Shown here: positions 1 to 61,005 of the stretch, in pieces | Position numbering within the stretch: position 1 is the stretch's first letter | How the letters are laid out: each line of letters opens with the position of its first letter | DNA from: an uncultured Nitrospiraceae bacterium | GTDB lineage: Bacteria; Nitrospirota; Thermodesulfovibrionia; UBA6902 | Length of the DNA: 61,005 nucleotides | NCBI GenBank assembly: GCA_964393845.1 | Contig: CAYMUX010000002.1 | Location: 4,741 to 65,745 of the forward strand | Direction: 5' to 3' | Notes under the pieces: generated by a model | What the model saw: the letters and a program-made list of their open reading frames with translations, nothing else | The model's database searches: none | What the model was told of the DNA's origin: nothing | Made by a program: the position numbers and the translations under genes

Positions 1-1520
1 TATAATACTACGAATTTATTGTTGCATCTGAGATCACACGGTATCGCGAACAGTCTTTCGGAATTGGAGGCAAGCTCCACCATGGCTGTCATCAGGCTGT
101 ATTCGCCTTTTTCCAGTATGGGTGAGAGACCTGTTGAAAGGGTCCTGACCTGCGACTTTGACATCTCTATCAGGTGCGTAATCCTGGCGGCATCTTCAGC
201 CTCAGGTATCATTTTTTTTCTCAATACGTTTTCAAGCCCCTGCATCATAAAAGAGATAGCGGTAAGCTGCTGTCCCAGGTTATCGTGCAGGTCATGCCCG
301 ATGCGCCGCTGTTCATGCTCCCTGATTTCAAGGAGCATTTTTTCCAGGTGCCTTCGCCCGGTTATCTCCCGATTCAGGTCTTCCCAGGAAGCGGTGGCGG
401 TCTTTAAATTCTCTATCATCTGATCAAATATCCTGGATAATTGGCCGATTTCATCTCTTTCATCAGTGCCGACTTTGTAATCTAAATTGCCTCCCCCTAT
501 TATTTCACTTCCTTTATGCAATGCCTTGATCGGGTTGGAAATTGATTTAGAAACACGAAAAGCTACCAGCATCACTCCGAATACGGTTGTAATGAAAATA
601 GCTATCATCCATTTTCTGAGTCTGTTGATAGGTGCATAGACTTCCTTTAAATCCTGCTTTGCCACAAATCCCCATCGGGTCCGGGGGATATATGTATAGG
701 CCGCCAATACCTTTTCCCCTCTGTAATCCGACGTCTCCACTATCCCGGTGTTTCCAAGCGACGCCTCTACGGCGGCCTGCGCCTCGATCTTCAGCTTGAG
801 CGGCGCATCCCCGATCCAGCGCAGCTCATTCAGGGCAATAACGTCTTTATTGACAATGAAGGTCTCGCCTGTCTCCCCCATTCCCGTGCGATTTGACAAC
901 TGCTTAAAGAGAGAAGCTTCAAGGTTGAATCTTGCAACAAGAACGCCGATGACGCTTCTGCCGTTCACCCGGCTGAAAATCGGGATGGAAAAAGCCATGC
1001 AAGCCTTATTCAGCGTTGATGAATAATGGATATCTTCGATAAACAGGTCCAGTCCCCTCAAGGCCCCTTCATAGTGAAAGGCGTGCGCAGGCCTTTGTCC
1101 CTCACGCTCTTTACTGGTTGAGACAATGATCTTTTTGGTGTACGGGCTGACGATAAAGATTTCATAAAAATCATCATAATGCTCCAGGTATTTCTTGAGA
1201 AAACCCCGCGCCTCTGAAACAATGACCGCGTTACGCTGATTATCTTCATTCTCACCTTTATGAATCTTCTCCAGCGCCCGCATTTCGTTATCGTCGGAGA
1301 TGGTGCGGATATCCACGATCCTTTCTTCAAGCCAGTGATTCAATTCAGCGACTTTCATTTCCCGAACGGCCTCAAGCCGGTTGAATATCGACACCTTCAT
1401 AGCATTCACCATATGAAAGTAAATCGCGATATTGACCATAATCAGCGGGAACATGGATATAATAAAAAACCAGAAAGCGAGGCGTGTCCCGATACTCCTG
1501 AATATAAACTTGTTTTTCAG
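1..1520 (-). CDS. Membrane sensor histidine kinase (TM-Cache-like-TM-HAMP-HisKA_3), 3' end runs off the window
   Basis: Own translation (absent from the ORF track): KFIFRSIGTRLAFWFFIISMFPLIMV (TM1), HAMP ISNPIKALHKGSEIIGEGNLDYKV..DEIGQL, H-box EQRRIGHDLHDNLGQQL. Start is CTG 1520 (AGGAG 6 nt upstream) or TTG 1550; in-frame TGA at 1560-1562. Confidence 0.85.
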   Translation of the reverse strand, partial: MKNKFIFRSIGTRLAFWFFIISMFPLIMVNIAIYFHMVNAMKVSIFNRLEAVREMKVAELNHWLEERIVDIRTISDDNEMRALEKIHKGENEDNQRNAVIVSEARGFLKKYLEHYDDFYEIFIVSPYTKKIIVSTSKEREGQRPAHAFHYEGALRGLDLFIEDIHYSSTLNKACMAFSIPIFSRVNGRSVIGVLVARFNLEASLFKQLSNRTGMGETGETFIVNKDVIALNELRWIGDAPLKLKIEAQAAVEASLGNTGIVETSDYRGEKVLAAYTYIPRTRWGFVAKQDLKEVYAPINRLRKWMIAIFITTVFGVMLVAFRVSKSISNPIKALHKGSEIIGGGNLDYKVGTDERDEIGQLSRIFDQMIENLKTATASWEDLNREITGRRHLEKMLLEIREHEQRRIGHDLHDNLGQQLTAISFMMQGLENVLRKKMIPEAEDAARITHLIEMSKSQVRTLSTGLSPILEKGEYSLMTAMVELASNSERLFAIPCDLRCNNKFVVL

Positions 1521-1606
1521 AGGCTTCTCCTGATATTTCAGACTTTGCAATTTCTTAATTCAATGGCAATATTTTTAAAAGAGATCTTTTTTGCTGACTT
1601 GAAACT

Positions 1607-1649
1607 AAAAAAACCGAACCAACCGAAGGCTTATTCTTTGGTGGTCCGG
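1607..1649 (-). terminator. Intrinsic terminator in the 5' leader of the kinase gene
   Basis: Minus-strand stem CCGGACCACCAAAG / CTTCGGTTGGTTCGG followed by T7. Confidence 0.7.
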
Positions 1650-1718
1650 CCATTTAACTTTTTCACTTGTAACACCTTGCTCCCCGCCCCTTTAAATACA
1701 AGGGATTTGGCTTTATCG
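1636..1718 (-). ncRNA. Degenerate GEMM-I-like (c-di-GMP/cGAMP) riboswitch candidate
   Basis: CGATAAAGCCAAA..hairpin..GGGGCGG GGAGC..ATGGCCGGACCACC follows the GEMM-I landmark order; its 3' end is the 5' arm of the terminator. Several conserved positions deviate. Confidence 0.4.
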
Positions 1719-1845
1719 TGAGTTATATTCTAACTCTTATTTATCACGAACTGCCTTTATTTACTACTAAATTATATTAATTAACTTATAAATGTAATTA
1801 AGCAGCCTGATAAATTTTCATGCAGATTAATTTTTTTCTGGACGG

Positions 1846-1869
1846 CGTTATGACATTTATGTTATAACG
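1846..1869. promoter_or_regulatory. ModE operator overlapping an extended -10 box
   Basis: CGTTAT-N12-ATAACG palindrome directly before modE; TGTTATAAC lies 6 nt before the ATG. Confidence 0.75.
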
Positions 1870-1874
1870 ATAGT

Positions 1875-2222
1875 ATGGAAGTAAGGTCAAAGATATGGAT
1901 TGAGGTGGAGGGGAAGCCGGTGTTCGGAAGCGGCAGGGAAGCGCTTCTTAAGTCTATTGACAGATTGGGATCTATCAATAAGGCAGCGAAAGACATCCAT
2001 ATTTCATACAGAAAGGCATTGAGTTACATCCAGTCCATGGAAGAACGGATCGGGAGCAGGCTTGTGGAAAGGCAGACCGGAGGAGTTCATGGCGGCGGGG
2101 CTGTGTTGACCGATGAAGCTAAAGACTTTTTAAGTAAATTTGAACAACTCGAAGACGGTATACATGAAATGCTCGATAAGAAGTTCCTTGAAGTTTTCGG
2201 GAACAGGAAAAACAAAAGATAA
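1875..2222 (+). CDS. modE: ModE-family winged-HTH regulator (short form, no Mop domains)
   Basis: GSINKAAKDIHISYRKA..LVERQTGGVHGGGAVLT; adjacent ModE box and Moco genes. Confidence 0.85.
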   Translation: MEVRSKIWIEVEGKPVFGSGREALLKSIDRLGSINKAAKDIHISYRKALSYIQSMEERIGSRLVERQTGGVHGGGAVLTDEAKDFLSKFEQLEDGIHEMLDKKFLEVFGNRKNKR

Positions 2223-2234
2223 TTAGGAGGAATT

Positions 2235-3335
2235 ATGTGTGACGCCTGTCAAATAGATAATAAAGACAGCAGCGGCTCCGGCACAAAAACCGTGCCCGTT
2301 GATAAAGCTGTCGGGATGATTCTGCCCCACGATATTACGGAGATAAGACCTGGAGAATTTAAAGGCAGGGCCTTTAAGAAAGGCCATATCATTCGCGAAG
2401 AGGATGTCGAGCATCTTAAGAGACTTGGAAAAGAAAACCTTTTTATCCTTGAGATAAAGGAAGATGAGATGCATGAGAACGACGCAGCATATGCGATTGC
2501 AACGGCCCTTGCCGGCAAAGGAGTAAAATTGGCCGGGGAGCCGAACGAAGGGAAGATAAACCTTGTGGCAGAGATAGACGGCTTATTAAATGTTAACCGC
2601 GACGCCCTTCTTGATTTCAACATGCTCGGTGAAGTCATGTGCGCAACCATTCATAATAATTCTGTTGTAAAAAAGGGACAGCTTGTTGCCGGAACAAGGG
2701 CGATTCCCCTGGTTGTCAGTAAATCTATCATCGGGGAGGCGGTCAATATTGCAGAAAGAGCTAAAGGCATTCTGAGCGTAAAATCAATAAGGAAGCCCCG
2801 GGCAGGAATTGTTATTACAGGCAATGAAGTGTATCACGGCAAAATCAAAGATGCCTTTGAGCCTGTAATAAGGAAAAAAATTAAAGGCTTTGACGGAGAG
2901 ATAATGGGGGTGCACTTTGCCCCGGATGATGTAAAAATCATCGAGGACAGGATCAGGGACCTGATTGACGCCGGGGCTGACCTCATCATAACATCAGGCG
3001 GGATGTCTGTGGACCCGGACGATGTTACGAGATTTGCTATCAGGAATTTAGGAGTAGAAGAAATGCATTATGGTTCACCGGTCCTGCCCGGCTCGATGTT
3101 TCTGGTTGCATATTTAAGTAGGGGCGTTGCATGCAACGCCCCTACAGGACTGGTCCCAATTCTCGGGATCCCAGCCTGCGGCATGTACGCAGACATCACT
3201 GTATTTGATCTGGTCCTGCCGAGGATACTCGCGGGAGAGAAGATCGGCAGAAAGGAGCTTGCGGAACTGGGACACGGAGGGCTGTGTTTAAAATGCAAAG
3301 AATGCCGTTATCCGGTTTGTCCTTTCGGGAAGTAA
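2235..3335 (+). CDS. Molybdopterin-binding (MoeA-like/MoCF_biosynth) protein with a Cys-rich C-terminus
   Basis: ITGNEV, SGGMSVDPDDVT, PVLPGSM, GIPAC motifs; ends CLKCKECRYPVCPFGK; AGGAGG RBS. Confidence 0.85.
   Translation: MCDACQIDNKDSSGSGTKTVPVDKAVGMILPHDITEIRPGEFKGRAFKKGHIIREEDVEHLKRLGKENLFILEIKEDEMHENDAAYAIATALAGKGVKLAGEPNEGKINLVAEIDGLLNVNRDALLDFNMLGEVMCATIHNNSVVKKGQLVAGTRAIPLVVSKSIIGEAVNIAERAKGILSVKSIRKPRAGIVITGNEVYHGKIKDAFEPVIRKKIKGFDGEIMGVHFAPDDVKIIEDRIRDLIDAGADLIITSGGMSVDPDDVTRFAIRNLGVEEMHYGSPVLPGSMFLVAYLSRGVACNAPTGLVPILGIPACGMYADITVFDLVLPRILAGEKIGRKELAELGHGGLCLKCKECRYPVCPFGK
3118..3145. repeat. GTAG-type REP-like palindrome, in-frame inside the MoeA-like gene
   Basis: Perfect 28-bp palindrome GTAGGGGCGTTGCATGCAACGCCCCTAC, read as SRGVACNAPT. 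Confidence 0.85.
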
Positions 3336-3362
3336 AGAATGATTAACGAAAACCATTATTAG

Positions 3363-3440
3363 AAAATCCCCCTTAGTCCCCCTTTTTCAAAGGGGGAGAG
3401 AGAGTTCCCCTCTTTGGCAAAGAGGGGGTAGGGGAGATTT
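3363..3440. repeat. Bipartite CCCCCTTT..AAAGGGGG palindromic element (intergenic copy)
   Basis: Outer inverted repeat AAATCCCCC..GGGGAGATTT enclosing two hairpins; related copies at 7367, 15727, 17031 and 50728. Confidence 0.85.
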
Positions 3441-3472
3441 AATAGAATTCATTTTAATCGATAAAACAGATT

Positions 3473-4477
3473 ATGAAATCAGCAAATAAATCTCAGCTTC
3501 TCAAAGACTCATTCGAGCGCCGCATAGATTATCTGCGGATATCCATAACGGATAAATGCAATCTCAGATGCATATATTGCATGCCTCCCGGTGGTCTGAA
3601 ATTCTTTAAAGAGAAAGATGTTCTGACCGATGATGAAATACTGAGATTCGTGCGAATTGCCCGAAGCCATGGATTGAGAAAAGTGCGCATCACAGGCGGA
3701 GAACCGCTTATGAGAAAAGACATAATCAGTCTTATTTCATCAATTAAAAAAACAGGGATACGCGACTTAAGCATTACTTCAAACGGGATTAAGCTTTCAA
3801 AGATGGCTGAAGCGCTGAAACAGGCAGGTCTCGACCGGGTGAATATAAGTCTTGACACTTTAGATGCCGGGAGGTACAAAGCGATAACAAAAGGAGGCGA
3901 TATTAACAAGGTCTGGGAATCTATAAAAGAGGCGGAAAGAGTCGGTCTTACGCCGGTAAAAATAAATGTCGTTCCTATACACGGAATAAATGATGACGAG
4001 ATACTGTCCTTTGCATCGCTTACTTTTGATAAAAACTACCATATAAGATTTATTGAATTCATGCCTGCAACCTGTAATGGAATCTGGAAAAAGGACAAAT
4101 GCATAAGTTCAGAAGACCTTAAGAAAAGGATATCCGCTCTAGGCAAGCTGGAACATCTCAAATTCAGGGGCAAGGGGCCTTCGAGAAATTACAGGATAAA
4201 AGGGGCCGTAGGAGTTATCGGGTTTATCAGTCCTCTGAGCAATCATTTCTGCGGCTTTTGTAACAGACTGCGTCTTACTGCTGACGGGAAAATCAGGCCG
4301 TGCCTTTTTTCAAACATTAAAGTTGATATTAAGACTCCGATGAGAAACGGGGCGTCTGATGATGAAATTGAAAAGCTCCTCTGTCAGGCAGTGAAAGTCA
4401 AGCCTCAGAGACATCTGCTCAATGAAGATATAACATCTGCCGGACATCTGAAGGCCATGTCTAAAATAGGCGGCTGA
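3473..4477 (+). CDS. moaA: GTP 3',8-cyclase
   Basis: YLRISITDKCNLRCIYC, TGGEP, FCGFCNRLRLTADGKIRPCL, terminal IGG. Confidence 0.96.
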   Translation: MKSANKSQLLKDSFERRIDYLRISITDKCNLRCIYCMPPGGLKFFKEKDVLTDDEILRFVRIARSHGLRKVRITGGEPLMRKDIISLISSIKKTGIRDLSITSNGIKLSKMAEALKQAGLDRVNISLDTLDAGRYKAITKGGDINKVWESIKEAERVGLTPVKINVVPIHGINDDEILSFASLTFDKNYHIRFIEFMPATCNGIWKKDKCISSEDLKKRISALGKLEHLKFRGKGPSRNYRIKGAVGVIGFISPLSNHFCGFCNRLRLTADGKIRPCLFSNIKVDIKTPMRNGASDDEIEKLLCQAVKVKPQRHLLNEDITSAGHLKAMSKIGG

Positions 4478-4614
4478 CAGAATCGAAGTACGTCGTTCAT
4501 GTAACTGCATGTATTTATTGATACAAATTAAATCCGCATGTTCAAGTCTGATTATTTTTTATAATTCCATTTTTATATTTACAAATCAATCCGGTTCTTG
4601 ATAAAATCAACCTC

Positions 4615-5259
4615 ATGAATTTAAGATCACTTTACAAAATAATTCTTTCTGCCGTATCTTTAATCCCTCTTCTATCCTTTAATCTTTACTCCCAGCAACC
4701 TACAGCCAAAACATTTTTTGATATCGGGGTTGAGAATGCCGGACAGACGGAATATTCGGAAGCAATTGACGCCTTTAAACACGCCATAAAATTAAAACCC
4801 GACTATGCAGAGGCGCATTTCAGCCTCGGTCATTCATATTACAGCCTTCATAGGTATAATGAAGCCCTTGATTCATATAAAAATGCTGTTAAAATCAATC
4901 CGAAGTTTGAGGAGGCCCTTATATCTTTAGGAGTTGTTTCTTCAATGCTCGGCAAAGAGAAGGAAGCTGTTGATGCTATGGAATCCGCAGTCAAGATCAA
5001 TCCCAAAAATGCGGAATCTCAATACACCCTCGGTAATTTATACAGTGAACTCGGAAGATATCCGGAAGCGGTTGAAGCCTATAAGCAGGCTGTAATAATA
5101 AAACCGAAATTTGCCGAGGCCCACTATCATCTCGGTATTGCGTATATCAAGTCAGGCAAATCAATGCTGCCTTATGCAAAAAAAGAACTTGAGGCCCTGA
5201 AAGGATTAAACAAAGACCTTGCAGACGAGCTTGACAGTCTGATAAAAAGCGTAAAATAG
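4615..5259 (+). CDS. Exported TPR-repeat protein
   Basis: Signal-like N-terminus; about 4-5 repeats of the AEAHFSLG..Y..A type. Confidence 0.85.
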   Translation: MNLRSLYKIILSAVSLIPLLSFNLYSQQPTAKTFFDIGVENAGQTEYSEAIDAFKHAIKLKPDYAEAHFSLGHSYYSLHRYNEALDSYKNAVKINPKFEEALISLGVVSSMLGKEKEAVDAMESAVKINPKNAESQYTLGNLYSELGRYPEAVEAYKQAVIIKPKFAEAHYHLGIAYIKSGKSMLPYAKKELEALKGLNKDLADELDSLIKSVK

Positions 5260-5340
5260 TATTTCTTCGCAATCCGAATGGATTTCTTTTGATTTTTACT
5301 ATCCATTCTGATACTTTATTTTAAAGAGGAGATAAATTAA

Positions 5341-5577
5341 ATGAACAATCGTATCGAAAGTGATCCCAATATCTGTCATGGGCAGCCCTGTATTAAGGGG
5401 ACAAGGATTATGGTTTATATTATCCTTGAACTTCTGGAGGCAGGACTTACGGCTGATGATATAATCAGAGACTACTACCCTAATCTGACAACGGATGATA
5501 TTAAAGCCTGTCTTCATTATGCTACCGCTCTAATAAAAGAGCAGGAATATGTCCCTTTTGAAGAGTCCGTCCTTTGA
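5341..5577 (+). CDS. DUF433-family antitoxin
   Basis: RIESDPNICHGQPCIKGTRI..YPNLTTDDIKACLHYA signature; GAGGAG RBS. Confidence 0.9.
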   Translation: MNNRIESDPNICHGQPCIKGTRIMVYIILELLEAGLTADDIIRDYYPNLTTDDIKACLHYATALIKEQEYVPFEESVL

Positions 5578-5930
5578 GATTTCTGATTGACGAAAATATC
5601 TTCCCGAAGATAACCTCCTACCTTCGCAGCGTGGGGCATGATGTAAAGTCTCTTCAGGAAGAAAGCATTTTCAAAACTACCGATGACAAGATTGTTCAAA
5701 TGGCAAAAGATGAGGACAGAACGATCATTACATTTGATAGACACTTTGGAAATGTTATGAAATACCCGCCTCATAATACCGCCGGAATAATACATATCAG
5801 AATACATCCGCCTCTTCTGAAGGATATTCTTCCTGCGATAGACAATCTTTTTAAAAAATATGCCTTCCCTTCTTTTCATGGGAAACTTATAGTCCTATCC
5901 AGAAGAGGATATAGAGTTAGAACGAAGTGA
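5574..5930 (+). CDS. DUF5615 PIN-like toxin
   Basis: RFLIDENI..GHDV..DDKI..IITFDRHFG; TTG start overlaps the antitoxin TGA. Confidence 0.88.
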   Translation: MRFLIDENIFPKITSYLRSVGHDVKSLQEESIFKTTDDKIVQMAKDEDRTIITFDRHFGNVMKYPPHNTAGIIHIRIHPPLLKDILPAIDNLFKKYAFPSFHGKLIVLSRRGYRVRTK

Positions 5931-6018
5931 TAGTTGAAATCCGGGATCAATAGAAAAAGGGCGCATTGAGCAATGCCGCTAATTTGACAAATGCTGATCG
6001 GGTTGCTTCACTATCTTG

Positions 6019-8517
6019 TCAAAACAACAGCCTTAAATTCCTAACCTCATCCCTCCAGGCTTCAACTTTTTTAAACACACTGTCTTCATATGTTTTAACC
6101 TCTAAAGAATTCCCGTGTCTGGTTATGATAACAGCGCCGTTCAAGTCAGTCCTGAACACCCTCGCCCCGGCCCTTTCATATCTCTCAATAGTTTCCTGAT
6201 GAGGATGGCCAAAGGAATTGCCTCTGCCGGCGCTAATAGCCGCAATCCGGGGGCTGACGGCATTAATGAAATCTTCAGAGCTTGAAGTCCTTCCCCCATG
6301 ATGAGGCACTTTGAGAATATCGCTCTTGAGGCGGTTTCCAAGATATAAAATATCTTCTTCGGCCTCATTTTCAATATCTCCGGTGAAAAGAATTGAGGCG
6401 TCATCCGATTCTATTTTCAAGACCAGGGAATCGCTGTTTTGACTGGAAAACTCCTCACTTGATGAATCAGCATTGAATTCATCATAAGGATGAAACACAT
6501 AAATCCTGTATCGATTACTTTCAAGTACGTCTCCCCGTTTAAGAATTTTGTATGGGACATCTTTTTTTACTGCTTTCTGAAATAGTACCTCCGCACCGTC
6601 AGACATCATGCCGTTAAACCATATCTCTCCGACATCAATATGATCTATAACATAAATAAGCCCGCCGTAATGGTCGGGATGGGGATGGCTCATTACCATG
6701 TAATCAATCTTTCTTATCCCTTTTGACCACAGATAAGGAGCGATAACCCTCATCCCCATATCGGGCTCTTTTGTACTTCCGTCAATAAGCATGACTTTTC
6801 CGTCAGGCAGCTCAACTACGGAAGCGTCCCCCTGCCCTGCGTCCAAGAAAGTGACCCTCAGCTTATCCTCAGACAGATATGGGCTGAGTAAATAAATACC
6901 GATGACAAAGGCCAGAGGCGCTAATCTCCATTTCAATGAGCTCGTCATAAGAAAAATCAATGAAAGGAAGTAAAGCCCGATTATTGCAAATGAAGGATTG
7001 TGGATGTGAACATTTGCATACGGTACATTTGTAAAACTGTTTATGAGTTTTAGAACAAAATACGTCAATGTATCAATCAAACCATTTAACGGCATGGAAG
7101 ACATATTAAAAATGAGTGCGCTGAAGCTTGAAATAAAACCAAGAGGAAGTATTACAAAACAGATGAGAGGGGTCATGAGTAAATTTGTGAGCGGCGAGAT
7201 CAAAGGAAACTGTTTAAAATACAAGGCGACAAAAGGCGCTGTCCCCAGAACAGCAGCAATAGTTATTAAAGTCCCTGTTCTTATTTTTTCATAAGCGTTA
7301 TTGGCCCCTCTTTTAATTCCCTCCCTGCTAAGAAGAGACACCGGGCGGTCTAAACTTGAAATTGAACCTCCCCCTTTTTTAAAGGGGGATTGAGGGGGAT
7401 TATCTTCTGTAATTCGTGCCCTGTGTTCCAATACATACCCGATGGAAAGGACCGCAGTAAAGGACAGTATAAACGAAAGTTCAAACAGCGCCTCCGGATT
7501 CCAGAGCAGAATAAGAGTTGCCGCAATTGACAGGGAATTAAGCCATTGGTCCTTTCTGCCGAGCAATAGTGCAAGCATATAAATAAAAACCATTACAAAA
7601 GACCGTATTGTCGGAGTGCTTAAACCGGAAATCACTGCATATATGACTAATATGGGCAGCGTTAATAAAATAGCTATCTGAGTCGGTATTATGTACAGAG
7701 TCATCCTTGTGAGGCATTTAGCAGGCAAGCACTTGATCATCGACTTCGTCATTGTAAAAAAGATAAACGCAAGCAGCCCGAAGTGAGTTCCGGATATGCT
7801 GAGGATATGTGCAAGCCCTGTTGAGCTGAACGCGTCTCTCATGTCCTGGCTGATGCCACTTGTCAAACCTGTTATCATTGCATTGTGAAAAGATGCGTTT
7901 TCTCCTGAAAGACTTTTATTTATTATCGTCCCGAGTTTCTGCCGTATTTTGAATATCCGGGTTAATAGTCCGCCTCCCCTGTTAATGATCTCCAATTGCT
8001 TCACAAAGCCGACGGCCGCGATTCCCGACTGTTTTAAATCGTGTGAATATAATCCCGGATTTCGGAAGGCGCTTGGCTCTCTCAATTTTGCTATGGCGCT
8101 GATCCTGTTGCCCGGATCAAGCAGACCTTCATTAAAATTATTCCCGAACTGTTTCGGCAAAAGCACAAGCCGGACACTCCCCCGGATTTTTCCCCCTTCT
8201 ATAATTACATCATTAATCGTGAAGCGAAGCTTATCTCCTGACATCTCCGGGACATCAATAATAGTCCCTTCAATAAATATATCCTCATCCGGGAATCTTA
8301 TCTCAGGGAGAGCATCCTGTCTGATAAAGCTATAGAAAAATCCGCACATCACGGCGCAGACAAATAAAATGGTCCTCTTCCTGTTTGCATGTCGTTTGAA
8401 AAACAGCGCGATTGCAATTGCAATAAACAATGTAATAATTGTCACAGGGAAAAATGGCAAGAAGTTGAAGGCGGCGATGCCGGATATAAATGAAAAGGCA
8501 AAATTAATCATGCTCAT
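6019..8517 (-). CDS. comEC: DNA uptake channel ComEC/Rec2
   Basis: GLAHILSISGTH competence motif, many TM helices, metallo-beta-lactamase domain (FLDAGQGD, SHPHPDHYGG, KVPHHG, GHPH). Confidence 0.95.
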   Translation of the reverse strand: MSMINFAFSFISGIAAFNFLPFFPVTIITLFIAIAIALFFKRHANRKRTILFVCAVMCGFFYSFIRQDALPEIRFPDEDIFIEGTIIDVPEMSGDKLRFTINDVIIEGGKIRGSVRLVLLPKQFGNNFNEGLLDPGNRISAIAKLREPSAFRNPGLYSHDLKQSGIAAVGFVKQLEIINRGGGLLTRIFKIRQKLGTIINKSLSGENASFHNAMITGLTSGISQDMRDAFSSTGLAHILSISGTHFGLLAFIFFTMTKSMIKCLPAKCLTRMTLYIIPTQIAILLTLPILVIYAVISGLSTPTIRSFVMVFIYMLALLLGRKDQWLNSLSIAATLILLWNPEALFELSFILSFTAVLSIGYVLEHRARITEDNPPQSPFKKGGGSISSLDRPVSLLSREGIKRGANNAYEKIRTGTLITIAAVLGTAPFVALYFKQFPLISPLTNLLMTPLICFVILPLGFISSFSALIFNMSSMPLNGLIDTLTYFVLKLINSFTNVPYANVHIHNPSFAIIGLYFLSLIFLMTSSLKWRLAPLAFVIGIYLLSPYLSEDKLRVTFLDAGQGDASVVELPDGKVMLIDGSTKEPDMGMRVIAPYLWSKGIRKIDYMVMSHPHPDHYGGLIYVIDHIDVGEIWFNGMMSDGAEVLFQKAVKKDVPYKILKRGDVLESNRYRIYVFHPYDEFNADSSSEEFSSQNSDSLVLKIESDDASILFTGDIENEAEEDILYLGNRLKSDILKVPHHGGRTSSSEDFINAVSPRIAAISAGRGNSFGHPHQETIERYERAGARVFRTDLNGAVIITRHGNSLEVKTYEDSVFKKVEAWRDEVRNLRLLF
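7303..7403 (-). repeat. CCCCCTTT..AAAGGGGG element inserted in-frame in comEC
   Basis: 7367-7403 encodes NPPQSPFKKGG; a degenerate second half encodes PVSLLSREGIKRG; lies in a loop between TM helices. Confidence 0.75.
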
Positions 8518-8650
8518 TCCGGCTCTCTCATGAGAAAGTCATGTCCCCTGTAATAAATTTATTACTGATTTTCCAAGATGCTATATTAATGCTTACTCAA
8601 TACACTTCCAGGTACAGACTGTTTGCCGGTTTTTCTTTTCTTTGACACCG

Positions 8651-9001
8651 TCACGGCTCCAGCAGTCTCAGGCGTATAAGCTTCTTGGCAAGCGCATAAA
8701 TGTCGCTTCTATGTCCTTCCTTCCTGAGGCCTGCCGCAACGATAACTACTACGATTTGTTCTTTTTGGACTTTATAGATAATCCGGTATCGCTGTCCCAC
8801 AGCGCGGATGCTCCTGAAACCGATAAGCTCTCCGGTAAGAGGCCTGCCCTGTTTATCAGGATCTGTCGATAATCGGTCAATGACGTCCGATATCTTTGCC
8901 CTTATCCTCCGGTCAGAGATGCCTTTGAGCATCTTCATAGCGGCGGGGGTAATGGCTATCTGATAAGTTAAATGCCGAGCTGTTTTTTTGCCTTGTCCCA
9001 T
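8651..9001 (-). CDS. relE: RelE/ParE-family toxin (start uncertain)
   Basis: YQIAITPAA..GRPLTGELIGFRSIRAVGQRYRIIYKV; directly downstream of a Phd-type antitoxin. Confidence 0.85.
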   Translation of the reverse strand: MGQGKKTARHLTYQIAITPAAMKMLKGISDRRIRAKISDVIDRLSTDPDKQGRPLTGELIGFRSIRAVGQRYRIIYKVQKEQIVVVIVAAGLRKEGHRSDIYALAKKLIRLRLLEP

Positions 9002-9243
9002 GGAACCAGCTTACCCTCCTGCATTTCTTTAATGCTCCTGCGCAGGTCCTTCATCAGATTTTCATCGCTCAGCACTTCAAGCGTCTCTGCAACCGTCTCG
9101 TACAATTCCCACGACATCACGGCCAGCACGGGTTTGCCGCGACGGGTGACGGCTATAACTTCCGTATCTTTTTCATGCTCGAAGTCTTCGGGCATGGAAG
9201 TCAGCTTCTTTCTTGCTTCTATGATAGGCATTGTTTTGGTCAT
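8968..9243 (-). CDS. Phd/YefM-family antitoxin
   Basis: MPIIEARKKL..VTRRGKPVLAVMS..ETLEVLSD; AGGAGG RBS. Confidence 0.9.
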   Translation of the reverse strand: MTKTMPIIEARKKLTSMPEDFEHEKDTEVIAVTRRGKPVLAVMSWELYETVAETLEVLSDENLMKDLRRSIKEMQEGKLVPWDKAKKQLGI

Positions 9244-9261
9244 GTAATGCGCCTCCTGTAA

Positions 9262-9302
9262 TGGTACATTTAAGAGTACATCATAAAGTCCGTTTCAGTC
9301 AA
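9262..9302 (-). promoter_or_regulatory. TA promoter with a YefM-type operator pair
   Basis: Two GTAC cores 12 bp apart (9264 and 9276); TTGACT-18-TACTCT on the minus strand. Confidence 0.5.
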
Positions 9303-9322
9303 GGCGATGGAATCTCACCCTC

Positions 9323-9403
9323 TCATACGTCCTGAACATCAAACATGAGCCGGTGAAATTCTTCTTCAATCAGGCGTACCTTCCAGGCCATGTCATCCCG
9401 CCG
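9323..9403 (-). pseudogene. Remnant 3' end of a second mod allele
   Basis: 81 bp with 10 mismatches to 13859-13939; encodes [26 protein letters not shown]. Confidence 0.9.
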
Positions 9404-9599
9404 AGGTCTATAAAACCTATCTGCATCTCTTCTCCTGAACAGAATATATGATAGATATATCCAAGAAAATATTTATCCTGTTATAAACAGAATGATAATT
9501 GAAATAGTAATGGGTTAATTGTAGACAGCCTCTTTAGAGCTTCGATAAATCCGGTAATCGGCATCTATTCGCCAAATGTCAATTTTGGTGTCTGACCCC

Positions 9600-12500
9600 T
9601 CAAATTTCTAATAATGAACTTTGAACTTTTTCTATTAATTTTCTGATATATACATCTTTATCATCCTTCTGAAAAAGGACATTACAATCATTAAATTCTT
9701 TCTTTGACATGGGGTTATCTTTGCCAAACCATTGAATTTGAGAATGCAATGTTGGAGTGACAATAAATGAATTCAAGATTATGTTGGGATCGGGAAGTTT
9801 TATTTCTACTTCCTTTATTGTTTTGTAAAATTGTATTTTCCTGTCATTACGCCCTTCTGCAAAGCGCAATCCGTGAGGATCAATAAAAGTGATGAACTGT
9901 TTATCCCCTTTAATCAGCCATAAAATAAAATCAGGATAAAATCCGCCATCCTGAAAGAAACCTATTCCTTTACCCTTACTTTCATTTCTTAATAAATAGA
10001 GCTTCATGTCTTTAAAGACTTCTAACTTATTTTTATAATATTTCATTAGGTCAAGGACGAATTCCTTCTCACTTTCTTTCAACTCTACAGGCGTAACCCT
10101 AATGCGATTGTTCTTCAGGTATATAAGGGGATGATAGAGATGACAATCAAAAATGATAGGCCCGATCTCCTGATATAAACCATTTGAGCGTTTGGCCTCA
10201 ATCTCATCAAGCTTTCCTTTCTCGATAGCTTCTTTGATTTCAAGAAGCTCGTCAATAATATCCTGCTCCTGTAGCTGTACTTCAAAACTATATTCACGAT
10301 CCTTAAATTCGTCTGCAGAAATTTCCTGATATTCCAGGTGTTCATTATCCCAAATTGCTTTCTGGTGTTTGTAAAATCGCTCAGTATATTTTTTCATTAG
10401 GGCAATCGCTATTTCCTGCCACTGAGTAACTTTTTTAAAATTATCAGGCTGTAGTTGATCTTCCGGGATATAAAGGTGGTACCATCCATCATTGGATAAT
10501 AGTTCAACCATTTTTTCATGAGAAAAATTTAGATTGAACCAGGCCTTTTCATTTTTGAATTGCTGTAGTTCAGTATAGATTGCATCAATATCCATAAATG
10601 CCACATGTCGGCTATCGAACTTACCAAGATTTAATTGTGCCTTTGTTATGGAGGTCGATGCACCCTTGCTCTGCTTCACCTGAATCTTAGGATACCAGTT
10701 CAAGACAACCGGATATTTCCGTAAATATGAACTTTGCGGGTCAAGTATTGGTTTAGGGCCATTGCGTTTAAAGTCGAGGCCTTCCTTTAATCCCGGAACC
10801 TTAAGTTTATGACCCTTGGGCACATTTTCCTTGATAGGCAGCACAATTTTTCTTTTCTCATCATCTGTCGGCAGCCCTTCTTCTTTAAGGTACTCATTAA
10901 ACTGGCTCATATAATCTGCGCGTATGCCAAAGATGTTTAAGGTCTCAACCAATTCTATGTGTGCTGGTGCAGTATTTTGCAGTACTCTTCTGCTTCGCTT
11001 CAGGCAGAAATCTACTCCTTTTAAACGAACTCCTCTGCCGAATAGTTGAATGATTTGCGGGCCTTCTCCTCTCCCGATATTCATAAGCCCCATAGTGCTG
11101 ACTCTCCAACTGCTCCATCCCTCTGTAAATTTCTTTGAACCTATTAATATGTTGATGCTCGAATCTTTATCATTTATGGCTCTGAATAGTGATCCTGAAA
11201 ACTCCATATCTGCAACTACAAGTTCATCATGCACTTCACAGAGTTTGCAAAGCGCTGATACGTCACCGACATTAATTACACCGAAAGGGTCATTGTCTCC
11301 AAGCCGCAATGCTATCTCACCTTCAGAACCCTTAAGATTTTCCACATGAAGCTTTGCGCGTGATGAAGCATTAAAGATCACCCTGAGAATATCATCATAA
11401 ACTTCATCTGCTGTCAGTTCTTGATTATTGAGATACGCAAAAGCGCGTGTAAAGATATCATTCCCATGCTCATCGAGCAGATCGGCTTTGCCTGTGAGAA
11501 GTTTCTTAATATGATCAATCGTATCTTTCTGATTTTCGACAAAGCTTGCAAGGTAAAGCAGAATATCAATAACGTCTGAAACCTTTTTCTTGTTTTCTGT
11601 CCTTACCGCATTGACGCTTCCACCGACAAATACCCATAGCGGTTTTTCAATGAGAAACTTGCGTAAGGGGTCTTTTTTATCTTCAAACAATTTCTGCTGC
11701 TGATAAAAAGCCAGCAAACAGGCTGTTAGATATCGCTGACGATTTACTTCTTCCGAGTCATCCTTTAAATTTAAAATCCGATATTCTTTGCCATAACCGT
11801 CACCGTAAAAGTATTTATATGAATAGTCAAATAATGTGCATTTGACGTATTCCTGCTCCAGCTTTTTCCCGCGATCCCCTGTGGCCGCTCTTACAGCCTG
11901 TCCGAAGGTTGCAGAATACTCAAATGAAAACCCGTTTTCACAAAGCTGGTCGCGCCGTGACTTCCAGTCCACACCACTTGCGCCCCTGTGTCCTTCATCC
12001 ACAAGCACAAGGTTATCTCCTTCAAAGGCTTCAATGGCGACAGTCTTTTCCCCTGATTCTTCTCTGAGTTTATGTATATCAATAATTTCTACTGACCGTC
12101 CAAAATAAAGCCCCCGGCCATCTTTTGAGAAAAGTTCAGCATCCATGCCTGAGATGCGGAATTCTTCAAGATGCTGATTAGAAAGCCCTTCATTAGGTGT
12201 TAACAGGATAATCCTGTTCATTAAGCGTTCCCTATTGTGAGCTTTGAGATAATGTTGGTACTGAAGAATGTTTACGTGCATAAGGAGAGTCTTGCCGGAG
12301 CCGGTAGCGCTCCAGTAAGCAAGTTTATTTAAATCCTTGGTAGCATAGACGTCAATTTTATCACGATCCGCTTTATCTGAATTAAACCGTTCCACATGTT
12401 TATTAAGGTCTAAGAGAAGTTTTTCAGAATCCTGAAAATACCGATCCAGATATATTTCAGAAAATAGCAGTGACAGATACTGAAAATACTTTAAGTTCAG

Positions 12501-12806
12501 AATCTGTCCTTCCATGTTGCGCCGTTCAGTAATAGCTTTCCAGTGGCGGACTATGTTCTGATCATAGGCAAGCAGGATATCGGAAGTTAGTTCCTTCCGT
12601 TCAAAAAGGCGGGAACTGAGCACATAATAAAAGCGGCTGATATTGTCTTCGTCAAAGCCCTCACGTTCAGGCTCTTTCATACCTAAGGTAAGTTGTTCAA
12701 AGTTCTTTACCTCAAACAAACTTAAAATCCATTGGTTGAGAACGAGTTTTTGGTCAAACTTAAGAGGAGGGGTTAAAGCCTGGTTATTGGATTTTTTCTT
12801 TGCCAT
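9600..12806 (-). CDS. res: Type III-like restriction subunit (SF2 helicase plus C-terminal PD-(D/E)xK-like nuclease)
   Basis: SATGSGKT, DEGH, YSATF, QLFGRGVR; C-terminal FYPDFILW..FIDPHG. Confidence 0.88.
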   Translation of the reverse strand: MAKKKSNNQALTPPLKFDQKLVLNQWILSLFEVKNFEQLTLGMKEPEREGFDEDNISRFYYVLSSRLFERKELTSDILLAYDQNIVRHWKAITERRNMEGQILNLKYFQYLSLLFSEIYLDRYFQDSEKLLLDLNKHVERFNSDKADRDKIDVYATKDLNKLAYWSATGSGKTLLMHVNILQYQHYLKAHNRERLMNRIILLTPNEGLSNQHLEEFRISGMDAELFSKDGRGLYFGRSVEIIDIHKLREESGEKTVAIEAFEGDNLVLVDEGHRGASGVDWKSRRDQLCENGFSFEYSATFGQAVRAATGDRGKKLEQEYVKCTLFDYSYKYFYGDGYGKEYRILNLKDDSEEVNRQRYLTACLLAFYQQQKLFEDKKDPLRKFLIEKPLWVFVGGSVNAVRTENKKKVSDVIDILLYLASFVENQKDTIDHIKKLLTGKADLLDEHGNDIFTRAFAYLNNQELTADEVYDDILRVIFNASSRAKLHVENLKGSEGEIALRLGDNDPFGVINVGDVSALCKLCEVHDELVVADMEFSGSLFRAINDKDSSINILIGSKKFTEGWSSWRVSTMGLMNIGRGEGPQIIQLFGRGVRLKGVDFCLKRSRRVLQNTAPAHIELVETLNIFGIRADYMSQFNEYLKEEGLPTDDEKRKIVLPIKENVPKGHKLKVPGLKEGLDFKRNGPKPILDPQSSYLRKYPVVLNWYPKIQVKQSKGASTSITKAQLNLGKFDSRHVAFMDIDAIYTELQQFKNEKAWFNLNFSHEKMVELLSNDGWYHLYIPEDQLQPDNFKKVTQWQEIAIALMKKYTERFYKHQKAIWDNEHLEYQEISADEFKDREYSFEVQLQEQDIIDELLEIKEAIEKGKLDEIEAKRSNGLYQEIGPIIFDCHLYHPLIYLKNNRIRVTPVELKESEKEFVLDLMKYYKNKLEVFKDMKLYLLRNESKGKGIGFFQDGGFYPDFILWLIKGDKQFITFIDPHGLRFAEGRNDRKIQFYKTIKEVEIKLPDPNIILNSFIVTPTLHSQIQWFGKDNPMSKKEFNDCNVLFQKDDKDVYIRKLIEKVQSSLLEI

Positions 12807-12812
12807 AGTATT

Positions 12813-13862
12813 TCATTTCAAATTCTTTTTTGCTTCCCGCATCTCAAGTTCGAGATACTTCTTTTCTCTTTGCAGTTCTTCCCGGAGTTCTTTTTCCGTC
12901 GGCAGGTACAGTTTATATTTTGAGGCAAAAATGGTCTTGCTGTTTTCCAAAAGCGTGTATTTTGCCATCGCCTCGTTCTTCTCAGCGCACAGTATCAGGC
13001 CGATTGTCGAGTTGTCTTCAGACTGTTTGACCTCTTTTTCAAAATAGCGGACATAAAAGTCCATCTGTCCCAAGTCCTGATGCGTCAACTTGCCGATCTT
13101 AAGGTCAATAAGCACAAAGCATTTCAGGATGTAGTTGTAGAAAACAAGGTCAATGTAAAAGTGGTCGCCATCTATGGTTATTCTCTTCTGCCGGGCCACA
13201 AATGAAAAGCCCTTGCCAAGTTCAAGAAGGAAATCGTGAAGCTTGTCCATGAGACCCTGCTCCAATTCGGTTTCAAGATATTCCTTGTTTTCTTTTAAGC
13301 CGAGGAATTCTAGGACATAAGGGTCTTTGATAATATCTTTCGGCCCGGGTCCCGGCTCAAGCTTCTGTATTTCCGCCTTCACCAGCTTCTTGTCCCGGCT
13401 TGCCAGGAGACGTTCATAATAGAACGAGTTAATCTGCCGCTCAAGCTGCCGGGTAGACCAGTTGCCGGTGATGCATTCTTCAAGATAGAATTCACGGGTA
13501 GATTCTTTTTCCACGCGCATCAGCAAGCGGTAATGTGTCCAGCTCAATTGGCTACGCAGTGCGTCGCCAATTGGAAATACCAGATAAAACTGCCGTATGT
13601 TTTTTACATTAGAATAATCAAAGCCCTTGCCAAACTCCTTGCTTAGACGCGCCGATAGTTCCTTCAGCAGGTATTCTCCGTATTCAGCCTTTGTCTTCCC
13701 CTTCTGTTCGTCTTCGACGATAACCCTGCCGATATTCCAGTAAGCCTGCACCATTGCGAAGTTTACAGCGCGGAAGGCGGTACTGCGGGCCTCTTCGAGA
13801 ATCTCCTTAACAGCCTTGTATGTTTTGTTAATTGTTTTAACGGCAGTATCTTTCTTCATCAT
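12813..13862 (-). CDS. yhcG: YhcG/DUF1016 PD-(D/E)xK nuclease-domain protein
   Basis: YWNIGRVIVE, LSWTHYRLL, WSTRQLERQI, IKDPYVLEFL, DLGQMDFY; ATGA overlap with mod. Confidence 0.92.
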   Translation of the reverse strand: MMKKDTAVKTINKTYKAVKEILEEARSTAFRAVNFAMVQAYWNIGRVIVEDEQKGKTKAEYGEYLLKELSARLSKEFGKGFDYSNVKNIRQFYLVFPIGDALRSQLSWTHYRLLMRVEKESTREFYLEECITGNWSTRQLERQINSFYYERLLASRDKKLVKAEIQKLEPGPGPKDIIKDPYVLEFLGLKENKEYLETELEQGLMDKLHDFLLELGKGFSFVARQKRITIDGDHFYIDLVFYNYILKCFVLIDLKIGKLTHQDLGQMDFYVRYFEKEVKQSEDNSTIGLILCAEKNEAMAKYTLLENSKTIFASKYKLYLPTEKELREELQREKKYLELEMREAKKNLK

Positions 13863-16800
13863 ACGTCCTGAACATCGAACATCAGGCAGTGGAATTCTTC
13901 TTCGATCAGGCGCACCTTCCAGGTCATGTCCTCACGCCGGAGGTTTTCAAGATTGTTATCGCCGTTTACATAGATCAGATCATATTCCATGTCCTTCGTG
14001 TTATATTTCTGTTTCTTGAACCATGCATCAAGCTTGTCGTTGTCGGTAGAGGCAGGTTTCAAACCTGCCTCTACATTCCGCCAAAGGACAAGCACTTTTT
14101 GCCCCTTCGGATTCGTCCCTTCAATAACTTTAATTCCTCTTATGTTATCAATGTGCTTCACAGTAAGTCCTATCAGGTAATTGAATGTCTCGACAAGATC
14201 AACGGCAACCGGCTTTGTCTCACCGACACTGCCGGTGGAAATATTCAGCTTGTAGTTGAATGGATCATCAAAGACTTTCACATTAAGCAGGCTACCTCTG
14301 CTCTCAACATCAAGCATGTAGGAGAGCATATAGCTTTCACGGAAAGAAGCAGATTGCTCAAGAAGTGATTGCTGTGCCTCAGTCCGTTTGACCTCAAGAT
14401 TGTTTAAGGTGTCTTCATATGATTCAAGGCGGATATATTTGAACATGTGGCTTGAGCCTTCGCGTGAGACGGGCTTGCCGTCTTTCCAGTCTTTGGAGTA
14501 GATGACCTTCTGAATACGAGGCTTCAGAACGGTGTCGAAATAATTGCCCATCTCAACAAGGATGTATTTGCGATTTCCGCCGTCTTCACGGTTTAAGTTT
14601 ATGACGGCATGACCGGTGGTGCCGGAACCGGCGAAGTAGTCGATGGAAATTGTATTCAAACCTGCACCTGCAACTTTCAAGCAGTCTTCAACTGCAAATA
14701 TTGACTTAGGGAATAAAAAAGCATGTCCAGCTCCAAACAAGTTTGTTAATAAATTTGTGCCATGAGAACCAGCCGCATATTTAGGTTTGTCCCACCACGT
14801 CCCTGGAAGGGAACCGAGTAAATTTAAATAATTTCTTCTAAAAACTTGCTGTTCTCCGTTAATACCTTTGGCAATCCGAATATGTTTAAGATTTGCTTCA
14901 ACTCTTTCATGTCCCCACTTCCAAACACGTTCATTCCCACGTTCATCTTTGGGCCAATATACCATCTCATCAGCATTAGACTCCTCTAATATGAACCATT
15001 CATTCCTTGAACTATCCCATTTCATTTTAGGCACTCTTATATTTGATCCATTAAAATAAATTGGGTAATACTGTTTAGGACGTTCGCTCCTTTTGGAATC
15101 TGTACCGGTCTTACGAAAATTTTCCCATAGAAATTGACAACCGTTATCATCAACTTCATTGTATCTATCTTTTTGTTTCTCAGTTCGCTCTAGCCTTCCT
15201 ATACTTTTCAAAGTGCTGCCAACTGTAAAAAACAATGCATACTCATGATTAACTGCAAATCCTTTTACTGTAGAACGTCCCTGCGGGTTGTTTCTAATCA
15301 ATGCTATCCCTAAAAAATTATCAGTATTAAATACTTCTTGTAGAAGAAACCAGAGATTATGAATTTCATCATCATCAATAGTGATACACGCAATACCATC
15401 CTCAGTGAGAAATGCTTTGGCAATTGCCAATCGGTTGTTAATAAAACTAAGCCAAGACGAATGCTTGTAATCATTTTTATATAATATTTCAGATGCACTG
15501 GTATTATACGGCGGATCAATATAACTGCATTTCACCTGTCCCTGATATCGTTTCTGCAAGAAATTCAACGCTTGAAAATTCTCACTATGCACAAGCAGCC
15601 CATCACATTGCTCATCGAGCTTGTCAAAGCCTGCTATCAGCTTATCCTTGAAGACTTGGATAAAGAACTTTGTATCAAGCACAAGAAACGGATTAGCCTT
15701 GAGGAAGTTGATTGTTAATGGATTGGAAAATCTCCCTGAATCCCCCTTTTCCAAAGGGGGACTTAAGAACGGCAGTGTCTGACTCTTCCCACCTTTAGCA
15801 AAGGGGGGCTGGGGGGGATTTTTTAATTCATCAATAGCAAAAAGCCTTATCCACTCCTCCCGCTGAGCATCATTCTCAACAATCTCAGGATAAAGCGCCT
15901 CCGGCACTCTGTCCAGCGTCACACAGTAATTGGTCTCAACGACAAACTTCTTCTTAAGCCAGAGCCTTTTCTGAAAGTCCTCGATCTGCGCAAGGAATTC
16001 AATAATCTTGTGCGCTATTTTTCTGATGACCTTTATCTTTGAAAGATATTGCTCAACTCTTGGGGTTGATTCATTCTCGATGTCATCAAGGTGCATGACT
16101 TCATTTTTGATAAAGAAGTCTAATTCCCGGCGAAGGAATTTGCTCAAGTCTTTATGGATAAAGTAATCAAAGGTATTCCGGGCCGTGTAGTCATTAAAAT
16201 GCTGCTCTAATAAGGTTCGGTTTGGGTTCTTTTCCGTAGGTCTAAGCTGGGCAAATTCATGCTGCCATTCTTTAAAACCATCAACAGCCAAAATTGTTTT
16301 TACTGCCTCATCATTCAGGCTTTTCTGATCCCGCTTCTTTGAATCAGGCTTGTATTCAAAGCGGATAACAAGCTCATCATTACTTTCAACAAGCGGCTCA
16401 TTCTCAGAGAGAATAAACCGGCGTTCCTTGCCTGCCTCTGCCTTTACATTGTCTTTCTCAACGTCCGCATCAACAAGTTTGAAAAAACACACTCTCTTGC
16501 CGGAGGGTAGTTTGAAACTGTAAGTGTGAAAGTATTCCGAGGTCTTAATGTAATACTGGTCATGATTGGCCCAATAAAGCTTTACTTCCTCTCCCTCGTA
16601 AGGAATGGCGTAAACACCTTCCTTATATCTTCTGGCTGAAATAAAATCTCCCTTGTCATAATACCTGCGGAAGAAACTATAAAGGTCAGAGAAGACTTCA
16701 TTTTCAAGCGCGGTTATATTTACAGAGGAGCTTTCATATTTTCCTGTCAATTCCCGGACCCTCGGAGCATCGTCAGGATTGATTCCTAATGTCCTTGCAT

Positions 16801-17023
16801 CCTCACTCGCCTTTTTCAGGTCCCCGGCGATAGTCTCCTTATCAGCGGACTTATATTGCGCAAAGGCGTCCTTGACCTGCGGCAGAAGATCGCTGTCAAG
16901 AAACTGCATGATCTCGCCCCGCTTCTGATTCATAATCCGGTAAATGCCGAAGTCGAGTTCAGCCTGATCGAGCTGAAAAAGCTCGGCAAGGAGTTTTTTT
17001 AATTTGTCGTAGTTAGTGGACAT
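13859..17023 (-). CDS. mod: Type III-like N6-adenine DNA methyltransferase (beta class)
   Basis: YIDPPYNT precedes [10 protein letters not shown]; [10 protein letters not shown]-terminus; variable region between the motifs. Confidence 0.9.
14046..14074. repeat. GTAG-type REP-like palindrome, in-frame in mod
   Basis: GTAGAGGCAGGTTT-C-AAACCTGCCTCTAC (perfect 14-bp arms), read as [10 protein letters not shown]. Confidence 0.85.
15727..15823. repeat. Full bipartite CCCCCTTT..AAAGGGGG element, in-frame in mod
   Basis: Encodes [32 protein letters not shown]; same architecture as 3363-3440. Confidence 0.85.
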
Positions 17024-17030
17024 GATTTAT

Positions 17031-17066
17031 AAAATCTCCCCTGTCCCCTCTTTTTCAAAGAGGGGT
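17031..17066. repeat. Half-copy of the CCCCTCTTT..AAAGAGGGG element between the SNF2 gene and mod
   Basis: AAAATCTCCCCTGTCCCCTCTTTTTCAAAGAGGGGT. Confidence 0.8.
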
Positions 17067-17079
17067 AAAAAGTCATTCA

Positions 17080-19944
17080 TTATACAACTTGCCAGCGTAT
17101 AGTGAAAAGGTCTTTTACTGATGTCTTCTGCTGCATTCTCTTTTCAAGTTTTTCAATCAATGTGTCACGCTTTTCCATTATTTCATCCTCGATTTCAAAT
17201 ATTTTTTGTCTCTGCTTTCGCTTCTTCTTCTCAAGCTCGGTTATTTTCTTCTGTATCTGATGCTGCTCATCTACAGTTGGCGCAAGACGTGCCTGACGGG
17301 TTAATGCCTTTATTTGCTCTTTCGTATCTTTAAGCTCTTTCTCGGCAGCCAGTACCATGTCCTCAGCCCATTTTTCCAGACGTTCACGACCTTCATTGAA
17401 ATGCCGGTTGTTCGTTTCAAGCGATTTACTGATTGTTGCTCTCTGAAAACGTTCTGCCTCTTTGCCGAGACGCTCTTTTATATCAGAAGGCATACTATTT
17501 AAATCAGATGCCGCTCCCGAACAATTGAAGAGCTTTTCACAGGCCTCCTGATCAAGTGAATTACCTTTATCATTAAACCCTGAAAAGAGAAGATATTCCT
17601 CATGCTCAAACGATTCAATTGCCATGCGCCGAAGAGTAAGCCAGCCGGATTGTCCTTTGAGTTTATCAACAACTGATATTCTGACCGGGTAATTAGAAAT
17701 ATCGAAAGTGACATGCGCAAGCGGAGCAGGACACACTTTGCCATTATTGACAACATATTCACCAAGTGGATGAGATAAGCGATATAAAAACTCACCGCTG
17801 ACGTTTTCCTGCTTTTTTGAAATCATGTGATAAGTCCCTGATCTTAAGGGATCAGATAGAGGGTTTTGCAGCTTGAATGTTAATGCTGTGTCATTGAATT
17901 CGGCGTAGTCACGGAGAATAAACTTTGTAAGAGTCCAGAACATCCTGCCTATCTTATCAAGCTGCTCCCGCGTACCTGCAAGATTTATCTTTAACCGTGA
18001 ATGAACATCCTCATAAAAGTGTTCAAGGAGAAGGCGCCGTGTGTCTTCTATTTTGCTCTGGATCTTTTCTTCGAATTCTTTTTGGAGCTGCTGAAAGGCC
18101 TGCTCAATCTCTTCAGAGGTCCGGCATTGCTGGTAAATATCAAGAATCCTCCGCTCAAAATCTACACCGGATTCAATAGTTCCCAAAACTTCATCAGATA
18201 CGCCAAATACTCCTGAAAATAAATTGAACTTTTCGCTCAAAAGCTCATATACACGTCTGTCCGCATCATTTCGCTGATTGAGAAAGTTGATTACCACTAC
18301 ATCATGCTTCTGCCCGTAACGATGGCAGCGTCCTATGCGTTGTTCAATCCTCTGCGGATTCCATGGAAGATCAAAATTAATGACCAATGAACAGAACTGA
18401 AGATTAATTCCCTCGGCAGCAGCTTCAGTGGCTATCATTATGTCGGCGTTGTCACGAAAATGCTCGATGATAGCCGTACGGATATCCACTGGACGGGACC
18501 CGGAGACTCTGCCGCTTTCAGCATTAAGTGTCACCCATTTTCCGTAAATTTTAGTTGCCTCAGGTTCAGTGTTGGTACCATTGAATGTAACTATCTGTCC
18601 GGCATATCCGTTTGTTTCAAGAAAGTCTTTCAGAAATTGCTGCGTCCTGCGGGACTCAGTAAAAATAACCACTTTATTTGCCGCGCCTATTTCAGTCATT
18701 TTTTCGAAACCGATCTCTAAGGCTTTCAGCAGGGCACGTGTCTTTGTGTCAATCCCTATGCTCCGCGCCCACTGCACGTAACGGTCAAGTTCGTCTATCT
18801 CCTTATTTAAACGATCGCGGTCGATAATAGGAAGTTCATTGACTTGGGGTTGTTCTGTCTCTTCGCTATTGAGAATCTCCTCAAGAAATTCGTCTTCTAT
18901 TTCTTGTTCCTGCGTGATTTGCTCTACAATGTCACGAGGCGTGGACTGATTGTCACGTAAAGCTATCAAGCGGTCCCGCATGGCCTCAAGAGTCCCTGCA
19001 ACAGCCTGTGACGATGAAGCAAGAAGCTTTCGTACAATAAGCGTTATCAAATGTCGCTGCTGTTGTGGAAGGGCATAAGTTCCTTCTCTTTGTAAAAAAG
19101 CGGATACCGCCTCGTAAAGTTTATGTTCCTGGTTAGTGGGATTGAAAGGGCGTGTTATTAATTTGCGTTCGGTGAACGGTACATATTCAACGACTTGATG
19201 CCGGAGAGTGCGGGTACAAAAAGAGCGGAGACGACTGCGAAGTTCATCAAGGTCTCCCCCAACATTGGTATATTGAGTACGAAATGACGGTAGGTCTCCA
19301 AAAATCCGATCATCAATAATAGTAGATAACCCGTAAAGTTCAAGAAGAGAGTTTTGGAGAGGGGTAGCAGTTAAGAGTATCTTACGTCTACCTTCCAGCG
19401 CCCATTTTATATTTTGCCCCAACCTGTTGCTTTCACGATAAGCATTCCGCAGCTTATGCGCCTCGTCTATTACTGCCATATCCCATTGAACAACCCTTAT
19501 GTCACCAGATTGGCGGCTGGCAAAATGCATAGACGTTATAACAATAGAATCAGCATCAAATGGATTTGTTCTTCCGGATTTTTGCGCTTCACGATATTTT
19601 TTTGCATCAAGAATTGATATGGGAAGGTTAAACTTTTCGTTCAGCTCAAGCTCCCATTGCTTACGAAGAGAGGCTGGACAAATGACAAGCAGCTTTCGGC
19701 GGCTCTCTGCCCAATACTGACATAGTACCAGTCCAGCTTCTATTGTTTTACCAAGACCAACTTCATCTGCCAGCAATACACCTTGCGAGACCGGGGATCT
19801 AACTGCAAAAAGGGCAGCCTCTATTTGATGAGGATTCAAATCAACACATGCATCAAAGAGTGAACGTGAAAGGCGTTCAACTCCAGCGCCGCCGCGACGG
19901 GTAATTTCATGGGCAAAATATACTGCGTGATACGGAGTGGTCAT
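17080..19944 (-). CDS. SNF2/RapA-like helicase with a C-terminal coiled coil
   Basis: LLADEVGLGKT, DEAH, LTATPLQN, EGINLQ, DLPWNPQRIEQRIGR; start placed at MTTPYH after AGGGGA. Confidence 0.92.
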   Translation of the reverse strand: MTTPYHAVYFAHEITRRGGAGVERLSRSLFDACVDLNPHQIEAALFAVRSPVSQGVLLADEVGLGKTIEAGLVLCQYWAESRRKLLVICPASLRKQWELELNEKFNLPISILDAKKYREAQKSGRTNPFDADSIVITSMHFASRQSGDIRVVQWDMAVIDEAHKLRNAYRESNRLGQNIKWALEGRRKILLTATPLQNSLLELYGLSTIIDDRIFGDLPSFRTQYTNVGGDLDELRSRLRSFCTRTLRHQVVEYVPFTERKLITRPFNPTNQEHKLYEAVSAFLQREGTYALPQQQRHLITLIVRKLLASSSQAVAGTLEAMRDRLIALRDNQSTPRDIVEQITQEQEIEDEFLEEILNSEETEQPQVNELPIIDRDRLNKEIDELDRYVQWARSIGIDTKTRALLKALEIGFEKMTEIGAANKVVIFTESRRTQQFLKDFLETNGYAGQIVTFNGTNTEPEATKIYGKWVTLNAESGRVSGSRPVDIRTAIIEHFRDNADIMIATEAAAEGINLQFCSLVINFDLPWNPQRIEQRIGRCHRYGQKHDVVVINFLNQRNDADRRVYELLSEKFNLFSGVFGVSDEVLGTIESGVDFERRILDIYQQCRTSEEIEQAFQQLQKEFEEKIQSKIEDTRRLLLEHFYEDVHSRLKINLAGTREQLDKIGRMFWTLTKFILRDYAEFNDTALTFKLQNPLSDPLRSGTYHMISKKQENVSGEFLYRLSHPLGEYVVNNGKVCPAPLAHVTFDISNYPVRISVVDKLKGQSGWLTLRRMAIESFEHEEYLLFSGFNDKGNSLDQEACEKLFNCSGAASDLNSMPSDIKERLGKEAERFQRATISKSLETNNRHFNEGRERLEKWAEDMVLAAEKELKDTKEQIKALTRQARLAPTVDEQHQIQKKITELEKKKRKQRQKIFEIEDEIMEKRDTLIEKLEKRMQQKTSVKDLFTIRWQVV

Positions 19945-20121
19945 TATAGGATTTCCCCTGTTAAATTGAACGCTTAATTTTAATCTAAATGTCATCAAAC
20001 AGCAACAGGGCAGAGAAGCAAACGCTACCATAAATTCAAGGGCATTAGCGGGCTATCTCATGTGGACTATTTTTGCCGCCAAATCTTGCGCCTTATATCT
20101 AGCATCCTGTATCCTGTATTT

Positions 20122-20682
20122 ATGTCATTCAAAATCATCTCTGTAACAGGCGCCCATAGCAGTGTGGGAAAGACAACGCTCTGTTCGATTTTGCTGAAAA
20201 ACCTTAAAGGGTTTGGGGCCATTAAATTTACAAAGACCCCTCTCTATACTTCGATCACTGATGATCCGGATGTCATTTTGCAAAAAGACAAAGATACGGC
20301 AATTATGTCTCAGTCCGGCGCTGAGAAAGTTGTATGGGTTCAAAGCAGCGGCAGTGAGCTGGAAGATGACTTAAGCATTGCGATGAGCAAGATGGATGGT
20401 CTTAAAGGGGTAGTGGTTGAGGGTAACAGCCCTGCAAATTATTTAAATCCCCATCTGATAATATTTATCATCGGACAGGACGGACAGGTTAAGCCCTCGG
20501 CCAGGGAAGTGAGTGAGAAGGCGGATATCATAATTATCAACTCCCCGGAAGGAATTCAAAATCCTTCTATCATTGCTTCCTTATCACAAAAAAGTGCTCA
20601 AACCTTCCGCATAGATTTAATAAAAAAACAGGGTGAAATTGACAAATTCATCGCCTATATCAAAAAATACATTAAGGATTAA
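20122..20682 (+). CDS. Small P-loop protein (MobB-like)
   Basis: GAHSSVGKTT Walker A, KDT..GA and VVVEGNS motifs; start placed at MSFKII. Confidence 0.65.
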   Translation: MSFKIISVTGAHSSVGKTTLCSILLKNLKGFGAIKFTKTPLYTSITDDPDVILQKDKDTAIMSQSGAEKVVWVQSSGSELEDDLSIAMSKMDGLKGVVVEGNSPANYLNPHLIIFIIGQDGQVKPSAREVSEKADIIIINSPEGIQNPSIIASLSQKSAQTFRIDLIKKQGEIDKFIAYIKKYIKD

Positions 20683-20742
20683 TATTAATAGAAACAGTAA
20701 ATTCATATTGCCGGGTGATGAGCCGGGAAAAATACGATATAA

Positions 20743-20771
20743 TTTACACACACTGGAAACTATGTTAAAAT
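20743..20771 (+). promoter_or_regulatory. Sigma70-type promoter of the ccsA-hemA-hemC operon
   Basis: TTTACA-17-TAAAAT with a TG extension. Confidence 0.6.
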
Positions 20772-20801
20772 GCATTTCTTATTGTTTAAGGAGTCTATAA
20801 T

Positions 20802-21629
20802 TTGCAGATGGAAATAAACGTTCTTCTATTTGAGCTGGCGCTTACCTTTTATTTCATTGCAACAATTGCAGGTATCGCAGAGATTTTCCGGGGTAAAAAA
20901 ACCGCTTCGAAATTGGCGCTTTATCTTGCGGTGACGGGCTTTCTTTTTCATACCGCAAATATTATTGTCAGGTACGTTGAAGGCGGACATATCCCTGTCA
21001 CAAACATGCATGAGGCAACTTCATTCTTTTCCTGGTGCGTGCTGATATTGTTTTTTTTCCATGAATTCCGTTATAAACTCGGTCTGTTAAGCTCGTTTAT
21101 TATGCCGATAGTTTTTATCCTCATGCTCTCGTCCTCTATCTTCCCCAGGGAAATAAAGGCCTTAAGCCCTGTTCTCCAAAGCTACTGGTTCGGGATTCAT
21201 GTTATTTTAGCCTTTTTGGGCGATGCAGCTTTTGCTATGGCATGTGGGATAGGAATAATGTATCTCATGCAGGAACGCTATGTAAAATCAAAGCGCCTGG
21301 GGGGTCTGTTCCAAAAGCTGCCGAGCCTTCAGGTCCTTGACGAGATTAATTACCATCTCATTACTCTCGGTTTTCCTCTATTGACCTTTGCCATGATAAC
21401 CGGCGTAATATGGGCAAACTCTGCCTGGGGAACTTACTGGAGATGGGACCCCAAAGAGGTGTGGTCACTTATAACATGGCTTATTTATGCGCTTGTACTT
21501 CATCTCAGACTTACGGTCGGATGGCGCGGTAAAAAGGCTGCTATTCTCTCAATCGTCGGCTTTGCGATAATAATATTCGCCTTTTTTGGTGTTACTCTGA
21601 TCATGAAAGGACTTCATGTATTTATGTAG
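20802..21629 (+). CDS. ccsA: Cytochrome c biogenesis protein, System II (CcsA/ResC family)
   Basis: WWD motif GVIWANSAWGTYWRWDPKEVW, conserved His in WFGIH and LVLH; polytopic. Confidence 0.92.
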   Translation: MQMEINVLLFELALTFYFIATIAGIAEIFRGKKTASKLALYLAVTGFLFHTANIIVRYVEGGHIPVTNMHEATSFFSWCVLILFFFHEFRYKLGLLSSFIMPIVFILMLSSSIFPREIKALSPVLQSYWFGIHVILAFLGDAAFAMACGIGIMYLMQERYVKSKRLGGLFQKLPSLQVLDEINYHLITLGFPLLTFAMITGVIWANSAWGTYWRWDPKEVWSLITWLIYALVLHLRLTVGWRGKKAAILSIVGFAIIIFAFFGVTLIMKGLHVFM

Positions 21630-21631
21630 AA

Positions 21632-21709
21632 GGGGCCAAGGATTCGAGGAGCCCTGGGTTCCAGGGACAAGATAATTCCATCACTCGACCCCTTGAAACC
21701 TTGAACCCT
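21632..21709. repeat. Inverted arrays of degenerate 8-mers (GGRTTCRA / TYGAACCC type)
   Basis: ggggccaa ggattcga ggagccct gggttcca .. tcgacccc ttgaaacc ttgaaccc, between ccsA and hemA. Confidence 0.6.
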
Positions 21710-21722
21710 TACTTTATTTATT

Positions 21723-23006
21723 ATGAACATTCTAGTTGTCGGCCTTAATCATAAAACAGCGCCTATAGAGGTAAGAGAAAAAATAGCCTTTGACGGGCCA
21801 AAACTCGATCAGGCCGTAAACATCCTGAAAACATCTGATGTGATAAAAGAAAACATAATATTATCAACCTGCAATAGAGTTGAGATATACGCAGGGGTTA
21901 ATGAAGTCAATGCAGGGATCAAAGGCATTAAAGATTTTATCTCTGATTTTCATAAGGTGCCCAAAGACCTCCTGGATAAATCACTTTACATACATAAAGG
22001 GCAGGAGGCAATAAGGCACATGTACAGAGTTGCATCGAGCCTTGACTCGATGGTTGTCGGAGAGCCGCAGATACTCGGCCAGTTAAAAGATGCCTTTGAC
22101 TCGGCCCTGAAAAACAGGACTACGGGGGTTTACCTGAACAGACTGATGAGAAAATCAGTCTCCGTAGCCAAACGCATCAGGACAGAGACAAAGATCGCTG
22201 AAAGCGCTGTCAGCATTAGTTTTGCTGCCGTTGAACTGGCAAAGAAAATATTCGATGACCTTGCGACAAAATCTGTTATGCTTATCGGCGCCGGTGAAAT
22301 GGCGGAACTTGCAGCCAGGCATCTGATAAACAACGGCGTAAAAAACGTCTATGTAACAAACCGCACGACAGCGAGGGCGGAGGAGCTTGCACAGGAGTTT
22401 CACGGGAAGGTTATACTATTTGACAATTTTGTTCATGAATTATTTTATACAGATATTGTAATCTGCTCCACCGGGGCCCCCAACTACATATTAATGAAAG
22501 ATCATGTTCATAAGACAATGAAAGACAGAAAGCAAAAACCCATGTTCATAATCGACATATCAGTGCCAAGAAATATTGACCCTGAAATAAATGATCTGGA
22601 CAATGTATACCTGTACGATGTCGATAACCTCCAGGGGATTATCGACACAAATATTCAGGAAAGGGGCAAAGAGGCTGAAAAGGCCGAGCAGATCGTTGAT
22701 GAAGAGATCGGCTCTTTCCTGAAATGGACCGAATCCCTGACTGCAACACCGACCATCGTTGCGCTTCGGAACATGGCCGAGAAAATAAGAAAGACCGAGC
22801 TTGAAAAAACACTCAGTAAAATGGGCCCGATGGAAGAAAATAAAATAAAAGCGATAGAGCAGCTCACTGCCACTATTGTTAATAAACTCATCCATCCTCC
22901 AACTGCGGCGCTGAAGTCCGGGGAAGAGAATAAAGAAGAAATGCTGGATATAGTCCAAAAACTATTTAATTTAGAGATAGAGAGTGACAATAATGATAAA
23001 ACGTAA
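21723..23006 (+). CDS. hemA: Glutamyl-tRNA reductase
   Basis: GLNHKTAP, STCNRVE, SLDSMVVGEPQILGQ, IGAGEM, DISVPRNID. Confidence 0.97.
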   Translation: MNILVVGLNHKTAPIEVREKIAFDGPKLDQAVNILKTSDVIKENIILSTCNRVEIYAGVNEVNAGIKGIKDFISDFHKVPKDLLDKSLYIHKGQEAIRHMYRVASSLDSMVVGEPQILGQLKDAFDSALKNRTTGVYLNRLMRKSVSVAKRIRTETKIAESAVSISFAAVELAKKIFDDLATKSVMLIGAGEMAELAARHLINNGVKNVYVTNRTTARAEELAQEFHGKVILFDNFVHELFYTDIVICSTGAPNYILMKDHVHKTMKDRKQKPMFIIDISVPRNIDPEINDLDNVYLYDVDNLQGIIDTNIQERGKEAEKAEQIVDEEIGSFLKWTESLTATPTIVALRNMAEKIRKTELEKTLSKMGPMEENKIKAIEQLTATIVNKLIHPPTAALKSGEENKEEMLDIVQKLFNLEIESDNNDKT

Positions 23007-23958
23007 AATAGTTATCGCAACAAGGGGAAGCAAACTCGCTCTTTGGCAGGCCGGGTGGATCAAGTCCCTGCTCCTGGAAATAAATCCTGATTTTGATATT
23101 GAGCTGAACAAGATAAAAACGACGGGAGACAAGATTCTCGACGTCCCGCTTGCCCAGGTCGGCGGGAAAGGGCTTTTTGTAAAAGAAATTGAAGAAGCGA
23201 TGCTCAGGGGAGAGGCAGACCTGGCTGTTCACAGTATGAAGGACGTCCCGACTGATCTGCCCAAGGGCCTTCATCTTTCCGCAATCACGAAACGGGAAGA
23301 CCCACGGGATGCATTAATTGCAGGGAAGGGCATAAAGAGTTTTAATGATCTGCCCAGGGGAGCGAATATCGGTACAAGCAGCCTTAGAAGAATTTGCCAG
23401 CTGTTAAACCTGCGTCCTGACCTTAAGATCACACAGCTCAGGGGCAACGTCGATACAAGGCTCAGGAAGGTCGCCGAAGGTGAATTCGACGCCATCATCC
23501 TTGCCACAGCCGGCGTAAAGAGGCTCGGCTTTGCAGACAGGATTACGGAAAGACTGCCGGTTGACGTGAGTCTTCCTGCCATTGGACAGGGGGCGGTCGG
23601 AATAGAGTGCAGGGTGGATGATGTGTTTATAAATGACTTGCTGAAAAAATTGAATCATGAAGAGACATCTGTCTGCGTTAGGGCTGAACGGGCATTCCTG
23701 AAAAGGCTTGAAGGCGGCTGTCAGGTTCCTATTGCTGCTTACGCAAAATTAATAAATCCCAAATTATGTAAGGGCGTATTGCCATACGCCCCTACACTCA
23801 TGTTAGAAGGACTCGTCGGCAGTTTGGATGGCAAGACTTTAATTAAGGCCGGAATTGAAGGAAAGCCTGAAGAAGCCGAATCCCTCGGCGCTACTCTTGC
23901 GGAAAAACTTCTCTCTAAAGGCGCTAAAGAAATACTTGATGAGGTTTACGGACAATAA
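22993..23958 (+). CDS. hemC: Hydroxymethylbilane synthase
   Basis: ATRGSKLALWQ, GKGLFVKE, AVHSMKDVP, GTSSLRR, LEGGCQVPI; GTG 22984 is an alternative start. Confidence 0.97.
   Translation: MIKRKIVIATRGSKLALWQAGWIKSLLLEINPDFDIELNKIKTTGDKILDVPLAQVGGKGLFVKEIEEAMLRGEADLAVHSMKDVPTDLPKGLHLSAITKREDPRDALIAGKGIKSFNDLPRGANIGTSSLRRICQLLNLRPDLKITQLRGNVDTRLRKVAEGEFDAIILATAGVKRLGFADRITERLPVDVSLPAIGQGAVGIECRVDDVFINDLLKKLNHEETSVCVRAERAFLKRLEGGCQVPIAAYAKLINPKLCKGVLPYAPTLMLEGLVGSLDGKTLIKAGIEGKPEEAESLGATLAEKLLSKGAKEILDEVYGQ
23768..23795. repeat. GTAG-type REP-like palindrome, in-frame in hemC
   Basis: GTAAGGGCGTATTGCCATACGCCCCTAC (28 bp), read as CKGVLPYAPT, the same frame as the 3118 copy. Confidence 0.85.
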
Positions 23959-24002
23959 ATACGCATCTTGCCCTTTAACCAACCATTGAGCTATATTATC
24001 CT

Positions 24003-24674
24003 ATGCTTAAAATAATGCGGAGCCATAAATTCTTCACGGTATTCGTACTCGGTGCAATCACCATAATGATCTCTGTTGCCTTCATATTCTGGGGTATTGG
24101 ACCAAAAGATAATATTCAGAAGGCATATTTAGCCCAGATTGATGATGAGCGAATAACCATCGATCAATATTGGAGGGCATATGATAATGAATTCAAACGT
24201 CTCAAGGAACAAAATAAGAGCCCCGAAGACATCGAAAAGCTTAACCTTAAAGACAGGGTTATTGCCTCGTTAGTCAACAGGACGGTATTACTCAATGCTG
24301 CACGGAAAGCCGGAATAATAGTAACGGAAAATGAGCTTCAGGAAGCTATAATTAATACTCAATATTTCCAGAGAAACGGCGTCTTTGACATGGAAATATA
24401 CCAGAGGGCATTGAGATTTAACCGTCTCACACCCCAGACATTTGAAGATAGTGTAAGAAACGACATATTTATTTCCAAAATATCCAATTTAATCGGGGAA
24501 ACAGCAGAGCTCACATCAGAAGAGTTAACAATTCTCAATTCAATGAATGCAGCAAACAATGATCAGCTGCGGGCCATCTTTCGGTCTTCAAAGAGCAATC
24601 AGGCAATATTGGCTTATGTTGAAAGTTTCAAACGCCGGATGGTTATTAAGATTAACAGAGATCAAATATCCTGA
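24003..24674 (+). CDS. SurA N-terminal-domain periplasmic chaperone (PpiD-like, no rotamase domain)
   Basis: N-terminal TM ending FIFWGIG; YFQRNGVFDMEIYQRAL motif. Confidence 0.8.
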   Translation: MLKIMRSHKFFTVFVLGAITIMISVAFIFWGIGPKDNIQKAYLAQIDDERITIDQYWRAYDNEFKRLKEQNKSPEDIEKLNLKDRVIASLVNRTVLLNAARKAGIIVTENELQEAIINTQYFQRNGVFDMEIYQRALRFNRLTPQTFEDSVRNDIFISKISNLIGETAELTSEELTILNSMNAANNDQLRAIFRSSKSNQAILAYVESFKRRMVIKINRDQIS

Positions 24675-25078
24675 CGTCCCTGATCGGATATTCCCTTGAC
24701 CCTATCTTCCATAGCTTCTTTGACACCACTGATGATATCACTTATTTCAAATGGCTTGTTCACACACCTGTAGACATCGTATTCAGATATATCATCCATA
24801 ACTGTTTCAGAAAAATAAGCTGATATTACAATGACCGGTGTGTCTTTAATTAATCGCCTGATCTTTTTAATAAGCTCCACACCATTGACACCCGGGAGCT
24901 TCAAATCAGTGATGATAATATCATATTTGTTTTCAACGATATTCCTGAGAGCATCATCACCTGTATATGCGCAATTGACAGAGTATTCTACGTTCTGTTC
25001 AAAAGACTTTTTCAGAGACCAGCAAATAAGCTCCTCGTCATCGACTATCAATATTCTTGTCTTTTTATCTGAGTTCAA
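24662..25078 (-). CDS. Single-domain response regulator (receiver only)
   Basis: ILIVDDEE, ITDLKLP, VISAY, NKPF. Confidence 0.9.
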   Translation of the reverse strand: MNSDKKTRILIVDDEELICWSLKKSFEQNVEYSVNCAYTGDDALRNIVENKYDIIITDLKLPGVNGVELIKKIRRLIKDTPVIVISAYFSETVMDDISEYDVYRCVNKPFEISDIISGVKEAMEDRVKGISDQGRQDI

Positions 25079-25125
25079 TTTTCCCCGGTTATGCTTATCA
25101 TTATAGGAAATATACCTTATAAGTA

Positions 25126-25141
25126 AGCAAATTTGATACCA
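25126..25141 (-). promoter_or_regulatory. Sigma54 promoter of the receiver gene
   Basis: TGGTATCAAATTTGCT (GG-N10-GC); TGTG..CACA-like enhancer candidates at 25193-25229. Confidence 0.6.
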
Positions 25142-25399
25142 TCGATAATTGCAGGTTTTTTGACACTAAATCTTCCTTTCTCATTGCGCTCTTGTGGCAT
25201 TTTGCCTATTATATGCGGGATTTCACACAAGCTAAATTCCTTTTTTCCTCTTTGAATGAAATTTATGGTCTTCTGAATTCGCCTACTTGTTGGGATAAAT
25301 ATTTTATGCTAAACTATGATACTTTATCATTCGATGCCGATTTTATAATTCAGAATAATTTTGTAAAAGCTATATGGTTAAAAAATAATTATCGATAAT

Positions 25400-26293
25400 A
25401 TGAAAAAATTGATAATTACAATTTTAGTGATAATTCTTCTGCCAATCCTGGTATCTGCGCAAGAAAAGACTAACAATGCAAATAGTATATCTGAAGATAC
25501 TGATATACATTATACCGGAAAGTACTGTGAGGCATGCCATGAAATAACTCCTAAGAAAGGCGGAGAGAAATTCTTAAAATTCGGTGGTGATTTTGGTCAG
25601 CTATGTAAGTGCCATGGATATACGCCCGGCACATATATACATCCCGTAGGTATAGTCCCTTCTGAAGAAAAAAAAGCGGCCATTCCCAAAGATTTTCCAT
25701 TAGAGGACGGCAAGCTCTCTTGTATCACTTGCCACGATATTTATTTGCAGTGCCAGATAAATCCGCAATTCAAAGTCCTTAACAGGCGATTTTTGAGAGG
25801 AGCGCCGTATGTAAGCCGCACGACTCTCTGCTTTAGGTGCCATGATGAAAAAAAATACACCATGCTTGACCCCCATAACCAGTTAACTGAAACAGGAGCT
25901 GTCATTATAGATAAATGCCTGTACTGTCACAAAGAAAAACCTGATGAAAAAACTGCAACTTTTAAAGAAGTACATCTAATCGGCAATCTTGAAGTGCTGT
26001 GTTTCAGATGTCATTACAAACAAAGCCAGTTTCACCCTATAAATGCTAACCACCTGGTTACACCTAACCCTACGATTGTAGAAAATATGAAGTCTACGGA
26101 GAATAAATTCGGCATAATACTTCCCCTAAATTATGAGGGAAAGATTACCTGTCCTACCTGTCATAATCCTCACGAAAGGGGCGTAATTCCGAGGGACAGA
26201 GCAAGCGCAAAAGGCGCAAGCGAAAAGTACAGGCTTAGATTGTCAGAAGTAAATCTCCAAATTTGCGTCGCCTGCCATAAAGACAAGTTCTAA
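25400..26293 (+). CDS. Periplasmic multiheme cytochrome c (7 CxxCH plus 1 contracted CKCH)
   Basis: Signal peptide; CEACH, CKCH, CITCH, CFRCH, CLYCH, CFRCH, CPTCH, CVACH. Confidence 0.92.
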   Translation: MKKLIITILVIILLPILVSAQEKTNNANSISEDTDIHYTGKYCEACHEITPKKGGEKFLKFGGDFGQLCKCHGYTPGTYIHPVGIVPSEEKKAAIPKDFPLEDGKLSCITCHDIYLQCQINPQFKVLNRRFLRGAPYVSRTTLCFRCHDEKKYTMLDPHNQLTETGAVIIDKCLYCHKEKPDEKTATFKEVHLIGNLEVLCFRCHYKQSQFHPINANHLVTPNPTIVENMKSTENKFGIILPLNYEGKITCPTCHNPHERGVIPRDRASAKGASEKYRLRLSEVNLQICVACHKDKF

Positions 26294-27720
26294 AAGGTGC
26301 GCCTGGTTGTTGGCGAGTAATCCGCATTGGTAACCGAAGAGCCGTGATAATGGCAGTCCGTGCAAACTTTCTTGTTCCAACTAGAGGTACACCCCGTACC
26401 GCCCCCGCTACTATGACATGTCCCGCACATATTAGGGGTATACGGGCGATCAGTATTACAGCCCTGATTTGAGTGGTGCGTTATGTAGTAGTGGTCTGCC
26501 TGGCAGCCCCCGTCGATCTCCAGGTCATCGTTATGGCATTTGTCACAAAGATATTGCCAGTTCGTAGTTGAAAAAGCGCCGATACTTCCGGCAAGCGCGC
26601 CACCGTTTACCTCTTCTCTTGTCAAAAATACATTCGGTGAGCCATGCGGTTCATGGCAGTCAGTACATGACAGCACCTTGCCCAAACCTGATGCGCCGGA
26701 TGGATAAGGGGCATCCCCGCATAGGCTTACATCGGCATTCCCTTTTCCGTGCTTCTCATTATTCCAGTCAATGGTCCTCAAATTTCTTCCGAGTGTGGTG
26801 CTGTAGATTGTGTTTGTTGTATTATGGCAGTCTGTGCAAAAGGTAACATAATCCGTTAAGTTGGACCCATCCTGTGTAGCTGAACCATCCGGCTCATAAA
26901 TAACCGTTGAATTATATCGATACGGGGACTGGTAACTGAGGGTATAATTATTCATTCGCTCCGCGGCAACATCACCCCAAAGTCCCCACGCATTATTATC
27001 TTTGCTGTTATGCAGACTTGGAAGAGAAACAGGCCAGCCTCTGCTTCCCGATGTATGAGGGTCCCTTTGCGCGCTGTGTGGATTATGGCATGCTGCACAC
27101 GGGTTTGAATCGGCTGTAAATCCCCATTTTCCGGTAATAAATGTTTTGATATCCGTCAGCTTATGAGATGAACCGACTGTAGAGCTGCAGTTTGAGACCG
27201 GACTGCCTGTCTCATTTATAAAGGAGAACGCCGAAAGGATACTGACGGGGCATGTGATAGCAGTATCCCCGCCGGCCTTGTAACTATAGTTATAGTTATT
27301 AAAAGCCGTGGCCTGATGTGAACCGGCGCTTGTATGGCATTGAAAACAAAAGTCGTCAGTCTGGCTGACATAATTATCATAAAATAACGTATAGTTCTCA
27401 GGCCCCGGTACCGGCGCAGGCTCAGTGCCATCAATGCTATTGTGCTGTTCATGACAATGGCCGCAGAGGCCTTTAGTATAATTAGGATCACTTGCGGGAG
27501 GATTATAATCAGCAGCGCTTCTTTTGACTCCATATGAAGAACTGCCGTGAGCGGAATTCAGATAAGGCCCGGCATCTACCGATTTAACATAAAAGACTGC
27601 AAACAAGGCAAGAAAAACTAATGCCTGCAATAATATCCTTAAGTTATCAGATGCTTTTAAGTTCACTGTTTTCATTATAGTTACCACGTTATTTCGCCTT
27701 CTTGTCTTCACTGGTCCCAT
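26290..27720 (-). CDS. Exported octaheme cytochrome c, Ser/Thr/Asn/Gly-rich
   Basis: 8 CxxCH motifs plus 6 other Cys; signal ends VDA-GPY; ATG 27675 is an alternative start. Confidence 0.92.
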   Translation of the reverse strand: MGPVKTRRRNNVVTIMKTVNLKASDNLRILLQALVFLALFAVFYVKSVDAGPYLNSAHGSSSYGVKRSAADYNPPASDPNYTKGLCGHCHEQHNSIDGTEPAPVPGPENYTLFYDNYVSQTDDFCFQCHTSAGSHQATAFNNYNYSYKAGGDTAITCPVSILSAFSFINETGSPVSNCSSTVGSSHKLTDIKTFITGKWGFTADSNPCAACHNPHSAQRDPHTSGSRGWPVSLPSLHNSKDNNAWGLWGDVAAERMNNYTLSYQSPYRYNSTVIYEPDGSATQDGSNLTDYVTFCTDCHNTTNTIYSTTLGRNLRTIDWNNEKHGKGNADVSLCGDAPYPSGASGLGKVLSCTDCHEPHGSPNVFLTREEVNGGALAGSIGAFSTTNWQYLCDKCHNDDLEIDGGCQADHYYITHHSNQGCNTDRPYTPNMCGTCHSSGGGTGCTSSWNKKVCTDCHYHGSSVTNADYSPTTRRTF

Positions 27721-27723
27721 TAC

Positions 27724-28821
27724 CTAATTTCTTGATGTATGACATACATTACACCCCGACAATGCAGTTGACAGAGTAGCGCTCTTATAGTCCCACCGCA
27801 GCATATCAGCGTAGTTAGTAGCATGTGCGGAATGACAGGACAAACACATTACAATTGCGCCTGTATCACCTGCCCCGCCTGGAACTACTGTGGCGCTGCT
27901 TAAAGCTGGAACCGTAGGCCTTGCAACAGGCGCCGTTGTGCTGTAACTTGTATATGCTGCATATTCACCGCTTCCAGGCAGGTTCATATCAGTCGGATGC
28001 CTGGTAAATGGAGAACTTGTGCCGCCTATCGAGTCTGTAACATGAAACAGTCTATGGCATGTTCCGCAGAACCCGCTAATCGTCTTATTTGAAGGCCGAA
28101 CTCCCTCAGGCAAATGGCAGATACTACAGCTGCCGCTATAAGTCATGGGAGTAGTGGCCCCAAAATACTCATTATGATCCGAGGCGCTTTTAGTTTTTTC
28201 CCAGTCCGAATCTTCCAGTCCCTTAACGTAATCAAGGAATCTGTAACTGTTATAAACCTGATCTGCTGTATTAAGCGGTCCATCAACATTCTTATGGTGA
28301 GACCCTTTTATCCCTCCTCCGGATTTACGGACCCCGTGACAACCCGCTATCCCGGCACAGGTAATATTTATTCCAATACTATTAGGATCATGATGACCGG
28401 GCGGCGAGGTAAGCGTATTCTCGAGGTTACCAAAATCAATAACATTATGTCCTTTGGCATCGGACCCGGCTCCACCCTTGCCTCCACCAACTACATAGAT
28501 AAAATTGCCGCCTGCCAAATCACCTGATACATCATTGTGGTAAACTTGCGGCGTATTATTGCCGTTTATTGATGCAATCATGGCCGAACCGCCCCCGGCA
28601 TGGCATCCTAAACAGGTGCCGCGAAGGAGGTACTCTTTAGACGTTGATGTTTCCGAACCATATAAGTACGACACCATGGCAGCCCCATTCTGGCTGTTAT
28701 GCATGGTGTGGCAATCGCTGCAATGTCCGGTTATCACGGCTGGAACTTTAACTGAAAAGACGAATACTAACAGGATAATTACTGGAAGGGATATAAATTT
28801 TATCAGTTTTATCCTTATCAA
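27724..28821 (-). CDS. OmcS-like extracellular multiheme cytochrome (6 CxxCH plus CX5CH)
   Basis: CHTMHNS, GGNF, KGHNV, YRFL, RHP, CLSCHSAHA..MLRW and terminal CNVCH match the OmcS motif order. Start placed at TTG after AAGGAG; the track start is GTG 28857. Confidence 0.85.
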   Translation of the reverse strand: MIRIKLIKFISLPVIILLVFVFSVKVPAVITGHCSDCHTMHNSQNGAAMVSYLYGSETSTSKEYLLRGTCLGCHAGGGSAMIASINGNNTPQVYHNDVSGDLAGGNFIYVVGGGKGGAGSDAKGHNVIDFGNLENTLTSPPGHHDPNSIGINITCAGIAGCHGVRKSGGGIKGSHHKNVDGPLNTADQVYNSYRFLDYVKGLEDSDWEKTKSASDHNEYFGATTPMTYSGSCSICHLPEGVRPSNKTISGFCGTCHRLFHVTDSIGGTSSPFTRHPTDMNLPGSGEYAAYTSYSTTAPVARPTVPALSSATVVPGGAGDTGAIVMCLSCHSAHATNYADMLRWDYKSATLSTALSGCNVCHTSRN

Positions 28822-28868
28822 AATTGCGTATATCTCCTTTGATATTATAAATAGCACCTAATATATTA

Positions 28869-28885
28869 AGCAATAATGATGCCAA
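28869..28885 (-). promoter_or_regulatory. Sigma54 promoter of the OmcS-like gene
   Basis: TTGGCATCATTATTGCT, a near-consensus -24/-12 element. Confidence 0.75.
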
Positions 28886-28944
28886 GAACTTAAGCAGGAA
28901 TTAGTCAACATATTGACTGAGAATAATAAATTTACAGCCATATC

Positions 28945-30219
28945 TTACATCTTATGACACTGAATACATAGCGCCCTCTTTCTGTCATGAGTAAGCAGAT
29001 AGTCAGCATTGGCTGAATGCATGCTATGACATGAATTACAGGTCAATGTCCGGCCATTTCGAGGATCTTTGACATCAGCCCCAAGCGGATGGGTAATCTT
29101 ATGTTGAGACGCATGACATCTGGCGCAAAGCGGAATTTCATCTGCCCTGTAATTAAGCGGCCGGGAAGAATGCGCCGGGATATGACATTCAAAACATTTT
29201 CTGTTTTTAATCGGCTCGCAATTTATTGACTTTAAAGAACGTTCCATCGCAGCTGTCCTTCTTTCAGTGCTCTCATGACACTTAATGCAAAGGTTTGATT
29301 CCTTCTTTGTTAAATTCTTTTGACTCGACGCATGATGATCATGACACACAGTGCAAGGATTTTTAGCATCCCTAACATGAACATCGTTATCTACGTATTC
29401 ATATTTTGACGTACTTCTTTTATGGCAGTTGAAACATAAATCCGCACCTTTTATCTTGGTGGTTATGTCCCGTTGTGATTTGATGGGATTATGGCATTCT
29501 TCACAATTCTTATCCAGAAAGACCTTATGACCGAAGGGGCCGAGAAGACCTTTGTCAAATGAACTGTGACCGGAATGACATGTAGTGCAATCTATGTCTG
29601 CCACTACAGAAGCGATCGAAACATTTCCAACCTTACATTTAGGCCCGTGGCATTTTTTACATAGCTCCTTCGGCGGAGAAATCAGCAGATTGTCTACAGG
29701 AGAGGCATGTGCATTGTGACAGGATGAACACTCCCCTTCTTTAAAAGGACGACATATATACGGTTTCTTAAACTGGACGTTTAAATCTTCATGACAATTC
29801 AGGCAGAGGCTCTTTTCTTCTTTTAACAGCAGATACTTGTTTTCTCCGCTGTGAGGAAAATGGCATTTCGTACAATTATTTCCCCTGAGAGCGCCATGGA
29901 CTATGGTATTTTCAATAAGTTTTCTAATGTCATCATGGCATCCTTTGCAGATAGAATCAACTTCATCAATCATCAGGCCTTTTATTTTACTTACATGAGA
30001 ATTATGACAGGTGATACACTTACCTTCCTTAAACAGAAAATGGACATACTGATTTTTTAATCCCTTTTCCAGTTCTTTATGACATCCAAAACAAAGGGCA
30101 GGCACCTTAGTCTTTAAACCAACCTGTGCAAATGCAGTATTATCGAAGCACAAAATACTGAACACAGCTAAACATAATGAAATCAAACCGTTTCGAATTA
30201 GTATGGATAAAATATTCAT
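28945..30219 (-). CDS. 16-heme cytochrome c (paired-CxxCH repeats)
   Basis: 16 CxxCH counted; signal peptide ends AFA. Confidence 0.95.
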   Translation of the reverse strand: MNILSILIRNGLISLCLAVFSILCFDNTAFAQVGLKTKVPALCFGCHKELEKGLKNQYVHFLFKEGKCITCHNSHVSKIKGLMIDEVDSICKGCHDDIRKLIENTIVHGALRGNNCTKCHFPHSGENKYLLLKEEKSLCLNCHEDLNVQFKKPYICRPFKEGECSSCHNAHASPVDNLLISPPKELCKKCHGPKCKVGNVSIASVVADIDCTTCHSGHSSFDKGLLGPFGHKVFLDKNCEECHNPIKSQRDITTKIKGADLCFNCHKRSTSKYEYVDNDVHVRDAKNPCTVCHDHHASSQKNLTKKESNLCIKCHESTERRTAAMERSLKSINCEPIKNRKCFECHIPAHSSRPLNYRADEIPLCARCHASQHKITHPLGADVKDPRNGRTLTCNSCHSMHSANADYLLTHDRKRALCIQCHKM

Positions 30220-30259
30220 GAGTTACATCCTTTGTATTATACCTGTTGCCTTTTTTATG

Positions 30260-32227
30260 CTATACATGACATGCCTCACAGTCCCCCTTAGTAAACGGGT
30301 CATGCATTATTCCTCTAAGCATGCCGGGATCTTCCGTTACATGTGGCTCATGACAGTTTGTGCAACGGCTGATTTTATTAAGTGATTCTCTATGAACTTT
30401 TGATAATCGTTCCGTATCGACATTATGACACTGAACACATATTGCAGGGTCTTTATCATTAAGTAAATACTTTAATTCGGAATAATGCGATACATGACAG
30501 CTTAAACAGTCTCCTTTCTCCATGGAGATATGGCCTTTTCTATCTTTTGTAGTAACAATTCTTTCATGACAGGAAAGGCAAAGTTCATTCGTCCGATTTA
30601 CGAGCTGATACTTAAGTTTTGTACCATGAGGGCTATGACAGCTTGTACACTTACCTTCTTCGACAGGGAGATGATTGACACTGTTTGCCATTATGCCGGC
30701 CTTTACAGACTCATGACAGGAAAAACAAAGTTGTTTTACGGGCATAACGGTGGAAGCCTCATAATCACTCGCATGCGGATCGTGGCAGGTACCGCACTTT
30801 TTGTCCCTGAACAGCGGGTGGCTCGCTTCTTCCTCTGCTTCAAGATACATGCTGTCATGGCAGCTCATGCAGAGATTAGCCTGTGAATCCTTCAATAAAT
30901 TATCATAGGCAGATGTATGTGATGTATGACAAACATTGCATTGTCTATCACTGACAGGCTTATGTACATAAGTCTTGAAAAATTTTTCCTTCTCTTCTTT
31001 ATGACAGGTATAACACAATTCAGTCATAGGCACCCTGACCATAGCAGGATAATTGGTACCATGAGAGTCATGGCATTTCGAGCACTCAAGCTTGGAAAAG
31101 GGTTCATGCGCGTAAGATGCTTTTGCCAAATCCTCCTCATTAGCGGGATGACACGTAAAACATATTTTTTTCTCGTCCGACTTTAAATAAAATCGATTTT
31201 CAGACGCATGAGGATTATGACAGGCGATGCAGCCTTCCTCTTTGATAGGCTTATGCAAATTGCTGACATCGATTTTAGGTTTTTCAGCATGACAGCTTGT
31301 GCATAGATCATTTTTACCTTGCAGAGTAACTTTTGAAAAGTCTGAAGCATGCGGACTGTGACAGGTTAGACATTTTCCTTTATCTGTAAGAGGATGCCTG
31401 TAAGCTGTTTTATATGCTTTTTCTTCCTTCTCATGACATTTATAACAAAGCTCACCGTCAGAAGCAACAACAGCTAAAGGCTTTGAATCTGTGTTTGGAT
31501 TATGACAGGAATCACACTGCGCAAGCCTTAAAGGCTCATGAATTGATTCCCTTAGCAGTTTATCATTTGATGAGCTGTGAGATGTGTGACAGCCTGAGCA
31601 TTTGGCCTGTTCTACCGGATACCCTTTGTGAGCATTAGTAAAACGGTTTTCCTCGAATTTATGGCAAGACCTGCAAAGCGTTACTTCTTCCTCAATGAGA
31701 TTGGCCGGGTGTTGAGATCCGTGAGGTAAATGGCAGGCATCACATCCGATATCAAGCGGTTTATGGCGTTTGGCCCTCGTAAAAGGAGCTTTATCATGAC
31801 ATGTAAAACACTGCTCACTTCCAACTTGTTTCTGAAGGGATTTGTTATCCGATGCATGGGGATTATGGCACGTCAGACACTTGCCCTGTTTTATGACAGT
31901 ATGTACACTGGTCATATTCTGGACATCTGCTGCCATACCGGTATGGCAAATAAAACAAAGCTTGTCTTCTTCTCTTACTATAAAAGATTTAACGGCAAGC
32001 CTTCCATGACGAAGGTGGCATGCCTCACATTTGCGTTCGTTCATAGGAACATGGACAAACTGCTTCGTAAATTCGCTCTGCATTTCCTTATGACAATCCA
32101 TACAGGGCTTAGGCTCAAAACCTTTACGGACCTGTTTTCCAGGTGCGCACGTGACAAACAAGCTGAAACCTATCAAAAAAAGTACTGATTTAAAAATAAT
32201 ATATTTTGTTTTCAATTTCCTGCCCAT
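30260..32227 (-). CDS. 26-heme cytochrome c, probable lipoprotein
   Basis: 26 CxxCH counted with HxP..CxxCHxPH repeats; FVTC lipobox-like site. Confidence 0.95.
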   Translation of the reverse strand: MGRKLKTKYIIFKSVLFLIGFSLFVTCAPGKQVRKGFEPKPCMDCHKEMQSEFTKQFVHVPMNERKCEACHLRHGRLAVKSFIVREEDKLCFICHTGMAADVQNMTSVHTVIKQGKCLTCHNPHASDNKSLQKQVGSEQCFTCHDKAPFTRAKRHKPLDIGCDACHLPHGSQHPANLIEEEVTLCRSCHKFEENRFTNAHKGYPVEQAKCSGCHTSHSSSNDKLLRESIHEPLRLAQCDSCHNPNTDSKPLAVVASDGELCYKCHEKEEKAYKTAYRHPLTDKGKCLTCHSPHASDFSKVTLQGKNDLCTSCHAEKPKIDVSNLHKPIKEEGCIACHNPHASENRFYLKSDEKKICFTCHPANEEDLAKASYAHEPFSKLECSKCHDSHGTNYPAMVRVPMTELCYTCHKEEKEKFFKTYVHKPVSDRQCNVCHTSHTSAYDNLLKDSQANLCMSCHDSMYLEAEEEASHPLFRDKKCGTCHDPHASDYEASTVMPVKQLCFSCHESVKAGIMANSVNHLPVEEGKCTSCHSPHGTKLKYQLVNRTNELCLSCHERIVTTKDRKGHISMEKGDCLSCHVSHYSELKYLLNDKDPAICVQCHNVDTERLSKVHRESLNKISRCTNCHEPHVTEDPGMLRGIMHDPFTKGDCEACHV

Positions 32228-32246
32228 AACCTTAAATCATTAATAA

Positions 32247-33857
32247 TTATTTTTTAAAGATTTCTTCAAATTCCCGGATAGCTTCTTCATTCATTTCTAT
32301 ACGGGCCTCTTTTTTTAATTTATCGATATAATCCCTGTAGATCTCTCTAAACTTCTCTCTATATACAGATCTGAAAGCTGAATCTTTTACCTCACTGAAT
32401 TCTTTGACCTCTTTCCCGGTCTTTTCCATTAGTCTGATAATCCTGTAAACACTATCAATCTCCAGTATCGGACTCACGTCACCAGGCTCAAGGGTATCTA
32501 CAATTTTCCGTTCAGGGTCATCTAATTCATCTTTCGTTTTCCATCCGAGAATCCCGCCCTTTTCAGCAAGATAATCTGTCGATTTCGTTTTAGCCAGCCA
32601 TGAAAAACTGGCGCCGCCTTTTAAGCTGCCTAACACATGCTGCGCATCTTCAGGCGTCTTCAGTGTAATCTGCTGGATTTTGTAACTTACAGGCTTGGTA
32701 TAGGCCTCCTGATGACTCAAATAATAATCATTGACTTCTTTATTTTCAATCTTTATTTTCGGGTCTATTATATTTTTTGTAAAAATATTCTTCAGATTCT
32801 CATCCCGATACCGCCTGACCTCATCTCTAAAATCCATCTCCGCTTCGTAATTCCGATTAAGCGCTTCCTGGTCGACTATTTTCCGGTCAAGCCATCTCTT
32901 CAGAATCTTTTCTTTTGTTTTTTCGTCAGATGCCTGCAACAAGGCGGTAAAATCTCCAACAGTGAGGACCTCACCTCCCACCTCGATCAAAGGCCTTTGA
33001 TCCTTTAACCACCTCTCCCTCTCATTACTGCCTTGACTAAATGTTATAGAAGAGAGAAGTTCCCGGTTAATTTTCACGTTCGCTTTTTCATTTAGCCGGG
33101 CCAGATATTCATCACTTCGTTCCTGAATTTTCTGAGTCTTGAGAGTGCCTTCAATAGCGCTTCTCACACCATTGAGATCTTCAGGCAGCGCTTCTTGGAT
33201 GCTGATTAATTTAATGATCAAATATTTGTCGTCTATCTTTGTAATATCACTTGTTTCGCCGGGTTTCAGATTATCAAGAAGCCGCTTGATATCAGGTTTT
33301 AGAGAATTTCGCGCTAATATATGCTGGTCCCCCTCCTGTTTTGGGAAGTCTACGGGATATTTCAGACTTAATTCTTTAAAACTTTCTCCGCTTTTAAGTT
33401 TTTCCAATATCCCCTTTGCATCCTCCTCCGCACTTACTTCAACTGCATCAACAATATACCGCATATAGTTTTTCTTATAATAATCATTGATGTCTTCTTC
33501 AGTGACTATAGCCCTGTTTATAATCTCTTCATTATAAAGTCTTGATACCGACTCCCTAAGTACATATGCCCGGACTTTTCCCAGAATTTCCGGAAATGTA
33601 TCCATGCCCATACGACGGGTCTCCTGTATAATTAATCTGTCATCTATCTGCTTTTGAATATACTGAGATATATCAAGTGTTGTTGTCGTAGAGAGGTCCT
33701 CCCTGCGATGGGCTATCTGCAATGAGTATTCAATATCTTTTTTTGTTATAGGCTCACCGTCAACAAATGCCAACTCGCTTTCCTGTTTTGGAATCAATGC
33801 GCAACCCCATAAGGAAACAATAACCAGGCTTAAAGTAGTAAGTTGCAGCCTCTGCAT
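32247..33857 (-). CDS. SurA/PrsA-like foldase lipoprotein with two parvulin-type domains
   Basis: LWGC lipobox; GESFKELSLKY and GASFSWLAKTKSTD..GGILGW; GAGG RBS before MQRLQ. Confidence 0.85.
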   Translation of the reverse strand: MQRLQLTTLSLVIVSLWGCALIPKQESELAFVDGEPITKKDIEYSLQIAHRREDLSTTTTLDISQYIQKQIDDRLIIQETRRMGMDTFPEILGKVRAYVLRESVSRLYNEEIINRAIVTEEDINDYYKKNYMRYIVDAVEVSAEEDAKGILEKLKSGESFKELSLKYPVDFPKQEGDQHILARNSLKPDIKRLLDNLKPGETSDITKIDDKYLIIKLISIQEALPEDLNGVRSAIEGTLKTQKIQERSDEYLARLNEKANVKINRELLSSITFSQGSNERERWLKDQRPLIEVGGEVLTVGDFTALLQASDEKTKEKILKRWLDRKIVDQEALNRNYEAEMDFRDEVRRYRDENLKNIFTKNIIDPKIKIENKEVNDYYLSHQEAYTKPVSYKIQQITLKTPEDAQHVLGSLKGGASFSWLAKTKSTDYLAEKGGILGWKTKDELDDPERKIVDTLEPGDVSPILEIDSVYRIIRLMEKTGKEVKEFSEVKDSAFRSVYREKFREIYRDYIDKLKKEARIEMNEEAIREFEEIFKK

Positions 33858-33915
33858 ATAACCTCGTTTTTTTGTCATTGGTTATTGGTAATGTTTATTT
33901 TGACAATATGCCATA

Positions 33916-35499
33916 TTAGTTCCACAATACCGCCCCCATCTTTTTCACTAAATTTGCTACTACATCATACGCTACCCTATGGACTGCTCTGATTCTCCCC
34001 CAGTCAAGGATAACGATGTTTTCTTCACCGCTTAATTCGTGGCTATTATACCATAATATTTTACCTGTCCGTCCATCCAGGAGCCTTGCAGTAATTGCCA
34101 CCTTGGGAGGAGATGCATTGTCCAAACCATTTTCATAACTGCCAACTATCCCCACTAATATTCCGTTTGCGTTTAATGGTTCGGAAAGAGCATTTATATT
34201 GTTAAAATTCAACTCTCCCTGATTCCTGATTCTTAAGCTGATAATCAGATCCCTGATATTACCATATTCTATCGGCTCAAATCTCTGATTCTTTAACAAT
34301 TCAATTATAAACATATACATGGTTATAATTCCTGCATTCTTGTGATCGCTATTATTCAGAAACGGCATTACGGCAATTTTATATGACGGCTCTGCCTTCC
34401 TTTGAAGTCCTTCAATGCTAAAATTCGCAAACAGCATGTCTGTAACCTTGGGGATCAAGCCGAATATTGTCTGTAATTTACCTAACCCCAAAATCGTAAT
34501 AAAATCATCTCCCGTAGCCGAGGCAAACCCAGCCCAAAGGATCCTGCCGTCAGAAGAGTTGATTAACCGTGCCAATATCCCGAACCTTGGGGTTTCTTGT
34601 GTTGAAAATGAAATTATCGCACCAGCCAGGACAGTTTCTACTCCAAATTCCTCTCTTATTTTCCTGGCAAGCTCTTTTGAAACATAACCGGTAGCTCTGA
34701 CCCTTTCTTTACATAATAAAGAACTCAGATTGTCCTCATCCACGACCTCAAGCCCTCTTTCTTCCAATCGACCGATTAAAAAAGGCATGACATGCCTTAA
34801 TGCTGCCTTATCATCAGTTAAATTCTCAAACGGTAACAACGCCACCCGATTCCTGACTACTTTTACAGATCTTTTTTTTACTACAGTTTTAACCTCATTA
34901 GGAGGCATTGTTATCTCTTCCTTAGATGGTATGACCTCTATTTTTTTCCCCAATCCGGTAACAGCCTTCCCTGCAATTTCGGTAGCCGCTATTACCAAAG
35001 GAGCCTTCGTTACTCCCATATCAGGTAAAACATCTGCTTCTTTATGAATTTTTATAGGCGGTTTTTCTGAAGGAATCGCTTTCACTTTATCAACGGGTAA
35101 GGCTATCTTCTTCTCTACCGGCAAAGCCTCTATTTTATCTCCGATTTTTTTAGAGGGCTTTTCTATCGATATTGCCGCTATCGTTTCTGCAGGCATGTCT
35201 ATCCCCTCTCTGAGAGGCTGAACTTCTGCTTTTTTTTTAACTACCCCGGGAGATTCAATTGTATCCGGTTTCTCCTCTACAGGTTCTTCCACTTCCTTCT
35301 TGACAGATAAAACGATACTATCTTTTTTTATTTCCTTAATCGGCTCTATAGTCAGAACCTTCTCCATTTTTTCTAAAGATTTTTCTGCCTTATCTTCAGC
35401 GGGCCGGACCTTTGCTTTATATTTTTTACCCGCATAGATAGAAAATGTTAAAAAAATAATAAGAAGTGATAAAATGGCTATTAATTTTTTCTTCTTCAT
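33916..35499 (-). CDS. Membrane-anchored protein with a K/E/P-rich spacer and two CsgG/PelC-like domains
   Basis: RVALLPFENLT and KIAVMPFLNNS repeats, each ending ARLxxxxxGxILW. Confidence 0.75.
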   Translation of the reverse strand: MKKKKLIAILSLLIIFLTFSIYAGKKYKAKVRPAEDKAEKSLEKMEKVLTIEPIKEIKKDSIVLSVKKEVEEPVEEKPDTIESPGVVKKKAEVQPLREGIDMPAETIAAISIEKPSKKIGDKIEALPVEKKIALPVDKVKAIPSEKPPIKIHKEADVLPDMGVTKAPLVIAATEIAGKAVTGLGKKIEVIPSKEEITMPPNEVKTVVKKRSVKVVRNRVALLPFENLTDDKAALRHVMPFLIGRLEERGLEVVDEDNLSSLLCKERVRATGYVSKELARKIREEFGVETVLAGAIISFSTQETPRFGILARLINSSDGRILWAGFASATGDDFITILGLGKLQTIFGLIPKVTDMLFANFSIEGLQRKAEPSYKIAVMPFLNNSDHKNAGIITMYMFIIELLKNQRFEPIEYGNIRDLIISLRIRNQGELNFNNINALSEPLNANGILVGIVGSYENGLDNASPPKVAITARLLDGRTGKILWYNSHELSGEENIVILDWGRIRAVHRVAYDVVANLVKKMGAVLWN

Positions 35500-35639
35500 C
35501 AACTCACCCCGCCGGCACAATGCTTTTCATTTAAGTCCTTTATATATTGACAAAGAATAAGATACATATTATTAAGTAAAGAATTATCCTGACTAAATTT
35601 AACTGCTGATTAACTTATTGGTAAGCCATCCCTTTAAAG

Positions 35640-36227
35640 TTAATTTTTATGTCCGGCAAGCGTTTGTATGGACTCTCTCACCAACAATATTACCGTTTCG
35701 CTGATCGTTTCGTGGCTGGCTCCAAAATGTCTTGCAAGAAAACTTGCGCCTCCTCTTGTTTTTGTTATTGACCACACTATGGAGCTGGTGCCTGTATCTG
35801 CCATCATTAGACTAACAGTTACCTGCGGAGCCGAAATGTTTCCCATTTTGACTTCACCGTATTCTTCAACAGAACCTATGATAATCGCTTCAACATTAAG
35901 GGCCTTGCCCAAGGCGCTTATTTGCTGTTTAGAAAGAGAGGAAACAGATTTAATGTCCAATTCATTAATAACTTTCTGGACCTCTCCAGGGAATACAACA
36001 TCAATAAACCCTGATGCCAAAAACTCACTGATAACCAGCTGTCTGACAATCTGATCTGCATATTTCTCATTTGTCAGATTATCAAACGGCATCACTGCTA
36101 CTTTCTTGTAAAAACTGAAATCAATATCCTCGCTGAGATGGTAAACAGGAACACCGCTGCGACATCCAGGAATTATAACTAATGTTAAAACAATAATTAT
36201 TAAGACGTATTTTTTAAACGATCCCAT
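35640..36227 (-). CDS. CsgG/PelC-like lipoprotein
   Basis: IPGC lipobox, KVAVMPFDNLT, SIVWS..GGASFLARHFG; AAGGAG RBS. Confidence 0.8.
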   Translation of the reverse strand: MGSFKKYVLIIIVLTLVIIPGCRSGVPVYHLSEDIDFSFYKKVAVMPFDNLTNEKYADQIVRQLVISEFLASGFIDVVFPGEVQKVINELDIKSVSSLSKQQISALGKALNVEAIIIGSVEEYGEVKMGNISAPQVTVSLMMADTGTSSIVWSITKTRGGASFLARHFGASHETISETVILLVRESIQTLAGHKN

Positions 36228-36261
36228 TTTATTTCTCCTTTTACTCCTCATTAATAATCAT

Positions 36262-37185
36262 TCATTTTTCGGTAAACCGTGTCTTCTCAATAGGCGCAAT
36301 ATTTTCCCCCGCAACAGGTACAATAATTTCACCTTCAGTTTTTCGGGAGATTTCATCAGTGAACGATTCTTCTGTTTTCTCAATATGCTTTGGTTTTTCT
36401 GCAGGCTCCGCCATCCTTACCTTGATCGGCTTGCCAACCATTTTTTCTTCACTCTCCTCAGAAAGTTTTTCTGCCGGAACTTCTCTTGTTTTCTTCTTCG
36501 GTTGTTCAATTTTTCCCTCAGATAAAGCAGTCCCTTTCTCTTCTATTATTTCCGTGGAATGAGGTTTTGCATATACGGGCATCTTATTAAACAACGTATC
36601 AAAAGCTTCTTTTATAACCTGTGCAGAAGTTTTGTCCAAAGTGGTGCCTTCAGCGCCGAAATGCCTCGTCCAGAAACTCGCGCCCCCTGTTGTATGCCAT
36701 ACAGACCATGCAATGCTGCCTGTCGTTGATTCGAACAACATCAGGTGGACGGACACTTCAGGATAAGAAACAGAAATGCCTTTACTTATACCAAATCTTT
36801 CTACCGACCCGACAATGACTGCATCTACGTTTAACATTTCCCCCATATTTTTAATGTCTTCGACACGAAGGGCATCAAGGGATTTTACCTTTAGCTCCTT
36901 CAAGGTCACTACAACCTCTCCCGGTTCAATGACGTCCATGCCCCTTAAGAGGAGTTCGATAATAATTTTGCTTCGAATTATTTCATTTGCATATTTATCA
37001 GAGGTATAGTTTTCAAGAGGCAACACGGCTACCCTCTTAAAGGCGCCTATGTTAATACTTGGCCGTACATATTGTTTTAAGCTGCCGGCGCTGCAGCCTG
37101 ATAGAAATATTATTAATGAACAAAAAGCTATAAGTGATACTGACATTCTTAACCTGTATCGTCTCAAGACTGCGTACTCCCTCAT
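36262..37185 (-). CDS. CsgG/PelC-like lipoprotein with a charged C-terminal tail (start uncertain)
   Basis: LSGC lipobox, RVAVLPLENYT, GGASFWTRHFG; paralog of 35640-36227. Confidence 0.8.
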   Translation of the reverse strand: MREYAVLRRYRLRMSVSLIAFCSLIIFLSGCSAGSLKQYVRPSINIGAFKRVAVLPLENYTSDKYANEIIRSKIIIELLLRGMDVIEPGEVVVTLKELKVKSLDALRVEDIKNMGEMLNVDAVIVGSVERFGISKGISVSYPEVSVHLMLFESTTGSIAWSVWHTTGGASFWTRHFGAEGTTLDKTSAQVIKEAFDTLFNKMPVYAKPHSTEIIEEKGTALSEGKIEQPKKKTREVPAEKLSEESEEKMVGKPIKVRMAEPAEKPKHIEKTEESFTDEISRKTEGEIIVPVAGENIAPIEKTRFTEK

Positions 37186-37245
37186 TATCCCGATATAATC
37201 AATAATCATTTTAGAAAAACTCAACGTTTATTATAAGTTCCGTTT

Positions 37246-39516
37246 TCAGAATCTGCAATTGATATTTGTATTAAAATTGTAGCTCTCGGTCTTTGTATCT
37301 TGTTCTTTCTGCGCATAGCTGAATGTAAAACGAAAATCTGCAAATTTAGTAACATAATATATTGCGTATCCGCTGAATGTATCCGTTTTCACGGGTCCTG
37401 GTTCGGAATCGCTATGCTGATAGCTTGTGTTCAGCCTGACAGCCTGCACGGGAAGCCAATCTATCAGTATTCCCTCGGACGTAGTTAAATCGCCGTCAGA
37501 ATCAGATACACCCAGACTGCCGTTAATGTTTATAAATCTTCCGGGGCGGTACGTAAGTACTGCATTACCTTCTCTTGAATCAGGCGATGTATCTTCCGAT
37601 TCTGTCCAGTTAAATCCGTAACTAAGATTTCCGGATAATTTCCGGTTAAGAATAGCGTCAATAGAACCGGTTATATGACGGGATGTGGTTGTCGACTCGC
37701 TCTCAAATGATTTTGATCGCGTATATCCGAAGTCGGTGATTGAATTTACATCCCTGTATAGTTTTGTCCCGATACTTAACAACAGAGAATTACCGGTGGA
37801 GCTTATCTCATCAAAATTAAAGCTATCATTCTTTATCAGCGAAAAACCGGCATCAAGTGTAGGAAGGGGCGTGGAACTAAATGACAAATTGTAAGTATTT
37901 GAGCTCACATCAGTTTCTTCCATATTGTCAAAGGACTCACTTCGTTGAACGCGCAATGTGGTAGTAAGGAGCCTGTGTGTCATCCATGCGGAAGATGCTC
38001 CGTAATTTCTCGTGACATTACTCCTGAAATCCGCTTTTTCACCTGCTATTGAATCACTGAACATGTTTTTGATAATGCCTTCAAAAGATTTATCGAGTGA
38101 TTCCGGATTCTGGTCCGCCTTGTCTAAAGAGTACTGAAGTGAAAGGGTCAGTTTTTTCAGAGCTCTTATATTAACGTTTAAATTCAGTCCCTGGTTAAAT
38201 GTTGTCGTAACACTGGTAAGAGTGTCCTCATCCGCAAATTCAGTCCCATAAGCCTCTATTTCGGTCACGAATACATTAGTCAATCCAGGTGCATTGACTG
38301 CCAGCAAATTAACTGCTTTAAAATAGGATGCGTTATGCGGAGTAGAAAAAACTATCTCGTAACGATATGTGTTATTCAGAATATCAGGTCTTACTGTCAC
38401 ACTTTGAATATCAGAAGTGATTTCTGTCCATGTTGTTGAAGGTAAATTGGAATTGCTTTCGAACAATTTCCAATTAGCTGGTAACGATAGATTTGTGTCG
38501 CCGCTAACGTTTTCACTTACAAAAATATACAACCTGTCCACAGAATTGACAGACGATACCCCGATACCAATATTATGATCCGTTCCTGTCCCGATATTTA
38601 TAGTATTAATTACACTTGCAGCATCAGCCTGGCCGTCAGTCAGCTTAGTCTCTGAACTTAAAGCGCCGCTGTCAGGAGTTGTATCAACCACATGCAGTCC
38701 TCCCCCGATCGGCAGCCGTTTAATCAGTACAGTCCCTGTATCAAAAACAAACTGCTCTGTCTTATTCCTTGAATATATCCCCTGATAATTCATAAAATAG
38801 TCTGCTCTATTACCCCAGAGTTTGTCAGCATATCCAATGTTATAGTTGCTGTTAAAATTATCATTTATAGTCTTGCTTATCATTGAATCTAAAGGTATTC
38901 TGTTTGTAATACTGGAATAATTGACACTATATCGAAATTTCAGATCCTCTGACGGAAGGACATATGAAGATCCCACGGAATACTTCATATTGTTGTTGTC
39001 AACCGTCCTGTCATCAAGATGGTTATAATTCTTTTGCCTGTCAAATTGCAAATTCAAAGTAGGGAATGCCTGAGGGCTCACATTAAAGCGGGAATAGAAA
39101 AATTCAGTGGTTGCTCTGCTTTCATTATCCAAATGTGCTGTTGTCCACTGTTCCTGAATGCGGTAGCCGGCGCTCATGTTATACACGGGGTTGCCAAAAT
39201 TTAAATCAAACGCCGGTTCCATAGATCGACGGTAAGAAGTTGAAGCCTCACCGTTTGTATCAGTCAAATCAGTGTCGCTGTAATTTGTCCTTAAATTAAT
39301 TTGATAACTAAGCATCGGCGTAATCGAATTATGAAAATTCAGATAAAGGTTACGATTAAATGTATCTGTTTCCGATGTCCTTTCACCGTCTTCATAATCT
39401 TTTGAAGAACTATGAGATATATCAAACCATCCGTTGAGTCCTTGTGCAAACGCAGAGGATCCGCTCAACAGTAGCACAATTATTAAGGCCGCAATTTTCC
39501 ATCCCATTTTCCTCAT
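37246..39516 (-). CDS. Large outer-membrane beta-barrel protein with an inserted beta-sandwich-like domain
   Basis: Signal peptide ends AFA; many amphipathic strands; C-terminal YNFNTNINCRF. Confidence 0.8.
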   Translation of the reverse strand: MRKMGWKIAALIIVLLLSGSSAFAQGLNGWFDISHSSSKDYEDGERTSETDTFNRNLYLNFHNSITPMLSYQINLRTNYSDTDLTDTNGEASTSYRRSMEPAFDLNFGNPVYNMSAGYRIQEQWTTAHLDNESRATTEFFYSRFNVSPQAFPTLNLQFDRQKNYNHLDDRTVDNNNMKYSVGSSYVLPSEDLKFRYSVNYSSITNRIPLDSMISKTINDNFNSNYNIGYADKLWGNRADYFMNYQGIYSRNKTEQFVFDTGTVLIKRLPIGGGLHVVDTTPDSGALSSETKLTDGQADAASVINTINIGTGTDHNIGIGVSSVNSVDRLYIFVSENVSGDTNLSLPANWKLFESNSNLPSTTWTEITSDIQSVTVRPDILNNTYRYEIVFSTPHNASYFKAVNLLAVNAPGLTNVFVTEIEAYGTEFADEDTLTSVTTTFNQGLNLNVNIRALKKLTLSLQYSLDKADQNPESLDKSFEGIIKNMFSDSIAGEKADFRSNVTRNYGASSAWMTHRLLTTTLRVQRSESFDNMEETDVSSNTYNLSFSSTPLPTLDAGFSLIKNDSFNFDEISSTGNSLLLSIGTKLYRDVNSITDFGYTRSKSFESESTTTSRHITGSIDAILNRKLSGNLSYGFNWTESEDTSPDSREGNAVLTYRPGRFININGSLGVSDSDGDLTTSEGILIDWLPVQAVRLNTSYQHSDSEPGPVKTDTFSGYAIYYVTKFADFRFTFSYAQKEQDTKTESYNFNTNINCRF

Positions 39517-39526
39517 AATTAGTCAT

Positions 39527-39565
39527 TGTCACCGGTCATTAGTCTGTGACCAATGACCGGTGACA
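39527..39565. repeat. 18-bp-stem hairpin upstream of the beta-barrel gene
   Basis: TGTCACCGGTCATTAGTC-TGT-GACCAATGACCGGTGACA; the one mismatch is a G-U pair on the coding strand. Confidence 0.75.
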
Positions 39566-39573
39566 TCCCCCTG

Positions 39574-41151
39574 CTATTTCGGGAATACTGCTATTCCATA
39601 AGGACTCCTGCCGACAGGGATAACTTCCTCTTCCCTCTTTGTCGTTTTGTCAATAATGGATATATTATCCGATCCTCTGTTTACCACATAAAGTTTCCTG
39701 CCCTCCGGGTCTAATATAAAAGACCTTGGAGAACTCCCGACAGGAATGGTTCCGATGACCGGGGGCATTATTGTCTTAAGGGAATCAAGCCCCTCGGCAA
39801 AGGGTCTGATAATCATTATTTCACCGGGGACCTCTTTAAGAAGATAAATCCTGTCAAAGACAGGATCGGAGATCACATCTATAATAGAAAATCCAACATT
39901 ATTAATGGCGCTGACAGCATTGGATATGTTACCTTTAACAGTTTGCAGGATATCAATAACAGAAAGTTTATCGGAGTCATAATTAGCTATATAAACTTTA
40001 CCTCTCTGATAGTCCATATTAATTGCAACAGGCCTCCATTCTGCGCTAAGCGTTATAACTTCCGCACTCCTGCCTGTTGCCGTGTTTATTCTCAACACAG
40101 AGACATTATTGGAATCCTGATTAACTACATACACATTAAGAAATCTTTCACGATAACTCTTCAATATATTTATATCATCAAAGCTGAGAAACCTCGTCCC
40201 TGTAAGGTCCCCTATCGGAGGGTCAACTGCTATCGCTACAGGACCGCGTCCTACATCTATCTTTTCCACTTCCTGATAAGTGGCAGTGTCGACTACAGAA
40301 ACATTATTGGAACCGTAATTGGCCACAAATAACAGTTCCTTTTCAGAAGATAAGCTTGCAATTGCTATCCCTCCCGGTTCCCTGCCGAATCTGATCGGGA
40401 TCTCATTTTCTATTTTGTGGGTAGTGGGATCTATCACCGAAATGCTGTTGGAAGCTGAATTAGCCACATAAATCTTTATCCGCTCCCCCTTCTTTGAAGT
40501 TGCCATGCCCTTTGGTTTTTTACCTACCATTACCGTTGCCGCTATTTCACCAGATTGTCTGTTAATAACAGAAACATTATTTGAATCCTCATTTGTCACA
40601 TAAATAAGCAATGAACTTAATTCAGGGATTTGGCTTTTGACAGTGAATTCCGGTCTGAACATGTACCCCTCATTAATGGACGCGTCTGCGTTCCAATTTA
40701 AAAATAAGGTAGTACTCTGGTTTCTTCCCAGTGAAACATCAATATCTATATCTATCCCCTTTTGGGGCAGCGCCAATTGTGCCGTTCTCCCTTTATTATT
40801 AACTAAAGCCTCTTTTACAACTAACTGAAGTTTTTTATATTTGCCCTCAGACAATATTTTTTCACCAAGAAGAATCTGACGGCCTTCAATTGTATAAGCA
40901 TTAATGCTTTGAGGGCGATTCGTAATTTCTATTGACGTTCCGTCATCTGCAATAATATTTACTGCCAAGAGCTCAAAGGTGATATCCAGCAAAGCCTTTT
41001 CAGGTCCATTCAGATAAATGATAAGCTGAGTCTTAAGTCTACCGGGCATGCCTTCCGTTTCCTCAGTTGTTACACAGCCTGTAAAAGAACCAAGCAGCAA
41101 AAGAGAAAAAACAAGAAGTAGTATTTTTATGTTTTCTTTGTTCATGGTCAT
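39574..41151 (-). CDS. Lipoprotein with an N-terminal beta-sandwich (DUF4382-like) domain and a YVTN/YncE beta-propeller
   Basis: FTGC lipobox; IYVTNEDSNNVSVI, YVANSASNSISVID and LYVVNRGSDNISII repeats. Confidence 0.85.
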   Translation of the reverse strand: MTMNKENIKILLLVFSLLLLGSFTGCVTTEETEGMPGRLKTQLIIYLNGPEKALLDITFELLAVNIIADDGTSIEITNRPQSINAYTIEGRQILLGEKILSEGKYKKLQLVVKEALVNNKGRTAQLALPQKGIDIDIDVSLGRNQSTTLFLNWNADASINEGYMFRPEFTVKSQIPELSSLLIYVTNEDSNNVSVINRQSGEIAATVMVGKKPKGMATSKKGERIKIYVANSASNSISVIDPTTHKIENEIPIRFGREPGGIAIASLSSEKELLFVANYGSNNVSVVDTATYQEVEKIDVGRGPVAIAVDPPIGDLTGTRFLSFDDINILKSYRERFLNVYVVNQDSNNVSVLRINTATGRSAEVITLSAEWRPVAINMDYQRGKVYIANYDSDKLSVIDILQTVKGNISNAVSAINNVGFSIIDVISDPVFDRIYLLKEVPGEIMIIRPFAEGLDSLKTIMPPVIGTIPVGSSPRSFILDPEGRKLYVVNRGSDNISIIDKTTKREEEVIPVGRSPYGIAVFPK

Positions 41152-43146
41152 TATTAATAACAAGTTACTACAGTTAAACTACAGACTGTTTACCATGAGT
41201 TAAATACCTGTAGTCGCTGATTAAACATATCTGCAACAATAATCCTTCCTTCATTATTAACAGCCAAATCAATCGGGTGCTGAAACCAGCCTTCCCCCCA
41301 GCCAAGCCCGCCAAATTCAAACATAAACCCGCCGTCTCTATTATAGACAGTAACTGTATGGCGCATATAATCGATAACAAACATTCTCCCGTTACGATTA
41401 TCCACCCCCATAGCTCTCGGTCGGCTTAACTTCCCGGAGCTTCCTCCCTTCTCGCCGAACTTCATAACGAACTTTCTATCTTGATCATAAACATATATAC
41501 GTCCCTCTTCCTCGCTGACAAGATATACTCTGCCGTCTTTATCCAGAATCACGTTGGTTATGATTGCTTTTTTATCTTTTTCCTCAGGCGATATGATATC
41601 AATGAGTCGCCCGCTGCCATCAATATACAGGACTCCGGGATAATAACTTGAAGCCACAAAAATATTCCCTTTTTTATCAATAGCTAAACGGTAAGGGACA
41701 AATGAATCCGGGCCTTTAAAGTCTTTTAAATAGATATCACGCTCCCAGTTCAGGCATGCATTGAAAACCGATATTCTGCTTTTTGGATTACTCTCTGTTG
41801 GAGACTGTGCTACATAAACATTACCTTTAGCATCTACAGTCAAACCCTGAGGCGTTTCAATTCCGTCCCTTTTGCTAAGTGTATACAGGGGGAAAAAATC
41901 CGGTGAAAATATAATGATTCTGCTTCCGCCGTCAATTAGATAAAACTCATTCGTGAACGCGTCTACAAATACAAAACCAGGGAAAAACAGCCTTCCTCCC
42001 TCCTCATCAGTATCTATGATTTCCTGAAAGGTAACATAAACATCTTTCTCTATCCCCTTTTGGGGCAGCGCCAATTGTGCCATTCTCACTTTTTCATTAA
42101 GTGAAGTCTTTTCAGGTCCATTTGGATAAATGATAAGCTGAGTCTTAAGTCTATCGGGCATGTCTTCCGTTTCCCCAGTTGTTACACAGCCTGTAAAAGA
42201 ACCAAGCAGCAAAAGAGAAAAAACAAGAAGTAGTATTTTTATGTTTTCTTTGTTCATGGTCATTATTAATAACAAGTTACTACAGTTAAACTACAGACTG
42301 TTTACCATGAGTTAAATACCTGTAGTCGCTGATTAAACATATCTGCAACAATAATCCTTCCTTCATTATTAACAGCCAAATCAATCGGGTGCTGAAACCA
42401 GCCTTCCCCCCAGCCAAGCCCGCCAAATTCAAACATAAACCCGCCGTCTCTATTATAGACAGTAACTGTATGGCGCATATAATCGATAACAAACATTCTC
42501 CCGTTACGATTATCCACCCCCATAGCTCTCGGTCGGCTTAACTTCCCGGAGCTTCCTCCCTTCTCGCCGAACTTCATAACGAACTTTCTATCTTGATCAT
42601 AAACATATATACGTCCCTCTTCCTCGCTGACAAGATATACTCTGCCGTCTTTATCCAGAATCACGTTGGTTATGATTGCTTTTTTATCTTTTTCCTCAGG
42701 CGATATGATATCAATGAGTCGCCCGCTGCCATCAATATACAGGACTCCGGGATAATAACTTGAAGCCACAAAAATATTCCCTTTTTTATCAATAGCTAAA
42801 CGGTAAGGGACAAATGAATCCGGGCCTTTAAAGTCTTTTAAATAGATATCACGCTCCCAGTTCAGGCATGCATTGAAAACCGATATTCTGCTTTTTGGAT
42901 TACTCTCTGTTGGAGACTGTGCTACATAAACATTACCTTTAGCATCTACAGTCAAACCCTGAGGCGTTTCAATTCCGTCCCTTTTGCTAAGTGTATACAG
43001 GGGGAAAAAATCCGGTGAAAATATAATGATTCTGCTTCCGCCGTCAATTAGATAAAACTCATTCGTGAACGCGTCTACAAATACAAAACCAGGGAAAAAC
43101 AGCCTTCCTCCCTCCTCATCAGTATCTATGATTTCCTGAAAGGTAA
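40992..43146. repeat. Tandem duplication with period 1112 bp (40992-42034 matches 42104-43146)
   Basis: Six mismatches in the leftmost ~72 bp and none seen by eye elsewhere; the NHL translations are identical. Confidence 0.93.
41190..42263 (-). CDS. Chimeric NHL beta-propeller lipoprotein
   Basis: N-terminus copied from the YVTN gene with a 62-codon deletion, fused in frame to the NHL body at TFQEIIDT. Confidence 0.85.
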   Translation of the reverse strand: MTMNKENIKILLLVFSLLLLGSFTGCVTTGETEDMPDRLKTQLIIYPNGPEKTSLNEKVRMAQLALPQKGIEKDVYVTFQEIIDTDEEGGRLFFPGFVFVDAFTNEFYLIDGGSRIIIFSPDFFPLYTLSKRDGIETPQGLTVDAKGNVYVAQSPTESNPKSRISVFNACLNWERDIYLKDFKGPDSFVPYRLAIDKKGNIFVASSYYPGVLYIDGSGRLIDIISPEEKDKKAIITNVILDKDGRVYLVSEEEGRIYVYDQDRKFVMKFGEKGGSSGKLSRPRAMGVDNRNGRMFVIDYMRHTVTVYNRDGGFMFEFGGLGWGEGWFQHPIDLAVNNEGRIIVADMFNQRLQVFNSW

Positions 43147-43288
43147 TGACAGTCCCCAGCGCCTGTGCCTGAAGATGTTGAGGAGTGACACATAAAAGGA
43201 TTAGAACAGGTAATAAAAGTGAGACAACAGACAGTATAATTTTCACTCTATTTATGCAAATACTCCTTTGGAAATTAATCATACTCAT
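42302..43288 (-). CDS. NHL-repeat beta-propeller protein with a signal peptide
   Basis: PQGLTVDAKGNVYVA, FGEKGGSSGKLSRPRAM, FQHPIDLAVNNEGRIIVAD. Confidence 0.9.
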   Translation of the reverse strand: MSMINFQRSICINRVKIILSVVSLLLPVLILLCVTPQHLQAQALGTVITFQEIIDTDEEGGRLFFPGFVFVDAFTNEFYLIDGGSRIIIFSPDFFPLYTLSKRDGIETPQGLTVDAKGNVYVAQSPTESNPKSRISVFNACLNWERDIYLKDFKGPDSFVPYRLAIDKKGNIFVASSYYPGVLYIDGSGRLIDIISPEEKDKKAIITNVILDKDGRVYLVSEEEGRIYVYDQDRKFVMKFGEKGGSSGKLSRPRAMGVDNRNGRMFVIDYMRHTVTVYNRDGGFMFEFGGLGWGEGWFQHPIDLAVNNEGRIIVADMFNQRLQVFNSW

Positions 43289-43496
43289 GGTTAGAATTTA
43301 TAATGATAACAGTAAGTTTCGATGTTATTCAATCTTTTTATAGCCTCATTAAATTATTTCAGCCGGAATTATTATGAGGGGTACTGAATAATAAGTATTT
43401 CTATTGCGTGCAACCGAGAATTTATCTATAGATATAGAAAGATATATTCAGTGTTATTCCTACAGGCATCAGGCAGTCAAAGAAGACCATAACTTA

Positions 43497-43538
43497 TTGA
43501 CATGAAATATTTTTTCATGCTATGTTTATACCATAAAC
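43497..43538 (+). promoter_or_regulatory. Sigma70 promoter of the glycan operon with two palindromes
   Basis: TTGACA-18-TATGTT with TG; CATGAAA-5-TTTCATG and GTTTAT-3-ATAAAC. Confidence 0.6.
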
Positions 43539-44124
43539 GATAAATCGGAGCGCACAGACAGTTATCATCCGCTCCTGTTATTAGACAAGATTGAAAAAAA
43601 ACAGTAAAGTAACACAAAGATATCCTGGCAAAAAGTGCGGGTTGGCGCTGGGACTTATCAATTTATATATAAAAAAACTGATCTCTAAAGGCTATATTAC
43701 TATCACAAACATTTCCGGAAATTAATATAAATAATTTTTTACACCTAAAGGGTTTGCAGAAAAGAGCCGTCTGACATACCATCTACTTCAAGACTATACC
43801 AGGATTTTCCGTGAGGCGAGAAAAGATTTTAGTAAGTTATTCAGTCAGTTGCTTGAGGATGGCACAAAAAAAGTTGTCTTTGCGGGTGTTGATGAAGTAG
43901 CTGAAATCGCGTATCTATCTCTCCAGAAAGTAGGGATAGAACTTGTTGATGTACTGGATAATGAGAAACTTAAAAAAGGATTTTTTAATTATGTTATCAG
44001 GCCATTGGAGGATCTGAAAGCTATAGATTTTGATTGTATTATAATTACCAGTTTTTTTAAGAAAAAAGATGTTTACTCCAGGCTTCTGGAAATGGGGGTT
44101 CCGCCTGAGAAGATTTTTTTTTAG
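43533..44124 (+). pseudogene. EPS-associated MarR-type wHTH regulator, inactivated
   Basis: Reconstructed TQR..GLALGLINLYIKKLISKGY..TPKGFAEKSRLTY. ATA at the start position, frameshift in A8 (43594-43601), TAA at 43723 and 43732; C-terminal half still open. Confidence 0.85.
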
Positions 44125-44136
44125 GGGGGGATATAA

Positions 44137-44985
44137 TTGAAAAACGAAAAAGTTACTGTTTATTGTCCGGACAGGTTTCTAAAAATGGGGTTCTTTTCAG
44201 TCTGGCAGGACATGTTTCGGAGTTTGTTCAGGAGCAGGGAATTGATATGGAGACTCTTCTTGAGAGACTTCAGCGCCAAGTACAGACAATCTCTATTCGG
44301 TCCATTTTGGGCTATTTTAAACCCTCTGATAACTGTGGGAATCTTTGTCTATCTTAATAAATCGGGGGTATTCAATATAGGCTCCACAAACATTCCTTAT
44401 CCTGCCTTTGCACTAATCGGCCTTACTGTCTGGACATTGTTTTCCACAGGTCTTACGGCGTGCAGCAACAGTATCATATCAGCCGGTGTTATGGTTACAA
44501 AGATAAATTTTCCAAAGTCCAGCCTGGTCATCTCATCAATGGGAGATGCTGTTGTTGATTTTGCAGTCCGGCTCATACTCACTGCAATAGTATTTCTCAT
44601 ATATAATGTTACGCCTGCATGGACGATTGTTCTCTTACCTCTGGTGGCCCTCCCGGTATTTCTGCTTACTTTAGGCATAGGGTTCTTCCTTTCCCTTTTA
44701 ACAGCTATTTCCAGGGACATAGTAAATATAGTCATTCTTCTCACGACATTTCTCCTGTTCCTGATACCCGTACTCTACCCGGCTCCGGAATCGGGTCTTA
44801 TTGCTATGGTTAACAGCTGGAACCCGTTAAGCCATCTGATTATTGCCTGCAGGGACATTGCCCTCATTGGAAAGATTTCAAATCCTGCCGGTTTTTGGAT
44901 TTCGTCTATTTTCTCCTTAATTGTTTTTCTTTTTTTCTGGAGGGTCTTTCATATTGTGGAAACAAAGATTGCCGAGAGGGTGTAA
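44137..44985 (+). CDS. wzm: Polysaccharide ABC transporter permease
   Basis: RDFSAKYRQSLFGPFWAILNPL, KINFP, RD, PVLYP, WNPL. Confidence 0.92.
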   Translation: MKNEKVTVYCPDRFLKMGFFSVWQDMFRSLFRSRELIWRLFLRDFSAKYRQSLFGPFWAILNPLITVGIFVYLNKSGVFNIGSTNIPYPAFALIGLTVWTLFSTGLTACSNSIISAGVMVTKINFPKSSLVISSMGDAVVDFAVRLILTAIVFLIYNVTPAWTIVLLPLVALPVFLLTLGIGFFLSLLTAISRDIVNIVILLTTFLLFLIPVLYPAPESGLIAMVNSWNPLSHLIIACRDIALIGKISNPAGFWISSIFSLIVFLFFWRVFHIVETKIAERV

Positions 44986-44988
44986 TAA

Positions 44989-46200
44989 ATGGCTGATGAT
45001 ACTTTAATAAAAGTTGAAAATATTTCAAAGAAGTTCTGCAGAGGACTTAAGCACGTAATGCTTTATGGAATGAAGGATATTGCAAGTAATGTAGTCGGTT
45101 TGCGGTCCTGTTCGGAAAAACTCCGTAATGGTGAGTTCTGGGCATTGGATGACGTCTCGTTTGAAGTTAAAAAAGGGGAAACTATCGGCATTATAGGAGC
45201 TAACGGATCAGGGAAAAGCACTCTTCTTAAATTACTGAATGGAATATTTATGCCTGACAGGGGAAGAATAGAAGTTAAAGGGAGGGTCGGGGCCCTGATT
45301 GAAGTTGGCGCAGGATTTCATCCTCTACTTACGGGAAGAGAAAACGTTTATATAAATGGCGCCATTCTTGGAATGAGTAAAAGGGAGATAGACAGGAAAT
45401 TCAATGAAATTGTCAATTTTGCCGATATCGGAGACTTTATCGACGCACCAGTCAAGCACTATTCGAGCGGCATGCACGTAAGACTCGGTTTTGCTATAGC
45501 AGTCCACAGTGAACCTGATATCCTGCTCGTTGATGAAGTCCTTGCTGTTGGAGATATACAGTTCAGGATGAAATGCATTAATAAGATAAAAGAAATACAG
45601 AGTGCAGGGAAAGCAATACTCTATGTAACACATGATATGACAACAGTAAAAAAAATGTGCAACAGTTGTATATGGCTTAATGAAGGCCATATGATGAAAG
45701 CAGGAGAACCCAATGAAGTCGTTGACCACTGTGTCGATTATCTAAGGAGCAGGGAGACCGGACCGCATAGAGAAATTACATCAATCAGTGACACAATGCA
45801 TATAATAAAAATATGGACGGAGGATTCCGAGGGCGCTGTGAAGGAAAACTTTCAGTTTGGAGAAACCGTTGTAGTTTGTGTTCAATACAGGCTTCTGAAA
45901 GATATTGATAAATTGATTTTCGGTGTTGCCCTCTTTACGAATGATAATATCTGCATTTCAGCGTTAAATACAGGACTGGACGGCATAGAGATAAAACCTA
46001 AAAGGGGTTTGAATGAGGTGAGAGTGGAATATCCGAGAATTAACCTGCTCGGCGGGAGCTATTACGTTGACATTGGTTTTTTTGAGGACAGGGCAGTTGC
46101 TCCCTTTGTTTATATGAATAAGGCTTATAAACTTAAAATAAGCAGCCCTTTTGTTGGAGAGGGGCTTCTTATTATGGACCACAAATGGCAAAACAACTGA
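44989..46200 (+). CDS. wzt: Polysaccharide ABC transporter ATPase with a C-terminal carbohydrate-binding domain
   Basis: GANGSGKST, YSSGMHVRLGFA, DEVLAVGD; roughly 140-aa beta-rich extension. Confidence 0.93.
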   Translation: MADDTLIKVENISKKFCRGLKHVMLYGMKDIASNVVGLRSCSEKLRNGEFWALDDVSFEVKKGETIGIIGANGSGKSTLLKLLNGIFMPDRGRIEVKGRVGALIEVGAGFHPLLTGRENVYINGAILGMSKREIDRKFNEIVNFADIGDFIDAPVKHYSSGMHVRLGFAIAVHSEPDILLVDEVLAVGDIQFRMKCINKIKEIQSAGKAILYVTHDMTTVKKMCNSCIWLNEGHMMKAGEPNEVVDHCVDYLRSRETGPHREITSISDTMHIIKIWTEDSEGAVKENFQFGETVVVCVQYRLLKDIDKLIFGVALFTNDNICISALNTGLDGIEIKPKRGLNEVRVEYPRINLLGGSYYVDIGFFEDRAVAPFVYMNKAYKLKISSPFVGEGLLIMDHKWQNN

Positions 46201-47633
46201 AGATAGGACTGATACAGGCATTCAACGAGCTAGATGTTCAGTGGCACAGACCTTTATTTTTCGGATATCTGAAGGCATATGCAGATAAATATCTTGACAA
46301 TGGGGTTGATATTCAATTCATAGAAAAGCCGGAGCATTTTGAGGGCTTTGACATTGTCGGAATCTCATCCACTTCACAGGATTTTTCACGGGCAACTGAA
46401 CTAGCCCGAACCTTTAAGAAAACCGATAATAAGACAATCATAATTATTGGAGGGCATCATATTACGTATCTTCCCGAGACTCTTACTGAAGAATATGATC
46501 TCGGGATTATGGGTGAGGGGGAAGAGACGTTTCTGGAACTCGTCCGTTATTTTTTGGATCATGGCCCCAGGTTGAAAAAAGAGGAGCTGAAAAAAATTAA
46601 GGGAATTGTATTCCGCGATAATGGACATATTATAATTACTGAAAAAAGGGATTTGATTTCACCGCTGGATAAAATACCTTTCCCCTACAGGGCAGAAGAC
46701 AGCGCCCCTTATATTTTTTCATCGCGGGGATGTCCTTATAAATGTTCTTTCTGCAGCAGCGCCGCGTTCTGGAAGAAAACGAGATTTTACAGCGCCGAAT
46801 ATGTTGTAAGAGAAGTGGAACATATTCTGGAGCGATATCCGGATATACAGAATATAACTATTTGGGACGATATCTTTATTGCTGACAAAGGCCGCTTCAA
46901 CAAATTCGTAGAGCTTGTAGATGAAAAGGGAATAAACAAGAGAGTCCCTTTTACTTTTACAGTCAGGGCAAATCTTGTAGATGACAAATTGTGCGGATTA
47001 TTAAAGAGGATTAATGTCTCTGCTGTAGGTTTCGGTGCAGAGTCGGGATCAGACAGGATACTGAAACTGCTCAATAAAGGCGCTACCGTAGAAATAAACC
47101 AGAAGGCCTTAGATACACTCTATAACCATGGAATTCGCGCCGGATGCTCCTTTATTGTAGGCGCGCCTGGTGAAACTGAAAGCGAGGTCCGAAGCACATA
47201 TGAATTCGCGATAAAAAACATTCTTGAAGGGAAACTCGGCCCTGACTGTCCTGTGAATATAATGATGCCCCTGCCGGGGACGGAATTGTGGGACAACGCA
47301 TTGAAATCAGGCATCCTTGACATAAGCAGGATGGAGTGGAAACGCCTTTCTGTTTTTGCTTCCTATCGCCATTCAAAGATAAATAATTTTAAGACATGGG
47401 TGGAATACAGGCGTAAGAATAACTCTGTATATCTTGCTGAGGACACACTGCCTCAGGAACGGCTGTATGAACTCATGTATTTTTATGAAGGCATTATCAG
47501 CGCACTGGAGAAAAACAGGGAATTACAGGAAAAAGAAGGAATGCTTACTTCTGTTCTGCAGAGCAAAACATGGCAGCTTACAGCTCCCATAAGGCAGGCT
47601 ATCAGTTTAATCAGAGGAAAATATAATGTTTAA
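46185..47633 (+). CDS. Cobalamin-binding radical SAM enzyme
   Basis: IGGHH..GEGE B12-binding region, SRGCPYKCSFC, GAESGS, PLPGT; C-terminal SKTWQLTAPIR. Confidence 0.88.
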   Translation: MAKQLKIGLIQAFNELDVQWHRPLFFGYLKAYADKYLDNGVDIQFIEKPEHFEGFDIVGISSTSQDFSRATELARTFKKTDNKTIIIIGGHHITYLPETLTEEYDLGIMGEGEETFLELVRYFLDHGPRLKKEELKKIKGIVFRDNGHIIITEKRDLISPLDKIPFPYRAEDSAPYIFSSRGCPYKCSFCSSAAFWKKTRFYSAEYVVREVEHILERYPDIQNITIWDDIFIADKGRFNKFVELVDEKGINKRVPFTFTVRANLVDDKLCGLLKRINVSAVGFGAESGSDRILKLLNKGATVEINQKALDTLYNHGIRAGCSFIVGAPGETESEVRSTYEFAIKNILEGKLGPDCPVNIMMPLPGTELWDNALKSGILDISRMEWKRLSVFASYRHSKINNFKTWVEYRRKNNSVYLAEDTLPQERLYELMYFYEGIISALEKNRELQEKEGMLTSVLQSKTWQLTAPIRQAISLIRGKYNV

Positions 47634-48519
47634 ATATCCCTGGCAGGATATCAATGCGAATGCGAATGATGCTGCTGCCAAGCTGTTACGGCTTGTAGGC
47701 ACAGAGAAAACGGTCCTCGAAGTGGGCTGCGCTTCAGGCTACGTTTCAAAGGTAATGAAAGAGCAGTTCAACTGCGCTGTGACGGGAATAGAAAAGGACC
47801 CTGATGCGGCAAAGGAAGCTTCGGCATACTGCAAGAACGTTTTAATCGGTGATATAGAAAGTAATGATTTATTAAAGCAAATAGAAGATGAAAAGTTCGA
47901 TGTAATAACCTTTGGAGATGTGCTGGAACACTTAAGAAACCCCGGGGAGATATTGACCAGGATCAAACACTTGCTCAATGATAATGGATATATTGTCGCT
48001 TCAATACCGAACATTGCCCATATTTCGATAGCCCTTGAATTACTGGAGGGGCGCTTTGATTACAGACCGATGGGCCTTCTTGACAGTTCACACGTCAGGT
48101 TCTTCACAAAAGAGAGTGTTCGGAAATTATTCAGAGAAGCAGGTTTTGAAATTATCATCTGGGACAGGGTTATCGTCAAACCGGAAGAAACAGAATTTAA
48201 AACAGCGCTGCAGAAATATCCTCTCAGCCTGTTGTCTTTCTTTGGAGGAAAAAGCGAAGCAGAGACATACCAGTTCGTTATAAAGGCCGTATCTGCCGAT
48301 AATCAGGATGATATGTCGCTTCATGATAAGGCTGAGAGCTCCGCGCTTGAAGAAATAAGAGAGAAGGTTACAGAGCAGGAACTGACTATGAGAGAACTGA
48401 AGAAGAATTATATTGCGCTGGAATCAAAGCTCGATGCAATGAGTAACTCCTGGAGCTGGAAAATAACGGCTCCGTTGAGGTGGCTTTACGGCCTATTTAA
48501 AAAAGAGTCGGGAGGGTAG
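47626..48519 (+). CDS. Class I SAM methyltransferase with a coiled-coil tail
   Basis: VLEVGCASG, DVLEHL, SIPN; coiled coil then SWSWKITAPLR. Confidence 0.88.
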   Translation: MFKYPWQDINANANDAAAKLLRLVGTEKTVLEVGCASGYVSKVMKEQFNCAVTGIEKDPDAAKEASAYCKNVLIGDIESNDLLKQIEDEKFDVITFGDVLEHLRNPGEILTRIKHLLNDNGYIVASIPNIAHISIALELLEGRFDYRPMGLLDSSHVRFFTKESVRKLFREAGFEIIIWDRVIVKPEETEFKTALQKYPLSLLSFFGGKSEAETYQFVIKAVSADNQDDMSLHDKAESSALEEIREKVTEQELTMRELKKNYIALESKLDAMSNSWSWKITAPLRWLYGLFKKESGG

Positions 48520-48583
48520 ATTCATCCTGGTTTATTCACTTGCCGTTCAAGAAGACAGCTCTTCAGAAAATCAATAAGAAACC

Positions 48584-50668
48584 ATGCATAACAAAGTGGA
48601 TAATTTATTCCCGCCGGGCACAAAAGTCAGAACAATAATTAATTTTTTAGAAGGAGGGCTGTACGTACTAAAAAATGAGGGGGTTGCATCTTTTATTAAT
48701 AGAGCATGGTTGAGATTCAGGGGCAGATCATCAAGACCCAAGATAGTCCTCCAAAAAGAAATCAGATCTCTCCAATTCCCGGCATTTGAACACCCGGAAG
48801 TTTCTATCGTTATACCTGTCTTTAATAAAGCCCTCTATACTTTTAACTGTCTTATGTCCGTTCTCCGGAATACCGAAGGGATTGAATATGAGGTTATAGT
48901 TGTTGATAATGCTTCAACAGATGAAACCTCTGAGATGCTGTCGAAGATAGAAAATATCCGAGTTATTAAGAATTCTGAAAACCTTGGTTTCGTTGATGCA
49001 TGCAACAGGGGAGCAAAAGATGCAAAAGGCAGATTTTTACATTTTCTCAATAATGACACTGTAGTCTTGAATGGCTGGCTCTCATCATTAATTAAAACTC
49101 TTGAGAAATATTCCAGGGCAGGAGCTGTAGGTTCCAAGCTAATCTATCCTAATTACAAAATTCAGGAAGCAGGGGGAATTGTATGGAAGGATGCTTCGGC
49201 ATGGAATTACGGGAAATTTGACGATCCCGACAAGCCCGAATACAATTATGTACGTGAAGTTGACTATTGCTCCGCAGCATCTTTAATGATCAGAAAAAAT
49301 CTCTTCGAACAGATCGGGGGCTTTGATCGGAGATTTTCTCCGGCTTACTGGGAAGATACTGATTTATGTTTCTCTATCCGCAGTCTCGGATATAGGGTTC
49401 TTTTGCAGCCGTCATCCGTGGTTATACATTTTGAGGGCGTATCAGCAGGTAGAAATACCGCATCCGGGATGAAGAGACACCAGGACCTGAATAAACCGAA
49501 ATTTATAGAAAAATGGTCGGATGAACTTGAGAATCAATATGGGTATCAACCCGAAAACGTTTTTTTGGCAAGGGACCGCAACAGGAACAGGAGAATTCTC
49601 GTTATTGACCATCACGTCCCGGAATATGACAGGGACGCCGGCTCATTCTTTATGTTTAGCATGCTGAGGGACCTTACATCCATGGGTTGCCGGGTGGTTT
49701 TTTGGCCGCACAATCTTTTCGCTGAAGATCCATATACGGGAATCCTTCAGCAGATGGGAATTGAGGTGATTTACAACTCTGTAAATTTTAAAAAATACAT
49801 GAAAAGTTATGGGAAATTCTTTCATATGGTCTTCCTTACACGGACGCATATAGCTATTCATTACATTGACATTGTGAAAAAATATGTCCCGAATATAATT
49901 TACCACGCTCCTGACCTCGAGTTTATCCGGGAAAAGAGACGCGCCGAATTTGAAAAAATTTCTGCTAAGAAACTCAAAAAAATAAAAGAGCGGGAATTTT
50001 ATCTCCTGAATAACAGCCATTTGATAACCACTGTCAGTTCGATAGAGGGCGACATTATCCAAAAAGAAATTCCAAACACGATGGTAGTGGTTGTTCCCCA
50101 CCCTATTGAAAAGTCGATGAAAACCCAAACAGTTTTTGAAGGTCGCAGGGATTTGCTTTTTGTAGGAAGCATGCATACGCCAAATACAGACGCTATTTTA
50201 TATTTTGCAAAAGAAGTCATGCCGGACCTCATCACTAAATTACCTGATATAAAGTTTTATGTTGTCGGCAGCAATCCCCCAAAAGAGATATTAGCGCTTA
50301 ATTCAGATAATATAGTTGTAACAGGCTTTGTTAAGGATTTGCTCCCCTATTTTGAAAAGTGCAGAATTTACATTGCGCCGCTAAGGTACGGTGCGGGGGT
50401 TAAAGGGAAAATCATTGAGGCAATGAATTACGGCATGCCGGTCATTACAACTTCCATAGGAGCGGAGGGCCTAAACTTGACTCATGGCGAAAATATTCTG
50501 ATAGCAGACAATAGGACGACCTTGATTGAATATATTGAGTCGCTGTATAACGATAGGGAACTGTGGAATAAACTTCGTCAAAATGCTTTTAAACATGTTG
50601 AAGACAACTTTTCACAGGATGTCTTTAATACCCAGATAAAAAAGATAATGGATTATATCGGTCAATAG
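48584..50668 (+). CDS. Two-domain glycosyltransferase (GT2 plus GT-B/GT4-like)
   Basis: VSIVIPVFN, VVDNAS, FLNND, WEDTDL; APLRYGAGVKGKIIEAM. Confidence 0.9.
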   Translation: MHNKVDNLFPPGTKVRTIINFLEGGLYVLKNEGVASFINRAWLRFRGRSSRPKIVLQKEIRSLQFPAFEHPEVSIVIPVFNKALYTFNCLMSVLRNTEGIEYEVIVVDNASTDETSEMLSKIENIRVIKNSENLGFVDACNRGAKDAKGRFLHFLNNDTVVLNGWLSSLIKTLEKYSRAGAVGSKLIYPNYKIQEAGGIVWKDASAWNYGKFDDPDKPEYNYVREVDYCSAASLMIRKNLFEQIGGFDRRFSPAYWEDTDLCFSIRSLGYRVLLQPSSVVIHFEGVSAGRNTASGMKRHQDLNKPKFIEKWSDELENQYGYQPENVFLARDRNRNRRILVIDHHVPEYDRDAGSFFMFSMLRDLTSMGCRVVFWPHNLFAEDPYTGILQQMGIEVIYNSVNFKKYMKSYGKFFHMVFLTRTHIAIHYIDIVKKYVPNIIYHAPDLEFIREKRRAEFEKISAKKLKKIKEREFYLLNNSHLITTVSSIEGDIIQKEIPNTMVVVVPHPIEKSMKTQTVFEGRRDLLFVGSMHTPNTDAILYFAKEVMPDLITKLPDIKFYVVGSNPPKEILALNSDNIVVTGFVKDLLPYFEKCRIYIAPLRYGAGVKGKIIEAMNYGMPVITTSIGAEGLNLTHGENILIADNRTTLIEYIESLYNDRELWNKLRQNAFKHVEDNFSQDVFNTQIKKIMDYIGQ

Positions 50669-50685
50669 GATGAGTTAAAATGAAG

Positions 50686-50799
50686 ACTCCCCGCCGCAAG
50701 CGGACGGGGTATCAAGGGATTAATTTGAAAAATCCCCCCTGCCCCCCTTTTTCAAAGGGGGGTAATTATAAGGAACCGCCGCAAAGACAGCGGGGTATT
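50686..50799. repeat. Composite palindromic element: CCGCCGCAA..CGGGGTAT repeats flanking a CCCCCTTT..AAAGGGGG half-copy
   Basis: Hairpin 50686-50712, inner element 50728-50763, degenerate repeat 50775-50799. Confidence 0.7.
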
Positions 50800-50805
50800 A
50801 AAAGA

Positions 50806-51501
50806 ATGAATATCTGGAAATCCACAATAAAAAATATTCCAGCAGGTTATTTTCTCTACTGGCCTCATCAAATGTGGAAGTTTATTGCCGAAATGAAAGA
50901 CGGCTGTGTGGTCCTGGATATCGGCTGCGGCGAGGGCGGACTTCTGAAGGCGCTGAAGTTATTCAGAAATGACGCAAGGCTCATTGGAATGGATAAAGAA
51001 AGCCAAACCCTGCCCGACGGCATTACCTTTTTCAAAATTAACATTCTGGAAGAGAAGCTTCCTCTTGATGACAATAGCGTAGACTACGCTTTTATGACGC
51101 ATGTACTTGAGCACCTTCAGCGCCCCGGTGACATATTATCGGAGCTTCAGAGGGTATTGAAGCCGGGAGGGAGAATATATATTGAGGCGCCTTCAATCCG
51201 TTCATGTTATGTTCCTTCAGTAAGCTTTAATCTGAAAGACGGTATGCCGGTCAATTTTTATGACGACCCTTCGCATATCAGGCCGTACAGTAAATGCGCC
51301 CTATGGCACCTGCTCAAACACTGGTTCAGGCCGGTTAAGACAGGGTATGCAAGGAACTGGTTCAGAACTGCTGTGTCACCTCTTCAAATAATTATTTCAT
51401 TCATTCTAAGAAAGAGATGGCATTTTGCCGTGGGTATGTGGGCGTTGATCGGCTGGAGCGTTTATATTATTGCCGAGAAGGAGGGAAATGGAAAAAATTA
51501 A
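50806..51501 (+). CDS. Class I SAM methyltransferase
   Basis: VLDIGCGEG, HVLEHL, RVLKPGG; the track start at 50680 reads through the repeat element. Confidence 0.88.
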   Translation: MNIWKSTIKNIPAGYFLYWPHQMWKFIAEMKDGCVVLDIGCGEGGLLKALKLFRNDARLIGMDKESQTLPDGITFFKINILEEKLPLDDNSVDYAFMTHVLEHLQRPGDILSELQRVLKPGGRIYIEAPSIRSCYVPSVSFNLKDGMPVNFYDDPSHIRPYSKCALWHLLKHWFRPVKTGYARNWFRTAVSPLQIIISFILRKRWHFAVGMWALIGWSVYIIAEKEGNGKN

Positions 51502-52603
51502 TTTTGATTGCCGGCATTTCAGAGGAGACATTCCCTGTAAGCCTCACAAAGAACACGGGGTCCATTGTGAGGGGTGCGTATATTACGACAAAATAGAATT
51601 CAAGATACTCATAATAAAGCTGGATGCGGTTGGAGATGTATTAAGGACGACCTGCATTTTACAGGGGTTAAAGGAAAAATACCGGAATTCACACATTACA
51701 TGGCTGACAAAACGGCAGTCCCTGCCCATTTTTGAGAATAATGATTTAGTCGATGCCGTCATTGATTATTCCGCAGAGTCTTTCTTACAGATACAATCAG
51801 AGCATTATGACATGGTTATTAACCCCGACGCAGCTCCAAAAAGCGCAAGGCTTGCACAGGCGGCGAGAGGAGATGTCAAGATCGGATTCGGTTATCACGA
51901 AAAAGGACATGTATATCCCTTTAATAAAGAAGCTCAGCGATGGTTTGAGATGGGATTATTCGATGACATAAAAAAGGCCAATACCTCAACTTACCAGCAA
52001 ATCATTCTGGACATGATAGGGCTGTCTCCTTCCAGCCATGAGATAATTCTTAAGCTGAGCGATGATGAAACTAAATTTGCAGAGGCATTTGCCGGTAAGA
52101 ATAATATCGGAAAAAACGATTTGAAGATCGGTTTAAATACGGGCGCCGGGGGGAGGTGGGAGTTCAAGAAGTGGACAGTCGAAGGCTTCTCCGGCCTGAT
52201 TGAAATGATTAATAAAGAATTACCGAAAGCTAAAATACTTTTATACGGCGGCCCTGAAGAGAGGGACCGAAATACGTATTTAAGTAATAAATATCCCGGC
52301 AAAGTAATCATTACCGGTTGTGATAATTCTCTGAGAGAGTTCATGTCACTGATGAGCATTTGCGACATCCTCGTTACAGGAGATACAATGGCATTGCATA
52401 TAGCCCTGGCTTTAAGGAAAAAAGTTGCAGCTCTGCTTGGCCCGACTTCCCATACGGAAATAGACCTTTACGGTCGCGGAGAGGCAATCCGCGCAGATAT
52501 CAAATGCCTGTGCTGCTATAAACAAACTTGTGATGTAAGCCCGAACTGCATGGAATTGATAACTTCAGAGATGGTATTTAATTGTATAAGGGGACTGACG
52601 TAA
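51488..52603 (+). CDS. GT9 (heptosyltransferase-like) glycosyltransferase with a Cys-rich N-terminus
   Basis: IIKLDAVGDVL, KKW, VTGDTMALHIA, LLGPT; N-terminal DCRHF..PC.PHK..HCEGC. Confidence 0.88.
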   Translation: MEKINFDCRHFRGDIPCKPHKEHGVHCEGCVYYDKIEFKILIIKLDAVGDVLRTTCILQGLKEKYRNSHITWLTKRQSLPIFENNDLVDAVIDYSAESFLQIQSEHYDMVINPDAAPKSARLAQAARGDVKIGFGYHEKGHVYPFNKEAQRWFEMGLFDDIKKANTSTYQQIILDMIGLSPSSHEIILKLSDDETKFAEAFAGKNNIGKNDLKIGLNTGAGGRWEFKKWTVEGFSGLIEMINKELPKAKILLYGGPEERDRNTYLSNKYPGKVIITGCDNSLREFMSLMSICDILVTGDTMALHIALALRKKVAALLGPTSHTEIDLYGRGEAIRADIKCLCCYKQTCDVSPNCMELITSEMVFNCIRGLT

Positions 52604-53764
52604 TTGAAGATACTTATTGTTACACCTTTTTTTCCGCACGCCGGGGTCCATCATGCCGGCGGTAAATTTATATTTGAATTAATCACGGGATTGTCCCGAA
52701 AGCATAACATATATCTTTTTTCCAGAATTGAACCAGGTGAAATGAAATTCGTAAAAAACATGGAAGGTTTTTGTGATAATATTAAACTATATAAATTCAA
52801 GACACCGCGCAATTCAAACCCTTTGAGACCCTTCCTCATCATTATGTCATACCTCTGTCTGGCTGTCAGGGCAAACCGGTTTATCCGGGAAAACAACTTT
52901 GATATAGTACAGGTGGAACATGCGGAAACAGGCCTCTTAATTAAAAAGCAAAAAAATGCAAAACTCCTACTGGATGCCCATGATGTAATATCAAAACCTG
53001 CTGAGAGAAGGTATCGTTCTTCAAAGGGGCTCATTCGAAAGTCTTCAGACTGGCTGAAATGGCAGATTGTCAGGAGAATGGAAGTTTATATAGCCGGGAA
53101 ATTCGATATGATCTTTACCCGCTCTCAAATAGATAAAGACATTATCCTCGGTCTCTGTTCAAACCTGAACGTCAGCGTAATCCCTCATCCGGTCCGGAGC
53201 TGCAAACCGTCAACAAAATTTTCAAAAGAAGAAAATATAATACTGTTCGTCGGGGCCATGAGCAGAGACGTAAACATCAAGGCCGCCATTTTTATATATA
53301 ATAAGATTCTTCCATTGATTCAATACGAGGTACGTGACGTTAAGATTTATATTGTCGGCCATAACCCGCCGCGGGAAGTTAGAGAGTTGGCCGATAAATC
53401 CGATAACATCGTCGTTACAGGCTTTGTGGATGATGTGGCGCCTTATTACCAACGGGCCGCGATTTTTGTCAGCCCGATATTTATTGGAGGAGGCATTATC
53501 GCAAAAAACATCGAGGCCATGTCATACGGCCTGCCGGTAGTAACTACGGCTATAGGTAATGAAGGGATTGAGGCCGTACCCGATAGTGACCTTATGATAG
53601 CTGACACTGAAAGTGAGTTCGCCAGGGCAATTATCTGTCTTTTGAAAAATCCCGGACTGAGAGAACAGATCGGGGGAAAAGGGAAATCGTATGTTGAAAA
53701 GAAGTTCAACGTCGATTTAGTATTGAGTAATATCGAAAGAAGCTATGAGACATTGTTTAAATAG
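52604..53764 (+). CDS. GT4-like glycosyltransferase
   Basis: KILIVTPFFP, TGFVDD, KNIEAMSYGLPVVTT. Confidence 0.88.
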   Translation: MKILIVTPFFPHAGVHHAGGKFIFELITGLSRKHNIYLFSRIEPGEMKFVKNMEGFCDNIKLYKFKTPRNSNPLRPFLIIMSYLCLAVRANRFIRENNFDIVQVEHAETGLLIKKQKNAKLLLDAHDVISKPAERRYRSSKGLIRKSSDWLKWQIVRRMEVYIAGKFDMIFTRSQIDKDIILGLCSNLNVSVIPHPVRSCKPSTKFSKEENIILFVGAMSRDVNIKAAIFIYNKILPLIQYEVRDVKIYIVGHNPPREVRELADKSDNIVVTGFVDDVAPYYQRAAIFVSPIFIGGGIIAKNIEAMSYGLPVVTTAIGNEGIEAVPDSDLMIADTESEFARAIICLLKNPGLREQIGGKGKSYVEKKFNVDLVLSNIERSYETLFK

Positions 53765-53769
53765 TTAAC

Positions 53770-54813
53770 ATGACTGACATAAGAAAAAAAGATATTACAG
53801 TTTCGGTCATCATTCTCAATTACAATGGGATAAGTTATGTTGAGGAATGTATGGAATCTGTTTTAAATCAGACTTTCAGGGATAAAGAAATTATTGTTAT
53901 CGATAACGGCTCTTCGGATGGTTCCGGAGAATTATTAAAAAAAATGGCATCTTCAGAAATCATATATATCGAAAATAAAGATAACCTCGGCTTTGCATCC
54001 GGCAATAATATAGGTATAAGAAGGGCAAAGGGCAGATTTATCGCTCTATTGAATAATGATGCCGTTGCCGATGAAAAGTGGCTGGAGAATTTGGTATCCG
54101 CTGCATTGAAGTCAGACAGCAGTTACGGTTCCTGGGCGTCTAAAATTCTTTTCTACGATAATCGGAAAACCATCGATACAGTTGGACACCTTATATATCC
54201 AGACGGGCTTAACAGAGGAAGGGGTAAAGGTGAAGAGGATACGGGACAATATAATGGAGAAGAAGAGGTCTTTTTCCCCAGCGGATGCGCTGCCTTATAT
54301 TCAAAAAAGATGCTTGATGAAATAGGTTATTTTGATCCCGACTTCTTTGCATACGGTGATGATACTGACATAGGACTCAGGGCAAGACTTGCGGGATGGA
54401 AATGTCTTTATGTACCGGGGTCAGTAGTTTACCATCATTCTTCGGGAACAACGGGCAAATATTCCCCGCTTAAGGCTTATCTTGTGGAGAGGAACAGGTT
54501 TTGGATATTAATTAAATATTTCCCTTTGAAGTATATTGTAATTAGTCCTGTATACACTTTCTTGAGATTTATTCTGCAAGCTTATGGAGTTCTTGCGCGT
54601 AAAGGATCTGCCGGCAGGTTCGTGGAAGAGTTTTCCGGAATAAGTCTTCTGCGTGTACTTATAAAAGCTTACATAGACGCATTCAGGAAGTTGCCCCTGA
54701 TGCTCAGAAAGAGGTCCGCCATGAAAAAGCTGGTCAAAACTTCAAATAAGGATTTTTCTTTCTGGCTTAAACGATTCAGAATACGCGCCGTGGAGATTGC
54801 TCTTAAGGATTAG
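53770..54813 (+). CDS. GT2 glycosyltransferase
   Basis: VSVIILNYNG, IDNGS, LLNND, YGDDTD. Confidence 0.9.
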   Translation: MTDIRKKDITVSVIILNYNGISYVEECMESVLNQTFRDKEIIVIDNGSSDGSGELLKKMASSEIIYIENKDNLGFASGNNIGIRRAKGRFIALLNNDAVADEKWLENLVSAALKSDSSYGSWASKILFYDNRKTIDTVGHLIYPDGLNRGRGKGEEDTGQYNGEEEVFFPSGCAALYSKKMLDEIGYFDPDFFAYGDDTDIGLRARLAGWKCLYVPGSVVYHHSSGTTGKYSPLKAYLVERNRFWILIKYFPLKYIVISPVYTFLRFILQAYGVLARKGSAGRFVEEFSGISLLRVLIKAYIDAFRKLPLMLRKRSAMKKLVKTSNKDFSFWLKRFRIRAVEIALKD

Positions 54814-54825
54814 ACTTTTCAGACT

Positions 54826-55548
54826 ATGAATAACGAATACAGTAAAATTATAGTTATTATACCCGCATATAATGAAGAAGCATCCATACTGAAAGTCATA
54901 ACTGACATTAAACTTATAGTCCCTTACGCTAAAATCGTTGTTATTGATGATGGGTCGACTGATAATAGCGCCGGTACAGCTTTACAGGCCGGTGCGGTTG
55001 TAATAAGCCATCCTTTTAATCTCGGATATGGCGCAGCCCTTCAAACAGGGTATAAGTATGCCTTGAGAAAGGGTTATGATATCGTTGTCCAGCTTGACGG
55101 CGACGGGCAGCATGACCCTCATAATATTCCGGACGTCCTTCAGCCGATACAAGATAACAGTGCAGATGTAGTAATAGGTTCAAGATTTTTAGGGAAAGAT
55201 GTTTATAAAATTCCCTTTCTGAGAAAAACCGGGATGAGGATATTTAGTTTTATCGCATCTGTCATTATGAAGCAGCCGGTCACTGACTCAACATCCGGCT
55301 ATCAGGCTTTGAACAGAAATGTTTTTACGTTTTATTCGGACAGGCGATATCCCGTAGACTTCCCTGACGCTGACGTTCTTATAATGCTGAAACGGTCCGG
55401 GTTCAGAATAAAAGAGGTCCCCGTAACAATGCATGGTTCTCATAAATCCATGCATTCAGGATTAAAACCTCTTTATTATATTTTTAAAATGATTCTCTCG
55501 ATATTGTTGACGGTATTGAGGAAAGAAAAAAATATGGAGGAGGCCTGA
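54826..55548 (+). CDS. GT2 polyprenol-phosphate glycosyltransferase (DPM1-like)
   Basis: IIPAYNEE, DDGSTD, NLGYGAA, DGDGQH, VIGSRF, DSTSG. Confidence 0.88.
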   Translation: MNNEYSKIIVIIPAYNEEASILKVITDIKLIVPYAKIVVIDDGSTDNSAGTALQAGAVVISHPFNLGYGAALQTGYKYALRKGYDIVVQLDGDGQHDPHNIPDVLQPIQDNSADVVIGSRFLGKDVYKIPFLRKTGMRIFSFIASVIMKQPVTDSTSGYQALNRNVFTFYSDRRYPVDFPDADVLIMLKRSGFRIKEVPVTMHGSHKSMHSGLKPLYYIFKMILSILLTVLRKEKNMEEA

Positions 55549-55549
55549 T

Positions 55550-55906
55550 ATGCAGTTAATGGATATACCGATTCATCAAAAGATTTTTGCCTTAATAACA
55601 TCAGTAGTTATATTTGTCTTTATTATCGAAATGCTGAGGAGGAGAAAGCTTAAAGAAGAATATTCGTGGTTGTGGATATTGACCGGTATAGGAATGATAA
55701 TCCTTGTTTTTTGGTATAAGCTCCTTGTAATAATTACAAATCTCATTGGCGCCGTGACTCCGACAACTACATTGTTCCTTTTTTCAAACCTTTTTCTTCT
55801 TGTTTTATCCATTCACTACTCCATTATAATATCCAAATTAACGCATCAGATTAAGGACGTTAGTCAGGAAATTGCTCTATTAAAAATTGAGATGAAAGAA
55901 AAATAA
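55550..55906 (+). CDS. DUF2304-family small membrane protein
   Basis: Three TM helices, RRRKLKEEYS.LW, QEIALL tail; follows the DPM1-like GT2. Confidence 0.8.
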   Translation: MQLMDIPIHQKIFALITSVVIFVFIIEMLRRRKLKEEYSWLWILTGIGMIILVFWYKLLVIITNLIGAVTPTTTLFLFSNLFLLVLSIHYSIIISKLTHQIKDVSQEIALLKIEMKEK

Positions 55907-55916
55907 ATTTCAGCTT

Positions 55917-57896
55917 TCATTTTCTCCCGGTTTCAAAGAGACTGGCCTTTTGAAGATGTTCTTCCGCCTTGCCGTGCAGACCAATCTTTGAATATGCAAC
56001 GCCCAAGTTATAATGCGCATTGGCATAATCAGGTTTTAGTCTTATAGCATTTATATATTCTGTAATGGCGCTGTTTATGTTTCCATTCAAATAGTATGTC
56101 AGCCCCAGATTGTAATATGCTTCAACGTAATCCGGATTTATTGCAATTGCATTCTTGAAATACTTTACGGCCGTATCGAGTTGGCCTTCTTTTACATAAA
56201 TAATGCCGAGGTTATAGTGCGCCCTGGCATGGCCGGGATTTATATCAATTGCCTTACGAAAATACTCTGTCGCCTTATCAAGATGTCCCTTCTCCATGTA
56301 TATTATGGCGAGATTGTTATATGCTTTATCATAATCTGCCTTTATAGTAATTGCCCTGTTAAAGGAATGAACTGCCTTATCATATTGTCCCTTCCGCGCA
56401 TAGGCAAATCCGAGATTATAGTGGGCCTTAGCATAGTCAGGTCTTAAGGCAACTGCCTTACTAAGATAATAAACAGCATTATCCGGCTGACCTTTCTCAA
56501 TATAGGCATCTCCGAGATTTGTTAATGCTATTACATTATGAGGACTCTTCTCTACAACATCGTTCCACAGAGTAACCCCGTCCTTCCATACGGAGTTTCT
56601 GGCATATGTGGAAGCAGACAGTATTACAATTATAAAAACAAAAAACGGAGCAACGGCTGCTTTAATATGTGGGAATTTATCCTTGAGTTTATCTGCCGCA
56701 ATAAAAACAGCAGTCGTTATTGCAATAAAGGCCCCGGCTGACGGGAGATAAACCCTGTGCTCAAATATTACATGCAATATGGGGATAATGCTTGACTCTA
56801 CGGACAGAGTCACAAAAAACCAGCATATACCAAAGGATACCAGTCGTAAATTCGGGTCCGAATACCATGAACGTTTTGTCCCGCTGGAAAAATCGGGAGA
56901 AGCCTTCTTTCCAACGGCGTAAAGAATATAGACAGCAATACATGATACAGTCAATAACAATATAAAAGACAAGAAAACATTTATGTTAAAAAAAGAGTTA
57001 TATATCGGATAATCATAGAGAAGATTTTGATTTACCGGCAGAAATATCAATCTTATGTATGTAACTATGACCCTGCATTGCGTATAAAAATAGTCCATTC
57101 TTGATAGTTGTGTCTCAAGCTTCGTTACCTCACCAACATCGCCTATTACTTCTCCAACAGGCTTGTTAATATCTATAAGACTTAATGGAATAATCAGCAT
57201 AGTCAGAAGAAGCGGAACAAGAATCAACAATCGCTTCCTGATCTTTCCTTCAAAAAAAATTAATTCATAAAGACCGGCCATAACCGGCAGGGTAAACGCA
57301 ATGCTCTTTGTCTTCATCGCAAGTATTGCGGAAACAACGGATATGAAATAAGAGACCCAAAAAATTCTGGTATCGGCTTTTGTTATCTGGATAAGTCTTG
57401 ATTTTACATACATGACAAGTGAGAGAAGATAAAACATGGTTGCAAGTGACGCGAGTCTCTGAACAATATATGTAACTGCCTGTGTCTGTAAAGGATGGGC
57501 AACAAAAAGGAGGGCTGAAAAAAGAGCGATTAGATTCGTTTGGAATTTATAATCAACAATACGATTTATTACCGAAGTCTTTAACGTAAAAATAACGAGA
57601 TAGTAGACAAGGACAGCATTTATGAGATGAATCATAAGATTAAAAACATGATATCCGGTGACATCCAGACCGTGCATTTTGTAATTCAGTGCAAAAGTCA
57701 AATAACTGATATATCGTGTATTAAAAAACTCGTAGTTTGAAGAAAAAGGTTGAGCAAAATTATTTAGATCTTTAATAACAGCGTTCTCTGAAATATTATT
57801 TATGTCATCAAATTGAAACGGGACATTAAAAGTATTTGAATAAACTGCAAGGCCGAGGAATACAATTAATAATATATTAACAGCATGTTTATTCAT
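55917..57896 (-). CDS. TMTC-like GT-C membrane glycosyltransferase with C-terminal TPRs
   Basis: PFQFDD acidic loop, HPLQTQAVTYIVQR, EHRVYLPS, RNSVW, about 6 TPRs. Confidence 0.85.
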   Translation of the reverse strand: MNKHAVNILLIVFLGLAVYSNTFNVPFQFDDINNISENAVIKDLNNFAQPFSSNYEFFNTRYISYLTFALNYKMHGLDVTGYHVFNLMIHLINAVLVYYLVIFTLKTSVINRIVDYKFQTNLIALFSALLFVAHPLQTQAVTYIVQRLASLATMFYLLSLVMYVKSRLIQITKADTRIFWVSYFISVVSAILAMKTKSIAFTLPVMAGLYELIFFEGKIRKRLLILVPLLLTMLIIPLSLIDINKPVGEVIGDVGEVTKLETQLSRMDYFYTQCRVIVTYIRLIFLPVNQNLLYDYPIYNSFFNINVFLSFILLLTVSCIAVYILYAVGKKASPDFSSGTKRSWYSDPNLRLVSFGICWFFVTLSVESSIIPILHVIFEHRVYLPSAGAFIAITTAVFIAADKLKDKFPHIKAAVAPFFVFIIVILSASTYARNSVWKDGVTLWNDVVEKSPHNVIALTNLGDAYIEKGQPDNAVYYLSKAVALRPDYAKAHYNLGFAYARKGQYDKAVHSFNRAITIKADYDKAYNNLAIIYMEKGHLDKATEYFRKAIDINPGHARAHYNLGIIYVKEGQLDTAVKYFKNAIAINPDYVEAYYNLGLTYYLNGNINSAITEYINAIRLKPDYANAHYNLGVAYSKIGLHGKAEEHLQKASLFETGRK

Positions 57897-58054
57897 GCTC
57901 TAATTGTGCACTAATAAATATTAAGCTTGCAAGTTTGGAATAAAGGCAGTTCATGAAAAGCCTTGACATGCTTGATTCTACAGGCATGCCTTTTTTATAT
58001 GCATTTTTGGGGTTAATATATATTTCAGCGATAAAGAGGCAGAATTTAAAAACA

Positions 58055-59907
58055 ATGAAAAAAATCTTTCAATCCATTTCTGTCTTGTTGCTTCTGGTCA
58101 TAGTTTTTCTAACTTACGCAAATACTGTCGACGATCTTGACCTCTGGTGGCATCTTAAAGATGGACAGCGAATATACGAAACTCATGCTAACCCTCAAAA
58201 AGATGAATTTGCTTTTACAACATATATTCCCGAAAGCATAAGCAATATTGGCAAAACAGAGGTCAACCCATCCGAACTCCCTTCAGAAAAAGTAAAGCGC
58301 TTCTTATTTATCGCACTTAAAACCAGTTGGCTGGGGCAGCTTGGTTTTTACGTTATCTATCTCTTAGGCGGTTTTAAAGGGATTGGCATTTTTAAATCAA
58401 TTATCTTCATCTCTTCCTATGCAGTTCTATACCTGACAATGCTCAAAAGGGGCGCCGGCCACTTCAGTTCACTTTTGGTTCTGAGTCTCATAGCACTTAT
58501 AGGAATTGACTTCAACTACACTAGAACACAGCTATTTTCTTACCTTCTGTTCTCCTGTACACTATACGCTCTTTACGACTTCAGAAAAGGCGGCAAATGC
58601 ATTTATTTTCTTCCAGTGCTTATGCTCATATGGGCAAACCTTCACGGAGTATTTATTTTAGGCGTCCTGATAACCATTGCCTTCGCTTTTTCTGAATTTA
58701 TTAAATATATACTGAATAATAAATTTAACATATCAGGAATTCAACCTATCTCAAAAAGACAACTACAAACATTAATACTAATTTCCTTCGCTTCTTTTTT
58801 GTTAAGTTTATTAAATCCAAATACTTATAAAACCTTTTTGTTCCCATGGATTATGAAAAGCAGTGTATTTGGAACTATTATTGAAGAGTATCGCAACCCG
58901 ATGTTCTATGAATATCATGCTTACTGGTTCATGCTTGCTTTGGTAGTCGTTTCCATTCTTATTTGTACCGCAAAGAAACGCATGGACTTGAATGAGTTGT
59001 TCCTTTCGCTTATACTCATCCCTCCGTCTTTGACTGGCCTTAAATACATCATTTTTTTGCATTGGGAACAGGGGTATTTCTAGCATATTCGTTAACATGT
59101 ACAGGGTCTAAGATTAAAGAATGGAGCCTTTATAGAAAACTTCTTGATAATAAATTAATTTCAAAACTGGAGGCGAAAAGTTTTTTTTCATTATTACCGG
59201 CAGCATTAGCTTTCATGTTTCTCATTAAAATTGCAGTAAGCGGTGTGGCGCTGAAATTTGATATGCGCGAAAAAAGATATCCTTCAAATGCAGTGGAATT
59301 TATTCAAAAAAACAGAATCCCTGGCAATATGTTCAATCTGTATAATTCAGGGGGTTATCTCATCTGGTCACTTTATCCGGATTATAAAGTTTTTATCGAC
59401 GGCCGAAATCTGAATGAAACGGCTTATTTCCATTATAATCAAATAATCGGGTCCTCAATAGGCAAAGACCCGGGAATGCCCTTATGGAAAAGGCTTCTGA
59501 ATGCCTATGATGTAAATTTTATTCTAACTACTGCGGTTTCACCAATGTGAAATATAATTCCTCTCGTGGGCAGTCTTTATCAGGACAGTGAGTGGGAATT
59601 AATTTATGAAGATGGCAAATTAATGATTTTTTTAAAAGCCTCACAAAACAATTATGATTTTATTCATCAGCGCTACCTTTCAAAAGAGAAGATATACGAT
59701 GAGATTATTAGTGAGTGCAACCTGGGAATAGCAGAAACACCTGCAACATGGGGATATTATGAGACGCTCGGTTTCATATATATGAAGCAAAACCGTTTTA
59801 CAGATGCAGCAATAATGTTTCAGAAATATCTGACCATGAATCCAAACAATGCGAACGTGCAATATTATTATGACTTACTGAAAAATTATATGGGGAACCC
59901 TCGTTAA
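58055..59907 (+). pseudogene. GT-C-like polytopic membrane protein with a C-terminal TPR, split by two lesions
   Basis: DLDLWWHL, WANLHG, GGYL..FIDGR; frameshift in T7 (59052-59058) and in-frame TGA at 59548. Confidence 0.82.
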
Positions 59908-59958
59908 AGAGTCGATGTTATGAGATAATACATTTCCTATCAGGTTATCAAAATAAAT

Positions 59959-59997
59959 AAAAAAACCCGGCTTGGTTTTATAGTCCAGCCAGGTCTT
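59959..59997 (-). terminator. Intrinsic terminator of the second OmcS-like gene
   Basis: ACCTGGCTGG / CCAAGCCGGGT stem followed by a T-run. Confidence 0.7.
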
Positions 59998-60021
59998 TAA
60001 AATATTTTCTAAAGTAGGAAT

Positions 60022-61005
60022 TTAATTTTTTGTTGTATGGCAGGTAAAACAGCCCCCTGAACCACCGCCGCCTGCTACCATTGTGTTGTAATCCCATCTC
60101 AACATATCTGGATAATTGGAAGCATGCGCCACATGACAGGAAAGGCACATGACAATAGCGCTAGTTACACCAGTGGTACCGGGATTAACAATAGCGCTGA
60201 TGCCGGAGGGGACAGTATCCCGCGCCACAGGCGCTTCAACGCTGAATTGATTGCTGCCTGTTGGGTTATAATTTGCATATTCCCCGGTGCCTGGCAAAAT
60301 CACATCGGTCGGATGTCTGGTAAACGGCGAACTATTATCACCGCCTATTTTTTCTAAAATATGAATGTTCTGGTGGCATGTGGCGCAGAACATGCTCATC
60401 GTATGGTTTGTAGGCTGTACACCATTGCCGGTATGACAGGAAGCAAGACTGCAACCGCCGCCAAAATCAATTGGGGATGTAGCCCCGAAGTACTCATTAT
60501 GTTCATTTGAATCAAAGTTCTGCCATTTATTAGCGCCTGCTGTATTTTCATAACCATAAACACCCATTAGGAATCTGTAACTGTTTTGAGGCGTATCAGC
60601 AACATCGAGCTTCCCGTCTACATTGTTATGATGAATCCCTTTGAAAGCCGGAACAGGTTTTTTACGAATGCCGTGACAGCCGAAATTCCCGTAACAGGTA
60701 ATATCTACTCCGATATCATTGGGATCATGGTGTCCCGGAGGCTCTGTCAATGTACTTTCAGGGTCACCGATATCTGTCACATTATGCCCCTTGGCATCAG
60801 ATGCGCCGCTGCCCTTTGTTCCCAGGATATATGCAAAGTTGCCGCCTGCTAAATCAGCGCCTGCAGCGGTATGATAAACCTGAGGGATCTCGCTGGCGCC
60901 TATGGTTACAATTTTAGAAGTGCCGATTCCGTGACATCCGAGGCAATCGCCTCGTGTAAGTGACTTATAAGGACCAGTGCCTTTCCACGGCTTACCGGAC
61001 GCTCC
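60022..61005 (-). CDS. Second OmcS-like multiheme cytochrome, 5' end outside the window
   Basis: Frame open to the edge: [56 protein letters not shown]; paralog of 27724-28821. Confidence 0.88.

Follow-up and report, generated by a model that had tools for sequence, protein, structure and literature searches.

Organisation of the gene cluster

The window, i.e. the whole stretch of 61,005 nt that was analysed and to which all positions refer, contains a run of 12 genes on the minus strand (26290-43288) separated by intergenic distances of 3 to 119 bp. Read from 43288 to 26290, they are predicted to encode two NHL-repeat proteins, a YVTN propeller, a β-barrel, two lipoproteins, a CsgG/GNA1162-like protein, a prolyl isomerase (PPIase), two cytochromes with 26 and 16 hemes, an OmcS-family protein and an octaheme cytochrome. 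Analysis of open reading frames, motifs and Pfam domains recovered every gene that a first-pass annotation, made from the sequence alone, had placed in this region:

20802-21629, + strand: ccsA-like gene (PF01578, E 8.7e-50; WGTYWRWD motif)
21723-23006, + strand: hemA (Pfam)
22984-23958, + strand: hemC (Pfam)
20802..24674, + strand: ccsA-like, hemA, hemC and a SurA_N-like gene (Pfam), presumed adjoining housekeeping genes
25400-26293, + strand: convergent cytochrome, 297 aa (7 CXXCH, signal peptide)
26290-27720, - strand: octaheme cytochrome, 476 aa (8 CXXCH)
27724-28857, - strand: OmcS-family cytochrome, 377 aa, putative filament subunit (6 CXXCH and one CX5CH, CAGIAGCH)
28945-30219, - strand: 16-heme cytochrome, OscJ-like (16 CXXCH)
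30260-32227, - strand: 26-heme cytochrome, OscI-like (26 CXXCH)
32247-33878, - strand: PpiC-type prolyl isomerase lipoprotein, OscH-like foldase (PF13145, E 6.8e-27)
33916-35520, - strand: OscG-like protein with two CsgG/GNA1162-like domains (PF05643 and CsgG matches)
35640-36251, - strand: OscF-like lipoprotein, copy 1, 203 aa (match to the ~200-aa osc lipoprotein)
36262-37224, - strand: OscF-like lipoprotein, copy 2, 320 aa, LSGC lipobox (42% identity to copy 1)
37246-39516, - strand: OscE-like outer-membrane β-barrel (AF2 model; BLAST to osc loci)
39574-41163, - strand: OscD-like YVTN/lactonase β-propeller lipoprotein (PF10282, E 5.3e-15)
41190-42275, - strand: NHL-repeat propeller, tandem duplicate (99.6% identity to 42302-43288)
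42302-43288, - strand: NHL-repeat propeller, first gene in the run (PF01436, E 1.5e-14)
43289-60021, no strand assigned: glycan and TPR segment (Pfam)
44137-55548, + strand: Wzm/Wzt ABC transporter, radical SAM, methyltransferases, glycosyltransferases (Pfam)
60022-61005, - strand: second OmcS-family gene, truncated at the edge of the window (open frame of 392 aa in the genome)

The genome as a whole contains 39 open reading frames with at least four CXXCH motifs. Its nearest named relatives are metagenome-assembled genomes of Nitrospirota/Thermodesulfovibrionia, one of which encodes HemA at 81% identity, in line with the earlier expectation of a host other than Geobacter. The lineage originates from rock and groundwater metagenomes.

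Conservation of the cluster and its neighbours

A scan of species-representative genomes yielded at least 491 OmcS-like loci, the best 80 of which were compared. At least five of nine block genes were found within 10 kb in 30 of these 80; in 40 the available flanks contained none of the block genes. The loci with the block span Nitrospirota, Thermodesulfobacteriota and Thermosulfidibacter.

The heme-supply and glycan genes had also been counted to the system, which the comparison did not bear out. hemA and hemC were each detected nearby in only one of the 80 best related loci. Judging from gene neighbourhoods, the ccsA-like, hemA, hemC and SurA_N-like genes are adjacent housekeeping genes outside the conserved system. 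The glycan genes were syntenic in none of the 80 loci and occupy the position at which relatives carry an OmcS-like gene directly beside an NHL gene. Exact contigs of run X1 span both junctions of the glycan segment. In view of the gene order in relatives and of the tree, the glycan/TPR segment (43289-60021), which separates the upstream OmcS-like gene from the NHL gene, is probably an insertion.

The OmcS-family subunits

The protein encoded at 27724-28857 shares 24-29% identity with the OmcS-type proteins of Geobacter (blastp), and a single-sequence phmmer search against the PDB gave no match for it. A profile of the six OmcS-like paralogs of the genome matched OmcS (6ef8_A) with an E-value of 1.6e-17 and 67 bits over profile positions 24-340 of 349. 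According to the AF2 model (pLDDT 85.5, pTM 0.81) the predicted OmcS fold was upheld: the only Foldseek match at E <= 0.001, and the only strong structural match, was again 6ef8_A, the filament protein OmcS.

The subunit is not a hexaheme with six CXXCH motifs. As had been proposed for a divergent 7-heme subunit, it contains seven sites, namely six CXXCH and a conserved CX5CH motif (CAGIAGCH). The latter takes the place of the third OmcS site, and the additional site is located at residues 244-248. The C[AS]GxxGCH motif is present in 74 of the 77 relatives checked among the best 80 of at least 491 loci, and the extra heme motif in 51 of 67 subfamily sequences. His156 accompanies the extra motif in 90% of the sequences possessing it, compared with 19% of those without it. 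Five OmcS CXXCH motifs as well as H137, H174, H287 and H345 are invariant in 77 aligned sequences including the Geobacter types.

In OmcS filaments the neighbouring subunit supplies one heme ligand, according to the available description. We take this ligand to be His16 of OmcS. Residue H53 of the window protein aligns with residue 16 of 6ef8; all six paralogs have it, as do at least 90% of the 77 aligned relatives. This conservation concerns the residue, and its bond to a heme of the next subunit is putative.

Number and placement of the subunit genes

The second OmcS-family gene (60022-61005) is 55% identical to the copy at 27724-28857. Its sister group in the tree comprises the copies located directly upstream of NHL genes in relatives (support 94). 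The copies downstream of the 16-heme gene, which is the position of the gene 27724-28857, group together in a separate clade (9 rows, support 99) that excludes most of the upstream copies. The Geobacter-type sequences form a clade (18 rows) to which the window proteins do not belong (split support 100).

The genome encodes a single osc-type block for its six paralogs. This ratio, together with the separate clade of the downstream copies, would fit a mixed or switchable filament, in which the six paralogs and/or the octaheme share one osc machine and the downstream copy acts as base, cap or minor subunit. The octaheme gene (26290-27720) starts 3 bp behind the downstream copy and adjoins an OmcS-like gene in 17 of the 80 best related loci, which points in the same direction; its profile gave no close solved relative. 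However, the OmcS filaments described so far in the available literature are homopolymers, and we consider a mixed filament improbable.

The convergent cytochrome 25400-26293 was considered as a further OmcS-like protein and rejected, as it lacks sequence similarity to the OmcS family. It shows weak similarity to the DmsE family only and is kept in 9 of the 80 best related loci.

Homology of the accessory genes to the osc genes of Geobacter

The Geobacter sulfurreducens OmcS nanowire has been described together with its osc cluster (Shen et al. 2025, Cell Chem Biol 32:239), and in the published account available the accessory genes (OscD, OscEFG, OscH) are tied to nanowire folding, secretion and morphology. 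In our reference locus L091, the gene 2382-3773 matches the solved OmcS (E 7e-268, about 95% identity). This first hexaheme gene is followed by two further ones (omcT/oscC) and then by genes encoding a propeller, a barrel, a lipoprotein, a CsgG-like protein, a PPIase and a 26-heme cytochrome, each of which has the corresponding window gene as its best query. The block was detected in eight of the ten Geobacter-type loci fetched, and the order D-E-F-G-H-I-J is the same in L090-L093, L095-L098 and the window.

In the reverse direction, tblastn searches with the D, E, F, G, H and I proteins of L091/L096 against the whole genome of the window gave their best matches without exception in the window cluster (OscD: E 4e-31 and 4e-34). 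The PPIase, CsgG-like and YVTN proteins of the window had their best whole-genome matches inside the osc locus in three of three genomes, and for the CsgG-like protein 33916-35520 these were the only matches found. Best hits were reciprocal for four components. The suspected osc homology of the accessory genes is therefore supported by the gene order following omcS/omcT/oscC in L091 as well as by reciprocal best hits, and homology indicates counterparts of Geobacter OscD, OscE, OscF (two copies), OscG, OscH, OscI and OscJ in the same order.

The first-pass annotation had named 26- and 16-heme cytochromes as parts of the osc cluster, which proved correct. oscI and oscJ correspond to GSU2495 and GSU2494, respectively, in the source text available, and a preprint gives GSU2495 as "~70 kDa/26 heme". 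The Geobacter-type loci carry a 26-CXXCH gene sharing 36-38% identity with the window gene over ~650 aa (E about 1e-150), also as best hit in the reverse search, and a 16-CXXCH gene in the position matching that of the 16-heme gene. The best match of OscJ is blurred by repeats common to the 16-heme and 26-heme genes.

The two NHL genes are 99.6% identical across 281 aa with a repeat spacing of 1112 nt. The duplicate 41190-42275 bears the N-terminus of the YVTN gene, its first 60 aa matching the YVTN protein with 88% identity. In relatives, too, an NHL gene precedes the YVTN gene. The window locus lacks an NHL gene at the OscK position, downstream of the 16-heme gene; the best match of the OscK-like protein in the genome lies on another contig (C122), and the letter OscK was inferred from gene order.

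Based on the same-order gene matches to a reference locus with an OmcS of ~95% identity and on the reciprocal best hits, the region 26290-43288 together with the gene at 60022 probably represents an osc-type (OmcS-companion) locus of a cytochrome-rich member of the Nitrospirota, probably of the class Thermodesulfovibrionia, encoding machinery for OmcS-type filaments.

Lipoproteins, β-barrel and multiheme cytochromes

The three proteins previously annotated as CsgG/PelC-like are indeed related and show weak CsgG/GNA1162 profile similarity. The protein 33916-35520 matches PF05643 with 28.6 bits (cut-off 25.9) and CsgG with an E-value of 0.0022; the lipoprotein 36262-37224 stays under the PF05643 cut-off (E 6.3e-5). 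The lipoproteins 35640-36251 and 36262-37224 share 42% identity, and each is related to the pair of domains in 33916-35520; the ~200-aa lipoprotein of the osc loci has its best match in 35640-36251 (E 1e-24). These profile matches, the Wzm/Wzt and glycosyltransferase genes next door and one Atlas cluster of the barrel, automatically named PEP-CTERM-associated outer-membrane protein, could be read as signs of a polysaccharide or curli-like secretion apparatus merely beside cytochrome genes. However, the lipoproteins and the barrel travel with the OmcS-like, 26-heme and 16-heme genes across phyla, and the glycan genes lack synteny in the 80 loci. This reading is already disfavoured and appears very improbable.

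The AF2 model of the barrel protein 37246-39516 (pLDDT 87.8) has ~30 long strands and an inserted domain at about residues 287-410. A Pfam search with this protein gave no match. Foldseek returned 279 matches, all of them large outer-membrane barrels, with MtrB (6r2q_B, 0.39/0.43) as best by TM-score. The barrel is homologous to the ~720-aa gene of the osc loci (local BLAST, E 7e-25 and 4e-26); since forward searches of three whole genomes with this protein gave no match in any of them, the assignment as OscE rests on local BLAST. The 26-heme protein, which is built of DmsE/MtrA-type repeats behind an N-terminal hydrophobic helix, matches the DmsE/MtrA family model TIGR03508 (E 1.4e-97).

The similarities to MtrB and to DmsE/MtrA would also suit a trans-outer-membrane porin-cytochrome conduit lacking a filament, with the 26-/16-heme cytochromes sheathed by the barrel and the OmcS-like and octaheme proteins acting as monomeric surface reductases as in MtrCAB, all the more as polymerisation is known, in the literature available, for OmcS alone among the Geobacter paralogs. 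Such a conduit seems unlikely, taking into account that the full set of osc accessory genes linked by the published account to nanowires is present in order, that the histidine aligned with OmcS residue 16 is conserved and that the sole strong structural match of the subunit model is a filament protein. To our knowledge, a PPIase, CsgG-like lipoproteins and propellers are not required by conduits of the MtrB type.

Predicted filament assembly

The OmcS fold, the conserved histidine and the osc-homologous accessory genes, the three points named beforehand as able to overturn the earlier proposal of a nanowire secretion and electron-conduit system, all support it, and we infer filament formation by the OmcS-family protein of the window. 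Making and exporting OmcS-type conductive filaments is a system already known from Geobacter, which would be encoded here in Nitrospirota with seven-site subunits. The subunits would be exported by Sec, receive their hemes in the periplasm and be folded by the lipoprotein PPIase. They may then pass through, or mount on, the barrel with its lipoprotein ring and polymerise head to tail outside the cell, where the N-terminal H53 would complete the coordination of the next subunit's heme. The 26- and 16-heme DmsE/MtrA-like cytochromes presumably carry electrons across the periplasm to the filament base, and the propellers may act on filament shape or anchoring. The filament might serve in the reduction of minerals, in electron uptake or in exchange between cells.

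A more far-reaching proposal, which we put forward as a tentative possibility, is that the subunit belongs to a large, structurally unsolved C[AS]GxxGCH branch of the OmcS family that builds a seven-heme nanowire. In this proposal the heme chain would be longer than in OmcS, or branched, owing to the extra heme (244-248, with His156 co-varying), several paralogs (six here) would depend on a single osc machine, and the dedicated downstream subunit and the octaheme would act as base or tip.

Geobacter is where OmcS nanowires and the osc genes for their assembly have been studied, and for other phyla the case for such wires rests largely on gene surveys. The locus offers a test case outside Geobacter, since it combines a cytochrome-rich subsurface member of the Nitrospirota and all accessory classes with a subunit that deviates in its heme count and has one non-canonical site for heme binding. 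Should this branch polymerise, cytochrome nanowires would extend to deep-subsurface Nitrospirota related to sulfate reducers, a natural seven-heme variant would be at hand for conduction studies, and the synteny of an OmcS-like gene with the osc block could be used to predict nanowire makers. Otherwise, the role of the osc block would be broader than OmcS assembly.

Comparison with known systems

The window subunit shares with Geobacter OmcS (PDB 6ef8/6nef) the predicted fold, five of six CXXCH positions and the N-terminal CHTMHNS motif, and differs in its seven heme sites with CX5CH replacing the third OmcS site. The gene order propeller, barrel, lipoprotein, CsgG-like protein, PPIase, 26-heme and 16-heme cytochrome is common to the Geobacter osc cluster and the window. 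In contrast to the former, the window belongs to another phylum with 24-29% identity to OmcS-type proteins, carries one subunit gene behind the 16-heme gene and after it an extra octaheme gene, has a duplicated OscF-like gene and NHL genes upstream instead of at the OscK position, and its upstream subunit gene is parted from the block by the 16.7-kb glycan segment.

According to the preprint text available (bioRxiv 10.1101/2025.11.06.686851), an eight-gene block always accompanies the GSU2501-type (OscC) OmcS-like gene, and this hexaheme type has been proposed either as ancestral or as the building block of an unknown wire. The window proteins are likewise OmcS relatives linked by synteny to a secretion block, yet they stand outside the Geobacter-type clade and possess CX5CH and a seventh site.

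With MtrCAB and other porin-cytochrome systems (PDB 6r2q) the window shares a large outer-membrane barrel beside MtrA/DmsE-like multihemes, MtrB being the best TM match. MtrAB consists of a 26-strand MtrB porin and the decaheme MtrA, whereas the window encodes a barrel of ~30 predicted strands with an inserted domain (TM 0.39/0.43) and cytochromes with 26 and 16 hemes, and it adds the PPIase, the CsgG-like lipoproteins, the propellers and the OmcS-fold protein. Three lipoprotein-type genes weakly resemble the profiles of CsgG, GNA1162 and LpoB-like lipoproteins; compared with curli, their scores are at or below the family cut-offs, curli subunit genes are absent and the context is one of cytochromes. 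OmcE-type nanowire loci, as far as described in the preprint text available (bioRxiv 10.1101/2025.10.22.684050), resemble the window in combining a filament cytochrome with a large barrel and a propeller lipoprotein.

Gene content of the window

The genome of the uncultured Nitrospiraceae bacterium comprises 3.15 Mb in 152 contigs, is 91.8% complete, contains 39 ORFs with at least four CXXCH motifs and carries the window on contig C2. Based on ORF listing, CXXCH counts and Pfam and NCBIfam scans, every gene listed in the first-pass annotation was confirmed. Twelve minus-strand genes, separated by intergenic gaps of 3 to 119 bp, extend from 43288 down to 26290. Scans of the window revealed no Rfam match at the gathering threshold and no tRNA gene.

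Genes of the cytochrome run, of its flanks and of the defence island (window positions)
43288 down to 26290, minus strand, in this order:
NHL-repeat proteins, genes 1 and 2 of the run, 328 aa and 361 aa
YVTN/lactonase propeller lipoprotein, third gene, 529 aa
barrel protein, 756 aa, no Pfam match
two lipoproteins following the 756-aa gene, 320 and 203 aa
CsgG-like protein, 534 aa, weak GNA1162/CsgG matches
PpiC-type prolyl isomerase (PPIase), 543 aa
26-CXXCH cytochrome (30260-32227), then 16-CXXCH cytochrome
OmcS-like subunit (27724-28857), 377 aa, six CXXCH and one CX5CH
octaheme cytochrome, 8 CXXCH, last gene of the run
Left of the run:
7-CXXCH cytochrome, convergent with the run
farther left, ccsA-like, hemA, hemC and SurA_N-like genes
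Right of the run:
Wzm/Wzt, radical-SAM, methyltransferase and glycosyltransferase genes, then a TPR protein
60022, minus strand: second gene of the 377-aa type, cut by the window end
Defence island, 9600-20031:
9600-12806: type III restriction enzyme
12813-13862: YhcG/PDC-S02 PD-(D/E)xK nuclease, between restriction enzyme and methyltransferase
13859-17023: type III methyltransferase
17080-20031: DrmD-like SNF2 helicase

Positions 1-8517 encode a Cache/HAMP histidine kinase, a molybdopterin-binding protein, MoaA, a TPR protein and ComEC. Positions 40992-43215 hold a direct tandem repeat spaced 1112 nt apart, and identity between the two NHL proteins is 99.6% over 281 aa; the repeat either arose by duplication very recently or is an artefact of the assembly. 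The second NHL protein (41190-42275) begins with 60 aa that match the YVTN lipoprotein N-terminus at 88% identity.

Relationship of the predicted subunit to OmcS

A single-sequence search of the PDB gave no OmcS match for the three smaller cytochromes. The genome encodes six OmcS-like paralogs, and a profile of these six matched the solved OmcS chain (6ef8_A) over nearly the full length with an E-value of 1.6e-17. An alignment of 77 relatives served as input for an AlphaFold2 model of the subunit (mean pLDDT 85.5, pTM 0.81), for which OmcS was the sole significant match in a Foldseek search against the PDB (E 2.7e-6, TM 0.43/0.40).

In OmcS, the ligand donated between subunits is reported to be His16 (Wang et al. 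2019). The subunit and OmcS have the N-terminal motif CHTMHNS in common. Its second His (H53) is the counterpart of residue 16 in the alignment with the solved chain; it is invariant in all six paralogs and occurs in no fewer than 90% of the 77 aligned sequences. According to a structure paper, one of the 12 His ligands, that of heme 5, is supplied by the neighbouring subunit. A complex prediction for two copies of residues 41-377 of the subunit scored 0.00 and was counted neither for nor against a dimer.

A FastTree analysis covering 140 OmcS-like proteins separated the Geobacter-type hexahemes, 18 in number, from the other 122 with a support of 100. The window branch keeps five of the six OmcS CXXCH motifs, with C[AS]GxxGCH in place of the third (74 of 77 relatives). 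Furthermore, 51 of 67 subfamily rows have an extra motif, positioned after the third OmcS site and before the fourth; it reads CXXCH in 27 of these rows and CX3-7CH in the others. Since a His at residue 156 of the window protein occurs in 90% of the rows with the extra motif versus 19% of those without it, the co-occurrence fits a real bis-His seventh heme, the related sequences being non-independent observations. Our literature search retrieved no paper describing a seven-heme or CX5CH OmcS-family subunit; the survey by Shen et al. 2025 may already include seven-heme homologs or Nitrospirota osc clusters. FeGenie "OmcS" calls in Thermodesulfovibrionia are mentioned in one paper.

Accessory genes and the Geobacter osc cluster

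According to citing papers, the osc operon of Geobacter includes omcS (GSU2504), omcT and oscC (GSU2501), while oscI corresponds to GSU2495, which is termed a 26-heme protein, and oscJ to GSU2494. These papers assign roles in morphology (OscD), secretion (OscE/F/G) and folding (OscH). In a preprint (bioRxiv 10.1101/2025.11.06.686851) the GSU2501-type gene is described as always accompanied by the eight-gene block GSU2500-2493.

For reference loci, the profile was run against 301 genomes from the class to which a Pelovirga locus belongs; 84 of these genomes matched, and ten loci were fetched around weaker, Geobacter-type matches. The first hexaheme of one fetched locus, L091, matched the solved OmcS with an E-value of 7e-268 and approximately 95% identity; L091 is therefore a genuine omcS locus. 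In eight of the ten Geobacter-type loci the hexahemes are followed by a propeller, a ~720-aa barrel, a ~200-aa lipoprotein, a CsgG-like protein, a PPIase, 26-CXXCH and 16-CXXCH cytochromes and an NHL protein, and for each of these the best query was its counterpart in the window. In the reverse search, proteins D through I of L091 and of a further fetched locus, L096, found their best matches in the whole genome inside the window cluster, those of E, G and H being the only ones. In the forward search the PPIase, CsgG-like and YVTN proteins of the window matched the osc locus best in three of three genomes; a forward whole-genome search of this kind with the barrel protein found nothing. The two small lipoproteins share 42% identity and are both related to two domains of the CsgG-like protein.

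The putative OscE-like identity of the barrel protein rests on BLAST E-values of ~1e-25. Its model (pLDDT 87.8) shows roughly 30 long strands and a domain inserted at approximately residues 287-410, and its structural matches were exclusively large outer-membrane barrels, MtrB giving the best TM. The main rival explanation of the locus is a porin-cytochrome conduit operating without a filament. The order and reciprocal matches of the osc genes, together with the predicted OmcS fold, argue for an OmcS/osc-type nanowire locus, which was the core interpretation of the first-pass annotation.

The 26-heme gene of L091 (16918-18910) is spread over three overlapping frames that hold 9, 12 and 5 CXXCH, respectively, which suggests frameshifts or sequencing errors. 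Elsewhere in the Nitrospiraceae genome, C122:7362-8601 encodes a 3-CXXCH fragment and an NHL protein that are 53% identical to the C-terminus of OscJ and to the OscK-like protein of L096, far above the identity of the osc genes in the window (20-38%); gene transfer is one possible cause, a contig foreign to the bin another.

Other cytochromes

The N-terminal 159 aa of the 26-heme protein comprise a hydrophobic helix and a four-heme stretch. The NrfH model TIGR03153 aligns with this region end-to-end but weakly (32.6 bits, cut-off 134), DmsE-type models score higher, and two Geobacter-type 26-heme homologs give the same weak alignment. As a lead, this sequence similarity hints at an NrfH-type quinol dehydrogenase module, which may form a membrane-anchored electron entry point.

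An octaheme profile found no informative solved relative in the PDB (best 3ubr_A, E 9.7e-5 over ~57 residues), and in Atlas the protein fell into generic multiheme clusters only. The octaheme and 7-heme proteins are extra components specific to the window branch.

Distribution and relatives

A scan of species-representative genomes yielded at least 595 pattern matches and at least 491 confirmed OmcS-like relatives, the best 80 of which are headed by Nitrospirota and Thermodesulfovibrionia MAGs with up to 68% identity. In the flanks examined for these best 80 of at least 491, five or more of nine block genes lie near the OmcS-like gene in 30 loci and none in 40. In the Nitrospirota relatives the run usually opens with one to four OmcS-like genes and continues with NHL, YVTN, barrel, two lipoproteins, CsgG-like, PPIase, 26-heme, 16-heme, another OmcS-like gene, octaheme and a convergent 7-heme gene.

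Two tandem OmcS-like genes at the end of another contig of the genome (C68:16832-19255) group with the distal upstream copies of the relatives. C68 may join the end of C2 beside gene 60022, giving three upstream copies as in the related locus L011. A 5.8-kb contig labelled Candidatus Methanoperedens (L086) carries an OmcS-family gene of the CX5CH branch with 39% identity; this archaeal assignment may be a binning error.

DNA of the genome occurs in rock and groundwater metagenome runs, those with at least 0.2 of the sampled words being one groundwater run and four rock-metagenome runs, the latter from a single study. The sequencing-run search listed no RNA runs with words of the genome.

Neighbouring heme-synthesis and glycan genes

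The first-pass annotation had placed heme supply and glycan genes in one region with the cytochrome-filament locus. Linkage of heme synthesis was rejected because hemA and hemC lie nearby in only one of the best 80 of at least 491 loci, that of the closest relative. In L073, the locus of a Nitrospirae MAG, ccsA, hemA and hemC are 85, 81 and 77% identical and in the same order. A functional linkage of the glycan genes was likewise discarded, since their matches across the same 80 loci were scattered, weak and in no case syntenic.

In the tree, gene 60022 is sister (support 94) to those copies in the relatives that are the immediate upstream neighbours of NHL; thus, the 16.7-kb glycan/TPR segment fills what is a simple gene junction in the relatives and, from the sequence comparison, is read as a putative insertion. 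Both its borders are bridged by exact contigs of metagenome run X1, a non-independent support since X1 may be the sample of origin.

At 50730-50763, the methyltransferase ORF 50680-51501 contains, within its annotated start, a short G/C hairpin (C-run, T/A loop, G-run). The genome carries 24 near copies of this hairpin, and in four metagenome runs it draws a contig depth of 100 to 2000. It resembles an interspersed REP-like repeat; the true start of the ORF is probably downstream of the annotated one.

Proposed mechanism and comparison with known systems

Homology accounts for the presence of the parts, and we infer their roles from the cited Geobacter work. The subunit would be exported by Sec and receive its hemes in the periplasm, where the lipoprotein PPIase may fold it. 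It would then pass through, or mount on, the large barrel and its lipoprotein partners and polymerise head-to-tail, H53 reaching the heme of the next subunit. The 26- and 16-heme DmsE/MtrA-like cytochromes would bring electrons across the periplasm, and the propellers may shape or anchor the filament.

This locus belongs to the osc/OmcS kind, published as "widespread", but to a separate branch of it that is apparently unsolved, has seven heme sites and shows a rearranged order of genes.
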